The notes under the pieces: generated by a model
What the model saw: the letters and a program-made list of their open reading frames with translations, nothing else
Told to the model about the DNA's origin: nothing
Databases searched by the model: none
From: Marsupella aquatica
Taxonomy: Eukaryota; Plantae; Marchantiophyta
DNA: 64,000 nt
Reading direction: 5' to 3'
Assembly: GCA_973895155.1 (NCBI GenBank)
Contig: OZ316892.1
Span: forward strand, 62,001-126,000
Made by a program: the position numbers and the translations under genes
Part shown: positions 1 to 64,000 of the stretch, piece after piece
Numbering within the stretch: position 1 is the stretch's first letter
Layout of the letters: each line of letters opens with the position of its first letter

Positions 1-701
1 GAAGAGATAACGGTGGCAGCAAAAGAAAGAGTAATACATGTCTGACTCTCTGGATAGAAAATTGGTGACAAAAATCGAAAAACATGCTGCAAAGAGGTAA
101 CTAAACAGTCCGTGGTTACCCAACCATTTCGCCTCTTAAAGGATTCAGGAGCAAAGAAAGACTCTATATAAGCTCGGGGCTCTCCATCAATCTTCTGCAA
201 ATCCTCGCCCGTTGTCGGCGTCGAGTAGACTCCCGCTATGAGCGCTTCAGTCCAAACACTTGGACGCGAGCGGACACCGATTCCTTCCTCAGCATCCCAC
301 ACACCTTGGTCGATGAGGCTGAACTCGCACATCCTCCAAGGGAAACGAAGTAATTTCTTCAAGCCCATCAATGCAAGATTCGTCCTCAATTGTCGGCGGT
401 CCACCATATTCGACGGGATAATTGCGAGTATTGGTCGCGTCGTAAGTTTGGACTCCACCATCGCATCAATCGTAAAGGACGCTTCTCTTGCCGTTCCTAG
501 AAGTGGACGCTTCTCGCAGCGTCCCGTCAAGACCAAGTTTTAGGGTGGACGCTTCTCTCAGCGTCCAGTGCAAAAACTAAAATTCCGAACACTTGTGAAG
601 GGGGAGGGAATGCTGATTCTAATAAAGTACAAACTACCTACCGCCCTCCACTGAAACTATGACCTGTCCCAGGTGAAACACTAAATAGGAGACTCATGAT
701 A

Positions 702-2020
702 TCACTTAACCCAGAATCCATTGATTCGGGTGTCAAGTGGGTGACCGTCTAAGGTAGTCAAGGAAACCGAACTGTTAGCCCAGATTTGGGTAACTCGATA
801 AGGACCAATCCAATGGGTATGGAGTTTCCCAGGAAATAACATATAACGGGAATCAAAGACTAATGCTAAATCACCAACATCTAAATTCACGACTCACAGC
901 TTTTGATCATAAACAAGCTTACGCTTGTTCTGAATTGTAGCTGTATGGTCTAACGCTAAAAGTCTAACTTCTTCTAATTTGACAATATCAGAAAACCTAT
1001 GTGGGAGACTAGCCGCTGGAGAGAGACGGTTGGATACCAAGAGTCATTCTGTTGGGAAGGAGAATTCAATAGGAATGATACTGTCCAGGCCATAAGTCAG
1101 GTAGAAGGGAGTGTGAAGGGTTGTAATTTTCTCGGCAGTACGGTAAGCCCATAATGCAGAATGTAACTTCACATCCCAGTCTGTCTTGTGAGACTCTACT
1201 ATCTTATTCAGGATCTTGCCCACAATGCCATTAGCTCTTTCCGTTAAGCCATTAGCTCTGGGGTTGTAAGGAGTAGTTTTGCGATGCTTGATAAGATATG
1301 TGTTAGTAATTAACTCAATAGTTGAGTTAAGAAAATGCAAACCCCTATCGCTTACCAACTCCAAAGGACACCCGAACCGAGTAATAATGTGCTCAAAGAG
1401 AAATGCAGCCGCTGTTGTAGCATCATTCTTGCGAGTGGCTTTAGCCTCCACCCATTTGGTGGCATAATCAGTGGCCAGAATAATGTATTTACTTTGGCTT
1501 TTTCGAGCTGCTGGTGAAATTGGGCCAATAAAATCAATACCCCATTTCTCAAATGGTGTCAAAGGCAGGATGGGCGTAAGAGGCCATTTGGAACTAGCAG
1601 TGGGTTTCCCTATTCTTTGACAGGGGTCACACGTCTTAATAAAGTTGTAAGTATCTCTATGCATGGTAGGCCACCAGTACCCAGCATCCAAAATTTTCTT
1701 TACAGTAGTATTGATAGCATAATGGCCACGTGTTTCTCCATAATGTAAAGCTTCAATTACTTGTGGGAGTTCCCTGTTCTCCAGACATCGTCGCATCTTC
1801 TGATCAGGACCTTGTTTAAACAAAGTGCCCTGAAGGATAGTATAAGGTCCCACCTTATGTGCAAAAACAGCTCATTCTTCCGCATTAAGGCCTTCAGGAA
1901 AACTACCATGAATCAACATGTGCACAATATCGAAATACGGTGAAGACTATCCTTCAATGTGCCACAAATGCTCATCTGGGAATTCATCAGAAAGATTATG
2001 CTGATTCTCTGGCCCAGGTA
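702..2020 (-). mobile_element. Ty3/Gypsy LTR-retrotransposon integrase remnant (Zn-binding, rve core, C-terminal GPY/F module), interrupted by stops
   Basis: ORF 1044..1853 has the HHCC finger (ALHYGETRGHY...CDPCQ), PFEKWGIDFIGP, LVSDRG and NGLTERAN (D,D-35-E). ORF 702..890 has GKLHTHWIGPY. Upstream in-frame 'LSDEFPDEHL' lies near 1960-2000. Confidence 0.93.
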
Positions 2021-2629
2021 AGATGCACGGGCATTGGGCAGGGTGAATCTTGTCAGAAGTTCACATTTGTTAGACTAGAACCATTGGGATGCACAAGCTT
2101 TGAGGTCTCCTAAGCAATCACCAGTGCCTTTGATTTTGTCCCTAAACTAAGCAAAGTTCTCTTGTAGCATGTTAAGGGGAGCCCTCTACCTCTAAACAAT
2201 GAGATCCTAAACTAATTTCACTTGAGACATCTCTAGGTACGTAAATAGACAAACACTCATCAGGGAGGTCCAATTCTCAATTTCAGAGACAGTAGACATA
2301 GAAGTAGGCCCTATGGAGATAGATGAAATCAATAGAACTGAGAAACTAGTAGGGAGCAGGAAAACTACTCATACACAAATAGTCGCTTCCAAGTTGAAAT
2401 TCCAAGTTTTAGAATAGAAAGAAAAGTGACTCTTCTATGGTAATGATGGATAGAAACCAAACAGAGATAAATAATAAGAAAAAAAACAACTAATGCAAAG
2501 ATAAATTGAATTTAGGGTGAAATGAATACAATGGGCATCATCATATATACGGGCATATATATCTCACAGCTTTGTTCATTAGAATCCCCTGGGAACTCCA
2601 CATGTAGAGATTTTGACTTTGATTCTTAT

Positions 2630-5600
2630 CTAACTGTAATTATAATCAGTAAACATATCAAAGTGAATTCGCTCCGAGGTCGTGTTGTCCCTTTGATCAA
2701 GTGCAGCATATCGAGCTTCCCGGTCTTCATCTACTTGCTCTTGTCTTGCATGACACTGAGCCCATCTTCTCTTACTCATGTCATTCCTAAATGCCATTTG
2801 TCTCTCCTCTCTCTGTCCGGGGGTTTCCTCGACCATAATACCTTCCTCATTGTACAGTTTACACACACCAGGTCCTCGCTTGTCTGAAAGTTGTAATTCA
2901 TCATCAATGTCCCCTTCTTCTAGGGATTGAGTAATGAGGTAGGACTTACTGACACCTGCAACACTTCCCCATCTTAACATAGGCAGCTCACCTTTCAGAA
3001 ACCCAGCTGCCACCATCAAATTGTACATCCTAGCAGCCGAAGGCCCTGCTCGACTAAATAATTTCCACAAATCTAGACCACCATCCTCCATCTCTCCAGT
3101 AACTGAGATGCGGACATCTGCTTTCTTGCCTGACCTTCCCACAACTTCGTATAATGTTCTTGTGAAGCAGTACCATTTGAAATACCGAGGATCCTTGAGC
3201 ATGTTGTTGTATGTTTCAATGTGATGGACACTCCACAACCATTTCTCGATCTGCTCCAAAAAACTTATCTGCTGATTTGTCCTGTAACTAGGTGTCATTA
3301 GTATCTGAATACTTGGATGGTGCTGCCAGATAGAAAAGTAAGTGGGGGTCGCTTCGTACATAACAGCTATTCCATCCTGTCCTTCTATTTGATCTCCCTC
3401 TTGCACTTGGTAATCCTGTGGTGGATCATGATATCCCCAAAGCAAAGCGGGACCAAAGTACTTCCCAATATTATAATTATACACACCTAGCTCTAACCAT
3501 GTAATAACTACTTCTGTGGGAGTCACTGCTTCCCAATAACTACTTTTCTCCAAGTGAACCAAAGATACATCTTCGGGGTTAAAGGGGTATACATCATTTC
3601 TAAAGTAACCCCCTTGACGAGCCACCACCGCTGGGTCACGCCTCAATTCATAAAAGAACCTCATTGCCAAGTGACTAAGCTCAGGTGCAATTGGTAGATT
3701 GAAACTCATCCAATCATCAGATACTACTATGTCAGAGGTGAAAAATGGGTTGAATGCGACAGTAACCCCGTCCCTCTCCATCTTCTTCCACTGGGCAGCC
3801 TCCAAAAATGTGATGAGTCGGGGAAGTGTATACTTCCCACAATTGATCCGTACTTCCCGAGCAGCCCACGTTTTCAATATCAAGGGCAACAACTCATATA
3901 ACTTACTATAAACATCTAGACAACATTTTCTCTGGTTATCCCTCTGTGCTAATCCCTCATGAACCATATTAGCCATTGCTTTAAGTGCAATAAAAGTTTC
4001 ATTTTGAGGATGCTCCCTTTCTAATTCCGACAACATGAATTGAGCTATTCGACTGTTAGCCCGACCTCCTAATCTATAAGACAAATCCTCAGGTAATTGT
4101 ACATTAATATGTCCAGACCACTCAAAAAAAGGCAGCATGAATCTAATCCTTATAGGGACTTCATCCCAAATCTGATCCCAATCTCCAGGTCTGATATCCC
4201 TTTTATTTACCTCTGCACTGGCCAAAATTATCCGAAGGGTTTCTAGTCCGAGGGCTTCATCAACCTCAATCGGATGCCAACCATCACTCTGCTCTCCAGA
4301 CATTGTGGTCCAGTGGTTGATGCTGATCTTTTTCAGGATCTCAACTCGTTGTTTGTTTATTGGGTCTTTCAAAGCCCCATCCAATAACTTGGTGGCTTTC
4401 TTTGCTTCATCTCTCAACTCTTGCACTCGAAGTTCCCAAGCATCATAAGCATGTCGTGGTATCCGAACATCCTTAGAATTACATTGCACCAACTCTCGCT
4501 GGGCTATTTCACCCAACCACTTCTTTCTCTCCTTCTCTCTTTGCTTGGCACTTAATTCTAATGTTCGGATATACTCCACCCTCTCCAGGTTTTGCTGCTC
4601 CAACTTTTGTAACGCTTCAAAAGTCAGTGTGAGCTGCTGGGTAGTTTCTTTTAGCGACTTCTCTATCACTATTATCATCTGAGAGGTATGACCTGCACAT
4701 TGAGAGTGAGTATAGCGCACTTTAGCAAATTCATCTTCTAATTGCAGCCACTTCTCCTTTTCTTCTTCATATTGGCCTGAAGCCTCCTTGCTCGCTTTTT
4801 GGGCCTCCTTCAATTGTGCATTCAACTCTCTGCCCTCTTCTTCAAAGGCAGCTACATACCGACTCAATTCTTCTGCCTTTGTGGTATTCTGAGCGTGTTG
4901 CTTCTCTGCTTCCTTCCGGACAGTTGTCACTTCCTCTATCAGCAAAGTAATCCTTGCCTCTTTTTCTTGGGACTTCATCTCCTGCTCATGCAACATTTGT
5001 TCTCGTATCTCCACCTTCTCATTGAGGAGTCTCACCATCTCCTTGTTTTCCTTCAGCAAACTCTCCAACTTCTCAATCCTCTCTTGGAGCTTAAGGTTGG
5101 TGTTGGCGCTTCTGAACAGATCTTCTTCCTGCTGCTTTGCCTTTTTTCTCTCTCTTACCCCAGTTTCTGCTTCGAGTGCACAAATGTGGGCCAACCCGCA
5201 CACTTCCTTGGCTTGATGTAACCACAAACGCTTGTCACTTCCTACAGGGAAGGGTCGATTAATAAACTTCATCCTCTGCTCAAAGGAGGTGAGCTCAGAC
5301 AGAACAACATTTGATAACAACTCTGTCAACACTGGTTGATGGTATACATAATCAGATTGGGCAATGGATGTCATAGCTTCTTCTTCCTCTTCGACCGGGA
5401 TTATCACTCTCCTTTTCTTTCTTTTCAAGGACTTAACACACGCATTCCCCTTTATCCTCAATGTACGTAATCCTTGTGCGCCTTCTTCATCAGAATTGTC
5501 CACTTCATCTGCACTGCTTGAGACCAGGCCCGAGACCAGGGATCCCTTTGGGGCATAGAGTCTCGGATTATCTTCTTCCCCATCCTCGCTCTCTGACTCC

Positions 5601-6367
5601 TCCTTTTCTTCTTCCTCCTGGTTTGCCTCCTCTCGCTCCTCTGAATCGCTGTCCTGCAAGGAGATTATTGTGACCGCGGTTGTGATCCTATCGGCAGTGA
5701 GGGCGTGGTCCATCACTACGCTTAATACATATGCACAAATTGACGGAAACAATGGTAGCCCCTTCCTGGTTATAACACTTGCAAGGTTGCGCTTCCATAT
5801 CAGCAATGGGTGAAGAGTTCCATCTAATACTCTCTTGGCAACTGATAGTTGCTCTGGCGTTACATAATGGTACCCACTCTTGAGGATTACCCATTTAGTA
5901 AAGAACTCCACATACTTGCGGACCTCTTGGTTTGTCATAACGCCATATTGGACCTTCTTCTCATGCTGGAGCTCTCCTCCTTGTTTTAGGAAGGCACTCA
6001 TCTCTCTTCCCGTAAGTGCCTCAATTGGATAGTCAGCTGGTAGGCTGTCTGGGGCGAAAATCCCAAACAAAGTCGCTAATTCCTTGTTGGGGATGCGGTA
6101 GGCTTGTGCTCTGTATGTGATAAACACTCCAGTGTCTGCAAAATTGACATCCACAATATCTTTGTAAAGCTGACAAGCACGATCAATTGATACAAACCTA
6201 TCAATTCGGACAAGCCCATAGCATCGAGCCCTTTCAAATATCTCTTTGTATTCTTCAATGAAAGCCACCTCAGAGATTGAGTTCCTCAATCTTTCTTCTG
6301 GAGTTGATCGAGGTTGTTTATTTTTGGCTGGAGGGACCTCTACTCGGGTTTGATTTGGAGATGTCAT
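2630..6367 (-). CDS. 1245-aa intronless ORF: transposon-accessory-like N-terminal domain, acidic patch, long coiled coil, unknown C-terminal domain; probably retroelement-borne
   Basis: The ORF is long and uninterrupted. It has an E/D-rich tract and an E/K/Q-rich heptad region (aa ~400-680). The N-terminus (FITYRAQAYRIPNKELATLFGI) weakly resembles the domain at 12.2-12.8, 33.5-34.2 and 45.3-45.9 kb. It abuts an integrase remnant. Confidence 0.6.
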   Translation of the reverse strand: MTSPNQTRVEVPPAKNKQPRSTPEERLRNSISEVAFIEEYKEIFERARCYGLVRIDRFVSIDRACQLYKDIVDVNFADTGVFITYRAQAYRIPNKELATLFGIFAPDSLPADYPIEALTGREMSAFLKQGGELQHEKKVQYGVMTNQEVRKYVEFFTKWVILKSGYHYVTPEQLSVAKRVLDGTLHPLLIWKRNLASVITRKGLPLFPSICAYVLSVVMDHALTADRITTAVTIISLQDSDSEEREEANQEEEEKEESESEDGEEDNPRLYAPKGSLVSGLVSSSADEVDNSDEEGAQGLRTLRIKGNACVKSLKRKKRRVIIPVEEEEEAMTSIAQSDYVYHQPVLTELLSNVVLSELTSFEQRMKFINRPFPVGSDKRLWLHQAKEVCGLAHICALEAETGVRERKKAKQQEEDLFRSANTNLKLQERIEKLESLLKENKEMVRLLNEKVEIREQMLHEQEMKSQEKEARITLLIEEVTTVRKEAEKQHAQNTTKAEELSRYVAAFEEEGRELNAQLKEAQKASKEASGQYEEEKEKWLQLEDEFAKVRYTHSQCAGHTSQMIIVIEKSLKETTQQLTLTFEALQKLEQQNLERVEYIRTLELSAKQREKERKKWLGEIAQRELVQCNSKDVRIPRHAYDAWELRVQELRDEAKKATKLLDGALKDPINKQRVEILKKISINHWTTMSGEQSDGWHPIEVDEALGLETLRIILASAEVNKRDIRPGDWDQIWDEVPIRIRFMLPFFEWSGHINVQLPEDLSYRLGGRANSRIAQFMLSELEREHPQNETFIALKAMANMVHEGLAQRDNQRKCCLDVYSKLYELLPLILKTWAAREVRINCGKYTLPRLITFLEAAQWKKMERDGVTVAFNPFFTSDIVVSDDWMSFNLPIAPELSHLAMRFFYELRRDPAVVARQGGYFRNDVYPFNPEDVSLVHLEKSSYWEAVTPTEVVITWLELGVYNYNIGKYFGPALLWGYHDPPQDYQVQEGDQIEGQDGIAVMYEATPTYFSIWQHHPSIQILMTPSYRTNQQISFLEQIEKWLWSVHHIETYNNMLKDPRYFKWYCFTRTLYEVVGRSGKKADVRISVTGEMEDGGLDLWKLFSRAGPSAARMYNLMVAAGFLKGELPMLRWGSVAGVSKSYLITQSLEEGDIDDELQLSDKRGPGVCKLYNEEGIMVEETPGQREERQMAFRNDMSKRRWAQCHARQEQVDEDREARYAALDQRDNTTSERIHFDMFTDYNYS

Positions 6368-9300
6368 TGTGAAATCTTTACAAATGAAGGTAGTTCAGTC
6401 AACTTATCCACTTCGCAAACATTCGGAACATCCTTCCTTCCTAAAGATTTCAATGGGGCGCTCGCACTGTGAAAACTCTAATATACTTGGCAAACATGTT
6501 GGTCTCATAGATTGAAGTGGTTTCAACGATGGCACGGTCAATTGAATAGCGGACGGTGGTCTTAGTGTCTTAGTGCCTTTCCTTTTATGGTGTTTGAATC
6601 CTCTTCCTCCTACAACTTGGAGCAATAGCTTCCCTCGTTCCACTTCCTTTTGTATCCAAACAATGATGACTCTTCTTCTCTTGAATGGAGACTGAGGGTA
6701 CAATCCCTCTTGTGATGATATTCACTTGAATGGAGAGGGTACAATCCTGACACTGTTCATTTTCTTGTCGGCCACCCTTTTGTCCTATATCTCATGAAGT
6801 TGGGTACACCCCACACAACATACAAACCGTTAAAAGTTTCTGACAATTAACCTAGTTGCATGTACTTAGACAATACTTTAATATATAAATCATGACTTGT
6901 TAATCATTAATTATGCTTTATTATCTCTCTTTGCAACACTATTAGGGGGTCACACATTACACACAACTTATAAAAAAGGAGATTGAACTAAAAAAGAACA
7001 AACTATATGACCAAAGGATAGACTCTCAATCTAGGGGATCTTTCCGCAAGCCACCTAATCTAGAATAGTTTTCATTACTTAGATAGTTTGCACTACTATA
7101 TATTATTCACAACTATATTATATCTCAAATATATGTTTCTTGAAGAAGTGTGTTATAATTCCACTCCTCTCAATTAGTTGTTTATTTTAATATATGTACT
7201 AGAAAGCTTAATTTCTACTCAATTAGTAGTTTAATGTATGCTAGTAGAACATTATGGACCATATTAGACTCTCAAAACTCAAGCTAAAAGCCCTTATTTT
7301 CCTGGTCATATATTATGCAGAAGATTGCAAAAATCACATCACTTTGGATGAGGTAATTAATTTCTCCTATATTTTCACTAAAATTTGTAAAATTATCTTA
7401 TCATAACAATCTACGATACCATCAAAATTTTGACCATAAATAATAGCCTTTGACAACTTGAGTTAGAGTTAATATTACATACATTAATTATACTCAAACA
7501 AGGCCTAAAAAATGTAACTAGGGGGCCCACGAACTAATTCCAAATACTCTTTTAGCTCCAATGCACTATCTTTAAAATTTGAAATATTATGGTATCTCCT
7601 CAAAACAACAAGCTGTAAGACTCTAATGCATATACTGAAATCTCTTGTTTAGACTCTATTAGGGCATCAAAGCCCAGCCGTAACTCAGTTATAGCTTAGG
7701 ACATAAATCACTTTTATGGCCTGGAAGTAACTTCTTATGGGGTACCTACAAAGGTGCCCCGCAAGTCTCATACATCATAAAGTTTTATGTCCGTAGGGTG
7801 AAGACCATATGTTTTAAGAGAAGTCGCCCCGGCACTAGTCACTAGTGCAAAGCCTGCCCGGCACAAGTGGCCCCTACGATGATCCCAGTGATGGAATGAG
7901 GGGTGAACTGAGTGTATTTTCCCCACTCACGAATTTGGGCAGCTCCTCTGAAATTCTTGATGAAATCCATCTGGGCATCACACTTAGGTCCACATTCATC
8001 AATATCGTTGCTGTTTGTCCTGAATTCGTAGTCAATGCACTATTGGGGTGAGGAAGAGATTCCCTCCAATCTTATTTAATGATGAGAGCCGCATAGGTGA
8101 CGGTGAGCAAGCTCACCGACATGGCTGCTACGTCGAGCTGTGAATTGTGGTGATGGATGGTTGTCTCCCAAAATTGTTCTACAGGCACTCTCGAGCAAGG
8201 AATTCTTCTAATTGTTTGCTACTTGTTCTTCCATATTACATGAATTTAGTTTTGACAAAGAACAAACAGTTCTGAAACCGAGATTCTACGGGGAATAGAA
8301 ATTGTTTGCTCTTGGATGTCCTTTGCTCATTTTAACAGACTTTCAAACAATGGATTTGATTTTAGAAGTATGTTGGTGACAAATCCCCACCTGTAACAAT
8401 CTATTGCACATCACATGAAACTAAAATGCTAATCTCTGTGCAAGCGCAATTGAACAACTACTGTTTTTTACTCATCTCTACTTCAATGTTGGTGTCTCTA
8501 TTAGCTTTGAGTGCTTAATTTCAGAGTCTCTCTTAGCTTTGAGTGCAGAATTGTGACTACGCCTGTCGAAATAGTTTCGAGGCGCTCAATTGTCTCAGAA
8601 GTTATTAAATTCCTAGGTTCAACATAGTGGCAAAAGTTACGACGATGCGCCGTCCAAATTTCTGCTGTTCTGATTCTGGCCAACGCTTTCTATTCTGGAT
8701 TTGATTGCCACTACATTTACTTTGTTGCTAAGACCAAAAATCTCTCTTGAAGACTCATTGACAACCTACGATGGTGATGACACCTGCAACTTTGTCACCA
8801 TCCTTAAGATTCTTTTCTACCCCATAACTAGTTCTTACAGGACGTGTCAAAGTACCTGATCAACTTCTGCCCTTAAAATTCCCGTAACTTTGTTTTACGG
8901 CTATTTGAAAGAGGGACTGACAGTGGACAGGGCTTATGGCTGTGTTTTGACACGCCCTATTGGCACTCTTGTTTGGTACTCTCATCCGAAGAGATCTAGT
9001 ACAAAAGTTTATGGCTTTCTATGTCACTTCCCGATCAAATTTGTTCATTGCTCTGACTTGCATCGTTCAATTTAAACTGTGTATTCAACTTAACTGAACA
9101 TCAGGACATGGAACACATTATTTACAATAATTATGCACAAGCACACAACCAAGAATGTGTGTCCAGACCAACTTATAACACTAAGTTCTCTCAAAGATCA
9201 GCCAAAAATCTTCAAATGAATGTAATTAATCTCCAAAATGTAGTTCAATAGCTCTCCTCTAGACTAACAGGCCCTTTCTTAATCTTGGCCAGTTGGACCT

Positions 9301-9616
9301 CTCTCTCTCAGTCTCTCTCTCTCTTGGATGAAGCCATTGTCGACAACTTAACTAGAAGGAAGAGATTTTTGTCCACTTATCAGTCATTTGCAAGCCAATC
9401 TCTTCATCACTAACGATGAAGGTAGGGATTTTCTGATTGCTCAATGAATGAATGAGGGGGTCTCAACCTTCCTTTGACCCTAAATGCATGCTCCCTTCCT
9501 CCTCTTCCACAAACTTTGCTTTCATCTCCCTCATCCATCCGTACTTGCACGACCATGAGAAATTTCACTCCTTGGTGGCATTCACTCATTCGAGGCTTGA
9601 CACAGGGTATGGTCCT

Positions 9617-12600
9617 TTAATCCTTTAAATCTTTTGTTTGAAGGTTTCGCCACTTGTCTTTCAGATCAATCTGTGTCAAAGTCAATAAAACATGATAGAT
9701 GAGCATGCAATTTGTCTTGTGTGCAAGGGTAAATACAGTAATACAAAAAGCAGGATATAACCATAGAAGACTTACTTCAGACCGGTCAATGAAGTGTGCA
9801 CCCTCGGCAGCAAGAATTCAACTCCACTTGCCTGGTCCAAACCTGAAATTAACCTTGGCTTAGAAAACCTCTTGTTCTTAGAGAAAAACACCAATTAATA
9901 CCAGCTAGGTAAGATATTACGTCAATGCATTTTGATTGATAAGTCATAGGTTCACTACTTGCCTACGGACTGCCTGTTTGAGACAATTTGTTTCCTCTTT
10001 AGACCACCTTTTAGTTGCCCTACGAACACGTATTAGACCATTGGGGCCTTCTTTCATGACTGCCCGGGTGATCAATTTGGAATTTTGTATTCCAATACAA
10101 TCTTGATGCAGCCTCAACCTCTTAGATGACGGGCTGGACGTATCCTCCTTCCCTGTGCCCTGCAAAGACATCCAATTTGTAATACTCCAGCAAGGATTGC
10201 AAACATTACAAAATACAGTACATCTTCCATACTGTACAAGATAGATGTTGTTGTCACCAATGATTAAAAACAAGAAGTTTCCTGCAGACCACCTCACCTT
10301 GGCACTCGAAGTTGCTAGATTGCCCTCCTCTGCTTTGTCTTTGGATTGGAATGGGGTGATTAGGGACCGAGAAGGAGGATTTAGCAAATCTATAATTCGT
10401 TTTCTCCCTAAGTTCTTCCCCATATCACAAATGCCTTTGTAATTCTCACTCTGTGGGGCTGGAAGCTCAACTAATCTCTGTTCTTCCGGATGAATTAGGT
10501 GTTGGACTTCATTTGATGATTGTTGCATTTTGCTAGTAGTAATTCCTCTGTTGAGCATATTAACCTCTGTGCTCACCTCTGTCACAAAAAAAACACCACA
10601 TTAGAGACTTCAATTCTCCATCAACAGCACATACAAAGACCTAGGAGTCTGAAACTACTCTATACACTATCAATCTGAACTAATCAATGCTAGTTCTAGT
10701 GCAATTTTGGTCAAACTGTAAGACTACATATGAGTTGAACTATGACATTGGTGAGCACTACATACCATACACTGGTTGGGAGGATGCCTGCTTTGGCAAC
10801 AATACAGGCGCCATGATCTGCTGGTTGGCCACCTCCAAAGGAGCTCCTTCATTCTCATCTATCAAATTCTCTTTACCTGTTCCAATCTCCACCCGCCTTT
10901 TTCTATAGTGATTCAATTTAGACTGCAAATACAACCATCCAATTAACGGAAATGATATTTCTCCACCACAATATGTATATTCACAATGACTTGCAGCAAA
11001 CAACAAATCAGTCCCACCTTTTACCAAATCTGATAGCTAGTGAGAGAAGACAAGGCCCAAACATTGTTAAAACAATGCATCTGTCTCCTAGCCTGTGAGT
11101 GCGGGACAAAACCAATGGAAAAATCCCAAAATTTTTGTGCACCACTCCATCGAGCGGTGCAAATTAAACCAACTATTTAATAAGACATTTAAGAAAACAA
11201 TCCTTTGGAGGAGGAGGGGAAGGGAGAGAATCATGAGCTAAGTTACCCAAGGTTGATCCAAATAAATACCTGAAGCTCAACTCGGACTTCCTCGGCAACA
11301 CTTTCATACTTGTCTTTCAAAGTATCCACATCCCTACGAACTGCGGCCAAGGTGGTCACCATCATTTCATTCCTTTGTAGGAGTAGCTCCAACTTGACAC
11401 CTATTGTGTTGTTTGCCTCTACTTGCATCCTCAAGTTGGTCAGTATTGTTTCGTTCCTCTCTGTCTGTAACTCCAAGGTGGTTGTCATCTTCTCATTCCA
11501 GTCTCTCTGGCGCTCTTTCTCTATTTTCAACTCACCTACAACCTCCATCAAGCACAGGCATGATGTACAACAAGATCTGACTGTTTTTGAAGCTTCTGAA
11601 ATGCTCAAGGGGAATACATTCTTTAGTGTGAATATGTCAGAGTGCTCCAGCAACTCCGTACCAGTTGTTGTCAACTCGATACCAAATTTTGTCTTCAATT
11701 TTCCCTGTTCTCTATCCTCTGTTCCAGGCGTTGCTTCCGCTTCGCCCAATGTCTTCCCTGATATTTCATGTTCTTTACCCCCCGACAGAGGTTTTGTCTC
11801 TTGAAGACTCAATGTCTTCATGGACGTTGCATGATCTTCATGGATTATCCCAACCTTTGTCACCATCTCATTGTCACAAGCTCGATTGAACAAAGAACCA
11901 TCTTGGTGTCCGTTCACAAAAGAACCATCTTGCTAACCTTGCGGCTCTGCTCCACTAGTTGAGAATAGCCCGAGAAGTCCTCCACTGCTACATGGATCAC
12001 CCTCATGCACACTAGAAACAACAGTTCCTTTGGCATGTCCTGACATTGCATCATCGTCGTTCATAATTTGCAGATGCATTGTGAGATGTTTTTGTCCTGT
12101 GCAGTTCTCCTCCATCCCGTGGTTTTCCACTCCATGATGCTCCACACCCACTTGAGTAGATGTTTTCCAATGGAATACTTGTGGCCTTGGCAAAGACACA
12201 ATTGAAGGGGACTTCTCACTCAACAGAATTTGCAGATGGGATCCAAAATTGTAAGTGCAAGTCATGTTACCTTCGGAGATTTGTTTCCGGGCTCTGCAGA
12301 GGAGGTCGATCAGTCTCCCGCCAAGATATTCTCCCCAATTCTTCCTACTACTTGTTTCTTCAACTTGCTTTATCTAGCACAAAGACACATCGGCCCTGCT
12401 CCCCTTAAAGTGAAGAGCCCCCAATTGAAACTCTAGCCTCTCTCTGATTAGGGAATCTTTGCAATATTGCAATGAGTAAGAACCATTGCTGTTCCTTTTA
12501 ATCCCTGCGAATGACCTTGGATTATATCGAACTGCTTTTTGCTCAAATGGCTCCCCTGACCCTTGCAACTTGAATGTCTTCTTGATAGAATCCAAACTCA

Positions 12601-12832
12601 AGTCTATTCTTCCCCCACAAACCCATGTTTCAGATTGTTCACTGTCAAAGTTCCGGATGAAATCTATCATGTCAGACTTAGAATGACTCTTAGTGTCCCA
12701 ACGAACTCCCAAAACAAAATCTGCAAGCCCATTGTGCTGAAGATATTCTGAATGTCGCGCTTGACACAATGTCGTCACCACAAGTGGTGGGATAAAATAG
12801 AATGTTGGCATCGCCATAGGCTTGGAAGACAT
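9617..12832 (-). pseudogene. Multi-exon chimeric gene: transposon-type N-terminal domain + coiled coil + C-terminal TRF-like (telobox) Myb/SANT domain; carries in-frame stops
   Basis: ORFs 12374..12832, 11933..12265 and 11243..11917 are in one frame, separated by single TAG codons. The last exons splice to give KRWSKEETNCLKQAVR|RFGPGKWS*ILAAEGAHFIDRSE|IDLKDKWRNLQ (exons ..9963, 9842-9776, 9670-9617). LKDKWRN is the telobox signature. There is a TGA at 9818-9820. Confidence 0.75.
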
Positions 12833-12999
12833 CGTTGTCCCTTCTTCCCACTAGTAGGCATGTACACCAAACCTCTGGTGGCACACTATCTTGGTTTGAT
12901 ATCAGTTTGATATGTAGACAAATGTCATGCTAGACTGTGGTGACAATGAGAATGGTCGTGCTCCCCAGGTTCTTACAATAGTCTACGAGCCCATTACAA

Positions 13000-13470
13000 T
13001 AGTGTCAATAACACCAAGTAATTAACATTCATCACCAAGAATGCTAAAATGCATTTGAGTCAGGATATTCGGGTGCTATGGTGATTGGCGCGAATGAAAT
13101 CCGCCACTTCCCCGGGAAAATTCACAATGTCTATGCACACATGAACCCACTGTCCCTACTTGTCAACCTTGGGTTCAACTAGAAAGAATTGTAGGGAACT
13201 AGATCCAGAGGCACATAGACATGTACAGTAATAAATCTGGTGTACAGTGTCAATAACACCAAGTAATTAACATCCATTGCTCAAAATGCTAAAATGCATT
13301 TGAGTCCAGATATCCGGTTACTATGGTGATAGGCACAAATGAAATCCACCACTTCGAGGAAGATCCACAAAGTCTATGCACGCAGGAACCCATGTACTGT
13401 CCCTACCCATCAACCTTGGTTCAACTAAAAACAATTGTAGGGGAACTAGATCTAGAGACACGTAGCTATG
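13000..13470. repeat. Diverged tandem duplication of ~245 bp
   Basis: 'agtgtcaataacaccaagtaattaacat...aatgctaaaatgcatttgagtc...tgaaatcc.ccacttc...tctatgcac...gaactagatc' occurs at ~13001 and ~13246. Confidence 0.75.
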
Positions 13471-15094
13471 TTTTGCAATAAATCTCGTGTGATTCAATCC
13501 GCACAATTATGTTTAACTATTCAATCTGTACAATTATGTTTAACTACAGTATAATATTCACGCTTATTCTATGATCCAAGCCGTCACCAAAGATTTGCTC
13601 TAGAGGGATAATAATGTGGATTCCTATGAATCACCTAACAAGAAGCGGGCACTAACTAAGTACAAGTGTCCCTAATTAAGGCTTCCATGCTTGAATTGGT
13701 CTTAGCCAATAGGAAGCAAGACCAAATTAACAATACTTTTTGTGTCCTCATGAATACATATATTCGAAGCTCTTAATCTACCACCAATGCTCTCTCCCCT
13801 TGCACCAGCCTAGGTACTTACATTCTTGAGGAGACCCATCCAGTGTGTCTAGAATGTTATACACAAGCCCAGGGAGAAGGAATTTTTTGCCCATTCCCTT
13901 TCTTTCAGTACACCTCTGTATGACATAAATTCCCATTGCGACATTTTCCTTTCTAGCATAGAGTGGGAGCCACACAAGGAGCCATGGCTCCACCCTTTCC
14001 CATTCTTTCAGTGTGCCTTTGGTGTAGAGCAGGAGCCAAATATTGGAACTGTGTAATCCTGCACACCTCTAAGCTTGAACTCAGGCAGGCTAATTTCATA
14101 GTGTGTCGGATTGGGATATGACAAAAAGCTAAAATCTCAGCCCACAAGATGCAGGTAATTAAGATTCCTAGTTAGAGAACCCCTCCCTAACCCTAGTACT
14201 TCCGGAATGACATACAAACAGGCATACAAAGGCCCAAAGGAAAATGAATTTTTTGCCTTTCCCAATCTTTCAGTTCTTTTAGTGCACCTTTAGCGTAGAG
14301 CAATCCAAAAGGATGAATAGGGCGTGTCAAAGTGTTACAGTCCAAAAAAATAAATCAAAGTGTTATGGGATTTGTATTTTGGTAGCCCATAGTGATTTTG
14401 TCTTGACTGTAATAGTGTTTTATGACCTGAGCAATAATTGAGTTACATCTATGCAGCTTTAACACTCCCTAATGGAATCTTGGAACTATGTAATCATGCA
14501 CCTCAGAGCTTGAACTTAGGTGGGCTAACTTCATGGTATGTACCTTTAGTATAAGGCAAACAAATAAAATTCCAGCAGACAGGATCATCCTAATTCACCA
14601 TGTACAAATATTGAGGCGAGACCAAGGAAAGAACTGTACACTCCTTGGGACAAATCAATAGTAGATTTATGAAGGTGAGTACCTTAACATCAAAATTCCC
14701 CCTTTCTTCCCACCTAGTACATGTAAAATATTCATAAATCTAATGATAAAAATTACAACTTACAACTGCATTTCGGTACTCAGATCTGAAATGGTTGGTG
14801 TACTATTTGACCGGAATTATAATTTTTACTGAATTAGAATTAAAATCTTGAAAAAATTTATGTGGATTTGTTTGCTACAGTGTGGGAAGATCTAAAAAAA
14901 TTGACACCATAAAATTGAAGTTTACACTTTATTGGATTCTTTATTATGAAATATTCTTGAACTTTTTGTTAGAAAAGTTCTTAAACTAAAGTCCTCAAGG
15001 TTTTGAAGGACACTGTTTTTGAATGGCTATCAAAGATGTCACCTTTTGGATGTGGTTACAATTATCCCTATTTTCATTGCTCCCCGTGTGAATG

Positions 15095-15520
15095 AGGGTA
15101 CTCTTATCTCCTGAGGGTACCCTTGTGCTTGAGGGTACTCTTATCAGTGAGGGTACTCTTATCAGCGAGGGTACTCTTATCAATGGGTACGCTTATCAAT
15201 AATGGTACTTTGATCAATAAGGGTACCCTTATCAATGAGGATACTCTTATCTCCTGAGGGTACCCTTGCGTATGAGGGTACTCTTATCAATGAGGGTACT
15301 CTTATATCAGCAAGAGTACTCTTATCAATGAGGATACTCTTATATCAGCAAGAGTACTCTTATCAATTAATGGGTACCCTAAACCCTAAACCCTAAATCA
15401 ACAATGGTACTTTGATAATGAGGGTACCCTTATCAGTGAGGGTATTCTTATCTCCTAAGGGTACCCTTGTGTTGGGCCTTGTGCACGAGGGTACTCTTAT
15501 TAATGAGGGTAATTTTATTA
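15095..15520. repeat. Minisatellite, ~18-bp core GAGGGTACTCTTATCAAT with variants
   Basis: Many consecutive 'gagggtactcttatc' / 'gggtacccttatc' units. Confidence 0.9.
15377..15397 (+). repeat. Interstitial plant telomeric repeat (CCCTAAA)3
   Basis: The sequence reads ccctaaa ccctaaa ccctaaa. It is absent from the matching position of the second direct repeat. Confidence 0.85.
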
Positions 15521-15968
15521 GTCATAGCAAGCAACAAAGCAGGCAGGGAACCCCATGAAGGCGCCCCGCACCGGCAGAAGGACTCCGAACATACTGAAAA
15601 GACCCTAAACCTCACTAGACCAACATTTTGGGTATTGCATGGACAAATACTAGCCAAAGTACATGCCTAAATTTACCTGCTCTGTATTAGTTCCCTAAAC
15701 CAGGGGTGATTTTTTTCATCAAATCCATACATTGTATCCTAGTTTTTTTCACACATGATGTAAACCTACATAATGTGAAAGTGGGAGAGAAGACTTATGA
15801 TTTGATACAATCTTCATTTAACTATAGTACAATATTCACTAATCATCAGTATATATGGTAAGCTCCAATTCCTCCATATAGTATGTAGACAAAAATTGAA
15901 GCAATCGATGAAATAATTAACAATTTCATTACACTTGATATTAATTACAGTGCTTCCTTACTTCTTCC

Positions 15969-18900
15969 TCACCAGTACTCAGGATATTTTGTTTTCACAA
16001 TAGCCGCAGCAAACAAAACAAAGTTATTCACTACTTTCCCTGTACCTATCTGCATGAACCAAGTAGCAAGTTCTTCATCACTTTTCTCTCGAATTTCCGG
16101 AAATTCCTTGAACAATTCTGTTTGTATCCGAGAAACCCTCCAGCCTTGCCACACAAAATGTCGAAGACGCTCGCCTGTTCTATCATTGCACTGATCACCA
16201 TATGGTCCTTTATGAATACACATTCCAGTGACAACTACAGTATGTTGAAAGTGACACTTAAAACAAGTCCATGCATTTTGAGGGAATGTGTTCTTGCAGG
16301 TCCGGGCCTGGTGAGATCCTAGACATCTAAAACACAATGACCGCAATATAGGACAGTTGACAGCATTGTGTACTTCTTGCTCCCTTGATTCAGGACACTG
16401 ACAAATTAAGCATTGACTTCCATCACCCGCAAAAGTTCTGATGATACGAAGATCCCTTTTATCACTCTCAAAAGATCGGCTGTGTGCCATAGCCCTTAGC
16501 CTTGCAACCACAGGCTCTGCTTCATGTACCCCTTGTATAATTGGGGTCATCGGCAAGGTGTTTCCTTGTCGTCTTGGCATGGGAGTGGCTGGGGGTTGCG
16601 TAGGAGTTTCATATGTTGACTCATCCGAACCCCCTCTTCCTGGAATTCCCATTGAAGATGATGCTACCTCATGTGGTGGAATTGAGGCTGTTCTACAAGG
16701 AATGTCTTGTGTGAACACCTCAAAGTCGACTATGTCCACACCTGGGCTGCACATCACAGATGCTTGGGAACACAAGTCACACAAACTAGAGAATGGAATA
16801 AGATGACATACTTGAGGTTTTCCATCGACCTGGTCATGGAGCCCAAACCGACGACATGATGTCTTGTTCTCTATCCATTTGTGTGAAGCCGCTGTGGTTG
16901 AATCAATGCGTTTGGCCATCTTGCGATAAGCAAGGTTGGTCACCACATAACTCATCGCCGGGAGCCCATCACGTCCACCTCGTCCAGATTCTTGGTGGAA
17001 GTGTTCCAGAGACCTGAAACTACCACGATGAATGACAAGCTTAACCCATTTATAATTGTATCCACTACTAATCACTCCGGTGGCCACCATGATCTTACAA
17101 GCACCTGACGTCCAAGAACTCAATGAAGCCCTCTTCACCGCTATGTCCAGATGCGCATGCACATACACACATGACATTTCTTTCCCTTGGAGGATTCTTG
17201 TAGTTGATTCCACCTCCTCGCGGGTTAGACAAAATACTAGGGCCCTCTCTTCTGGCAAAGAATATGCTCTCCAATCACGCAGAAGACTCACTATTTCTTG
17301 ATCCATCATGTTATGGCCAACCTCAACAACGGCATACCTGATGTTGGGTCTCACAGTAGGACAACGAATCCACACCATCTCTGTAGCTAACATCCGCTCA
17401 ATATCAACTTGATTCTTGGGTGCTAGGGATGCAGTTAACCCTATGATTTGGCAATTAATTTCCATGAGGCCAACCAACTTTTTCATTGACGGTCGAAAGT
17501 CAGATAACAGGAGGTGCACCTCGTCGTAGACAATGGAATGCAAGGAACCACTGCATTTCAACTGCTTTGCCAAGATAATGAATAGTTTGGATTCTGCAGC
17601 AATCTCCACAGCCACAAAAATGATTGAAGGAGGTCTTGCCACTTCGACTGCACCATCCTTATACACAACACAACTAATATTTGCTTGTTTGCATTCCTCT
17701 ACGTGGCCCTCTACTAGGATAGTGAGTGGAACGATCACAATCACCGTCCTATTCTGTCCCATGGTGGAAGGTGCCATGAACACCAATGATTTTCCAGACC
17801 CAGTGGGTAGTATGGCAACAAAGTCCACCACATTATCTATGGATAGAGAAACTGCTGTTGCTTGTTCCGACAATTTCCACTGTTGATGACCAAGCCTTCT
17901 TAAGGCTTGACAAGCTCCAGCAGTCCTATTGAGACAAACTTGTAGCAGGGGATCACTTTCTCCACTTGCCAATAATGTCTGATGGATGTTTGAGTGGAAA
18001 ACTGTAAACCGCCTCCTTTTGGGAATTTGCCTCACCTCATATTCAACACCTCCAACGGGTCCCAAAAAGTCAAAAGGTGCAGTCGACATTACCTCGGGCC
18101 TCTGTGACCCACTGAGGCCAACCAACTTGTGCCACAATCGTGACACCAATACACACCCTCTTAAAATATGTCCATCCATGCCTCTAGGATCCTTTGTACT
18201 ACGAGCATAGTGATGGCCGACCGTAGCTGTTTCATGACCACCTGCTACATCCACAAGGTCTTCTTGTAAATGGGCCTTACAAGCTCGTATATTCTCACTC
18301 CAATGTGCTGCCACATGCCAGTACTTTGCAATCCCAAATGGAATGCCACAGTGCTTTTGGAAAGCATCTAATACACTGGCAGAAAGGTCTGCTCCCGTCA
18401 GCCTCTTGTCCATGGCCACAAACCAACAATCCAGGTACATTGCTGCAACTTCCGGACCCCACAAAATATTCGCCACGAAAGATTGTACTGGGCGAACTAG
18501 ACATAACAATTTCACAAATAGGTGGCTTTGATTGTCAGGAATGAACCGAGCAGTGAGGTTTATAGGTTTCCCAGCATTTGCACATTTGTGGTAGGATTGA
18601 TAAACCATCAGCGTATCAGATAACCAAATGAATGCTCTATCCCCAGTGGCAGTGTTGCGAATCAATAGGCTCGAGTATTCTTCCCCTCTTGCAGGTAATC
18701 CAGAACAGAAATGCAGAAGTAGGTTCAATAGCCTCTGTAGCTTGGAACATGCAACCATCCACCTGTGGAGTGCAGGCATGTTCCAAATAACTCCATTTAC
18801 ATTGTCCACTCGTAGGATGAAATGTGCCATCATCATAGTATTACTGAACATGTGGTTCAATAGATCCTTTCCATGTTGTTGGAACTCTGGATTTCGGGCG

Positions 18901-20927
18901 TCTATGAGAAAAGAATAATGCACTTCGTCTGTCTGGACAGCATCATGAATGCAGCCCTTGGTACTCACCAAATTGAGTATCCATTCAGATTTGAGACCGA
19001 GAAGAACATCATGGTTGAGTGTTGTTGTCGCTTCTTCAACAATGGCACGGATCATATCCCTGAACGCATTCAATGTGATAATATCACCGTCAATTGAGCA
19101 TGCTGTTTGTGTATCGTCCATGTGTATGAGATTTGGTCGAGCATGGGTGCCTCGATTAATTGTTTTTGCCAGTCGCATGTACTGCCGAACTTGAGTAATC
19201 GGCGTGTCCAATGCCACATCGCTCACGTATTTCTCCAGGATGTTTACTTCATTCCCAGGTAGGCCACGTGGGTTTGGATGCCAAAGAGCTTGTGAGAGTT
19301 CCATCAGGATTGTACATCTTGCCCAGTAGTGAAGTATTGCCAATATTTTGGTGATTTTCCCAATTTTGCAAAATGCATACCCTGTGGATTGGGAACCCAG
19401 CCCGTCACTCTTTAGAGAGTGGAGGATAAAGAACCGAGTGAGCAAACAATCCGCCGGTGAACGAGCATACAACAGCTTCGGAATTTTTGGAGTCCAGAGA
19501 AGAAGTAGTACTCGATGGATATTTGTGAGATCAATATCACCTTCTTCTGCAGGCCGCGCCTCACTTGGTTGGCCTAATTGTGCCAATAATTGTTGCAGGG
19601 CACCTTTTAGATCCGGCCTATCTGTGTATATAACACAATGTTGAGGCCGAGAATCATAAGTACAAGAACGAACGAGGCAAAGAAGAAGGGAAACCATTCC
19701 AGCACAGTATTGTGGAACAGTGTTTTTCTCTTGTAGTCCACCCAATCCCCTTGTGACATCGGCATTTGGAGTCGGCTTCATCACCATTCTTTGCACCCTA
19801 TAATCTAAATTTCCACTAAGAATATTTCTTGTGCATGTCATGTACGCACGGACCACAGTGCCCAAGTACGATAGTGAAGACCCAGGGTCGGCGGGCCTTG
19901 GGGGTTCCATCTCAGATTGCACTTCAACAAATGGCACACCTTCAGGCATGAACTGGGATGCAATCTCATGCCACCTTGATACCCTTAGCCACGGCGACAA
20001 TTCCCTCACTGGAGGTGCAAGATCAGTCTTTAATGACTGTAGATGAGCTTGAAAGACTTTTGCGACTGCACCTCTCGTACTCTGAGCTACTGCATCGTCC
20101 GCAAGGTACACATTGCCATGGTCCACTCCATAGAATTTGCGGCCGACTCCCTTGAAGAGGGCTTGCACTTGACATGGAGTAGCAATGTCCTTGAAACCAA
20201 GGTGGTTGTGTTTCATACATCGGTGATTTGCCATCGTCCGCTGTGATCTACAAAAGAAGATACATCTCGAGCAAGAGAATCCCCAATGAATGAGGACGCC
20301 CGGAACTAGAGACAACAATTCTGCAATTGGATTGATTGTGTATGGTAGTAGGGACGCATCATTTGTACGTGTGAACAACACCCCCTGCAACAAAACCGAC
20401 AATTGCTCTGGTGTTGGATTCGTGATTGAATTTTGTGTTGCAACTCTCACCCTGCCCATGTTCCTTCGATGACTTCCAACATGACGGATAATGCTACTTC
20501 CTTCCGTGTGCTGAAGGGCTGTATGGCATTGCAAGCATACTAGAAGAACAAGGTTGTTGTGGTGAACAATGCAAAGCTTTGCATTTCTCAACATGTCTGG
20601 TGTTGCTAACAGGTCATGATCTAGGATAGTGGTGGGGACTTGGTTGACAATTGGATCGTCTACATCCATGAACGGGTCAACTCCTACTGCTTCATTGTGT
20701 TTCCTTTTGTAGTGAAGATGTAAACTATCACTACGGGGATAGGACGAGGAACATGTGGCCATAGGGCAATGGAATCGACCATCCTCTTCTTTCTCAATGA
20801 TCTGGGTTGTGCCATTGTTGAGCTGCAATTGGTAAGTAGAACGGTGAACTGAGCGGGAATGGGAACTGCGAGAGTTTGCTGACTGAAATTCTTCCCCACA
20901 CTGACTACATCCAAATACTGTCACCAT
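15969..20927 (-). CDS. 1652-aa protein resembling telomere-linked helicases (TLH): C2H2 fingers, putative tyrosine-recombinase-like domain, RecQ-family DEAH helicase + RQC Zn site, C-terminal Zn knuckles
   Basis: N-terminal fingers are CSQC..HSRSVH and CPMATC..HYKRKH. YR-like motifs are LHFCSGLPARGEE, SYHK, KYWHV and GGHETATVGHHY. RecQ motifs are LPTGSGKS (I), VIVPL (Ia), YDEVH (II), LTAS (III), TVRPNIRY, LVFC (IV), MVATGVISSGYN (V) and QESGRGGRDG (VI), followed by CRR..C..CDLC. A splice acceptor (tttttcatgcag) directly precedes the ATG. Confidence 0.85.
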   Translation of the reverse strand: MVTVFGCSQCGEEFQSANSRSSHSRSVHRSTYQLQLNNGTTQIIEKEEDGRFHCPMATCSSSYPRSDSLHLHYKRKHNEAVGVDPFMDVDDPIVNQVPTTILDHDLLATPDMLRNAKLCIVHHNNLVLLVCLQCHTALQHTEGSSIIRHVGSHRRNMGRVRVATQNSITNPTPEQLSVLLQGVLFTRTNDASLLPYTINPIAELLSLVPGVLIHWGFSCSRCIFFCRSQRTMANHRCMKHNHLGFKDIATPCQVQALFKGVGRKFYGVDHGNVYLADDAVAQSTRGAVAKVFQAHLQSLKTDLAPPVRELSPWLRVSRWHEIASQFMPEGVPFVEVQSEMEPPRPADPGSSLSYLGTVVRAYMTCTRNILSGNLDYRVQRMVMKPTPNADVTRGLGGLQEKNTVPQYCAGMVSLLLCLVRSCTYDSRPQHCVIYTDRPDLKGALQQLLAQLGQPSEARPAEEGDIDLTNIHRVLLLLWTPKIPKLLYARSPADCLLTRFFILHSLKSDGLGSQSTGYAFCKIGKITKILAILHYWARCTILMELSQALWHPNPRGLPGNEVNILEKYVSDVALDTPITQVRQYMRLAKTINRGTHARPNLIHMDDTQTACSIDGDIITLNAFRDMIRAIVEEATTTLNHDVLLGLKSEWILNLVSTKGCIHDAVQTDEVHYSFLIDARNPEFQQHGKDLLNHMFSNTMMMAHFILRVDNVNGVIWNMPALHRWMVACSKLQRLLNLLLHFCSGLPARGEEYSSLLIRNTATGDRAFIWLSDTLMVYQSYHKCANAGKPINLTARFIPDNQSHLFVKLLCLVRPVQSFVANILWGPEVAAMYLDCWFVAMDKRLTGADLSASVLDAFQKHCGIPFGIAKYWHVAAHWSENIRACKAHLQEDLVDVAGGHETATVGHHYARSTKDPRGMDGHILRGCVLVSRLWHKLVGLSGSQRPEVMSTAPFDFLGPVGGVEYEVRQIPKRRRFTVFHSNIHQTLLASGESDPLLQVCLNRTAGACQALRRLGHQQWKLSEQATAVSLSIDNVVDFVAILPTGSGKSLVFMAPSTMGQNRTVIVIVPLTILVEGHVEECKQANISCVVYKDGAVEVARPPSIIFVAVEIAAESKLFIILAKQLKCSGSLHSIVYDEVHLLLSDFRPSMKKLVGLMEINCQIIGLTASLAPKNQVDIERMLATEMVWIRCPTVRPNIRYAVVEVGHNMMDQEIVSLLRDWRAYSLPEERALVFCLTREEVESTTRILQGKEMSCVYVHAHLDIAVKRASLSSWTSGACKIMVATGVISSGYNYKWVKLVIHRGSFRSLEHFHQESGRGGRDGLPAMSYVVTNLAYRKMAKRIDSTTAASHKWIENKTSCRRFGLHDQVDGKPQVCHLIPFSSLCDLCSQASVMCSPGVDIVDFEVFTQDIPCRTASIPPHEVASSSMGIPGRGGSDESTYETPTQPPATPMPRRQGNTLPMTPIIQGVHEAEPVVARLRAMAHSRSFESDKRDLRIIRTFAGDGSQCLICQCPESREQEVHNAVNCPILRSLCFRCLGSHQARTCKNTFPQNAWTCFKCHFQHTVVVTGMCIHKGPYGDQCNDRTGERLRHFVWQGWRVSRIQTELFKEFPEIREKSDEELATWFMQIGTGKVVNNFVLFAAAIVKTKYPEYW

Positions 20928-22858
20928 CCTGCATGAAAAACAACAAAATTAGCTGATGCCATATTTTGCTCTGAAATTATATAGAGCTCTTCACATCAGA
21001 TTTTCCCGTGGAGCTCCACAATGGACTCTGAAGTCAATCTCAATTGGCCAACTATCGGACTAGTATTTTTCATTTTCCATTACCTATGTCCCAAGCTTGA
21101 TCTGCACCATGAATGTGCAATCTAACCCAAAGCTTCACTGACATAGAAGTTGGTTGAGCATGTTCACACATTCAACGTACTTTGTGAGCACAGACACAAA
21201 TTAAACGAATTCAATCCGAATCTTCTCCAAAACCTGGTCAGTTGGATCATATTTTCACTATCTTGGGAAGTGAACTTGTACCATGCACTCTCTCGATGCC
21301 CTTGGGGCTAATAATTACTCCAATGCCTCTAAAGCCACCAAACTAATTAATAAAGCCCAAGAACTTATGCCATGGTAATTAGTGACACTATACGGTGTAT
21401 ATTGTCATTCCATACGATAATAAATCACATACTATTATTCATTGTACAGTCTATGTTCTTATATTTTGATGTGCTATTACTAGGACACTGAGAACTTATA
21501 CATACCACGTACATACCCTAAAAACTTAAACTTAGAATGATAGAGCCTTGTGTATACATACTGCATCTAATGCCTAGTTGCAATGAAATAAATAATTCTA
21601 CTTCAGGATATATTATTTATGTGTGTAGGACCCCCTAAATGTTTTCACTGGTAGTAAAGTAATCATTAAACTGTTAAACCCTTTCAAGGTATTATAAACA
21701 CTTAATGAACACTCAACTATTATTTGATTCCTAACCAGAACAATCTTTATGGTACAACCTCTCGCCAAGTTATTGAGTATCCACCAGGCTACAAGTAGTC
21801 AATTCAGATCGGCGGCAGAAGGATAATCATTTTGCCTTGAGTAACTCTGAAGTGTGATTCATCTATGCCTGGTTTGGCCTTGATTTGTCATCCGTCACAT
21901 CTGGTCATCCCGCCCCTATCCTGACACCGTCCCAACCCTATCCCAACCCTATCCCAACCCCACCCGGTCCCAACCACACCCCGTAGGGCAACATGTAAAC
22001 TTGCCCGTTAACTCAAACCGGGCATTTATCCCACACAAAGATCATCCAACCCCAGGGGCAAGTGAATAATCATTATGCATGGAGTAACTGTGGAGTGTGA
22101 CTCATTTCTGCCAAGGGAAGATCATCCAAACCCAAGGGAACACAGTACATTGAAAATGGTCAGAACATTGAACTACACAAACAAAGAGGGAGCTCGACCT
22201 GTACTTGCTCTAGGTTGGTCTCCTAGTGGTGTTGGCTATGCTGACGAGGAAGAAGCCTGAAGCAAGCTGCCTCTCTCCGGCCACAATTCCAGGATCCTGA
22301 AAATTAAGCTTAGTTCACACCCTGACTTGGGTGTATGGCCAGGTTGACATTTTCCCTCCCTATCATTCTTATTGTTAGGAGAACAGGATTGACAGTTTTG
22401 AAGTAAATTCTGGTGTATTATCCTTTCCTTTTAATTAGTAGATATTTAAAAAACAGAAGGGTTTGCAGAATTTATCACAAAGGACATGGTTACATTTCAT
22501 TATATTGAGTTTATGATGGTTTTATTACATAAACCCTAATTTTGCTTTGAACTTTTTATTGAATACTCCACGTTTCTCAGATTGCACAAGGGGATCTGGT
22601 TGACATTGGGATGACTTTGTGAGTGCAAAATCTACTTCCTTTAGTAGTTGGGAAGCTATCCGCCCTCTTTCACAAGATATTGCCTTACAGTTCATTCAAA
22701 AGTAAGTTGGCTTCAAGCACTATTGTTGCCAATGATATGAAGCTCTATATGCACTTGGAGAAATGAGTTTCAGTTTCAGGTTTCTTGTCATTGTTTTTGG
22801 TCATCCTCAAGACACTAAATCCTTTTAGTGTTCTGTGCAGTGTCATTCATGCCAACAT

Positions 22859-24099
22859 TGTACAAATATTGAGGCGAGACCAAGGAAAAAACTGTACACT
22901 CCTTGGGACCAATCAATAGTAGATTTATGAAGGTGAGTACCTTAACATCAAAATTCCCCCTTTCTTCCCACCTACATGTTGAATTATTCATAAATCTAAT
23001 GATAAAAATTACAACTTACGGCATTTCGGTACTCAGATCTAAAATGGTTCGTGTACTATTTGACCGGAATTGTAATTTTTACTGAATTGGAATTAAAAGA
23101 AAAAAAATTCAGTGGATTTGTTTGCTACAGTGTGGGAAGATCTAAAAAAATTGACATCATAAAATTGAAGTTTACACTTTATTGGATTCTTCGTTATGAA
23201 AACATTCAAGTTGAACTTTTAGTTAGAAAAGTTCTTAAACTAAAGTCCTCAAGGTTTTGAAGGACAGTGTTTTCGAATGGCTATCAAAGATGTCACCTTT
23301 TGGACGTGGTTACAATTATCCCTATTTTCATTGCTCCCCGTGTGAATGGGGGTACTCTTATCTCCTGAGGGTACCCTTGTGCTTGAGGGTACTCTTATCA
23401 ATGGGTACGCTTATCAATAATGGTACTTTGATCAACGAGGGTACCCTTATCAATGAGGATACTCTTATTTCCTGAGGGTACCCTTGCGTATGAGGGTACT
23501 CTTATCAATGAGGGTACTCTTATATCAGCAAGAGTACTCTTATCAATGGGTACGCTTATCAATAATGGTACTTTGATCAACGAGGGTACCCTTATCAATG
23601 AGGATACTCTTATTTCCTGAGGGTACCCTTGCGTATGAGGGTACTCTTATCAATGAGGGTACTCTTATATCAACAAGAGTACTCTTATCAATGGGTACGC
23701 TTATCAACAATGGTACTTTGATAATGAGGGTACCCTTATCAGTGAGGGTATTCTTATCTCGTAAGGGTACCCTTGTGTTGGGCCTTGTGCATGAGGGTAC
23801 TCTTATTAATGAGGGTACTTTTATTAGTCATAGCAAACAACAAAGCGGGCAGGGAACCCCATGAAGGCGCCCCGCGCCGGCAGAAGGACTCCGAACGTAC
23901 TGGAAAGACCCTAAACCTCACGAGACCAACATTTTGGGTATTGCATGGACAAATACTGGCCGAAGTACATGCCTAAATTTACCTGCTCTGTTTTAGTTCC
24001 CTAAACCAGGGGTGATTTTTTTTATCAAATCCATACGTTGTATCCTAGTTTTTTTCACACATGATGTAAACCTACATAATGTGAAAGTGGGAGAGAAGA
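22859..24099 (+). repeat. Long direct repeat, copy 2 (~1.24 kb)
   Basis: Matches 14601-15793. The minisatellite copy number differs. Confidence 0.92.
23348..23826. repeat. Minisatellite (GAGGGTACTCTTATCAAT variants) inside direct repeat copy 2
   Basis: Same units as 15095-15520, with a higher-order duplicated block. Confidence 0.9.
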
Positions 24100-24994
24100 A
24101 AAATAGCAAAAACCAAAGCAAGCCAAAAAAATTCAGCTTTTTCCGGGAAGAAAAAAAAAACTTCACCTCCAGGAGGGAAGGAAAAAAACTCCAACTTCAG
24201 GCGCTAGGGAAAAAATTAAACCTGAGGGAGGGCAGGGAAGGAAAAACAATTTGAGCTTCAAGAAAGGGAAACTTTAAGATTTTAGACAATAGGAAAACTT
24301 CAGGTAAGGTAAGAGTCAAATATTTTTTTGTAGTATTTGTAAATTAAAGTCGGGAGTTTTGAACGTATCTATTCTCTTCAGTGAATTTATTTTGGCTACC
24401 TTGTTCCCCAGAAAGGCAAGCATTACAGTGCGTCGGTTGAAGTGCAAAGAAGATAGGACGGTATTTTCTTTCCTGGGTATTGACCAATAGACACATTATT
24501 AAAATATGGGGTACCATTTATTCTAGTAAACAATTCTCTCATTACATTCAATATAAATGGACCCTAAACTCCCCCTACCCCATTCTGGTGTAGTCGTTTA
24601 TTTTTACCGTCAACCCTAGATTTTTGGAACCTAGAAGCGACATGTGAGGCACACTTCACATAAATCAAAATTTATTTTTCCCCGGTCCCACATGACCTGC
24701 CAATTTTCCCTTGCATTGGACATTGGCATTTAGATAAAAAAACACTACTCAAATAGATGGTTGTACAACATAACAAATGTGTTGTACGACACCTCATTTG
24801 TGGCCAAAAACTCATTTGTGGCCGAAGACTGTTGGTGTAACAAACAGTCTTCCTACTTTACCTAACCTGCATGATTACATCATGTCGTCGCGCACGTTTA
24901 TAGTCTTTGTGTCCATGTAGGTAAAACCCCACATTTTTACAGCCCAGCCCAGCTTAGTACATTTCTTAATACATTCATTCATACTTTAATTAAT

Positions 24995-25410
24995 TATTGG
25001 ATTACCCCAGCATTTGCTTCGTATCTATGCGTAGGATACCCCGACATTTGCTTTGTATCTATGCGTAGGATTACCCCAGCTTTTGTATCCATGGGTGTGG
25101 CCAATTTCCGAACATTAACCTTACTAGTACTTTATTAATTATAAGATTACCCCGGCTTGCGTTTCGTATCCTTGTGTAGGATTACCCCAGCTTTTGTATC
25201 CATGTGTATGGCACAAATCTTGAACATTAATTAATGTACATTTATTGATGGATAAGATTACCCCAACTTTCGTATCCGTGTGTATGGCACAATATCCCAA
25301 GATTAACCTGTCTAGTACATTGCTTCGTGATTGGATTACCTCGAGGTTCGGACGTATTCCTAACATTAACCTTAGTTGTACATTACTCGATTATTAGATT
25401 ACCCTGAATT
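24995..25410. repeat. Degenerate short tandem repeats (GATTACCCC...TTTGTATC core)
   Basis: Repeated 'ggattaccccagc.tttg.atc' and 'aacattaacct' motifs. Confidence 0.65.
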
Positions 25411-27723
25411 GTACACGTATATGGCCCAATTTCCTAATATGAACCATAATACCGCATTACATGACCTCAACTTTTGTATCTCTTATTGACAATGGCCGCT
25501 TATCATGTAAACAGAGTCAAGAGTGTGTGGTTTTCTCAAAATACCCAGCCTTGTTCTTTTTCTTTAAACAGTGTTGTGTGGGTTTATCAGAATACTTGGC
25601 CTTGTTCCTTTACAGATGAACACCTATTTAAGATTAAGAGTGTACCAAGGGTTAGCACGAGGTGCAATACAATGCCCACAACAAGATAGATTAGGCAACC
25701 ATACTACCCTGTTGTGCCTATTTGTTCCCAAACAAACCTTCACCCCTAACCCCTACTAGAAGGTTGCCCATTCAACCTCCTTACAGTAGCAGGCTGAACA
25801 GAAATCAACATTGATTCTATATCAATCAACATCCGCCACAATGTTAATTCACTTTTTGAAGAGGGGAAAAAAAGTTCAGTTGAATTCAAAATGGTGAATT
25901 CTTGCTCAAGCCAAAAACGTCATCCATTACACAAAAGTTTCTATTCATGTAAGGAAATAGTTCTTCAATGTTGAACGAAGACTTCTCTGAGCAACATCAC
26001 ATCATGTGCTCAGCGTGAAGAGTCCTGGTGATAAACTTGCTGCTGGTTTCTACTCCCCAAGGGATCCAACGTTCAGCTCCCGTGCACCTGCAGTCAGAGG
26101 TAGGTTTTAATTGAACTCATGTATCCTCATCCGATCACTACAAGCAAGGGCAATGTCAAGGTAGCAACCATTTCAGCTACATCTTAAATGGCCATATGTT
26201 GCATCACCTACAATCGTCTATACAAAAGTTCAGCTTAGTTACGCTTCAATTTTGTGTACAAGGATGTGTAAAATCTGCCAATGAACTATAACAGTAATAA
26301 GAGCACCAGACTTTGAGCTGCTCACCATCTACAGGGGATATTTGTGGACCACATTATACCCAAAGCACAAGTTTTTAGTGTTGCACCCACAAAACTCACC
26401 ACCTACACCATGAATTGATGACAAATCCACCATACACACAAGAGAAGACAACAGTTCCAGCTTATTGTGGGAATACCACACATCCCGAGTGGTACTGAAT
26501 ATGCAATCAATGAGGTCACACTTTTGCATCCATCCACAGCAATTCACCTTGCAATCATGAAATGGCGAGACCGTACCCTGCCTGTCATTGTGCTTTTGGT
26601 AAATTTTGCCAAATGCACCTCAGCTTCCTCCTCTTTGACTGTTGTTTTCGGGTTCAACAGTTGTATCCCCTTCACCAGTTCATACAGGATGTTCACTCCA
26701 GTCCACCGTCTCATTGGAGGAGTCCAAAACAACAGCTGACTCTTGTTCCGGCTCGAGTTGGGGTTCTGGGAAAAGCTCAACTTCAAGGTTGGGTGCTATA
26801 CCCTTGACCTCATGCCAAGTCACCTCCCATAAACTATACCCACTTATACTACTCCGTTGCACAAGGACTCCTTCTTTGTGCATGATAACAACTTGTTCTT
26901 ATACTACTCCGTTGCACAAGGACTCCTTCTTTGTGCATGATAGCAACTTGTTCTTCAGCAACTCAGGAATGACATCTTCCAACTTTTCACTGCTTTTTCC
27001 CCTGAGTCGGGGCTGAATCTACATATCCAATCAGCCCACCACAGCCAGCCATATTGCTCAAAAACTAGGCAGCTAGCCCGAAGAGCTTACTGTTCACTTG
27101 CAGCACAATCTTGGACAATAACCGGGAAATCAATTGCAAGGACGCATCCATACCACGATACTCTATGGCTAGATGTCTGACACCAACATCCAACACATCA
27201 TGAAGCATCACAAACATAACCTGGTGAAAGAAAAGGCCACATATTGTTAGAGGAAGCTGGACATTATATGCAGAGGAGGATATACACCGCTGCAATCACA
27301 ATATGGTCAATTTCCGAACTTCCTTTCTCTCTTCTGCCCACATACTCGTGTCAGAACTTGTGCTATGCAAAGCCATATCTCACCCACTTGTTATGTGCCC
27401 ATAGATGCATCCTTTTTTAGGCCCTGTGTGGTGCATACACTATCAGCATTCTCGTCACCTGCATCTCATATCCAATGGGAGTAAACCTTAGCCTACTTCA
27501 AATACAATTTTACAGAGTGACCCGCTAAAACATGTACGGCACATACGCACCTCTTTGCACACCACCAACTGGAGGTTTTGCAAATGCTTGGGCAACATGG
27601 TGGCAGAGGATGTCATTAGCTCAGCTCAAGTGGCCTCCAATCACTCGTCATAACTGTAAGAGTCTCAAAGCCTGCCTCAAAAGCCTCTAGATGGCGAGCA
27701 ATGTGCCTTAATTTGTGAATGCT

Positions 27724-30700
27724 CTATCGTCTCGGCCTTCCTACTGCCTGTTGCCTAGACAACCTGAGTCGCTCCTCTTTCAGTACTTCCTGCAATATTG
27801 CGTTATCCTTTTTTCCGCTACTCAAACTTCCGTGTACGCATTCATCAATCAGTGTCCTCTTTCTCTGTTGTACATGCCACAATGTCTCCTCAATAGTATT
27901 CCTCATTAGGAAATGTGTAACAAACACTTCTTTTGTCTGCCCTAGACGATGAGTTCTGTCCACTGCTTGATCTTCTGCTGTTGGATTCCACCATATATCT
28001 GTAAAGAGTACATGATTGGCAGCCGTGATATTTAATCCCGTATTGGCAGCCTTTAATGACAGTAGGGCGACTTGTATCTGAATCAATCCAGTGTAGTGAA
28101 ATGCTTAGTGAGTGACCGATGTACAATTTCTCAAAAACATGCACCAAAACAACCTATATGGGGTGCTTTATGCATACCTGGTGAGATTCGGCAAAGTCTC
28201 TCAGATTTTGGTCACGCTTCTCCAAACTCATGCTTCCGTCCACCCTTGTGAACTGGATGTTTGCACTTTCAAGAGTTCCTTGTAACAAGTCAATTAAGCC
28301 GGTCCATTGAGAAAACACAATGGTCTTATCGTCACTTCCAGACTCTCGCAGCTCGTTCAAGTAAGACATGACACCGTCAATTTTGGGTGATGGCCCAGAA
28401 GTATGAAAACCGAGAATTTCCAAGTCCTCCTCTGCCAATTCAGTGCCAGACGACGTACATATATCACATACTCTGTACACCGTACTCCATGAAATTTGCT
28501 GCTTACAGTGTGGTGCTCCGCATATTATGTCCTCTTCCAGCGGATCAAAATAACAAGCTGAACTGGAACAGTAATAGTGACCACAGATGGAAATCATGGG
28601 GTCATCAAAAAGCTCACCTTGCAAATATTACAAAAATGGATTTCAAAGTTAGTGTGCAATGTCAAATGTTTCACCAATCGCCACCGGTTGAACAACACTC
28701 CCACGGGGTACTGGATTTACAAATAGGATTTACTATGTGCGAAAAATCACCTGGCACTTGTTACAAGTCACCCCTTCTGGAGCATCCAACAACTTGTTTA
28801 CCAATTCGCCTGAACGGACTCCATCGGGTTGGATCTTGGGAGTATTCACACTATCTTCTTTTTCATTGTGAAAGACAAGGTCACGATGCCCACAGTGGCG
28901 TCTCATTCTCAGCATCAACGACAGCAATTTAGCTTTCTCTTTCTTATTTCCCTTCTGTGAAGCCCACAAATCGACCCGGTTGAGTAATTGTACAAAACAA
29001 CAGGGCAACCACGGTATCTGTGCACAATTGAAGAATGACAAAGTACACCCACATAGGGTGGGCCAAACTTTGGACATACCGAGTCTTCCGCTGCACTCCT
29101 TGCCTCTAATTTCTTATACACTATGGCATCGCCTTCAACTAAAAAGTCGAGATGAGCTACTCTTACATGCTTCTTAGGTAGATTCAGGATACCTGCAAAC
29201 AAAACATGTCCAGCTATAAGATTGCATACAAACATACAACACATCGAAATCCATATGAAATTCAACCAATTCCAAATAATGGAAAAGTCCAATTCCAACA
29301 CATGTGAACATTGTAGTTGTAGTTGTCTTACTCTTATCTCTTCTCAATGTAATGGCCCTCAGCTCCTTGTGTAGTATTGCGTGTCCAGCTTTCCTACTTT
29401 TTGCAATATGCTGCCTCAAAATCTTGAACCGGTCTATGTCACAGTAAGGGGGGTATCCAAGAAATTTGAAATAACTGTATGCCTCCCAAGTAGAATTTGA
29501 CACAGGAGTTCCACTTACACACCATCTGCTTCTTGCATGTAGGTTGCAAGCAGCTAATGCTCTGCCATTCCTATGGTTTGAGATTGCCTGACACTCGTCT
29601 AGAATCACCCTGTACCATTGTACCTGCTCCAGGCAAGGAGGCAATGGATCCTTCGTTTTCTTGGGTGTTGGCTCCACAGGAATTTTTTGACTTAATTTCC
29701 CTTTCCTTCTCAGTGTAGGTGGGTCCGTAGTGGAATGTTGGGCGAGAGTGCCATAAGTGGTAATTATAACATCGTATAAGGCCAACTGCTTTGGATCCAT
29801 ACATCTGTCCGACCCGTGAAATATTAACACCTTTACATTTGCCCTTGCAGTAGTTTTAGTGGTAATCTCACGTTTCCATTGAGTCATAACACTTCCAGGA
29901 CAAACGATAAGGGTCTTGCTTCTGGGTGGTCGATTGGTGACTAAGAGTGTAATCAGTTGAATTGTCTTCCCCATTCCCTACCAACAAATACAGTTAGTTC
30001 ATTTCATGCAATGGGGAAGAAAATTCCAAGTTCACACCACAAAAACACATGATGACCCTGAAGTCAATGCACAGCCCACTCAACATTAGGAAATGATGTG
30101 AGCTTTAGGGTTTTACCTGGTCATCTGCCAAAATACCCCCAAAACATTGGGAATCACCACTCTCCCTTGACAACATCCAGAATAGACCTTTCCGTTGATG
30201 TTGATAAACTGTCACATTTTGCATAAGCCCATCTGGTGGGCTTGCTTCTCCTGTGAAGTCCCTATCATCAATGTATTCCTGCAATGGTCACGGAATAACA
30301 GTCAGCCTTCTTAACCGGCTCTACTCATCCAAACTGAGTATTTGGACAAGACGCTGCGACATGGTTAGTTTACTCACTCGTTCCTCTGCTTGCGAAAAAG
30401 GTTGGACTCGGATTCGAGGAAAGTCCATCTCTGAATCTGAATCTGAACAGGAATTTGTGATTGTACGACGCACGGAGGTAGCGTCAATGTCAACATGATC
30501 CAAGCTATCCCCTTCATTATCAAAAGACCACAACAGTCATCGCCTTTTTGGGGGGTCCTCCAAATTAATGCGAGTCAATTGCGAGACCACAGACAGAGAA
30601 CAACTTGCAATCTCATCCCTCTGTACGCGATTTTTACATGGCACTGGCACTATTGTCATTTCATTGTTGGAGGTTGAACCAAGTAATGGACGTCCATGAG

Positions 30701-33700
30701 CTTGCCTCTTTGGTTCCGCAATGAACGGTATAACTGGTTCAGCGTTCGACACTTGCTTTCTCTTCAAATTCCTCATTGTACATTCCAACTCTTCAACCTT
30801 TGCAAAAGCTATGTGCAATTGGTCATCCTTGAATTTTAATTCTACTTTCTGAGTCAAAACTATTTGTTGCAAGTCTACATTCTCGCCCAATCTACAATGC
30901 ACCTGTTCAAGCTCTGCCATTGTACGCTCTAAGTCCAATTTCAAAGACTCCACGTTAGTGCGCTGAGTATTGCGTTCGGCAGTGCACTTTGCTACCTCAT
31001 TTCTCAGTTCCCCCATGCACATTTTGTTCTCCTTCAAAGCTTTGTGAGCAATTGCGTATTCCGCCTTCAGCCTTGTCTATTTTACAAGTGCTCGTTGAAG
31101 GTCTTCCAACTTGCTCTGTGACTCTAATCTGAACAACTGAAGTTGTGTGCTCACATCATCTCGTTGTTTAGTGCGCCTTGCAAGTTCACTTTCCAATTCT
31201 TCCATGCGCATTTGGATATCCTTCAAAGCACATTCAGCACCTAAACATGATTCCATGCACACTGCCTGCTCTACAACCTTCCGTTGAACATCTTCAAACT
31301 TGCTTTCTAACGACAATTTCAACAACTCAAGTTCATTGATCGCGGCATCTCGTCCTGCAACACATCTTTCAAGGTCAGCACTCAATTCTGCCATGCGCTT
31401 ACTGGAGTCCTCCTTCCAACCTTGTTCAGCAGCTTGGTAATTGTCATTGCGCTTTGTCACCTGCACAAGCTTTTCTTCAAGGTCTTTCAACTTCCATTGT
31501 GACTGCAATTTGAACTCTTCAAATTTGCTGGTGACCGCATCTCGTTCTGTAGTGCCCATTTGAAGTTCAGCACTCAATTTTGCCATGCGTGATTGGTCCT
31601 CCTTCCAACCTTGTTTAGCAGCTTGGTATTTGTCATTGCGCTTTGTCACCTGCACAAGCTTTTCTTCAAGGTCTTTCAACTTCCATTGTGACTGCAATTT
31701 GAACTCTTCAAATTTGCTGGTGACCGCATCTCGTTCTGCAGTGCCCATTTGAAGTTCAACACTCAATTCTGCCATGCGTGATTGGTCCTCCTTCCAACCT
31801 TGTTCAGCAACTTGGTATTCGTCATTGCGCTTTGTCACCTGCACAAGCTTTTCTTCAAGGTCTTTCAACCTGCATTGTGACTGCAATTTGAACTCTTCAA
31901 ATTTGTTGGTGATTGCATCTCGTCCTGTAGTGCCCATTTGAAGTTCAACACTCAATTCTGCCATGCGTGATTGGTCCTTCTTCCAACCTTGTTCAGCAGC
32001 TTGGTATTCGTCATTGCGCTTTGTCACCTGCACAAGATTTTCTTCAAGGTCTTTCAACCTGCATTGTGACTGCAATTTGAACTCTTCAAATTTGCTAGTG
32101 ACCGCATCTTGTTCCGCAGTGCCCATTTGAAGTTCAGCACTCAATTTTGTCATGCGCGATTGGTCCTCCTTCCAACCTTGTTCAGCAGCTTGGTATTCGT
32201 CATTGCGCTTTGTCACCTGCACAAGATTTTCTTCAAGGTCTTTCAACGTGCATTGTGACTGCAATTTGAACTCTTCAAATTTGTTGGTGATTGCATCTCG
32301 TCCTGTAGTGCCCATTTGAAGTTCAACACTCAATTCTGCCATGCGTGATTGGTCCTTCTTCCAACCTTGTTCAGCAGGTTGGTATTCGTCATTGCACATT
32401 GTCACCTGCATAAGCTTTTCTTCAAGGTCTTTCAACCTGGACTGTGACTGCAATTTGAACTCTTCAAATTCGCTAGTGACCGCATCTCGTTCCGCAGTGC
32501 CCATTTGAAGTTCAGCACTCAATTTTGTCATGCACGATTGGTCCTCCTTCCAACCTTGTTCAGTAGCTTGGTATTCGTCATTGCGCTTTGTCACCTGCAC
32601 AAGATTTTCTTCAAGGTCTTTCAACCTGCATTGTGACTGCAATTTGAACTCTTCAAATTTGTTGGTGATCGCATCTCGTCCTGTAGTGCCCATTTGAAGT
32701 TCAACACTCAATTCTGCCATGCGTGATTGGTCCTTCTTCCAACCTTGTTCAGCAGCTTGGTATTCGTCATTGCGCATTGTCACCTGCATAAGCTTTTCTT
32801 CAAGGTCTTTCAACCTGGACTGTGACTGCAATTTGAACTCTTCAAATTCGCTAGTGACCGCATCTCGTTCCGCAGTGCCCATTTGAAGTTTAGCACTCAA
32901 TTTTGTCATGCGCGATTGGTCCTCCTTCCAACCTTGTTCAGCAGCTTGGTATTCGTCATTGCGCTTTGTCACCTGCACAAGATTTTCTTCAAGGTCTTTC
33001 AACCTGCATTGTGACTGCAATTTGAACTCTTCAAATTTGTTGGTGATTGCATCTCGTCCTGTAGTGCCCATTTGAAGTTCAACACTCAATTTTGCCATGC
33101 GTGATTGGTCCTTCTTCCAACCTTGTTCAGTAGCTTGGTATTCGTCATTGCGCATTGTCACCCGCACAAGCTTTTCTTCAAGGTCTTCCAACCTGCATTG
33201 TGATTGCAATTTGAACACCTCAAATTCTCTGGTGACCGCATCTCGTCCTGCATTGCATATTTCTTGTTCAGCACTCAAATTTGCCATGCACGATTGGTTC
33301 TCATTCCAACCTTCTCCAGCATCTTCATATTCGTCATTTCGCATTGTCTGTGCCGTCAACTCCCCTTCAAGGTCATCAATCCTGCCTTCTAACTTTGATT
33401 CCGATGACTGAAGTTTACATTGAATAGGTTGAGGTTGGGTTTCCCTTCTTGTAGTACCCTCGTTGCCAACATTTGGCCCCAATATAAGGCTTTCCCATGA
33501 AAATCCCCAATGTAGCAGCAACTATGTAATAGCAGTCCCACAATAAGCGGGGAACGCCTTTGACTCACGAATATTCCTCATACCCTGAAGGTGTTTCTTG
33601 AATTTACTTATTTCCAAAGCCAATTCATCGTAAACTAAATCACTCCAATCTGGTAGCAATTTTGGCACAGGGCCTGCTAGTCTTTTTCCCTTGGGCAAAG

Positions 33701-34362
33701 TACCACACAAATACCAGTAGAAATAACTCAATTGTTTCGCTGATAACTGTGAAGGCTTCTCCTTACCCAGCAGAATTTCCTGCACCACTCTAATTGCCCC
33801 ATACCATCTATCATACGGAGCTCTCAAAAGCTTTAAACTATAGGGATTCCCTCTTATTCGTGGACGAACAAACAAATCATTGAATTCAGGACAATGCATT
33901 CTCTGCCTATACTTGGCGAATGTACCAGATGGCAGCTTGAATGCCGCACGTAACACATCTTGTGTGATTTTCAATGAACATCCTCGGAATTCACTGGATT
34001 TTGATGCATAATCAAATCCCAACACAAACTCCTTCACCCCACATACGGCTGTTATGTTGTAATCAATCCCAAAAGTTTGTTGCAGACCAAGGTTGAAAAT
34101 CATTGACGATCGAGTTGGATCACCTCCCACCAAACTGCGAATTCGTTCCGGTGTGCAGGAATGCCACAACGTTCCAGTGCCGCCTGTTTCAATTCCAACC
34201 CACGGATTGTCAAAATGTTCCACATATCATCACTAAACCACAATGCAAAATTCAACTATATGCAATGATGACCAACTATTAAGTATTGTAATCCAAACCT
34301 TCCTTTTCCACCTCCTTGTAGGGCTGGACCTCGTCGTAAGGTGACTCTGCCTTGTCCTCCAT
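27724..34362 (-). pseudogene. Chimeric gene: transposon-type N-terminal domain + 63-aa coiled-coil repeats + SNF2 helicase with RING finger (RAD5/16 group, CHR27/CHR28-like); several in-frame stops
   Basis: ORFs 33522..34223, 31077..33521, 30537..31037 and 30321..30533 share one frame, separated by single stops. Spliced motif I is FGGILADDQ|GMGKT (donor after 30117, acceptor before 29977). Other motifs are ILDECQ, RWCVSGTPVSN, RING CNKC..CGHYYC..C..CGAPHC, KTIVFSQWT, and LKAANTGLNITAANHV..DIWWNPTAEDQAVDRTHRLGQ. A possible short first exon starts at ATG 34362. Confidence 0.85.
31380..33300 (-). repeat. Coding tandem repeat, 189-bp (63-aa) unit; ~9 near-identical copies plus diverged flanking copies
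   Basis: 'gactgcaatttgaactcttcaaatt' recurs every 189 bp (e.g. 31501, 31690). The protein unit is EEFKLQSQCRLKDLEE...LQMGT..RDA.T..F. Confidence 0.95.
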
Positions 34363-34768
34363 GTTTTGGATCTGCTGTGCTTGAAATTCACTTCTGTCGT
34401 ATGAAAGGTAGTCCAATTAAGTAAACCCTAATCCTATCACCAACACATTGCCGTGAGCAACTCATGAGGCTTACTCGACGGAAGGAGGGTATTGACACGC
34501 AAGGAGCCTCTCAAAACATGACAGATTCCATTTCTGCAAAGCTGCTTGTTGCTCTATTGGATGCTGTCAATCCATGTACTTAAACTTAAACTCCTTGTTG
34601 TGAAGAAACGTTCCCTTTGTTATGAAGCGTCTTGTCCAAGTCACTGCCAACCTTTCTGGAATCCGGAAGATGCGAACTAAAATGCTCCTATATTGTCAAC
34701 ACCCCATAAGCACCAAAGTTGTGCATAGTTGGTGCTCGGGTAAAGGGCGTTGAATTGTACAGTCCTTC

Positions 34769-36737
34769 TGCATTACCCGAGCACACTGTGGCTGTGCGTT
34801 ATAGAATACCCCATCCCTCGTACCCCCAACCTTCAAAATACTGTAATTTGATACATACATACCCTTCGGTGCACATTGACATTGTTTTGCATTACCCCAG
34901 AACATGGTGGTTGTGGGTTTTGGAAAACCCCATCCCTCGTACCCCCCAACCTTCAAAATACTATAATTTGATAATACATGTACCCTTTGGAACACATTGG
35001 CACTTGCATTACCTCATGGTGGTTGTGCGTTTTGGAATACCCCATCCCTCGTACCTCAACCTTCAAAATACTGTAATTTGATACATACATACCCTTCAGA
35101 GCACATTGGCACTTGCATTACCCCAGCACATGGTGGCTGTGCGTTTTGGAATACCCCATCCATCGTACCCCCCAACCTTCAATACTGTAATTTGATACAT
35201 ACGTACCCTTCGGTGCACATTTACATTTGCATTACCCTAGCACATGGTGGCTGTGCATTTTGGAATACCCCATCCCTCATACCCCTCAACCTTCAAAATA
35301 TTGTAATCTGATATATACATACCCCTTTGGAGCACATTGGCACTTGCATTACCCCAACACATGGTGGCTGTGAGTTTTGGAATACCCCATCCGTCGTACC
35401 CCCAACCTTTATAATACTGTAATTTGATAATACATGTACCCTTTGGAACACATTGGCACTTGCATAACCTCATGGTGGTTGTGCGTTTTGGAATACCCCA
35501 TCCCTCGTACCTCAACCTTCAAAATACTGTAATTTGATACATACATACCCTTCAGAGCACATTGGCACTTGCATTACCCGAGCACTTGGTGACTATGCGT
35601 TTTGGAATACCCCATCCCTCGTACCTCAACCTTCAAAATACTGTAATTTGATATATACATACCCTTCGGAGCACATTGGCACTTGCATTACCCCAGGACA
35701 TGGTGGCTGTGCATTTTGGAATACCCCATCCCTCATACCCCTCAACCTTCAAAATACTGTAATTTGATATATACATGTACCCTTTGGAACACATTGGCAC
35801 TTGCATTACCTCATGGTGGTTGTGCGTTTTGGAATACCCCATCCCTCATACCTCAACCTTCAAAATACTGTAATTTGATACATACATACCCTTCAGAGCA
35901 CATTGGCACTTGCATTACCCGAGCACTTGGTGACTATGCGTTTTGGAATACCCCATCCCTCATACCCCCCAACCTTCAAAATACTGTAATTTGATATATA
36001 CATACCCTTCGGAGCACATTGGCACTTGCATTACCCCAGCACATGGTGGCTGTGCGTTTTGGAATACCCCATCCCTCGTACCCCCAACCTTCAATACTGT
36101 AATTTGATACATACGTACCCTTCGATGCACATTTACATTTGCATTACCCCAGCACATGGTGGCTGTGCATTTTGGAATACCCCATCCCTCATACCCCTCA
36201 ACCTTCAAAATACTGTAATCTGATATATACATACCCTTTGGAGCACATTGGCACTTGCATTACCCCAGCACATGGTGGCTGTGAGTTTTGGAATACTCCA
36301 TCCGTCGTACCCCCCAACCTTCAAAATACTGTAATTTGATATATAGATACCCTTTGGAGCACATTGGCACTTGCATTACCCCAGCACATGGTGGCTATGC
36401 ATTTTGGAATACCCCATCCGTCGTACCACCCAACCTTCAAAATACTGTAATTTGAAACATACATATCCATCCGAGCACATGGACATTTGCATTACCCCAA
36501 CACATGGTGGCTGTGCATTTTGGAATACCCCATCCCTCATACCCCTCAACCTTCAAAATACTGTAATTTGATATATACATACCCTTCGGAGCACATTGGC
36601 ACTTGTATTACCCCACCACATGGTGGCTGTGAGTTTTGGAATACCCCATCCGTCGTACCCCCCAACCTTCAAAATATTGTAATTTGATACAAACATACCC
36701 TTTGGAGCACATTGACATTTGCATTACCCCAGCACAT
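34769..36737. repeat. Satellite array, ~112-116-bp unit, ~17 copies
   Basis: Unit: gcattaccccagcacatggtggctgtgcgttttggaataccccatccctcgtacccccaaccttcaaaatactgtaatttgatacatacatacccttcggagcacattggcactt. Confidence 0.95.
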
Positions 36738-37051
36738 AATTATATACAAGCCATCCGGATAGTGCACTGTGATGCCCGTTGAGCTCAAATTGCCATCGGA
36801 AGCTATGGGACAGATTGCTTGACAGAATTCCACAATTACTTGTTATACTGTATAGTTGATATATTCTTGTGTTCATTTTTCCTGTCCATTTGGAAATTGC
36901 ACAAATTAACAAAAGTATCCATAAAGGTCTGTCATCGTAGAAAGTGATGACATCAAGTCAATTTTGAGCACTCCCTCAGAGGTGTAATTGTTCAGCATTT
37001 GTAAATACCTTGCACTATATATCATGACTGTACACATTGAATTAGTTCTAC

Positions 37052-38590
37052 TCAGCCATTTCCCACGTCCAAATTTGAATGGTGACACTTTTGATACTAA
37101 CGGAGTTTGAAGGTTTCAACATGAATGCTATTGCTGCAAAAATGTTTAACCGGAAATGTTATGGGAGTTTACGGTTTAACCAGAAATGTTATGGGAGCCT
37201 ATGAGCGACAAGCACATTAAGTAACCAGATTGAAGACGGGCAATAGGAATTCTAGAAGCCCAATTATACTTCCCGACCATAATACCATCCCAACCATGGC
37301 GCAGAAGGGAATTTGAAGGCGGCAAGCACATTAAGGAACCAAATTGAAGGCGGACAGGAATTCTAGAAGGCCAATGCTTCCCAACTATAATACCAGCCCA
37401 ACCATGGCGTTGAAGGGAATTTGAAGAAAGTGATGACGTCAAGTCAATTTTAAGCACTCCCTCGGAGGTGTAATTGTTCAGCATTTGTAAATACCTCGCA
37501 CTATATATCACGACTGTACACATTGAATTAGTTCTAATCAGCCATTTCCCACATCCAAAATTGAATGGTGACACTTTTGATACTAACGGAGATTAAAGGT
37601 TTCGACATGAATGCTATTGCTGCAAAAATGTTTAACCGAAAATGTTATGGGAGTCGACTACGGTTTAACCAGAAATGTTATGGGAGCTAATCAGCCATTT
37701 CCCACGTCCAAAATTGAATGGTGACACTTTTGATACTAACAGAGATTAAAGGTTTCGACATGAATGCTATTGCTGCAAAAATATTTAACCGGAAATGTTA
37801 TGGGAGTCGACTACGGTTTAACCAGAAATGTTATGGGAGCTAATCAGCCATTTCCCACGTCCAAAATTGAATGGTGACACTTTTGACACTAACGTAGTTT
37901 AAAGGTTTCGACAGGAATGCTATTGCTGCAAAAATGTTTAACCAGAAATGTTATGGGAGTCGACTATAGTTTAACCGGAAATGTTATGGGAGCTAATCAG
38001 CCATTTCCCACGTCCAAATTGAATGGTGACACTTTTGATACTAACAGAGATTAAAGGTTTCGACAGGAATGCTATTGCTGCAAAAATGTTTAACCAGAAA
38101 TGTTATGGGAGTCGACTATAGTTTAACCGGAAATGTTATGGGAGCTAATCAGCCATTTCCCACGTCCAAATTGAATGGTGACACTTTTGATACTAACGGA
38201 GATTAAAGGTTTCAACATGAATGCTATTGCTGCAAAAATGTTTAACCGGAAATGTTATGGGAGTCTACGGTTTAATCGGAAATGTTATGGGAGTCTACAG
38301 TTTAACCGGAAAATTATGGGAGTCTACGGTTTAACCGGAAAATTATGTTATGGGAGCCTACGAGCGACAAGCACATTAAAGAACCAGATTGCAGACGGGC
38401 AATAGGAATTCTAGAAGACCAAATGAATACTTTCCGACCATAATACCAGCCCAACCATGGCACAAAAGGGAATTTGAAGGTGAAGAGCACATTAAGGAAC
38501 CAGATTGAAGGTGGGCGGCAGGAATTCTAGAAAGCCAATCTTTTCCGACTAAAATACCACCCCAACCATAGTGCAGAAGGGAAGGGTCTG
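37052..38590. repeat. Composite tandem array: ~153-bp units plus ~120-bp units; dispersed copies at ~41650 and ~42190-42480
   Basis: 'cagccatttcccacgtccaaaattgaatggtgacacttttgatactaac...gtttaaccggaaatgttatgggag' starts at ~37052, 37539, 37692, 37846, 37998 and 38149. 'gcacattaaggaaccagattgaag...ggaattctagaag' occurs at ~37211-37430 and 38370-38580. Confidence 0.9.
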
Positions 38591-40339
38591 TCGGCAATTT
38601 GAATTACTTGTTCCTAGGCTGCTGCAAAGTGCAAGCAAGTGGGGACGTGGGTTCCCACTTTAGTTAGACAAACCATATCGAAGAAATTCATTGAACATGG
38701 GACGAACGAAAGTATTGTGCTTGCAAAAAGAATAGAGACAGTTTGTGTCTATCCCAACTTCATATTCTCGTTGCCTTTGGCAACAGAGAAGAAGATTTAA
38801 TTGCACAATGAATTGGTAATACAGAGCGTACAATGGTTTTGGTGGGGACAGTTGCCAACTCAATAACTTTGAGCTTTTAACTATGTTATGGCCTACCTAA
38901 TTATCTCTGAAAGTGCTCAGACAATAAATGTTCACCTATTGCTGTAAAGTATAAACATTGTGCACGTTCAGTTCCGCTACTTGAATTTACTAAATCAAAT
39001 TGGCAAGTGTTGGATTACACATCACTTCCCAAGTTAAAGCAACTTAAATTAGCTGGAGTGAGGGTCGCCACCTATTGGAATTTGGAACTGGAGTGCTTCT
39101 TGTGCACCACCATCAGCTTTGCCTTGGCCAACTTTTGGTGTAGTCCTCCCATCAAGCGTGCGCAGCCCCTGAGACACGAATTGCAGCTCATGAGCTTCAA
39201 ACGCTCTACAAGCATTACAAGCATTTGTGTGGCAATTCTAATGGTTGTCGTGAGCAATTGAAGGATAGACTTATACTGTAGATAATAATGCCGGCAGCCC
39301 CATCCCAATTTCCTCATTCCAATCAGTAGTGTGCTCTGATTTATTCCACAGCTCTTATGGGGCCCAATAGAAACTTCCAACCATGGTAACTCAAATGAGC
39401 AAGAAGCAAAAGAGGTATTCATCAATTTGACTAACCGGTGTTGCGACAACGCTCGCTCGAAAGGACTCAAATAATTCCAATGCCAATTTTCAAGTGGCTC
39501 GCTCAGCCACTCGCTGCGAGTTTAGGGAGCTACCTTCGGTTCTGCTGTTGCATGAAGACACGGAATTGGCCAAAAAATTTGCAAACAGTTATGTGAAGGA
39601 GAAACGATGCAGGTGGGGCAAGTCAATGGCCCGAGCCAAACTCAAAGCATTGATTCAGAGCTTGAAAGCGAACAAAATGGCAGCTAACTAAAAAGTTTTG
39701 CTGTGGTGGGTGTGTTGACCTCGCCACACAACAACTCATGGGACGGTAGGGTGAAACAAGTTATAAAAAGTTAAGTTCCAAGATTTTTGGCTCTTAACTT
39801 TCCAGTGAAGTACTCGCAAAATGACGGACACTAACTAGAGATTGTTAGTGATTTAACTATCAGATTTAACTATGAGTGCGAGTTGAGCCGGCAGGAACCC
39901 TGCGCCTATTTTCCTTTGATTTAACAGGATTAGTTGAAAAGATAACCCACCCTAAGAAATTTAACTAGGCGCAGGGGGGTTCCGGACAGCCCAAATGTCT
40001 ATTTTTACTTAGAATCTCATGAACTTGAGCGAGTATTTAACCAAAAAGTTAAGTGCAAACACACATGGAACTTATCTTTTTTTCACCCCCGCACTCACAT
40101 TAATGTTTGTCGTGGTAGAAGAGCAGAGAGCCAGAGCCAGGCACTCTTTCAGTCCCACTTTGTCTTGGCTTGGGTTTGTTACTTACTATGCTCCATGTTG
40201 ACGACATTGCCTACTCCTTGTTCCTCCTCAGACCCAATGACATCAGACTTTTAACATGACGGGTTTTTCAGTTAGAACTGGGGATAGGAGAAAAAATTGT
40301 CTTTAATCAATGCAAATGATCAGAACAGCCACACATTCA

Positions 40340-40548
40340 AGCACATAATTATATACAAGCCATCCGGATAGTGCACTTGTGATGCTCGTTGAACTCAAAC
40401 TGCCATCGGAAGCTATGGACAAAATGCTTGACAGAATTACACAATCACTTGTTATACATAGTTGATATATTCCTGAATTTATTTTTCCTGTCCACTTGGA
40501 AATTGCACAGATTAACAGAAGTATCCATGAAGGTCTATCATCGTAGAA
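40340..40548 (+). repeat. Dispersed copy of 36730-36945
   Basis: 'agcacataattatatacaagccatccggatagtgcact...catcgtagaaag' is present at both sites. Confidence 0.85.
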
Positions 40549-43029
40549 AGAGATTTCCAGCAAAAACTTGTAAGAAAATTGCAAGACGTGAGGTGCTCAA
40601 CAGTTTTTTGTGTCTTGGCCAGTCTTGGGAGGCCATAGGCATTCGTCTATTTGCAGGACATTTGTTAGCTTTTTTGGGTTTGCATAGATTACGGTACGGT
40701 GGCTATAGAGAGCAAATTGCCCGCCATTGCTTGCGGATATGAAGGAAATGCTAAGTCGAGCAGCAATTCCAACCAGAAGAGAGAAGAGACGGGTACAAAG
40801 GAAGATAGCAGGAGAGCTAGAACTATAATGCGACAGAAGTGGCAGTAAGTTAATTTGAAGGCTGCTTTCACGCTCTGTCAAAAAATATGAAAAAGTTTTG
40901 TCTCGGTATGGACATCCAACGACAACTGCTCCAAAGATCTCCTCTCAAGGCACTTGACAAACATGCCGTAGTGAATGACTACAAAGCAAACTTTGACCCG
41001 TGTAACCAATCAGACTTCAAGCAGTTGGAATCTATCTACATCAAATGGGGCGACCCGGTGATCTATGAATTTATCAAGTTCATTGAGGCGCCGGTGGGTA
41101 AATTTACTTGGGCTAAGCTAGCCTCCGGTATTGAGCATCATCACATTTCAGCTCTGGTGGAATCCACACTCAAGATTTTCCCAACGGCTTAGTGACTCCG
41201 AGGTGTCTACTATCCTCTTCGACTATGTGGGCAGGAATCTGCGGTCAGTGTTGTTTTTGCTTCTCCTACAGGCACTTACCGGCCGCGTGTTCTACATCAC
41301 GGCCCCATTATTTTGACAACCTGGTAACACAATTCAACATTCGTGAAGCAGGAACTCAACATCCCACACATCAAAAGGAACGGCCGGATCACGAGGTCCT
41401 ACAAGTGTGCCAAGGGGTGGAGTATAAGGCAAGGCAGAAGGCAGCTTTTTGGCAGGCGTAGGATGAGGAGCAGCAACAACGGGAGGAAGCTGAATTACAA
41501 CACCTGGCATTACGGGCCCAAGAGTTTGAGGCGGATCGGGCATAGACCCAGGTGTGGATTAGCATTGAGTCTAGAGAGTAAATAATATATCACAACTGTA
41601 CAGAGTGAATTAGTTCTAATCAGGAAGCCTGGTCTTCTTTAATTTGTATCTCATTTCCCACGTCCAAAATTGAATGGTGACACATTTGATGCTAACGGAG
41701 TTTAAAGGTTTCAACATGAAAGCTATGGGAGTCTACGGTTTAACCAGAAATGTTATGGGAGCCTCCACTTTAACCAGAAATGTTGTGGGAGTCCATATGC
41801 TGAAACTTGGAGACATACCATGCATCGCATGTGAGACACAGCCTTTACATAAGAGTCTTGTATGGTGGGTTGGACAGTGAAGGCAATTTGGGTCCTAGGA
41901 GTGTCTGAATGGAGTTGCGACACAGATGGAGGTGAGTAGCAAGGCATGAATACCGCAACCATGGATGTTGTACAGAAGAGAAGCTCCATCACTGCACACT
42001 TGGCCTGAAACCACGCCACGCCACTGCCACCAGTAAGCATCAAAAACGCAACCATTCGGAAACGCCTTCGCTCGAAGACTGCATCCGACAATGACTCTAA
42101 TCCATCACTTGTTGCAATTATTGACGACGTCAGTACGCCATCCAAGCGACACAAGATTCAAGATGCAGATTGAAGGGAATTTGGAGGTGGCGAGCACAGT
42201 CAAGGACCAGATTGAAGGCCAACAACAAGAATTCTCGAAGGCCAATGCTTCCCGACCAAAATACCAACCCAACAATAATGCAGAAGGGAATTTGAAGGTG
42301 ACGAGCACATTAAAGAACCAGATTGAAGGCTGGTACAGGAATTCTAGAAGCATTGACCAAGCTTTGTTTCCTTTGTATTTCTCACGAACCTAATTGAATG
42401 GTGACACTTTTGATGCTAACGGAGTCCAATGGTTTCAACATGAATGTTATAGCTGCAAAAGACTTTTATTGGAAATGTTATTGGAGTGTGGGACTACAAG
42501 TGAGTCACAATGAATGCTAGTGGTGTATGAACACTTAAAAAATAATGTTATGGGAGCCTACGGCAACCACCCATAAGTCACCCTAATCAATACTAGCGGA
42601 GTTTAAAGGTTTTGATAATAATGTTGTGGGAGTCCAAATGTTGAAACGTTGAGACCGTGCACTGCATGTAGGAGACCATGCACCGCATTCCCTAAATACC
42701 CTAAAATGGCCTGAAGACCGGCCTCATTGCACGCGCTGTGCAGGGAAGATATATACAGTCTACTTCTAATCTTCTTCCGTAACAGCCTTTCTCGGGCAGC
42801 CTTTTGTAGTAGTATTCAACCAACGAGCGCCTGCACGAGAAACTGAGAAAGTGCTGTGGATGAAGTACTGTAGTTGATTAGATGCTTCTGAGAGTTTGCA
42901 ATAATTGTCCAAACTTGTCCAAACCCACTTCACCACAATGAAAACAATGTAGATAAGCGTGAAATCTTGGCAGCTCTCTAGACAATCTCATGTCCCTGCT
43001 GTGCAACTGGGAGGGTAGGGTACGTTTAC

Positions 43030-43300
43030 TGCCTTCGCGGTAAGGAAATTGTGACACTGAAATGTAAGGTGACCGACTCTCCCGCATTTCTTACAGGCAC
43101 CACGGACGTCATCCGCGCTCGAGTCCGTGAGACAGGCTAAGGCGAGAAGCCCTTGGAAACTGTCGTACGCATTCTGCTGGTCCTCTATTATCCCGCCTTC
43201 TGGAATAGATGCACTCGCGCCCCCCACTAGAGCACCGCGGAGGGCATCCGCTTGGAATGCTTGCGCTGCCTTCTGGTCCGGAGCATAAGGATCGTAACTT
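43030..43300 (-). pseudogene. CXIP4: Internal fragment of a CAX-interacting protein 4 (CXIP4)-like CCHC zinc-knuckle gene
   Basis: Translates YDPYAPDQK...NAYDSFQGLLALACLTDSSADDVRGACKKCGRVGHLTFQCHNFL, which matches the conserved CXIP4 N-terminal region as I recall it. It lacks the MPATAGRVRMP start and the Arg/Ser-rich tail. Confidence 0.85.
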
Positions 43301-44063
43301 TGATTTGAAGTGAATTATAAATTCTTCTCCCCACACTTCAGGGACTTTGCAATCTGTTCCAACGCAAAGGACCCTGGTGAGCTCAGCTCAACTCAGTGGG
43401 GCCGTAGCATAAGTAGAAGGTCCTTCATTGATCTTCTAGCTCCCAACACTTCAGGCACTTTGCATGAGTCTCGTCGTAGTAGTACGTACCCGTAAATTGT
43501 GGCGCTTGATTCAATTGTTGAGTGAGCTTTACTTCTCCTTCTCAACAAGAGGGGTTGCACACCAACTTTGCCACAACACTTGCTACCACCCATCAACAAG
43601 CTAGTTGATTTTGAGCACAACCTTTACATGGTATGCTTCTTAGTTGGTATTTTTGAAATGTCTTTTAATTGGAAGTTCACACCCATTGATTCAGTCCTTA
43701 GATTGATTTTTGGTAGGGTGTAGCTCATATAGAAATAGTGATACAATGATTGTTTCTTTCACGTTCCTAACCTCACAGAGTTTACTTTAGTCTCTTTTGG
43801 ATACCCTGTTACAATCTACAAAGTAGTTATTTGCTTTTAGGTAAACATTTGTCTTGCATGTCATTTGTACTTTGCTAGGTTGGAAGTCTAAATGCTAACA
43901 CTTTGGCAACAATAGGTTCCAGTTTCCTATGTTAAATGTGTACAGTCAGAAGGGAGCCAGAGTATATTCTTAAGGGCTTTTATTGTTCAAGGACTTACTG
44001 CAAGCAAGTGAAACTTGTTAGTTAAGTACAAGCTCATTTTGGCATTAATTTGATGTTTGTTTG

Positions 44064-47000
44064 TGTGACACGGGTAACGTGTCACTTGACCGAACCCAGG
44101 TCGTAGATTAGGACTTATACGGTCATTAGGACCGTAGCCATAGCATAGAATAGCACGTATAGCCGTCAAGTTGCCATTATGATTAGATTAGGAGTAGGTT
44201 AAGATAACCGAATAATTACGAGTTCAGGAAAGGGATTATTACGCATGACCGAGGTAAGGTGGCGGCAGCGGAGTAAAAATCAGTTAGAAGAATCACGCTT
44301 GGACCGAGATGCCGACTTCAGCTCGTTATCAATGACCAAACGGCCTGACCTTCTCACGCTCGGGCTAGTCCGGGCACCCCCATAAGAGAGGAGCCGATGG
44401 CACTGTGGGCCATTCGCTCACGTTTACCTTTTTGGAATTCACGGACGCTGCCATCCGCTCGCCTTTTTGATTGAATCTAGTCGACCTTTACGAGGAAATT
44501 ATCGAGGGAGAAGAGCGGAATGTGGCGAGATTTAGTCAGGACGAGCGAGGCCTCCGTGAAAAAGGACCAGCCAGGTGGGAACGTGGACGCAACGAACCGG
44601 ACTACGAGGTTAGTATGACCCTCACAACCTTGGGATTTTGGACCTTGTTTGGCGAGGTAGGTGCTAAGTTCTCCGAGACTTACTGGTACTCTTGCCCCGA
44701 GAAAGCCGCTTACGAACGAAGGTACGCAAAGCTGGTAACCAAGGTAGCACTGGTTAATTGCGAAAGGACAGCCATCACCAGGGATTCTAGCTATAATGAG
44801 CTGCGAGACTACATCACCGAACTATATCTCAGCGAGGAAGGGCTTAGATCGGTAGCAGAGGCGATTCTTGAGGTTCCAGCTAAGTTCTTTAAGCTGAAGG
44901 GCAACCAGCGGCTTACTCAAGCGGAGTTTGACAAGATTCCGGGGTACCTAGACCAGCAGATCGCAGCCGAAAAGCGCCAAGAAGACATCAGCAGACAACG
45001 GGAAGCGGCGCGTAATCTCACGTTCCTTGGGGAAAGCTCCAACGCCTTCAACTGGGATATGGCTACCCCAGCGCCTCAACCGATGACCACCGGAGTACCG
45101 CCGAACCAGTCCCAAGTCCGTCCAGTAATCAACGCGGAGTGTTCTTCGGGTTCCGAGCGAGCTAGTCTGCAACTCGAACAACATCCTCGTAAGTGGTCAA
45201 GGACTACGATGGCCCCCGAATCAACACGGACCGACGCCGTGCCTGCACCTGCCCCGGCAAACCCCCCGGCCAACCAGACCCGACGGCCCCCGGATAACCC
45301 GAAGTCCAACTTATTACAGGTAATCCGCTCCCCGAGGTAGTCTGGATCGCGATCAAGAAACTTGAACATGCGGACTATCTCAAGGAGCATCAGTTGGAGC
45401 GGTTCGCCCACTTACTATGGAGGCCGTGCACCGCTGGGCCGAAGGAGATTTGTGAGTTCATCTCCAATTTCGACACTGATGCGTCAACCACCAAGGTTTC
45501 GGGGCAGACCTTATCACTCACGGAGCATCGGTTAACGCAAATTTTCGGCCTACCAACCGGGCCGGTGCCGGTGGAAATCCGAATTCGGGATAAGGAGTAT
45601 ACGCCGCGGCACTTCAAACCCGAGGGTAAGACAGACAACGGATACAAGCAGGGGGCGTGCACCAACTTAACCTGTATGGAGCGGCTTAACTTCATACGGA
45701 CTACCCTACACATGATTGAGCCACGATCCGAGATTTCCCTCTGCACGATAGTGCAGGTGGAACAGTACAAACGATGAAACTGGGCCCAATTCTTCTACCG
45801 AAGATTCTCGGGGGAGCTGAAGCGGGCTCAGGGTGGTATGGCTATTGGAGGGAAGACTTACTTGGGGAGTCATATCGCCATTATCCTCGCCTGGTACAAG
45901 GCACGGCGGGAGGCCAGAGGAAAGAATACGGCCACCTCAGCCCCGGGTAATGTCACCCCCGCCCCAGAGGAGGCAACCCCGACTACGCGGACTACTGTCC
46001 CTCGGACAAACCCCGAGCCGGAAGCCCCGACTAATACTCCGCAACCGCCCCCTGTGGAAATTCCACCGCCTCCTTCCGTTGAGCCTCTGCTACCTGCAGT
46101 ACAACCACCCCCAATCCCTCCACCACCTGAAGAAACCTTCCCCTCCCCAGCGCTGACTACGGAGGAGCTCATTGCCCCTGCCGAGGAACCACCGGTACCC
46201 GAGAGGATGGAGGACTACCAAGTAGCCCCGGGGACCATGGCCTACGACCTGGTCCAGAAGTTTAGCCAGACTATGTCTGGGGAGTTGGCGACATACATCG
46301 GACAACAAGTCTCGGCGTACTTTCAGCCAGCCTTCTTCATGTTAGAGCACCAACCACGGATCGTCAGCCGCTTGGAAGAAGAACTCATGGCGAAGGGGAA
46401 TGAGATCGGGCGTCTCCAGATGCTGGTAGAGCACCTCGAGGAGGAGGCAATGACCCGCCGCAAGGATTTAGTCCGCACTGTCGAACAGAAGGACGGACTA
46501 ACCCAAGAGTTAAGCGGAGCGCAGGCCGAACTCAAGAAGCTGGACGACACCGTGCTTCAATTACGCTCAGAATCTTCGGCTCGGGTTACCAGCCTGACCG
46601 ACCTCAACAAACAATTCTTGCAGGCAGCACAGCAGGTGGCTAGTCTCTCCGCCGAACGAGATAAATTGCTAGCGCAGGACCAGGTCCATCGCGACGCCAT
46701 CGACCAGCTCAACTTGGAGGTGGCGCGGCTCCAGACTGAAGCCGACGAAGTTGCAAACAAGGCGAAGGAAGCATTACGGGACAACAAGGCTTTGCAGGAC
46801 CGCGTCACCCTGCTCGTCCTCCAGCGGGGAAAACCTGGGCCCACCTCTGATCAAGGCGGCTCGAGGTCTCGCCCCGACAAGGGGACCAGCCCTGGTCCAA
46901 CCACTGCACACACGTAAGGGGTAGTTAGCGAAGGGTAGAAGCAGGCGCCGCGCGAGGCGGTTAAGTCAGTGGCATCTTTTAGTTAGGCGTAACGACAGAA

Positions 47001-47891
47001 TGACTGTCATTAGGCGCCGATTAGCGACAGTAGGAAGAATTAGGGCCGGTCAGTTAGGATCAGCCAACGTAGGATTGAGTCCATCAACGGACTAGAGTTT
47101 GTCAGTAGGCTTGGCCGCTGCCATTCCGGTTGGCACACTCGTAGTCGACGGTCAACCGGTCAGTGCAGCGCGACCGGTAGTCAGCAGTTAGTTAGTCAGT
47201 AGGTAGTACCCCGGAAGGTAGTATCCTCCGGTTCTCTTCCGCTATGGTAGTATTTAGGCTTCCCCTTCCGCGATGGGAAGGGGGAGAAGGCTTAGTTATC
47301 TCAGCAGAAGAAAGGCGAGGCACGGGGAGTCCCGGCCTGAGTAGGGTCAGAGCGTACCAAGGAGTGAGAGCCAGAGTCGAGCTTGCTGGGCAAGTGCGAG
47401 GCAGGGCCTCGTAGAGACTGGGCATCGACTGCCGTTGGGCCTGCTGACCCCCTTTGAAGTCGAGTCAACTATGTAAACTGATGCTTCGCTGAGTAAATGT
47501 AGTCTTTTCCCCTTAATGTTTCTGAGAGTAACTGGTGTTGTGTGTATGCTTTGTCCGGGCAAAGGCGCCATTTTAAGGGACGTACCGGGTGCGGACTAAT
47601 GGTAGGGATTGCCACTCATTGCATGTCACAAGGTCCTGTCACGTCGATGGCTTGAAAAGCCCCAAGTCGGGAGTTAGTCCGCGTCACTAACTGAGGGAAA
47701 ATTCCAGCGGTGGAAAATAAATATACCTATGACAAGTACGAGTGTTATACCAGTAAGTATAGCGGCTTAGCCCGACTTAGGGCTATTGAAGGTCACTACA
47801 CACCTCCTTGCCCGAACCCTCACCCCTACTGGTGGTCGAGGTCGCACCACGACACTAACCCGGATTTAAGGCCCAGGGTAGGGGTGCGACA
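44064..47891 (+). mobile_element. 3.83-kb solo-LTR-like insertion (TG...CA, 5-bp TSD GTTTG) with internal ORFs
   Basis: Starts TGTGACAC and ends GTGCGACA (imperfect inverted ends). GTTTG lies at 44059-44063 and 47892-47896. GC content rises sharply inside. I see no internal terminal repeat, RT or integrase. Confidence 0.85.
44471..46917 (+). pseudogene. Disrupted ~800-codon ORF inside the solo-LTR-like element: unknown N-terminus, transposon-type domain, Pro-rich linker, coiled coil
   Basis: ORFs 44471..45340, 45394..45777 and 45838..46917 join via one frameshift (~45290) and one TGA (45775-45777). Confidence 0.7.
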
Positions 47892-48407
47892 GTTTGCAAT
47901 GAGCTCAAGTTGCTACGTGGAGCCCCAAATACTAACCTAGAAGTTGGGAAATCATACTTGAATTTCGTTTATTTTCTCTAAGGTGAGTTCCTACTATCAT
48001 TTATTTGTTTTAAGTATAATTCATGAAGGACATGGAAAAATAAAATAAAGCAAAGAAAATATAAGTATTTTAAAACAAATATTGACTATATTTTTCTACT
48101 TATTATCTTATGAATTTGCCTAACATATGTATTATAAAACTAAAAAATTGACTTTATTTTGAAATATATATCTGGCATGCTTTTCTGATTATTGTTATTT
48201 AATAGTTCCAGATAGTTTGGCCGGAGATATGTATTTTGAAATATGTATCTGGCATACTTTTCTGGTTATTGTTATTTAATAGTTCCAGATAGTTTGACTG
48301 GAGATATGTATTTTGAAATAAATATCTGTATAAATTAAAGTATGTTTTTGGAATTTTTCAGATGGCAAAACGAAAGTTTTGGAAAGTGAACAAACAAATG
48401 AAGGAAG

Positions 48408-49410
48408 ATGGCAAATATGAGTATGAGAATGAAATTTGCAATGGACGTTTTCATTCAAATTTTTTCAGCGATCATGATATTGCATCCACGTTCACAAAAG
48501 TTTGCCATGTTATTTCTTCTTCAAGAAGATAATATTTTTCAAGCATTTGTACAAAATGTATTGAATATTAAACATACTGTATCGAAAGCAATGATATATA
48601 ATGCTTACTATAGATTTAAAGAAATTGGACCACCAAAAACCTTTACTTCTTGCGCATGGGAGAATATCTGTGATATTCTTGATCATCATTATTCTTTAGA
48701 TTCAGTACCCTATAGTATAAGAAAATACATCCATTTTCTTAGGTCATCTACCTATATTGAAGAGTGTGTAAAAAGAGAAAAAAATATGCTAGAGAAAAAA
48801 GAAATGGTGTTTGAAAAAATTATTTCCCAATTTTGGTAGGGAAATGTGAATCCAATGGAATTAGTGCAAGGATTTTGGGGAAGAGTTGATGATGAAGGTG
48901 AATTCATTTTCTCATAACTAAAGCTCCCTATGTATAGGTGCCTCTTCAATTTCACATGGGGCTGTGGTAGAAATTTTAATGTCTATGTGGTTTAGATATT
49001 ATCCTACGTTATTACATACTTTTCTTAGATGTTGTAACCCTTACTTAGAAACTTCCCAATATATTAAGGAAGGTGTTGAGATACCATTTTTTGATAAGCA
49101 CATGAAGAAGGGACCTCCTGCTTATCAACTATTCATTACTAGAGATTATTGTTCACGTTTTCATGTAGACAATGATAGGACAGAGTGGACACTAGCATAT
49201 ACTAGTCACCCTGATGAACATATTTCACCAGTTGATTTTGTATTTGCCAAACATGGATTTATATTACCTTTGCATAATGGTGATCTATTTGCATTCAAAG
49301 GCAAACATCTCCATGGTATGGCTTTTAGAAAACCAACAGAAAATCCTGCATATATTGCAGCTTTAGTTATGAATAGTGGCTTAGGACAATTATTAAATAG
49401 AATAGAGTAA
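48408..49410 (+). pseudogene. 2OG-Fe(II) dioxygenase, TET/JBP-like; disrupted
   Basis: Motifs are HxD (RFHVDND, 49162-49170), FVFAKHGFILPLHNGDLFAFKG and a distal His (HLHG, 49312-49314), in double-stranded beta-helix spacing. The upstream ORF 48408..48839 continues through TAG (48837) and TAA (48915), then needs a +1 shift at the G-run ~48958-48961. Confidence 0.6.
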
Positions 49411-49894
49411 ATTAGATATGTTTTAGGTATCATGAAACAAACTTTAATGTATCTTTTTAGAAACAATTATGAAATTTATTAAATATGTATTTAATATTTG
49501 GACCAATTTAGTTTAGGATTGTAATTGTAATATAAATACTTATGTTTGACAAAATCTTTATGTATATTGACTTACTTTAGAAAATAATGTACAACTCTTA
49601 TAGCTCTAGAAGTTAACAGGCCTAGGGTAGAGTAGGTAAAATCTATAAGGCAAAACTAACACACCCAAATAAATCAAAATTATCCCACCTTATGTAGATA
49701 ATTTGCGTAGTCAGAGGCCTTTATTGGGTCAGCCTACTCAGGCACCAACTATATATGCAGCCCAAATGCCAACTCTACAGTCCAAATAGGTTAAGTGGCT
49801 AGTTAATGCTACAAACTTTCCATGACCTTGGGTGGAGGGTTTGAAGACCTTTGGTGGAGGGCTTGAAGGGGTTTAGGGAGATTTAAACCAAGGA

Positions 49895-50230
49895 GAAGTA
49901 GGGCAAGTTTCGGGATGTGTTTGTATTTCAGGTGTGGGTTGTGGGTGGGGGTTGACATTGTGGGTTGGGGGAGTTGTGGGTTGGGGGCTGAGGGGGTTGG
50001 GAGTTGTGTGTTGGGGATTGAGGGGTGTTGGGGATTGTTGGGTGTTGAGGGTTGAGGGATTGGAAGTTGTGTCTTGGGTTGGGTAGGTAGACAGTTGTAT
50101 GTTGGGGGTTGAGGGAGTTGGGGAGTTATGTGTTGGAGGTTGAAGGAGTTTGGAGTTTGGTTGTGGGTGGGGGTTGACATTGTGGGTTGGGGGAGTTTTG
50201 GGTTGGGAGTTGGTGGGGAAGTTGTTTGTT
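49895..50230. repeat. G/T-rich low-complexity tract with internal duplication
   Basis: Runs of gggtt/ggggtt; 'ggttgtgggtgggggttgacattgtgggttgggggagtt' occurs twice. Confidence 0.8.
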
Positions 50231-50599
50231 GGGATAGAGACAACCATGTTGTAAAAGATGGATAAGAAAGATGATAAAGAAAATCCAACACAAAAGGGAA
50301 AATCAACACTAAACCTTTGAACCTTTGATCCCTGAGTATAGACAGCCACAACAAGGGCAGACTGACACATTGTGCAGTCAGTTGTAAAAGATGGACAAGG
50401 AAGATGATAAAGAAAAGCCAACACCTAGTCTAGAACGAGGGGAAATTCAGAGAAAATCTGGACTGTCAATAAGAAGAGATAGATGGGCAAGATCATGCGC
50501 AAGGACTTCAATTCAATCCAATCTTCAATGGAAAATCCCAGTTCTTACAATATACGGTTAACATAATTATGTATACAAATCATCATTCCTGCTTATATG

Positions 50600-50832
50600 C
50601 CACAAGTATCTCCTCGACAAGACAAGTCAACAATAAATATCAACTTGCTTTTCAGCCACAAGTTTCTCCTCGATAGGACAAGCCAACAATAAATATCAAC
50701 CGTGAAAAGTCAAAAATAAATGTTAGCCGTGGAAAGTACCTCCTCGACACGACAAGTCAACAATAAATATCAGCCATGGAAAGTAAACAATAAATGTTAG
50801 CATGGAAAGTCAACAATGAATGTTGGCCGTGG
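50600..50832. repeat. Short tandem repeats (~27 bp, AAGTCAACAATAAATATCAGCCGTGG-like)
   Basis: Repeated 'tcaacaataaatatcaac' / 'aataaatgttagc' units. Confidence 0.65.
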
Positions 50833-51033
50833 ATTTTAAATGAACGGGCCAGATGCTTGTATAAACACGACCACACCCTCTCCTTCACGACCGCCACCAC
50901 ACTTGTTACAGGCCTCCAAAACAGCCACACAGCCGTTGCACTACGGCTGTAATGCGCCGATAATATATATAGACATCCACCTTCGGCTTTGGTGGAGACT
51001 TTGCGGCTAGACCTGAATTTGTAGGAGTTGGTG

Positions 51034-53395
51034 TGTCACGCGATTGACATGGGTCTTAACATCAAAAACGTCACTATGGGTGCCAAAACCATCTCCTTGT
51101 ACCTGAGGATCACGAAGGGATGTTGTGAAGGCCGGTAAACACCAATTTATGCCCTTAACACCAGACTATCATAGCAAGACTCTATCACACATCACCCAAG
51201 CTCAATCCCAAGGAACCAAGGTTGGGGATCAGATCTGCGCTCATGATAGTTCTGGTGAGAAGGGGTCTTCATATCGGGCCCGTACACACAGGGCCTAGCG
51301 CTACGGTGCGCATAGGTCTATACGTATGCTTACTATCATAGGTATGTTTCTATTTCGCCACCGGAATGTACCCATAAACCAGTGACTCCTGACTGATTCC
51401 CGGCTTAGGGACTTCTAAGACATTGCCCCACCACTCTGCCATTCCACTCTCAGCAATCAGAGCTATGACAGTCCTCACCCAGTCCGCTTCAATGCACCCT
51501 GTACACCTCTCAGTGGCGCTGCTAGTCCCATCATACACTCAGATTGCCTCACACACACACACATCCATGAGAGAAATGAGGCCTGAGAGGAGAACTCAAT
51601 TAGATTCAACGATGTGCACAATAGTTCACTGAGAACACTTGATCCGAACAATAGGCCCGAAGGCTGCCTACTCCAGATTGTGACGTGCTTGCCCCGCAAG
51701 CCCCTTGCTTGCCATGCAAGCTCAATCCTGAACCTGAGCCCGACTCACTCCAGATTGCGACGGCAGATTGGACTCAAACCAATCCCGTACTTGCCTTGCA
51801 AACTCAATCCTGAACTCAACCTCCTTCACTGCACTTCATTCTTGGTGGCACATACAGATCTCACACCTCCATTTCCGAACGTCAAGTTACGCATGCACAG
51901 TTGACTCGACTTCAAAGCTGGTACCAGGCCTAACGACGATCTATCCCAGACTGCAATGAGGCCCGGCCTCACACTTGCCCTGCAAGCTCAGCTCTGGCCA
52001 TAAATCCCTTAGTGCTCTCTACCAGACAAAGGCCGGGACTCCCCATGGATCATGTAGCCTTGCCAGACTGAACTGTAAATGCTCCTCCTGCTGCCCCTCA
52101 ATCAGTGTCTCAGCCTCCCTAATGTGCTCACCACAAATCAAATTGACATCCTCCCCACAGTTTACAATCACCAATACATCACCTATCACCAAGGCTCTGT
52201 ATCGGGGGAAAAGAACCCAGTTGTGCTACCCACTAGAAAGAGCCACAATCCAACTCGCAAACCTAGCAACCCGTTACTGTGAAGCTTGGCTGATTACTCC
52301 CTGAGTAATAGCACAACCAAGCTCTCCCCAACACGCAGCGTCCAAGTCCAGCCTTGCTTGCACAAAGCTCCTCCCTGCTGCTCAGTCTAAGTGAGATCAC
52401 ACAACTGAAGTCCCCCCCTTGCCTCTACCGGGGGCTGCTCTATATACTCTCATATTGAGCCCAAATGGGTGGATACTACGCTGCTGGAGCCCCATCCCAG
52501 CCCTAACAGAGCCGCCACTATCTCTAACTACTGAACCCTAACTCGCAACTTTATTTCTATCTCGAATTGGCTATGTACTTCGGATTTGGCCCTCCTCCAT
52601 GGTTTTTGCGAGCTTGCGCCTCCTCTCCCGATTTCTCTATTCAACCATTTGCTGCGTGGATAGAAGCGTTGGAAGGGGCTTGAGTTCCTCTTTCCAACGA
52701 GGTCAATTATAGCCGATTTGGCCAAATACACAGAAAGTTACGCCCCCACAACCGAGAGGGGGTACTCATTGCTACGCTAATCCGAGTTCGGCTAGCCTAG
52801 CTATCCTATCTAACCTTAGAAGAGTTAACCCGTGGCCTCGGGCTAAGCCGCTATCCGTGTCCGTTGTCCGTGTCCGCTATCCGTGTCTGTTGTCCGTGTT
52901 AGTTGTCCGTGTCCATTGTCCGTGTCCATTGTCCGTGTCCATTGTCCGTGTTCGTTGTCCGCGTCCGTTATCCGTGTCCGCTATCTGTGCCTATTGTCTA
53001 CTATCCGTGTCCGTTGTCCGCTATCCATTGTCCATGTCCGTTGTCCGTGTCCGTTGACCTCTATCCGTATCCGCTATCCGTGTCCGCTAACCTCTATCCG
53101 TATCCGCTATCCGTGTCCGCTAACCTCTATTCGCTATCCGCTATCCGTGTCCGCCAACCTCTATCCGTATCCGCTAACCTAGTCTAAGCTGAGCCCGAAC
53201 CCAAGCTTACCTATGCTAACCTGAGCCCGAGTTTAGGCTAACCCGAGTTAAGTCTAACCCGGGATCAATCTAATCCAAACCCGGGTTAAGCCTAAGCTGA
53301 AGCCGTGCTTACCTAAGCTAAGCCGTGGCCGAGCTTGGGTTAACCCGAAACTGAAGCCGAACCCGCTAATTCCGGCCACAAGTTAACCCATCACA
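51034..53395 (-). mobile_element. Probable LTR-derived segment
   Basis: Ends are TGTCACG...CATCACA. A minus-strand TATA followed by a G-run lies near 52410-52450, and there are internal simple repeats. No matching TSD was found. Confidence 0.4.
52850..53180. repeat. Simple repeat (TCCGTG/TCCGTTG/TCCGCTA variants)
   Basis: Directly visible tandem 6-7-mers, plus a 33-bp higher-order unit. Confidence 0.9.
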
Positions 53396-54834
53396 CTAAT
53401 CAGGCCGTATCTTCCTTAATACACCTCCGTTTCCCAAGTGTTTTATATCTATTTTACTCACCTTGACCAGATCTTTCCAATGCTCTTTACAAATCTGGAT
53501 TTGGTGACATATTGAAAGAGATATGGTCACCGACCACCCGCGACATAGTTTTTATTTCCCTACTCTTAACGCCATGATTGCCCTTATTCTTGCCATCTTG
53601 CTAATTGTTAAGCGGTATCAATAGCTACTCCTTGCATACAACAACCTAGTTACTCAGATTATAGAATAAGGACCATGTCATCGGCGTCACATGGTGTTTG
53701 CCTCAATGATGATGACGATCCAACCGAATGACCTACTGCGGTCGGGACACTGCTATCTGCAGAGGCCTTCACAATGTCGGCATTGGGTTGACGCTTTGGC
53801 GGAGAGTCATCTTCTAGAGGGCCATCCATCGCCGGGTTGTAACGACGGACCTCAAGTCGCCATTTTCCTTGAGGAGGAATGCTTGGAACCCCTGACATGT
53901 CTCTGCACTTACGAGAACCAAAAAGTGATTAAAAAAGAATGGCATCCGTGACATGGAAACACTTTGACGATGAAACACTATGAATGCCATGCCTTGCCGG
54001 AGAGTTCTTCCATGAAAAGAGCTCAGAGCCATAGAGCCGTGCGTACCTGAACTGGATCCGGTGAGTGTTGAGGACTTGGAACACTGATAGCAGTTCCAAA
54101 TGAACGAGCTCGAGACGAGGCGGTGGAAGTGATCGGGAAAATGATTCGGAAGACTGGTGGTTTTTGGGTGACTGGCTTTGTTTAAGTGGACGGTTTGCAT
54201 TGGGTTCGCTTCTGGTTTGAACGGTAATTGTCCCGTTCACTCGGAAGTGACTTTATTAGTGTCCAAACGGCCTTAATTCTCCTTGCCTCGACAGTAATGA
54301 CACGTTGATTCTTGTCACGCGGGAATTGTGCAGTCCTTTTTTGTTGTTTCTTTGCCTCGGGTAGGAATTTTCACATGTGGGAGCCTGTACGTGGAGCCCG
54401 TACCTCGTGTGAGTGGCTCAATGTGTTGGTGTCATTAGACTAGCGATTTTGCTGGCCTGAAGAAAATGTCATTTTGAATGATCGGAAATGGAGTTAAAAA
54501 CAGGTGTTAAGAGTTGCCTCGTAAAAATGGGTCCACATTTTGTCTTCCAGTGCATTCATGGGACTAGAAAATGCTCATGGTTACGCATTTCTTATGTCAT
54601 TTTCGTGTCATTATTTAATGATCAAACGGGGTCGTCATGCTAGCGAGGAAGATTCTGGACCTTTTTTTGGGCCCCGATACAAGGGGAAAACTTGCCCGTG
54701 CGAGCAAAAATTCTACTGTTTGCTCGCACGTTACAATTACCCACAAAATTTAGGGGGTAGTACACACAAAAAGAATATATCCTGAAGTATGATTATTTAT
54801 TTCATTATTTATTTAAGAAAAAATAAATTCCAAG

Positions 54835-56340
54835 GAATCTTGACAGACAATATTCAAATAAGAGGAACTTCAGGGAAGAGGGAGAAAGACCTCCCCTTAC
54901 TTGCTATTATTGTGGGAAGCCCGGACATATAAGAAGGGCTAAGTGTGAATTATGGGTGCAACATAATAAAGAAAGAACCGAAGTACAAACTAAAGCACCA
55001 GTTAATCTGAGAGTTCTAATGGAGGCATTTCAGGGCCACAGCCTAGCTCGTTCACTGATCGTTTTCATGGCGTATCAAGTACTCTGGCACATTTGGCTTG
55101 CTCGGAATGACTATGTATTCAATAATGGCAGAAGCAGATGTTTTGACCTGTTGAAGATATTTACGGAGGTCATTGATCAACTCCATGGACTGTGTGAGGA
55201 TTTAAGCCCCTGCAATAGGTGCACACGGTTGCTGCGGATCAAGGAGGAAATTATTAAGGAACGCTTGAACTGGGCCCCCCGGGGCGGAGGCTCGGTTCTC
55301 CTCTTCCTCCTGACTTCCTACTTCAGTCCTAGCCCACTAGACTTAGACTTTTTGTGCCTCACTAGTGGGATGCATTAGATAGAACCGGTATCTAGGGCTT
55401 AGCATGGTTGCTGATACCTTCTGGCCTTCTCACCCTGTGGCTCCTTGCCCGGGGTTTCTTTGGTATGAGCTCTCTAGGTTTTAGGTGGTCTTTTGTCACC
55501 CGTCTGCCCGGCGTGGGCTCCTATGCTGCCTGTTTGGCCCCCTTTCCCGTAGGGTTTTGCGGGTTTTATTTTATTTAAAAAAAAAGAAAAAAAGAAAGAA
55601 AAAAAGCACCAGTTAATCATGTAAGAATTCAGACAATGGATGTGAATATAGTGACTATGTCACAACAGACGAGCCACCAATCATGTTAGCTCTACCGTCC
55701 ACGAGTGGAGTACCGAGTACCAGTTGGGAACAATTGGACGCTACAACACAAGACATAGCAGAACAAATCCGACAACTTCAACAAAGTGAATTGCTGCCAA
55801 GACCAGAAAGATTAATGGGTTTGGATGATATAATAGAAGATGGAGCTGAAATTTTGGAGTCTGATGAGAGTTTTAAAGAAGAAATCAGAGAGTCCTTTAC
55901 ACATGAGGAAGACCCAACAAGTGATGAATTTAAAAGGGAAGAACCATTGAGAACGTAACAAATCAGAGCTAAAAGTGAGCAAGAGATAATAAAGAAATTG
56001 GTAGAGGTTCTTTCAAAGGCTAAAGTGGAATTAACTGTTGAAGATTTGTTATGTATAGCTCCACAATGCAAAGAAGCAGTGTTCAAGAAAATGAGTGAGG
56101 GAGCACAAGAGACAGCAGTACCAAATACCAGTGAGGTAACTGAAAGGACAACCTACAACAAGAAATGAAGAGGATAATCAGCAGGAATTACCACTAAACA
56201 CCAACTTATAAGTTGGAAAAGACAATAATAGCTGGTAAGGGAGCAATGGTATAGTTGAATATAAAAGGGAACCAAGATTAAGAATGTATTATTGGATGGT
56301 AGTTCAGCAGTTAATTTAATGAGCTAACAATCCTTGTAGA
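54835..56340 (+). mobile_element. Degraded Ty3/Gypsy gag-protease remnant, split by a LINE insertion
   Basis: Zn knuckle TCYYCGKPGHIRRAKC (~54895-54950), then LSKAKVELTVEDLLCIAPQCK, then an aspartic-protease-like KIKNVLLDGSSAVNLMS (~56275-56325). There are multiple stops. Confidence 0.75.
55008..55602 (+). mobile_element. 5'-truncated L1-type LINE (ORF2 C-terminus, 3' UTR, A-rich tail) with 16-bp TSD
   Basis: The VLWHIWLARNDYVFN motif is typical of plant L1 ORF2 ends. The A-rich tail spans ~55577-55602. AAAGCACCAGTTAATC lies at 54992-55007 and 55603-55618. Confidence 0.9.
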
Positions 56341-58573
56341 ATTCACAATCTGCTAAGAATTACTTGTCGTAGTGGCTTCGGCTTGCTGAATTGCTACAGT
56401 TGCTTCTCGGCGAGTTGGTATCGAGCTGCGCGGAGCTACATGCTGACGAATCCAGTGATCCCTGTTAGGTTCGCGTTACCACTTTTACACGGCCTCTCGT
56501 CATGTCCTTTGGGCAGAGAATTCCTAGTAAGGCCCTAGCTATACTGGATGTTCTTCTGCGTTTCGACCTTAGATTGCTGGGCAACTATACTTCTCACCTC
56601 TGAGCGCCCAAGGAAGCGGGACAGAATCTCTTTTTCGGCCCGGGATACTGTCCATCCTGGTTCAAGTCCTGCTCATTTCTTGCATGACGTCTCCTGCTGC
56701 CCGTCTCCTGATTTCCCGTCACAATCTAGATCAATTTTGTTGCCACTTGTTTCAGCTTGCTGTTCTGAACGAATTGTCGAGCCTGCCCAATTTGCTACTT
56801 ACACGGTCTGCATAACACTTGTTCACAAGTTCTTCTTTGAAGAAATGTCGTCAATTCTTCGTTTGGTATGCAGGACACTTCAGTTGGAAAGGGTTCTTTC
56901 TTGGGGGGCGATAAACAAGAGCGCTCGCGCCATAGTTTTTCAGAGGGCAATGTGGAGGTATGACGGTGGATTGCTTTGGGGTTTGGATGGATGATCTTCT
57001 CATACTTTATCTTCTCAAAACTTGTAGTTTTGATTCTCAAGTTTTGATGGCAAAGCTGGGATGATTCGTAAAAGAATCCAGCAGGAGGAATGGATCCTGG
57101 AGAAGATACCGCTATTGCTATGCTTCTAGGGCTTCCTCCAACTGTTACGCTGAGCTGAGATTCCTCTGCCCGGGCAAGGTTTCCCCAACAGAGCCTTCGC
57201 GTAATGAATATTCTTTCCTTAGTCCATGGGAAGGAAAGACGAGACTTGAAATTTGAGGGCTCTGCAAGATTGCACTACTTAGACTGATTTGAACCTTTGT
57301 CAAACAGGTAAGATCGTATTTCTCAAAACTGTACCATTGAGCTCCGTATTCCCGGCACGGGAACGGAGCTGACTCGATGGAACTTTTGGATATGGACCGC
57401 TTTAGGCAACAGTCCTCAGCCAGGTATGATTAATTTTGTATGCATGTCATTTTGTTGGATTTGATGTGACCAAACGACCTTCAATACATTCTCAACAAAG
57501 ACGTTTGATTTGCAGAGTTTATCCTTCATCTTCCGGTTTGATTGGTATTGGCATCCGCCGTTGTTCTTGTACACGGCCTTCAGGTAATGAGACTGAAGAG
57601 CGATTTCAACGTTATGCGTACCTACTTTTAAACAGAAACTCTTGTTCCAGCACCACCGTGTGACATTTATAGTTGCGGGAACTTCCTGCTATGAGGCTTA
57701 TGTGATCAAGACTTGAGTTGAACTTCAAGTTTGATTCCTTTTTCGTGTTAAGAAGCACAGGGTGGAGGGGAGGGGAGGGGAGGCTGTTACATTCGTGTCG
57801 TATGTGTCTCTTCACGGATTGTATAAGAGCCAAGTTCAAGAATGATGGATAGCCTTTATTTCTGAATTGTAGGAGAGGGAGGGAAGCGCTTTCACGTTCA
57901 TGTCATCTGTGTCTAATCACGATGGATTCTACAGATGATGGCTAGGCTTTATTTCTAAGTAGTCTCTTTTCAGAAACCTGAGATTCTGGTTTGCGTATAG
58001 CGCAGAAAGGACAGTGTAGGCAACTTACAAATGAACGCTTGTCAAGATGCCCTAAGAGTCTGTCCTGTACACAACACAAGGATAACATGTGACTTCTGGC
58101 TGAAGTATTTTAGTACCAATTCGATAGGCTCTTGACTCTGTCCTTTCTGTGGGTACAGTGAATTACGGGAGAAGGAACGAGCTTGTTGACACCTGGATAT
58201 GCCTTCCACAATTATTTCAATATTCTTTTCTAAGATCATTGCATTCTTGACAGATAGCCGTTACTCTCAGTTGGAAAGGAGTCATTTAACTTTTGCAAGT
58301 TATCTGTACCAAACATCACAGCAGAGCAAGGGAGACAAGAAAATACATCTTTGGACGGAGGTAGGAATGCACCCTAGAACTCGAGAGGCTTACGGTCTGC
58401 TATCCATTTCTGAACACTCATTGTAGAAAGATCACTGGAAACATAGTCGTCAAGAAATAACTACAAATTCATTGCACCTCGTGGAATCTCCTGGATTTTA
58501 TCCCGGTAGCAGATCTGAACGTGGGTTGTGGTGCTGACAGAGGAAGCCCAGAGCGCCTGAGTTCAATCAGAAG

Positions 58574-61500
58574 TTGACAAGACTAGCAATTTGGGTGGAT
58601 GGATGGTCAACCCCAGCGTGGGTTAAGGCAAGGGCGAATTTGGTTACTCACTGCAGATTTCCATCTAATGTTAGTTATTGCACGAGAGATCGGTCTCAAG
58701 TCACTGCAAAAGGGATTGGCAGTAGGCATATGCATCCTGGTACCACGGGTCAAACAATTGCTATGTTGAAAGATCGTCTACAGCGAGGCATTGCTATAGA
58801 CTCGTACACATATGTTAAAGTTCTGCAAATGTGCTTGCAACAAAAAGACCTTTCAGGAGCCAAGCAAATTCATGATTGCATCATCGAGAGTGGAATTCAC
58901 GAAAATCCATATGTGGCAATCACGCTTTTGAATGTGTATATCAAATGCGGAGGTTTATCGGATGCACGTAGAGTTTTTGATCAAATTCAGAAGAAGAGTG
59001 TTATTACTTGGACCAGCATGATTGCGGGATACGCTAGGAGTGATCATGCTGAATCTGCACTCGAAATTTTCAATCTAATGCGCCAAGAAGGCGTGAAACC
59101 GAATGAGATCACGTATCTGAGCATCCTGAATGCATGTTCAAGCCCATTAGCTCTCAATTGGGGAAAAGAAATTCATCAGGGTATTCGACATGCCGGCTTT
59201 GAATCGGACGTGCGTGTAGGGTCTGCTCTCGTACTGATGTACGCTAAATGTGGGTGCATCACCGAGGCAAGGAAAGTTTTTGAAAAGTTGACTAATCGAA
59301 ATGTCATTACATGGAATGTTATGATTGGAGCATGTGCAGAACGTGGTGATGGTGTGGAAGCATATCGACTATTCCTCCAAATGAGACGGGATGGCTTCGA
59401 ACCAAATGCAATCACCTATACGAGCATCCTGAATGCATCCGCATGTGATGGGGGTTTGGCATGGGTGAAGGACGTTCATGGCCACGCTAGGAAAGCCGGA
59501 CTGGAGTCACATTTGCGTGTGGGCAACGCACTGGTTCACATGTATGCAGAGAGTGGCAGGATAGGTGACGCCCGACTGGTGTTTGACAGAATGGAGAAAC
59601 GCGATGTAGTCACATGGACTGTAATGATCGGTGGACTTGCACAACACGGAAGTGGGCATGAAGCTTATCGATTGTTTCTCCAGATGCGACGGGAAGGCTT
59701 CGAACCAAACGCAGTCACTTATGTGAGCATCCTGAATGCGTCTGCAAGTGCGGGGTCTTTGGAGTGGGTGAGGGAGGTTCATGGGCATGCTAGCAAAGTG
59801 GGACTGGAGTCAGACTTGCGTGTGGGCACTGCACTGGTCCACATGTATGCAAAGAGTGGCAGTATAGATGACGCTCGACTTGTTTTTGAGAGAATGGAGA
59901 AACACAATGTAGTCACATGGAACGTAATGATCGGTGGACTTGCACAACACGGAAGTGGGCATGAGGCTTATCGAATGTTTCTCCAGATGCGACGGGAAGG
60001 CTTCGAACCAAACGCAGTCACTTATGTGAGCATCCTGAATGCGTCTGCAAGTGCGGGGTCTTTGGAGTGGGTGAGGGAGGTTCATGGGCATGCTAGCAAA
60101 GTGGGACTGGAGTCAGACTTGCGTGTGGGCACTGCACTGGTCCACATGTATGCAAAGAGTGGCAGTATAGATGACGCCCGACTTGTTTTTGAGAGAATGG
60201 AGAAACACAATGCAGTCACATGGAACGTAATGATCGGAGGACTTGCACAACATGGATGTGGGCATGAAGCATATCGAATGTTTCTTGAAATGAGACGCCA
60301 AGGCTTCGAACCAAATGAAATCACTTATGTGACCATCCTGAATGCATCTGCAAGTGCGGGGGCTTTGGAGTGGGTGAAGGAGGTTCATGGCCACGCTAGC
60401 AAAGCCGGACTGGAGTCGGATTTGCGTGTGGGTAGTGCACTCGTTCACATGTATGCGAAGATTGGCAGTATAGATGATGCCCGACTGGTCTTTGACAGAA
60501 TGGAGAAACGCGATGTAATCACATGGACTGTAATGATTGGAGGGCTTGCACAACATGGATCTGGGCATGAAGCATATCGGTTGTTTCTCCAAATGAGACG
60601 GGACGGCTTTGAACCAGATGCATTCACTTATGCGAGTATTCTGAATGCATCTGCAAGTGCGGGGGCTTTGGAGTGGGTGAAGGAGGTTCATGGCCACGCT
60701 AGCAAAGCCGGACTGGAGTCGGATTTGCGTGTGGGTAATGCACTCGTTCACATGTATGCAGAGAGTGGCAGTATAGCTGACGCCCGACTTGTTTTTAACA
60801 GAATGGAGAAACGCGATGTAGTCACTTGGAACATAATGATCGGTGGACTTGCACAACACGGATATGGGCAGGAAGCCCTGGAACTTTTCAGACAAATGAA
60901 TGCAGACCATGTGAAGCCCACCGAGACGTCATTCACAGCTGTGTTGTCAGCCTGTTCTCATGGAGGCCTTGTTGATGATGGCCGTAGAATTTTTTCTGCT
61001 ATGACGCAAGATTATGGTATCGAGCGTACTGTTTTTCACTATACCCTCATGGTGGATATTCTTGGGCGGGCGGGACACGTGGAAGAAGCAAAGCAGTTGA
61101 TCAGTGAGATGCCGATCGAACCAGATGATGTAACTTGGACAGCCTTGCTTGGGGCTTGTAGAACTTATGGTAACGTGGAGCTGGGTGAACTGGCCGCTAA
61201 CGAGCTTTTCAAGTTGGAACCCGGTAAGGCCTCTACATATGTGCTGCTCTCCAATATCTATGCTGCGGCTGGGAAGTGGGAGAAGGTGTCATCTGTGCGC
61301 ACTATGATGCAAGAGAGAGGTGTTCGGAAGGAGCCAGGACGTAGCTGGATCGAAGTTCATAACAAGATCCATGAATTTGTGGTGGGGGATACATCTCACC
61401 CAGAAGCGGAGGCGATCTATACTGAGCTGAATAAATTGAGTGTAAAACTGAAGGCGGAAGGCTACATTCCGGATACCCAGCTTGTATTGCATGATATCAA

Positions 61501-61741
61501 TGAAGAGGATAAAGAGCTAGCCCTTTGCTCTCATAGTGAGAAGTTGGCTATTGCTTACGGACTTATGCACCTACCTTGGGGAGAACCTATTCGTGTAAGT
61601 AAGAACCTTCGGGTGTGTTCAGATTGCCACTCAGCAACCAAGTATATCTCTAAGGTGACCGGACGCGAGATTATTGCAAGGGATGCAAATCGGTTCCACC
61701 ATTTTAAAGATGGAATGTGTTCTTGTGGTGATTACTGGTGA
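58574..61741 (+). CDS. PLS-class pentatricopeptide repeat protein with E/E+ and DYW cytidine-deaminase domain (organellar C-to-U RNA-editing factor)
   Basis: About 23 P/L/S motifs are followed by the PG box KEPGRSW, SHP, HSEKLA, CSDCH and terminal CSCGDYW*. The true start is uncertain (ATG ~58730, or upstream exons). Confidence 0.97.
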   Translation: MTRLAIWVDGWSTPAWVKARANLVTHCRFPSNVSYCTRDRSQVTAKGIGSRHMHPGTTGQTIAMLKDRLQRGIAIDSYTYVKVLQMCLQQKDLSGAKQIHDCIIESGIHENPYVAITLLNVYIKCGGLSDARRVFDQIQKKSVITWTSMIAGYARSDHAESALEIFNLMRQEGVKPNEITYLSILNACSSPLALNWGKEIHQGIRHAGFESDVRVGSALVLMYAKCGCITEARKVFEKLTNRNVITWNVMIGACAERGDGVEAYRLFLQMRRDGFEPNAITYTSILNASACDGGLAWVKDVHGHARKAGLESHLRVGNALVHMYAESGRIGDARLVFDRMEKRDVVTWTVMIGGLAQHGSGHEAYRLFLQMRREGFEPNAVTYVSILNASASAGSLEWVREVHGHASKVGLESDLRVGTALVHMYAKSGSIDDARLVFERMEKHNVVTWNVMIGGLAQHGSGHEAYRMFLQMRREGFEPNAVTYVSILNASASAGSLEWVREVHGHASKVGLESDLRVGTALVHMYAKSGSIDDARLVFERMEKHNAVTWNVMIGGLAQHGCGHEAYRMFLEMRRQGFEPNEITYVTILNASASAGALEWVKEVHGHASKAGLESDLRVGSALVHMYAKIGSIDDARLVFDRMEKRDVITWTVMIGGLAQHGSGHEAYRLFLQMRRDGFEPDAFTYASILNASASAGALEWVKEVHGHASKAGLESDLRVGNALVHMYAESGSIADARLVFNRMEKRDVVTWNIMIGGLAQHGYGQEALELFRQMNADHVKPTETSFTAVLSACSHGGLVDDGRRIFSAMTQDYGIERTVFHYTLMVDILGRAGHVEEAKQLISEMPIEPDDVTWTALLGACRTYGNVELGELAANELFKLEPGKASTYVLLSNIYAAAGKWEKVSSVRTMMQERGVRKEPGRSWIEVHNKIHEFVVGDTSHPEAEAIYTELNKLSVKLKAEGYIPDTQLVLHDINEEDKELALCSHSEKLAIAYGLMHLPWGEPIRVSKNLRVCSDCHSATKYISKVTGREIIARDANRFHHFKDGMCSCGDYW
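59500..60860 (+). repeat. Near-identical 303-bp (101-aa S-P-L triplet) internal duplications in the PPR gene
   Basis: ~59640-59942 and ~59943-60245 are almost identical at the DNA level. ~60330-60560 versus ~60630-60860 is similar. Confidence 0.9.
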
Positions 61742-64000
61742 ACCCAGATTGAAAGCTGTGTTGGGCTGGCTGGAAAGTGACTTCAAATCAGTAGTCACTG
61801 GCAGCGCAGATACAATCAGGGTTTGGGTGTCGCAATTCTGTAACATTAATTTTGAGATTCTGCAATTGGGGGTTGTACCTAGCCCTCTTCTGGCTGAAAG
61901 ACCATTTCATGTAAGAGAAATGTCACGCAAGTTTCGTTTTGAGTGTCGAAATTATAGGTGCGTGAAAGCAAGCTGTTGGCTTGATATGTAGAAACCTCTT
62001 TTGACATCTTAGTTGAGTATTGTCTCTAAGTCATAAGAAGAGTTTGCATACAGTAGCTGCCTTGCTGTGAACATGGTACTGGAAGGGAACTCACATTGGT
62101 GACAGGAGACGAAAATCAAGGGCATAAAGATCAAATGCGCGGATGGCGACCTCCACCAGCAGAAAACTTCGAGCAATGAGTCGTCGAGTTCATCGACTTG
62201 CAGGAAGCCTTTGGCCGAGACTGATGGATGTATTCAGATCTTCGAATACATCCATGTCGAAGATTAGATAATTCAATTCTAGTAAAGTGGCCATGTTCTT
62301 CTGCTTCAAAGGGAGTTGACAGTCTGGATTCGACCAAAACGATATGAACTGTCTGAGCTTCTCAGATTCGCAAGATACGGTCGTGAAACGTGCTCGAAAG
62401 CTTGTTAGCTACTCTGGGGTTAGGGAAGGCGTAAGGGAATAATTCTCAAATGACGCGAGAATGGAAAGATGCACTGTACAGTACTATCGTGGATTATCGG
62501 ACAAGGCAGGAAAGTGGACTGTATTTGCAGTAGAAACTTTGCTACGTTGACCGCATGATTGAATCCGAAAGCTCATAGACCGTGCGCGTGAACGTAGAAG
62601 GGAGCATAGTTCTGCAAGGAATAGTGGAGTAGCATGCTTCTGGAGGTATTCTATGTTGCGAGCAAACAGGAGTTTTGCTAGCGAGGCACACATGCTAGCG
62701 AGGCAACTTTCTGGGTACCATCAGGGTAACTGAGGGGGATTCCGAAGTAAGATTGTGGATTGTTTTATTCTAAAACAGCTATGAAAAAGGGAAAACCAGA
62801 TACTTGAACATCCACAACCCAGAAACTTGAGATCTTTACAACCTTAAATTGAATGACGAGGCATCATCAATCTCAACAGAACTAGTTTAGAAACCTTTCA
62901 CAATCCACCTTTAATAAAACTATGTATTGATATACATGTTCTGGAATGAGATTCCATCCAAAATTGATCATTAGTCATTGAGAATCCTCTGATTCCAAAT
63001 CATCTGAAGAATTACTAGGATTGCTACTCAACTCCCTATCAATCTTCTCAGCTGATTCGTCAAAATACTATGCGACAATACCAGTCTCATCATCTATGAA
63101 CTGAGGGCAGTAAAGGGCATTTTTAGCACCCCTCACTAACCGCAGACCTTTCCCCTCCCAAGTCAAAATGACTGGCGCTTCATCAACCTCCTTTGCAGAC
63201 TTTTCAGCATAGCAAGGAAGCGTGAATCCCTTCTCAGGGGTCACAAGAAAATTATCCTCGATTTATTTTTGAAGACGGAATCTCTCCTCCAAAAACCAAT
63301 GCGAATGCCTATCACTGAAGAAATCACCAACATAGGATCAATACTACGCATCCGAAAATTCTAGAAATAATAGAAACACACCAAATAGGGAGTTCTACAT
63401 CAAAGGCCAAGTACTTTACTCCACGTCGAATTCATCCTTCTCGTCTGAAGGTCCGCCCTGATCATCTCCTGGGATGGTGAACTCATCGTCCGATCCTTCA
63501 TCATTGGGGTCCTCTTTCTTCTGATCTGCGGCCCCTTTCAACTTCTAGGCATGTTGAAATGCCAAAATTTTAGCAAATTAGATTAGTGGAATTTAAGTTA
63601 ATTATCGAGTTACAGTTAAGTAGAGGTCGGATCACTAGGGCAATCACTATTTAAACCCTAAAAACCTGACCAGAACTTCATTTTATCCAATCGAGGTTCA
63701 ATTTTTGGTCTAGCGGCAACTTTACAGAGATGGAACAATCTGGAGTCATATGCGTAGTTGTAGTAACCATTGAAGCAATTTGGGGCATGCATGGTAGTGA
63801 GATAGTTTATGAGGATGCGATATTCTATTGGAAGATGGAAAAATGTGTGCCTTAGGGCCAAGTGCTCGCAGAGTTAGACTGAGCAGAGAAAATCAGAATG
63901 CAGGGTTGTCAATGCACAATCGAGTCAATCACTTTTGTTGAACAGTAGGTTTAGGGCAATACATGTATACACAGTTTCTTTGTGCAAATCAATATCGTTG

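Follow-up and report, generated by a model that had tools for sequence, protein, structure and literature searches.

Telomere-linked helicase (TLH) regions of fungi are multi-copy blocks with tandem repeats and with telomere repeats at interstitial positions, in which C2H2, DUF3505 (OrsD), a conserved 'TLH' region and RecQ occur together (accessible parts of PMC1635262, 10.1101/2024.02.27.582403 and PMC5576322); the function of the TLH gene is described as unknown in the portions of the TLH papers available to us. The locus described here, in a 64,000-nucleotide stretch of Marsupella aquatica DNA (the window), shares these features, but it differs in its plant host, in having no telomere alongside within the window, and in the repetition, together with the helicase gene, of a spliced Myb gene and a 1245-aa gene. 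The word 'recombinase' has 0 occurrences in the two TLH papers that were text-searched, and the recombinase reading of the TLH region put forward below therefore does not come from them.

For how such a unit might work, the model is provided by the fungal Starships, which span tens of kb, encode a tyrosine recombinase, carry cargo genes and pass through a circular intermediate (PMC9156397; 10.64898/2026.09.21.753150, both in their accessible parts). The first-pass annotation had drawn this analogy, which does not hold as a definition, since DUF3435, the domain of the Starship captain, has no match in the window ORF or in 43 relatives. Unlike in Starships, the recombinase is fused to RecQ, the cargo looks chromatin-directed, and no target-site duplication was found. 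A Starship captain stands first, at the 5′ end of its element. Here repeated DNA goes on beyond the start of the recombinase gene for 2.4 kb or more, to 23330, and the likeness would fail if the SNF2 gene belongs to the unit. Cryptons are likewise DNA elements with a tyrosine recombinase and without long terminal inverted repeats, but they have 4–6-bp terminal direct repeats, and helicase has 0 mentions in the part of the source available (PMC3212892), in contrast to the protein seen here, which is joined to RecQ, and to the size of its unit, no less than 19 kb. Element-encoded chromatin proteins that act on the element's own tandem repeats are an idea known from VANDAL/VANC (PMC5735166), and element-encoded 5mC oxidation one known from TET-carrying fungal DNA transposons (PMC12730594), each as given in the accessible part of the source. 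Those elements use DDE or HUH transposases, whereas our locus has no VANC-like match and its TET piece, weakly supported and disrupted, shows no link to the unit. Other transposons have been noted to carry accessory helicases of the SNF2 and RecQ types (accessible part of PMC3627910).

We put at about one in two the probability that the unit is a self-mobilising giant element of the TLH type, moving in one piece by its own predicted recombinase-helicase. Excision and insertion of a circle, a route proposed for Cryptons and demonstrated in Starships, would fall to the tyrosine-recombinase domain, and RecQ would serve to unwind this circle or assist in copying it; the spliced Myb protein, which carries a domain also present in a retrotransposon-type ORF, may bind telomere-type or satellite repeats. 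Self-movement of the unit would mean that a giant cargo element driven by a recombinase exists in land plants. A bolder and more tentative proposal is that TLH-type recombinase-helicases in general drive undescribed giant DNA transposons, represented here by at least 45 kb of purpose-built cargo (the Myb as a reader of telomere repeats, a SNF2-RING remodeller and perhaps an enzyme of the TET type) that would direct where the element inserts and keep methylation away from its own satellites. Were this true, the locus would be the land-plant counterpart of Starships and fungal TLH regions would be recast as mobile elements. No such land-plant element was found in the literature covered, from which most subscription papers and Repbase fell outside. 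Given a recombinase-type active site that is conserved, and co-amplification in two organisms with spliced genes for DNA binding and perhaps for remodelling, TLH function becomes testable.

The recombinase-RecQ gene and its neighbours

The left-hand part of the window holds the following features.

2630–6367, minus strand: intact 1245-aa ORF, 0 stops; N-terminal domain, acidic tract, coiled coil; in the repeated unit; missed by the first-pass annotation
7845–8039, minus strand: host-gene fragment, vacuolar sorting receptor (VSR) domain (Pfam VSR_TRX, E 5.9e-14); bin depth 130 in run X1, inside the depth plateau
9617–12832, minus strand: telobox-type Myb gene; six exons, 761-aa model, no frameshift; shared N-terminal domain, coiled coil, C-terminal Myb
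14601–15793: repeat R1, 1.2 kb; 18-bp satellite and three telomere-type 7-mers
15969–20927, minus strand: recombinase-RecQ ORF, 1652 aa, 0 stops; C2H2/OrsD, predicted tyrosine-recombinase domain, RecQ helicase
21660–22858: segment X, upstream of the recombinase gene
22859–24099: R2, second copy of the 1.2-kb repeat, 96% identical to R1 outside the satellite

Pfam recognised OrsD/DUF3505 (E 2.7e-6), DEAD and Helicase_C in the 1652-aa ORF, and the part of the protein ahead of the helicase can be aligned with proteins of fungi, Chondrus and Calypogeia. Since a single ORF combines C2H2/DUF3505, the TLH region and the RecQ motifs, it can be classed by its sequence as a TLH-type gene. The OrsD and helicase parts of what had been announced as a YR-RecQ gene thus stand, while the recombinase part is a prediction from conserved residues and non-significant fold matches. 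Among 112 relatives, the catalytic-type residues are kept at R747 (110/112), K781 (111/111), R870 (97/98), H898 (93/95) and Y907 (93/94), giving R-K-R-H-Y in order in 97–100% of aligned rows; these residues line up with those of lambda integrase. The first His of HxxR is not conserved. Such near-invariance suggests an active enzyme, which speaks against spread of the block by host recombination, an alternative taken up below. The five best Foldseek matches of a model with a pLDDT of 88 were lambda Int, Cre and XerA at non-significant scores (E 0.27–0.6, TM 0.22–0.25), and the hhalign probability was likewise non-significant (0.3%). There was no tyrosine-recombinase Pfam match in 44 proteins and no match in a PDB profile search. 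Scans of metagenomes, with either the recombinase-RecQ protein or a two-sequence alignment as query, turned up no relative. The window copy has Trp870 where its relatives have the near-invariant second Arg, and all contigs of all four sequencing runs have an Arg codon at this place (18320).

The spliced Myb model ends RRATKRW...LKDKWRN, with a single repeat and a third helix of the LKDKWRN type, a motif that we take to warrant the label 'telobox'. The minus-strand telobox-type Myb gene of the first-pass annotation was recovered as a spliced model, but with three in-frame stops that had not been mentioned. Those at 12376 and 11935 are sense codons in X1, X4 and X5, and that at 9820 is sense in X1 and X4 (X5 has no cover there). 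The Pfam Myb match (E 0.0013) is to the first helix only and lies under the curated cut-off, and a PDB search with the unspliced frame gave no match. The N-terminal domain matches the ORF of an LTR-type insert further right in the window (E 1e-21); a homolog search with this shared domain, among longer proteins only, returned nothing, which weighs little. No Pfam family was found for the 1245-aa ORF, for which the best Atlas score (0.75–0.76) is a lead only.

Depth, extent and decay of the repeated block

Contigs from public sequencing runs were placed on 3.0–23.3 kb of the window. In organism A (run X1) they form a single depth plateau over 3000–21535, in which 23 of the 28 bins have depths of 95–161, five are higher (repeats) and none is lower. 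Inside the plateau lie the intact 1245-aa ORF (depth 95–139), the fragment of the sorting receptor, and both the telobox-Myb and the recombinase-RecQ genes; the X1 contigs listed show 0–3 differences per 540–1150 bases from the window. In organism B (run X5), one type, 3.5–9% diverged, covers the 1245-aa ORF (a contig over 3407–6478, in the stretch from 3000 on, with a depth of 57.4 and 268 differences over 3072 bases), the greater part of the Myb gene (10288–13849) and the recombinase-RecQ gene, at depths of 54–68 throughout. There the Myb exons align while the introns are replaced, and indels in the recombinase gene are net frame-keeping at all four sites listed. At 88% likeness, the spacers 6613–10288 and 13849–15791 and the Myb-domain exons have no cover in X5, so that linkage in organism B rests solely on equal depth; lack of cover in X5 and X6 is not read as absence. 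The condition that would have refuted the first-pass reading, recombinase-RecQ copies lacking the annotated neighbours, was not borne out for the Myb gene, as Myb and the 1245-aa ORF stand at the contig depth of recombinase-RecQ in two organisms and the three Myb stops are sense codons in other copies.

The window likely contains a single, decayed representative of a multi-copy composite unit of at least 19 kb. The repeated unit extends at least 6.6 kb to the left of 9617, up to 3000, the edge of the stretch examined. Of the single large unit first envisaged, Myb at recombinase depth is upheld, but the left limit at 9617 was wrong and 44064–47891 is independent. Diverged paralog contigs have depths of 17–22 in X1 against the plateau's 95–161, and their joints fall at the same two places in X1 (depths 19.6 and 22.4) and X4 (depths 42.9 and 40.7), which supplies a single-copy yardstick for depth. 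By this yardstick, copy numbers would be about 5–7 and about 10–12, with the tool's caveat that contig depth is not copy number and with no contig reaching across two of the genes.

The same caveat leaves some room for the block to be a single-copy pile of unrelated insertions, with the plateau as the single-copy depth of an orthologous locus, and the independent insertion at 44064–47891 and a TET remnant that differs in strand, GC and decay would fit such a history. We consider it improbable: paralog contigs lie 5–7 times lower in depth with the same joints in two organisms, the de Bruijn contigs abut one another along the stretch, and the differences are lopsided (71 with A/T in the window against 17 with G/C, p 5e-9), where alleles would split evenly. 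Such lopsidedness is expected if the X1 contigs merge several copies. Of the window-A/T-type changes listed, 32 of 40 lie in CG or CHG context, against a background of 23%, and the window copy was likely methylated and then inactivated through C-to-T changes. With three Myb stops, Trp at a near-invariant catalytic Arg and five stops in the SNF2 gene, it looks dead.

The main rival to self-mobilisation is that the multi-copy block owes its spread to recombination by the host, through subtelomeric exchange or through tandem or segmental duplication, as in the fungal TLH regions described above, the recombinase being a resident or a smaller element of 8–10 kb inside it. We hold this possible, though clearly less probable than movement by the unit's own enzyme. 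It accords with the TLH-type protein (OrsD, C2H2, RecQ), the three telomere-type 7-mers in R1 and the lack of detected termini. The position of the recombinase gene inside the unit rather than at an end counts against self-mobilisation. Against it, the window has no terminal telomere array (none within 15 kb to the left or 43 kb to the right, only isolated 7-mers apart from the three in R1), and 58538–61741 is occupied by an intact PPR-DYW gene. Each organism also has its own amplified type, 3.5–9% apart, for which two separate amplifications would be needed.

Flanking repeats and candidate ends

R1 breaks off at 15793, about 175 bases past the recombinase stop codon, and organism B has different DNA from 15791, where R1 stands in the window. 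On the other side, segment X has a depth of 288–318 in X1 against 106.9 for the recombinase gene (about threefold) and a loose end at 21660, which is also joined to other DNA; a joint from 21560 to 22483 occurs in X3, X5 and X6. In organism A as in organism B, the left end of R2 is joined (22850) to the region upstream of the recombinase gene, at depths of 318 (X1), 1127 (X4) and 67.9 (X5). Since X-R2 is three times deeper and joined to other DNA, the DNA on the right may form a module of its own that is more abundant.

R1 and R2 were rejected as LTR-like ends, as they are 4% apart, against 0.4% between the enclosed gene and its siblings, and organism B has other DNA at R1. An inverted 62-bp pair at 21582/54806 was rejected as terminal repeats, having no target-site duplication. 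For the unit itself, no termini, target-site duplication, empty site or circle junction were found; no hairpin was seen at the guessed left junction near 2140 (z +1.1), and a viral-contig scan with the integrase remnant, aimed at dating that junction, gave no match.

The SNF2-RING gene and the right-hand part of the window

Beyond R2, the window holds the following.

24999–25404: short repeats with the word ATTACCCC, which recurs in the 116-bp satellite beyond the SNF2 gene
27724 to at least 34226, minus strand: SNF2-RING fusion; six exons, at least 1955 aa, SNF2 motifs and RING, N-terminal domain
34769–38583: satellite blocks (116 bp × 17, 153 bp × 5, ~108 bp)
39054–39182, minus strand: Cyclin C-terminal fragment (Pfam Cyclin_C, E 5.4e-5)
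42991–43314, minus strand: zinc-knuckle fragment, CXIP4-like (Pfam zf-CCHC_3, E 1.1e-7)
44064–47891, plus strand: LTR-type insert, 3.8 kb; TG...CA ends, 5-bp target-site duplication GTTTG on both sides, 55% GC
48362–49410, plus strand: TET-like 2OG-Fe(II) dioxygenase remnant, frameshifted, 29% GC

The minus-strand SNF2-RING fusion was found as annotated, in what is presumably a RAD5/16-like layout, but with five in-frame stops that had gone unmentioned and one non-canonical acceptor; it includes a coding 189-bp tandem repeat at 31345–33348. The gene likely belongs to the same unit as recombinase-RecQ, as it shares the strand and the frameshift-free TAG/TGA decay and lies beyond the repeat joined to the recombinase gene in both organisms. 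Its N-terminal domain matches the LTR-insert ORF at E 6e-4 and the Myb gene at a non-significant E 0.07–0.1. The word ATTACCCC occurs 16 times, always on the plus strand and always in the two blocks that flank the gene, where 1.85 would be expected on both strands, although copies within an array are not independent.

The LTR-type insert is an independent insertion outside the unit's ancestry; no paired LTRs or pol were found inside 44064–47891, and its CpG observed/expected ratio of 0.90, against 0.28–0.75 elsewhere, indicates little CpG loss. The TET/JBP-like remnant proved weaker than claimed: Atlas look-alikes (0.91–0.95), HVD and a later His are present, but the PF20515 match (E 0.051) falls under the cut-off, and nothing was found in the PDB or, as weak evidence, in a homolog search among longer proteins. 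Its membership of the unit is doubtful.

The captured CXIP4 fragment that had been annotated agrees with the zf-CCHC_3 match, a gene name that we assume to be right, and 9617–49410 indeed yielded no intact ordinary host gene (Pfam, 27 long and 128 short ORFs). Same-strand host fragments and patchwork satellites are typical of gene-capturing elements, and the VSR, cyclin and CXIP4-like fragments thus raise the prospect that the block is carried by a different mobiliser (a Helitron, a CACTA/MULE-type or an LTR element), with recombinase-RecQ and the host fragments as passengers and the true transposase missing from the window copy. The Myb N-terminal domain in common with the LTR-type insert, and the greater abundance of X-R2 than of the recombinase in X1, point the same way. 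We nevertheless judge this unlikely, as the ORFs of at least 58 aa in 9.6–58 kb yielded neither Rep nor a DDE transposase or a reverse transcriptase, and recombinase-RecQ is the part best conserved between the organisms (3.5% divergence against 5.4–8.7% for other parts). Pfam rows with 0 passing stretches, for the PPR protein and for the 189-bp coding repeat, were set aside as repeat artefacts. The satellites reported earlier are present, with periods of 18, 116, 153 and ~108 bp, and the stretch at 36731–38583 partly repeats 40340–40554 and 41585–42634.

Three genes of matching depth in two organisms

Three genes, a 1245-aa ORF (2630-6367, minus strand), a telobox-type Myb gene and a recombinase-RecQ gene of telomere-linked helicase (TLH) type, show matching multiplicity in two organisms, as seen from their equal depths in organism A (sequencing run X1) and organism B (X5/X4). 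The principal features are:

1-2100, minus strand: Gypsy-type integrase remnant (rve, Integrase_H2C2), truncated at the 5' side
12832-9617, minus strand: Myb gene, six-exon model of 761 aa without frameshift, three in-frame stops
15969-20927, minus strand: recombinase-RecQ ORF, 1652 aa, open; OrsD, DEAD and Helicase_C domains
34226 or beyond to 27724, minus strand: SNF2-RING gene, six-exon model of at least 1955 aa without frameshift
44064-47891: LTR-type insert
54827-56320, plus strand: zinc-knuckle ORF and the decayed frames after it
58538-61741, plus strand: intact PLS-type PPR-E-DYW editing-factor gene, in which a 303-bp repeat occurs five times

Contigs from six sequencing runs, representing three organisms, were aligned to two stretches of the window, 15480-23330 (X1, X2, X3, X6) and 3000-22850 (X1, X4, X5). 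In X1, 23 of 28 bins over 3000-21535 had depths of 95-161, five at repeats were higher and none was lower; the recombinase contig itself stood at 106.9. Diverged paralog contigs had depths of 17-22, and two of their joints recurred in X4 at 41-43. Contig depth is in itself no copy number, but taking these paralogs as single copy we infer ~5-7 copies of the unit in organism A. An independent sign agrees with several copies: X1 differs from the window at 71 positions where the window has A/T, against 17 the other way (p 5e-9), and 32 of the 40 such changes listed, a listing of the best-supported rows, fall in CG or CHG context (background 23%). Such a lopsided pattern fits a comparison of one methylated copy with siblings merged into one contig set, and does not fit a pair of alleles. 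Beside these depths a single-copy pile of insertions seems improbable. Among the contigs listed, none bridges two genes.

Run X5 (organism B) carried a single diverged type at depth 54-68 over 3407-6613, 10288-13849, 15791-21560 and 22483-22850. Its divergence from the window is 8.7% for the 1245-aa ORF, 5.4-5.5% for two contigs of the Myb region and 3.5% for the recombinase gene. Gene order in organism B is only inferred from depth, since in X5 two spacers and the Myb-domain exons lack cover, and other DNA follows the recombinase gene where the repeat R1 (14601-15793) stands. X4, of the same organism code, contained both the diverged type (~390-440) and a near-identical, A-like type (127-190), whereas X5 had the diverged type only (3000-22850); X4 may represent a hybrid, a polyploid, a mixed sample or a recent transfer.

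The first-pass annotation suggested that the recombinase could travel with a set of chromatin-related neighbours. Recurrence holds for the Myb gene, together with the 1245-aa ORF; the depth comparison extends to 23330, and the SNF2, satellite, cyclin, CXIP4-like and TET pieces lie beyond.

Extent, repeats and separate insertions

The unit reaches at least 6.6 kb left of 9617, where its limit had been drawn, and includes, besides the 1245-aa ORF, a fragment of a sorting-receptor gene (7845-8039, minus strand), the X1 plateau continuing to 3000. The proposal of one large mobile unit at 9617-49410 is supported in part: the genes over 3000-21535 share one band of depth in X1. The stretch 44064-47891 is, by its TG...CA ends, 5-bp duplication and little CpG loss, a later, independent insert. 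Contigs over 3000-23330 and the window sequence showed neither a terminus of the unit nor a target-site duplication, an empty site or a circle.

R1 and R2 (22859-24099), the two copies of a 1.2-kb satellite-bearing repeat, are 96% identical outside the satellite, ten times further apart than the recombinase gene is from its siblings, and were thus ruled out as freshly copied ends. In X1, R2 and the adjoining segment 21660-22858 have three times the depth of the recombinase and are also joined to other DNA at 21660, a sign that relatives with a modular make-up or with deletions exist.

Beside that junction, a 62-bp sequence (21582-21643) recurs inverted at 54745-54806 (89% identical), without a target-site duplication. 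Three plant telomere 7-mers lie in the R1 satellite (15377-15397) and are missing at the matching place in R2; a further one at 2140-2146, near the end of the Gypsy pol likeness, marks a possible left end. The short high-depth repeat at 6972-7633, where 10 X1 contig ends hang loose at 7539, is likely a small separate element within the unit. Further right, 47321-47473 matches 51896-52047 inverted (153 bp, 78%); ~51-53.4 kb, with its 13-bp arrays, is likely a second, older LTR-type remnant, and the decayed frames at 54827-56320 are presumably gag-protease-like remains.

A predicted recombinase and possible modes of spread

The OrsD, DEAD and Helicase_C layout is that of telomere-linked helicases, as described in passages of 10.1101/2024.02.27.582403 and PMC5576322, and by this layout the gene fits the TLH family. 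The nearest named relative of the helicase comes from a liverwort, Calypogeia fissa, at 43% identity; together with the PPR-E-DYW gene, which is of a kind seen in mosses, this marks the window as plant DNA, likely that of a moss. Searching with the middle region gave 1215 relatives at E of 0.001 or less; when the window protein is aligned with 112 of the top 150, R747 is kept in 110/112 rows having a residue, K781 in 111/111, R870 in 97/98, H898 in 93/95 and Y907 in 93/94. In hhalign these five fall opposite what we take to be the catalytic positions of lambda integrase, at a probability of only 0.3%. Foldseek with a structure model (pLDDT 88) ranked lambda Int, three Cre chains and XerA highest, but none of these five matches reached significance (E 0.27-0.6), and no Pfam recombinase family matched among 44 proteins tested. 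Given kept residues but non-significant scores, the region is likely, though not proven, to be a tyrosine recombinase. At position 870 the window copy encodes Trp; every covering contig of X1, X2, X3 and X6 has an Arg codon there. A second paralog (~85% identical, depth 17.5, over 16984-18772 in X1) is read as an older subfamily.

We give a probability of about one half to a self-mobilising element, in which the predicted recombinase would excise and insert a circle with help from the helicase, and the Myb protein would bind telomere-type or satellite repeats. Such a circle is proposed for Cryptons (passages of PMC3212892) and reported for Starships (10.64898/2026.09.21.753150). A less probable alternative is that host recombination spreads the block, as in fungal TLH regions (PMC1635262); carriage by another mobiliser is unlikely. 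The unit falls outside the definition of Starships (PMC9156397), as no DUF3435 match was found.

We found no paper joining 'telomere-linked helicase' with 'tyrosine recombinase', and no moss giant cargo transposon with a helicase and telomere theme in literature since 2022; among the papers listed more broadly, none describes such an element, as judged from titles, abstract starts and passages of PMC13465315. That the unit stands for a new group of giant transposons in plants is a tentative, less likely suggestion.

Decay of the putative cargo

By analogy with VANC (PMC5735166) or TET-bearing transposons (PMC12730594), the cargo might counter silencing; in the window copy it is broken by the Myb and SNF2 stops. 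The SNF2-RING model has five in-frame stops and one CAA acceptor; this acceptor and the stops of both models, all TAG/TGA, are their sole breaks. Myb stops at 12376 and 11935 are sense in X1, X4 and X5, and that at 9820 in X1 and X4. Indirect signs, namely a common strand, a common mode of decay and an 8-base word that recurs in the repeats on both sides of the SNF2 gene, suggest that this gene may be part of the repeated unit. The TET/JBP-like remnant of the first-pass annotation is discernible but weak (PF20515 E 0.051; Atlas 0.91-0.95), frameshifted, AT-rich and on the strand opposite to the Myb, SNF2 and recombinase genes.

Among the roughly 10 differences listed for Myb, 3 are nonsense changes. 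Assuming that stops arose from CAG/CGA-type codons, 8/98 of these are nonsense in Myb and SNF2 against 0/86 in the 1245-aa ORF and recombinase-RecQ (Fisher p 0.008), reflecting either chance or selection disabling cargo.

The Myb N-terminal domain is homologous to an ORF of the LTR-type insert (E 1e-21). For SNF2, the match to this ORF is weak (E 6e-4) and that to the Myb domain falls short of significance. An extra ORF after the Gypsy integrase remnant (3-539) bears a faint likeness to the shared domain (E 0.04).

Follow-up and report, generated by a model that had tools for sequence, protein, structure and literature searches.

A Transposon-Type Domain with a Predicted VANC21-like Fold in Retroelement-Borne Reading Frames and Two Broken Genes of the Liverwort Marsupella aquatica

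RESULTS

Copies of the shared domain in the locus

The window analyzed here, a stretch of 64,000 nucleotides from Marsupella aquatica (contig OZ316892.1, positions 62,001 to 126,000), is mostly transposon-like and also contains a PPR-DYW gene, as identified with Pfam. In it, one domain of 190 residues occurs in four copies, designated A, B, C and E, which are given below together with a long ORF that had been put forward as a relative.

3..539, minus strand: copy E, an extra ORF that immediately follows a gypsy integrase in the same orientation and runs off the window
2633..6394, minus strand: 1245-aa ORF with coiled coils, membership of the domain family unsupported
12203..12790, minus strand: copy A, with an in-frame TAG at 12374-12376
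33474..34130, minus strand: copy C, with a scored core at 33918-34049 and an in-frame TAG at 33522-33524
45331..45900, plus strand: copy B, the copy used for fold prediction, with an in-frame TGA at 45775-45777

The pairwise alignment of A and B spans 180 columns with 56 identities and a score of 184, which was reached by none of 1000 shuffles. When this alignment was used as a query against 1.84 billion representatives, 60 relatives were recovered at E ≤ 0.001, and a family profile was built from those 60 relatives alone and then run on the window. The scores of A and B against it (about 180 bits each) are circular, since A and B had found these relatives, while C and E were absent from the query and hence provide fair tests of family membership. 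In a six-frame profile search of the window, C scored 13.3 bits (E-value 1.3e-5) and copy E 4.1 bits (E-value 0.008), compared with -0.9 for the reversed control. Alignment to the family profile with hhalign gave 44.6 for C (90.8%) and 36.7 for E (80.2%), both above the maxima of 22.5 in 120 shuffles and 18.3 in 52 windows of other real ORFs; in C, it is the first half of the domain that is scored. A, B, C (over its first half) and E are homologous, and the proposal of the sequence-only reading that one transposon-type domain is common to retroelement-borne ORFs (B and E) and intron-bearing genes (A and C) is borne out.

That reading had counted three, perhaps four, copies. Four is the correct number, but the fourth is E behind the integrase rather than the 1245-aa ORF, which had been regarded as a weakly similar member; this ORF aligns weakly, though in the same register, and its hhalign score of 14.6 (0.38%) falls below both control maxima. 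A candidate fifth copy at 7.9-8.2 kb reached 1.8% over 15 columns and was dismissed. Outside 38.9-41.6 kb, the Pfam scan covered intergenic ORFs of at least 120 aa, and on the plus strand of 38.9-41.6 kb no Pfam family was found.

All named relatives of the domain come from the liverwort Calypogeia fissa (9 named among 30 representatives looked up), and the sequence alignment reveals conserved basic positions at K10, R86, K100, R118, R123, R132 and R165. Scans of loci in viral and metagenome contigs gave no domain match, nor did a word-based homolog search with B alone.

Retroelement settings of copies E and B

The surroundings of the two retroelement-borne copies comprise the following features.

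600..1871, minus strand: gypsy-type integrase remnant (H2C2, rve and a C-terminal part with stops)
44064..47891, no strand assigned: high-copy, solo-LTR-like unit of 3828 bp with TG..CA ends and a GTTTG target duplication, lacking terminal direct repeats
44471..45337, plus strand: opening part of the B reading frame, which includes a conserved N-terminal domain (about 140 aa) distinct from the shared one
45901..46917, plus strand: proline-rich linker and coiled coil of the B protein (coiled coil at about 46460-46830)

Copy E starts about 60 bases past the stretch interpreted as the integrase C-terminus (600-1046), on the same strand, and about 500 bases past the H2C2-rve ORF. It is an extra ORF behind a gypsy pol as recognized by the H2C2-rve integrase, with no reverse transcriptase in view, and a position behind the integrase is that described for the extra ORF of Athila-type elements (PMC7264820; PMC11728184).

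The unit that carries B begins TGTGACAC and finishes GTGCGACA, and the 5-bp duplication GTTTG on either flank, together with the TG..CA ends and no internal terminal repeats, is what a solo LTR would present. Contigs of runs X1, X2 and X3 track its left flank to 44063 and then diverge, as expected of an empty site on that flank. In run X2, whose contigs are long and clean, the unit has a depth of 5691-7415, against 107 for the helicase-gene contig and 113-169 for the nonrepeat parts of A and C, a contrast of 50-70 fold in which depth itself is not copy number. Within the window, the B reading frame is split by a frameshift near 45.33 kb, where a one-base length variant is present in contigs of all four runs, and it also has one in-frame stop; relatives such as P0068 (906 aa) join all parts, from the N-terminal domain through the shared domain and the proline-rich linker to the coiled coil, in a single ORF, and the B-type N-terminal domain recurs in P0083, P0074, P0020, P0029 and P0039. 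The ratio of observed to expected CpG is 0.90 in B, compared with 1.13 in the short stretch of E and 0.75 in the PPR gene; in the integrase, A, C and the 1245-aa ORF it lies at 0.40-0.62. Youth alone could account for the high value of the B unit. No enriched 8-mer or motif array was found in the noncoding part of this unit, and no Mutator transposase among 21 window ORFs scanned with Pfam.

Fusion of the domain to Myb and SNF2-RING modules

The remaining two copies belong to intron-bearing genes.

9617..12832, minus strand: gene A, modelled from splice signals with five exons (12832-11270, 10922-10766, 10578-9963, 9842-9776 and 9670-9617)
9617..10012, minus strand: Myb domain over three exons, ending LKDKWRN, with a TGA at 9818-9820
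27727..29977, minus strand: SNF2 ATPase, RING and helicase-C exons of gene C
30117..34226, minus strand: first exon of gene C, one frame of 1370 codons running from the domain through a coiled-coil repeat to the SNF2 start, with five in-frame stops
31345..33348, minus strand: coding tandem repeat of 189 bp in 10.6 copies (63-aa helical unit)
34769..38583, no strand assigned: noncoding tandem arrays (116 bp x17 and 153 bp x5) directly upstream of gene C

Gene A, a model made by hand from splice signals alone, comprises 818 codons in the order domain, linker, coiled coil, linker and putative telobox-type Myb, with three GT-AG introns and one GC-AG intron, all phase-consistent, and in-frame stops at codons 153, 300 and 787. 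Read across the introns, its Myb matches Pfam Myb at 19.3 bits (E-value 0.0012; cut-off 24.4); PDB sequence searches with this split Myb returned no match, and with its LKDKWRN motif it may be of the telobox (TRF-like/TRB) type. The first exon of gene C runs without a frameshift over 4.1 kb and reaches positions 1-25 of the SNF2 Pfam profile (motif I), inside which a phase-0 intron of 139 bases precedes the main SNF2 exon. The complete set of SNF2 (E-value 3.7e-37), RING (0.008, weak) and helicase C (2.1e-11) is present, and the remodeller, with its ADDQ motif I, may be of the FRG type. In Pfam, the 63-aa repeat also matched models of CENP-B, neurotoxin and aegerolysin; these matches were sums over repeats and were dismissed. 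By the five-exon model and the single frame, respectively, the domain appears to have been joined to a putative telobox Myb in A and to an SNF2-RING helicase in C, and both genes are now broken. They differ from TRF-like/TRB and FRG-type proteins, whose LKDKWRN-bearing Myb and ADDQ-bearing SNF2-RING-helicase they otherwise resemble, in that these modules come after a transposon domain and a coiled coil and in their broken state. Every one of the eight stops in these two genes is a TAG or TGA that a single transition separates from a sense codon, which would fit methylation-driven decay.

The nature of these genes can be explained by two alternative rationales: (i) A and C are dead chimeras, pieces joined by chance transposon capture in fusions that were never selected, and (ii) they are domesticated host genes of the bryophyte lineage, like MAIL3, of which the window copies are pseudogenized duplicates. 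The first is a substantial possibility, somewhat short of an even one: the three and five in-frame stops, the CpG depletion, the transposon-rich surroundings and the absence of a fusion in 74 scanned relatives speak for it, while the unbroken 4.1-kb frame of C up to its phase-0 intron in SNF2 motif I and the four phase-consistent introns of A speak against it. So does a supported six-member clade that groups A with P0001, P0003, P0004, P0005 and P0019, in a tree of 36 rows of at least 150 aa from which shorter matches were excluded; P0001 also has in common with A a Cys-rich stretch before the coiled coil. In addition, run X3 contains deeper variants of A exon 1 whose indels of 12 and 3 bases keep the frame, a hint that other coding copies of A exist. 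The second explanation is rather doubtful, since no such fusion occurs among the named liverwort relatives and arrays and transposon relics lie on either side, although A and C have near single-copy depth in X2 and introns of host type, and fusions of PMD to phosphatase, kinase or protease have been described as a precedent (PMC7156037).

With regard to the spread of the fusions, neither Myb nor SNF2 was found by Pfam in the 74 relatives (60 plus 14), and a rough heptad screen flagged 11 of 23 relatives of at least 340 aa, one of them inside the domain. No Myb was seen in the clade relatives of gene A, several of which seem to end where exon 1 ends, so that any spliced partner would be hidden. 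Word-based searches for long forms (1303-3720 aa and 609-2000 aa) gave no match, but the latter failed to recover members known to have such lengths (P0068, P0002 and P0013), and such blanks are thus uninformative about fusions elsewhere. The fusions are seen in this window only, and the suggested recruitment of host chromatin modules by the domain would be limited to two broken genes of one genome, with no fused relative found elsewhere.

Predicted fold and family placement

The domain of copy B is small and confidently modelled; a fold from the two-sequence alignment (pLDDT 32.7) was discarded. The predicted fold resembles the DNA-binding domain of VANC21 (PDB 9LNK, 9LNJ) over 173 of 190 residues with 11% identity, and according to this model the shared domain would fold like the DNA-binding part of that protein. 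It is very unlikely that the match is a chance resemblance and that the family has a fold of its own, since both structure aligners choose the same plant transposon protein, with a match that spans the entire domain and a wide margin over the next row, and sequence-based leads go to DUF1985 and Transposase_32 (for C, an Atlas lead to the Transposase_32/ATHILA group).

Neither the window ORFs nor the 60 relatives matched Pfam DUF1985 (PF09331; E 0.01 for the relatives) or PMD (PF10536), and the weak matches of two relatives to Transposase_32 (PF20167), at 16.9 bits (P0050) and 15.0 bits (P0067), do not reach its gathering score of 45. PDB sequence searches returned coiled-coil noise only, the viral structure library gave no match to the domain at E 0.001, and no PMD chain was among the PDB chains listed by structure comparison, which makes the link to PMD an indirect one, via VANC. 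No match of the domain reaches a Pfam cut-off, and its tie to known families is that of the predicted fold with VANC21. The placement of the domain in the PMD/plant-transposon-protein group is consequently favored by fold and not by Pfam, and its description as a scaffold gives way to that of a predicted DNA-binding domain. Overall, the observation behind the sequence-only reading was partly confirmed and its interpretation partly supported.

DISCUSSION

VANC21 binds a 9-base motif that has accumulated in the tandem repeats of its own element, with loss of methylation as the consequence (PMC5735166). The PMD of MAIL1 is reported to resemble the VANC domain, and PMD-C proteins to counteract Polycomb at motifs close to teloboxes bound by TRB (10.1101/2024.09.27.615353; PMC13547354; 10.1101/2024.04.02.587720). 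By analogy, the shared domain is likely, though by no means certain, to serve bryophyte LTR retroelements as a DNA-binding anti-silencing protein, and it appears to have been fused to other modules in two now broken genes. The steps could be as follows: (i) the domain would bind to its own element at a short motif; (ii) the coiled coil would oligomerize the protein, in line with models of VANC21 and of the Athila domain (PMC13547354); (iii) binding would shield the element from methylation or Polycomb silencing; (iv) in A and C, exon capture may have joined the domain to host modules along with their introns, creating a two-handed DNA binder in A and a targeted remodeller in C; and (v) both genes would then have decayed via C-to-T changes. 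What makes the fusion to Myb suggestive is that PMD-C proteins are described to oppose Polycomb at promoters with TRB-bound teloboxes (10.1101/2024.09.27.615353).

Alternatively, the same fold could perform another job for the element, structural, RNA-binding or integration-targeting, as proposed for Athila/Retand extra ORFs, with no anti-silencing. The function of these ORFs has been described as unknown (PMC7264820; PMC11963269), a common fold by itself proves no function and the B unit is without a motif array. We nevertheless consider this unlikely, since the single solved relative is DNA-bound, VANC and PMD-C, the two branches that have been studied, both counteract silencing at short motifs, and several basic positions are conserved in the alignment.

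A bolder version of the anti-silencing reading, which is speculative and rather improbable as a whole, would place a VANC-type sequence-specific anti-silencer within the LTR, so that even solo LTRs shield the family. The fold would predate flowering plants and be of gypsy origin, and it would have been wired twice to host silencing machinery, through a Polycomb-recruiting telomere-repeat Myb and an SNF2-RING remodeller, yielding working chimeric regulators of which the window copies are decayed.

In angiosperms, PMDs carried by gypsy elements have been reported before, as have their capture by DNA transposons and their fusion to host domains (PMC5418596; PMC7156037; PMC11963269). New here would be a Pfam-free bryophyte family with a predicted VANC fold, its place within an LTR-like unit, and Myb and SNF2-RING as partners; we found no paper on such a family or these fusions in a literature search that left subscription journals largely uncovered, and supplements may list non-angiosperm PMD-like proteins. 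PMD has been described as angiosperm-only (PMC8616336), and VANC as specific to dicots, with MAIN-like genes of the host as the probable source of its capture (PMC13547354); the choice between a gypsy-first and a host-first origin has been regarded as entirely open (PMC5418596). A bryophyte family that is borne by retroelements and has this predicted fold would shift the origin to early land plants and favor a retroelement source. Copy B, which combines a small, confidently modelled domain with a young, high-copy element, makes retrotransposon anti-silencing testable in a tractable plant group.

The likeness to VANC21 of VANDAL21 (DUF1985) extends from the predicted fold to the role of a transposon accessory protein, a coiled coil in the same chain and tandem arrays, here beside gene C. 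On the other hand, identity is 11%, the window domain is without a DUF1985 match, DNA binding is predicted only, and VANDAL21 is a Mutator-like DNA transposon, in contrast to the LTR-type unit with a 5-bp target duplication around B and the integrase neighboring E. PMD (gypsy PMD-A; MAIN, MAIL1 and MAIL3) likewise has the reported VANC fold (10.1101/2024.09.27.615353; PMC13547354) and is present in gypsy elements and genes, at times fused to host domains, but the window domain lacks its Pfam match, is linked to it indirectly through VANC, and has Myb and SNF2-RING in place of the phosphatase, kinase and protease partners described (PMC7156037). With Transposase_32 and ATHILA (PF03078) the domain shares the weak matches of two relatives, the Atlas lead for C and, in copy E, the sense orientation of the Athila extra ORF behind the integrase; the best score remains at 16.9 bits against the cut-off of 45, and B lies inside an LTR-like unit with an extra N-terminal domain. 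The Retand TRP28 (PF04195) antisense ORFs lie between pol and the 3' LTR, are reported from flowering plants only and have no sequence link to the domain that we could find; they too are accessory to gypsy elements, and they combine SMC-like coiled coils with a predicted DNA-binding domain (PMC11963269).

Additional genes and repeats in the window

Beyond the shared-domain proteins, the following features stand out:

2633-6394 (-): uninterrupted ORF of 1245 aa
15969-20948 (-): uninterrupted ORF of 1659 codons
44640-45090 (+): second conserved domain (~140 aa), N-terminal in B-type proteins such as those that also carry the shared domain, a proline-rich linker and a coiled coil
58538-61741 (+): uninterrupted PPR-E-DYW RNA-editing gene (Pfam)

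The 1659-codon ORF encodes, in order, a C2H2-like start, an OrsD domain, an unlabelled middle resembling a tyrosine recombinase, and a RecQ-type helicase (Pfam). It is bracketed by 1.2-kb direct repeats (14601-15793 and 22859-24099; ~85% alike), which contain 18-bp arrays and TTTAGGG units, and the ORF with its flanking repeats resembles fungal telomere-linked helicase elements.

The N-terminal domain of B-type proteins is shared by at least nine database proteins and matches no Pfam family. Adjoining the solo-LTR-like B unit, which carries one such protein, is an AT-rich, decayed gene (48402-49410, +) with an HxD..H pattern and a weak match to Tet-like 2OG-Fe(II) oxygenases (Pfam, E 0.051); it is possibly another anti-methylation gene, here beside this unit. 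Farther on, ~51-52.8 kb holds LTR-like sequence related to the B unit and lacking the ORF of that unit: 155 bp recur in inverted orientation (47321-47473 versus 51896-52047; 78% alike). Its ends were looked for and not found.

The 1245-aa ORF, for which no Pfam family was found, combines an acidic tract and coiled coils with an unexplained globular C-terminal half (~550 aa).

The 153-bp array family upstream of gene C (37057-38583) reappears 4 kb off, at 41585-42676, the two arrays enclosing a decayed gene (39-41.6 kb) without a Pfam match. Directly upstream of gene A, the Myb-bearing gene, lies a 245-bp tandem duplication (13001-13490; 82% alike).

The stretch 54827-56450 (+) holds a zinc knuckle (Pfam) together with an apparent gag-protease remnant, left by a further gypsy element. 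The PPR-E-DYW gene contains five near-identical 303-bp units.
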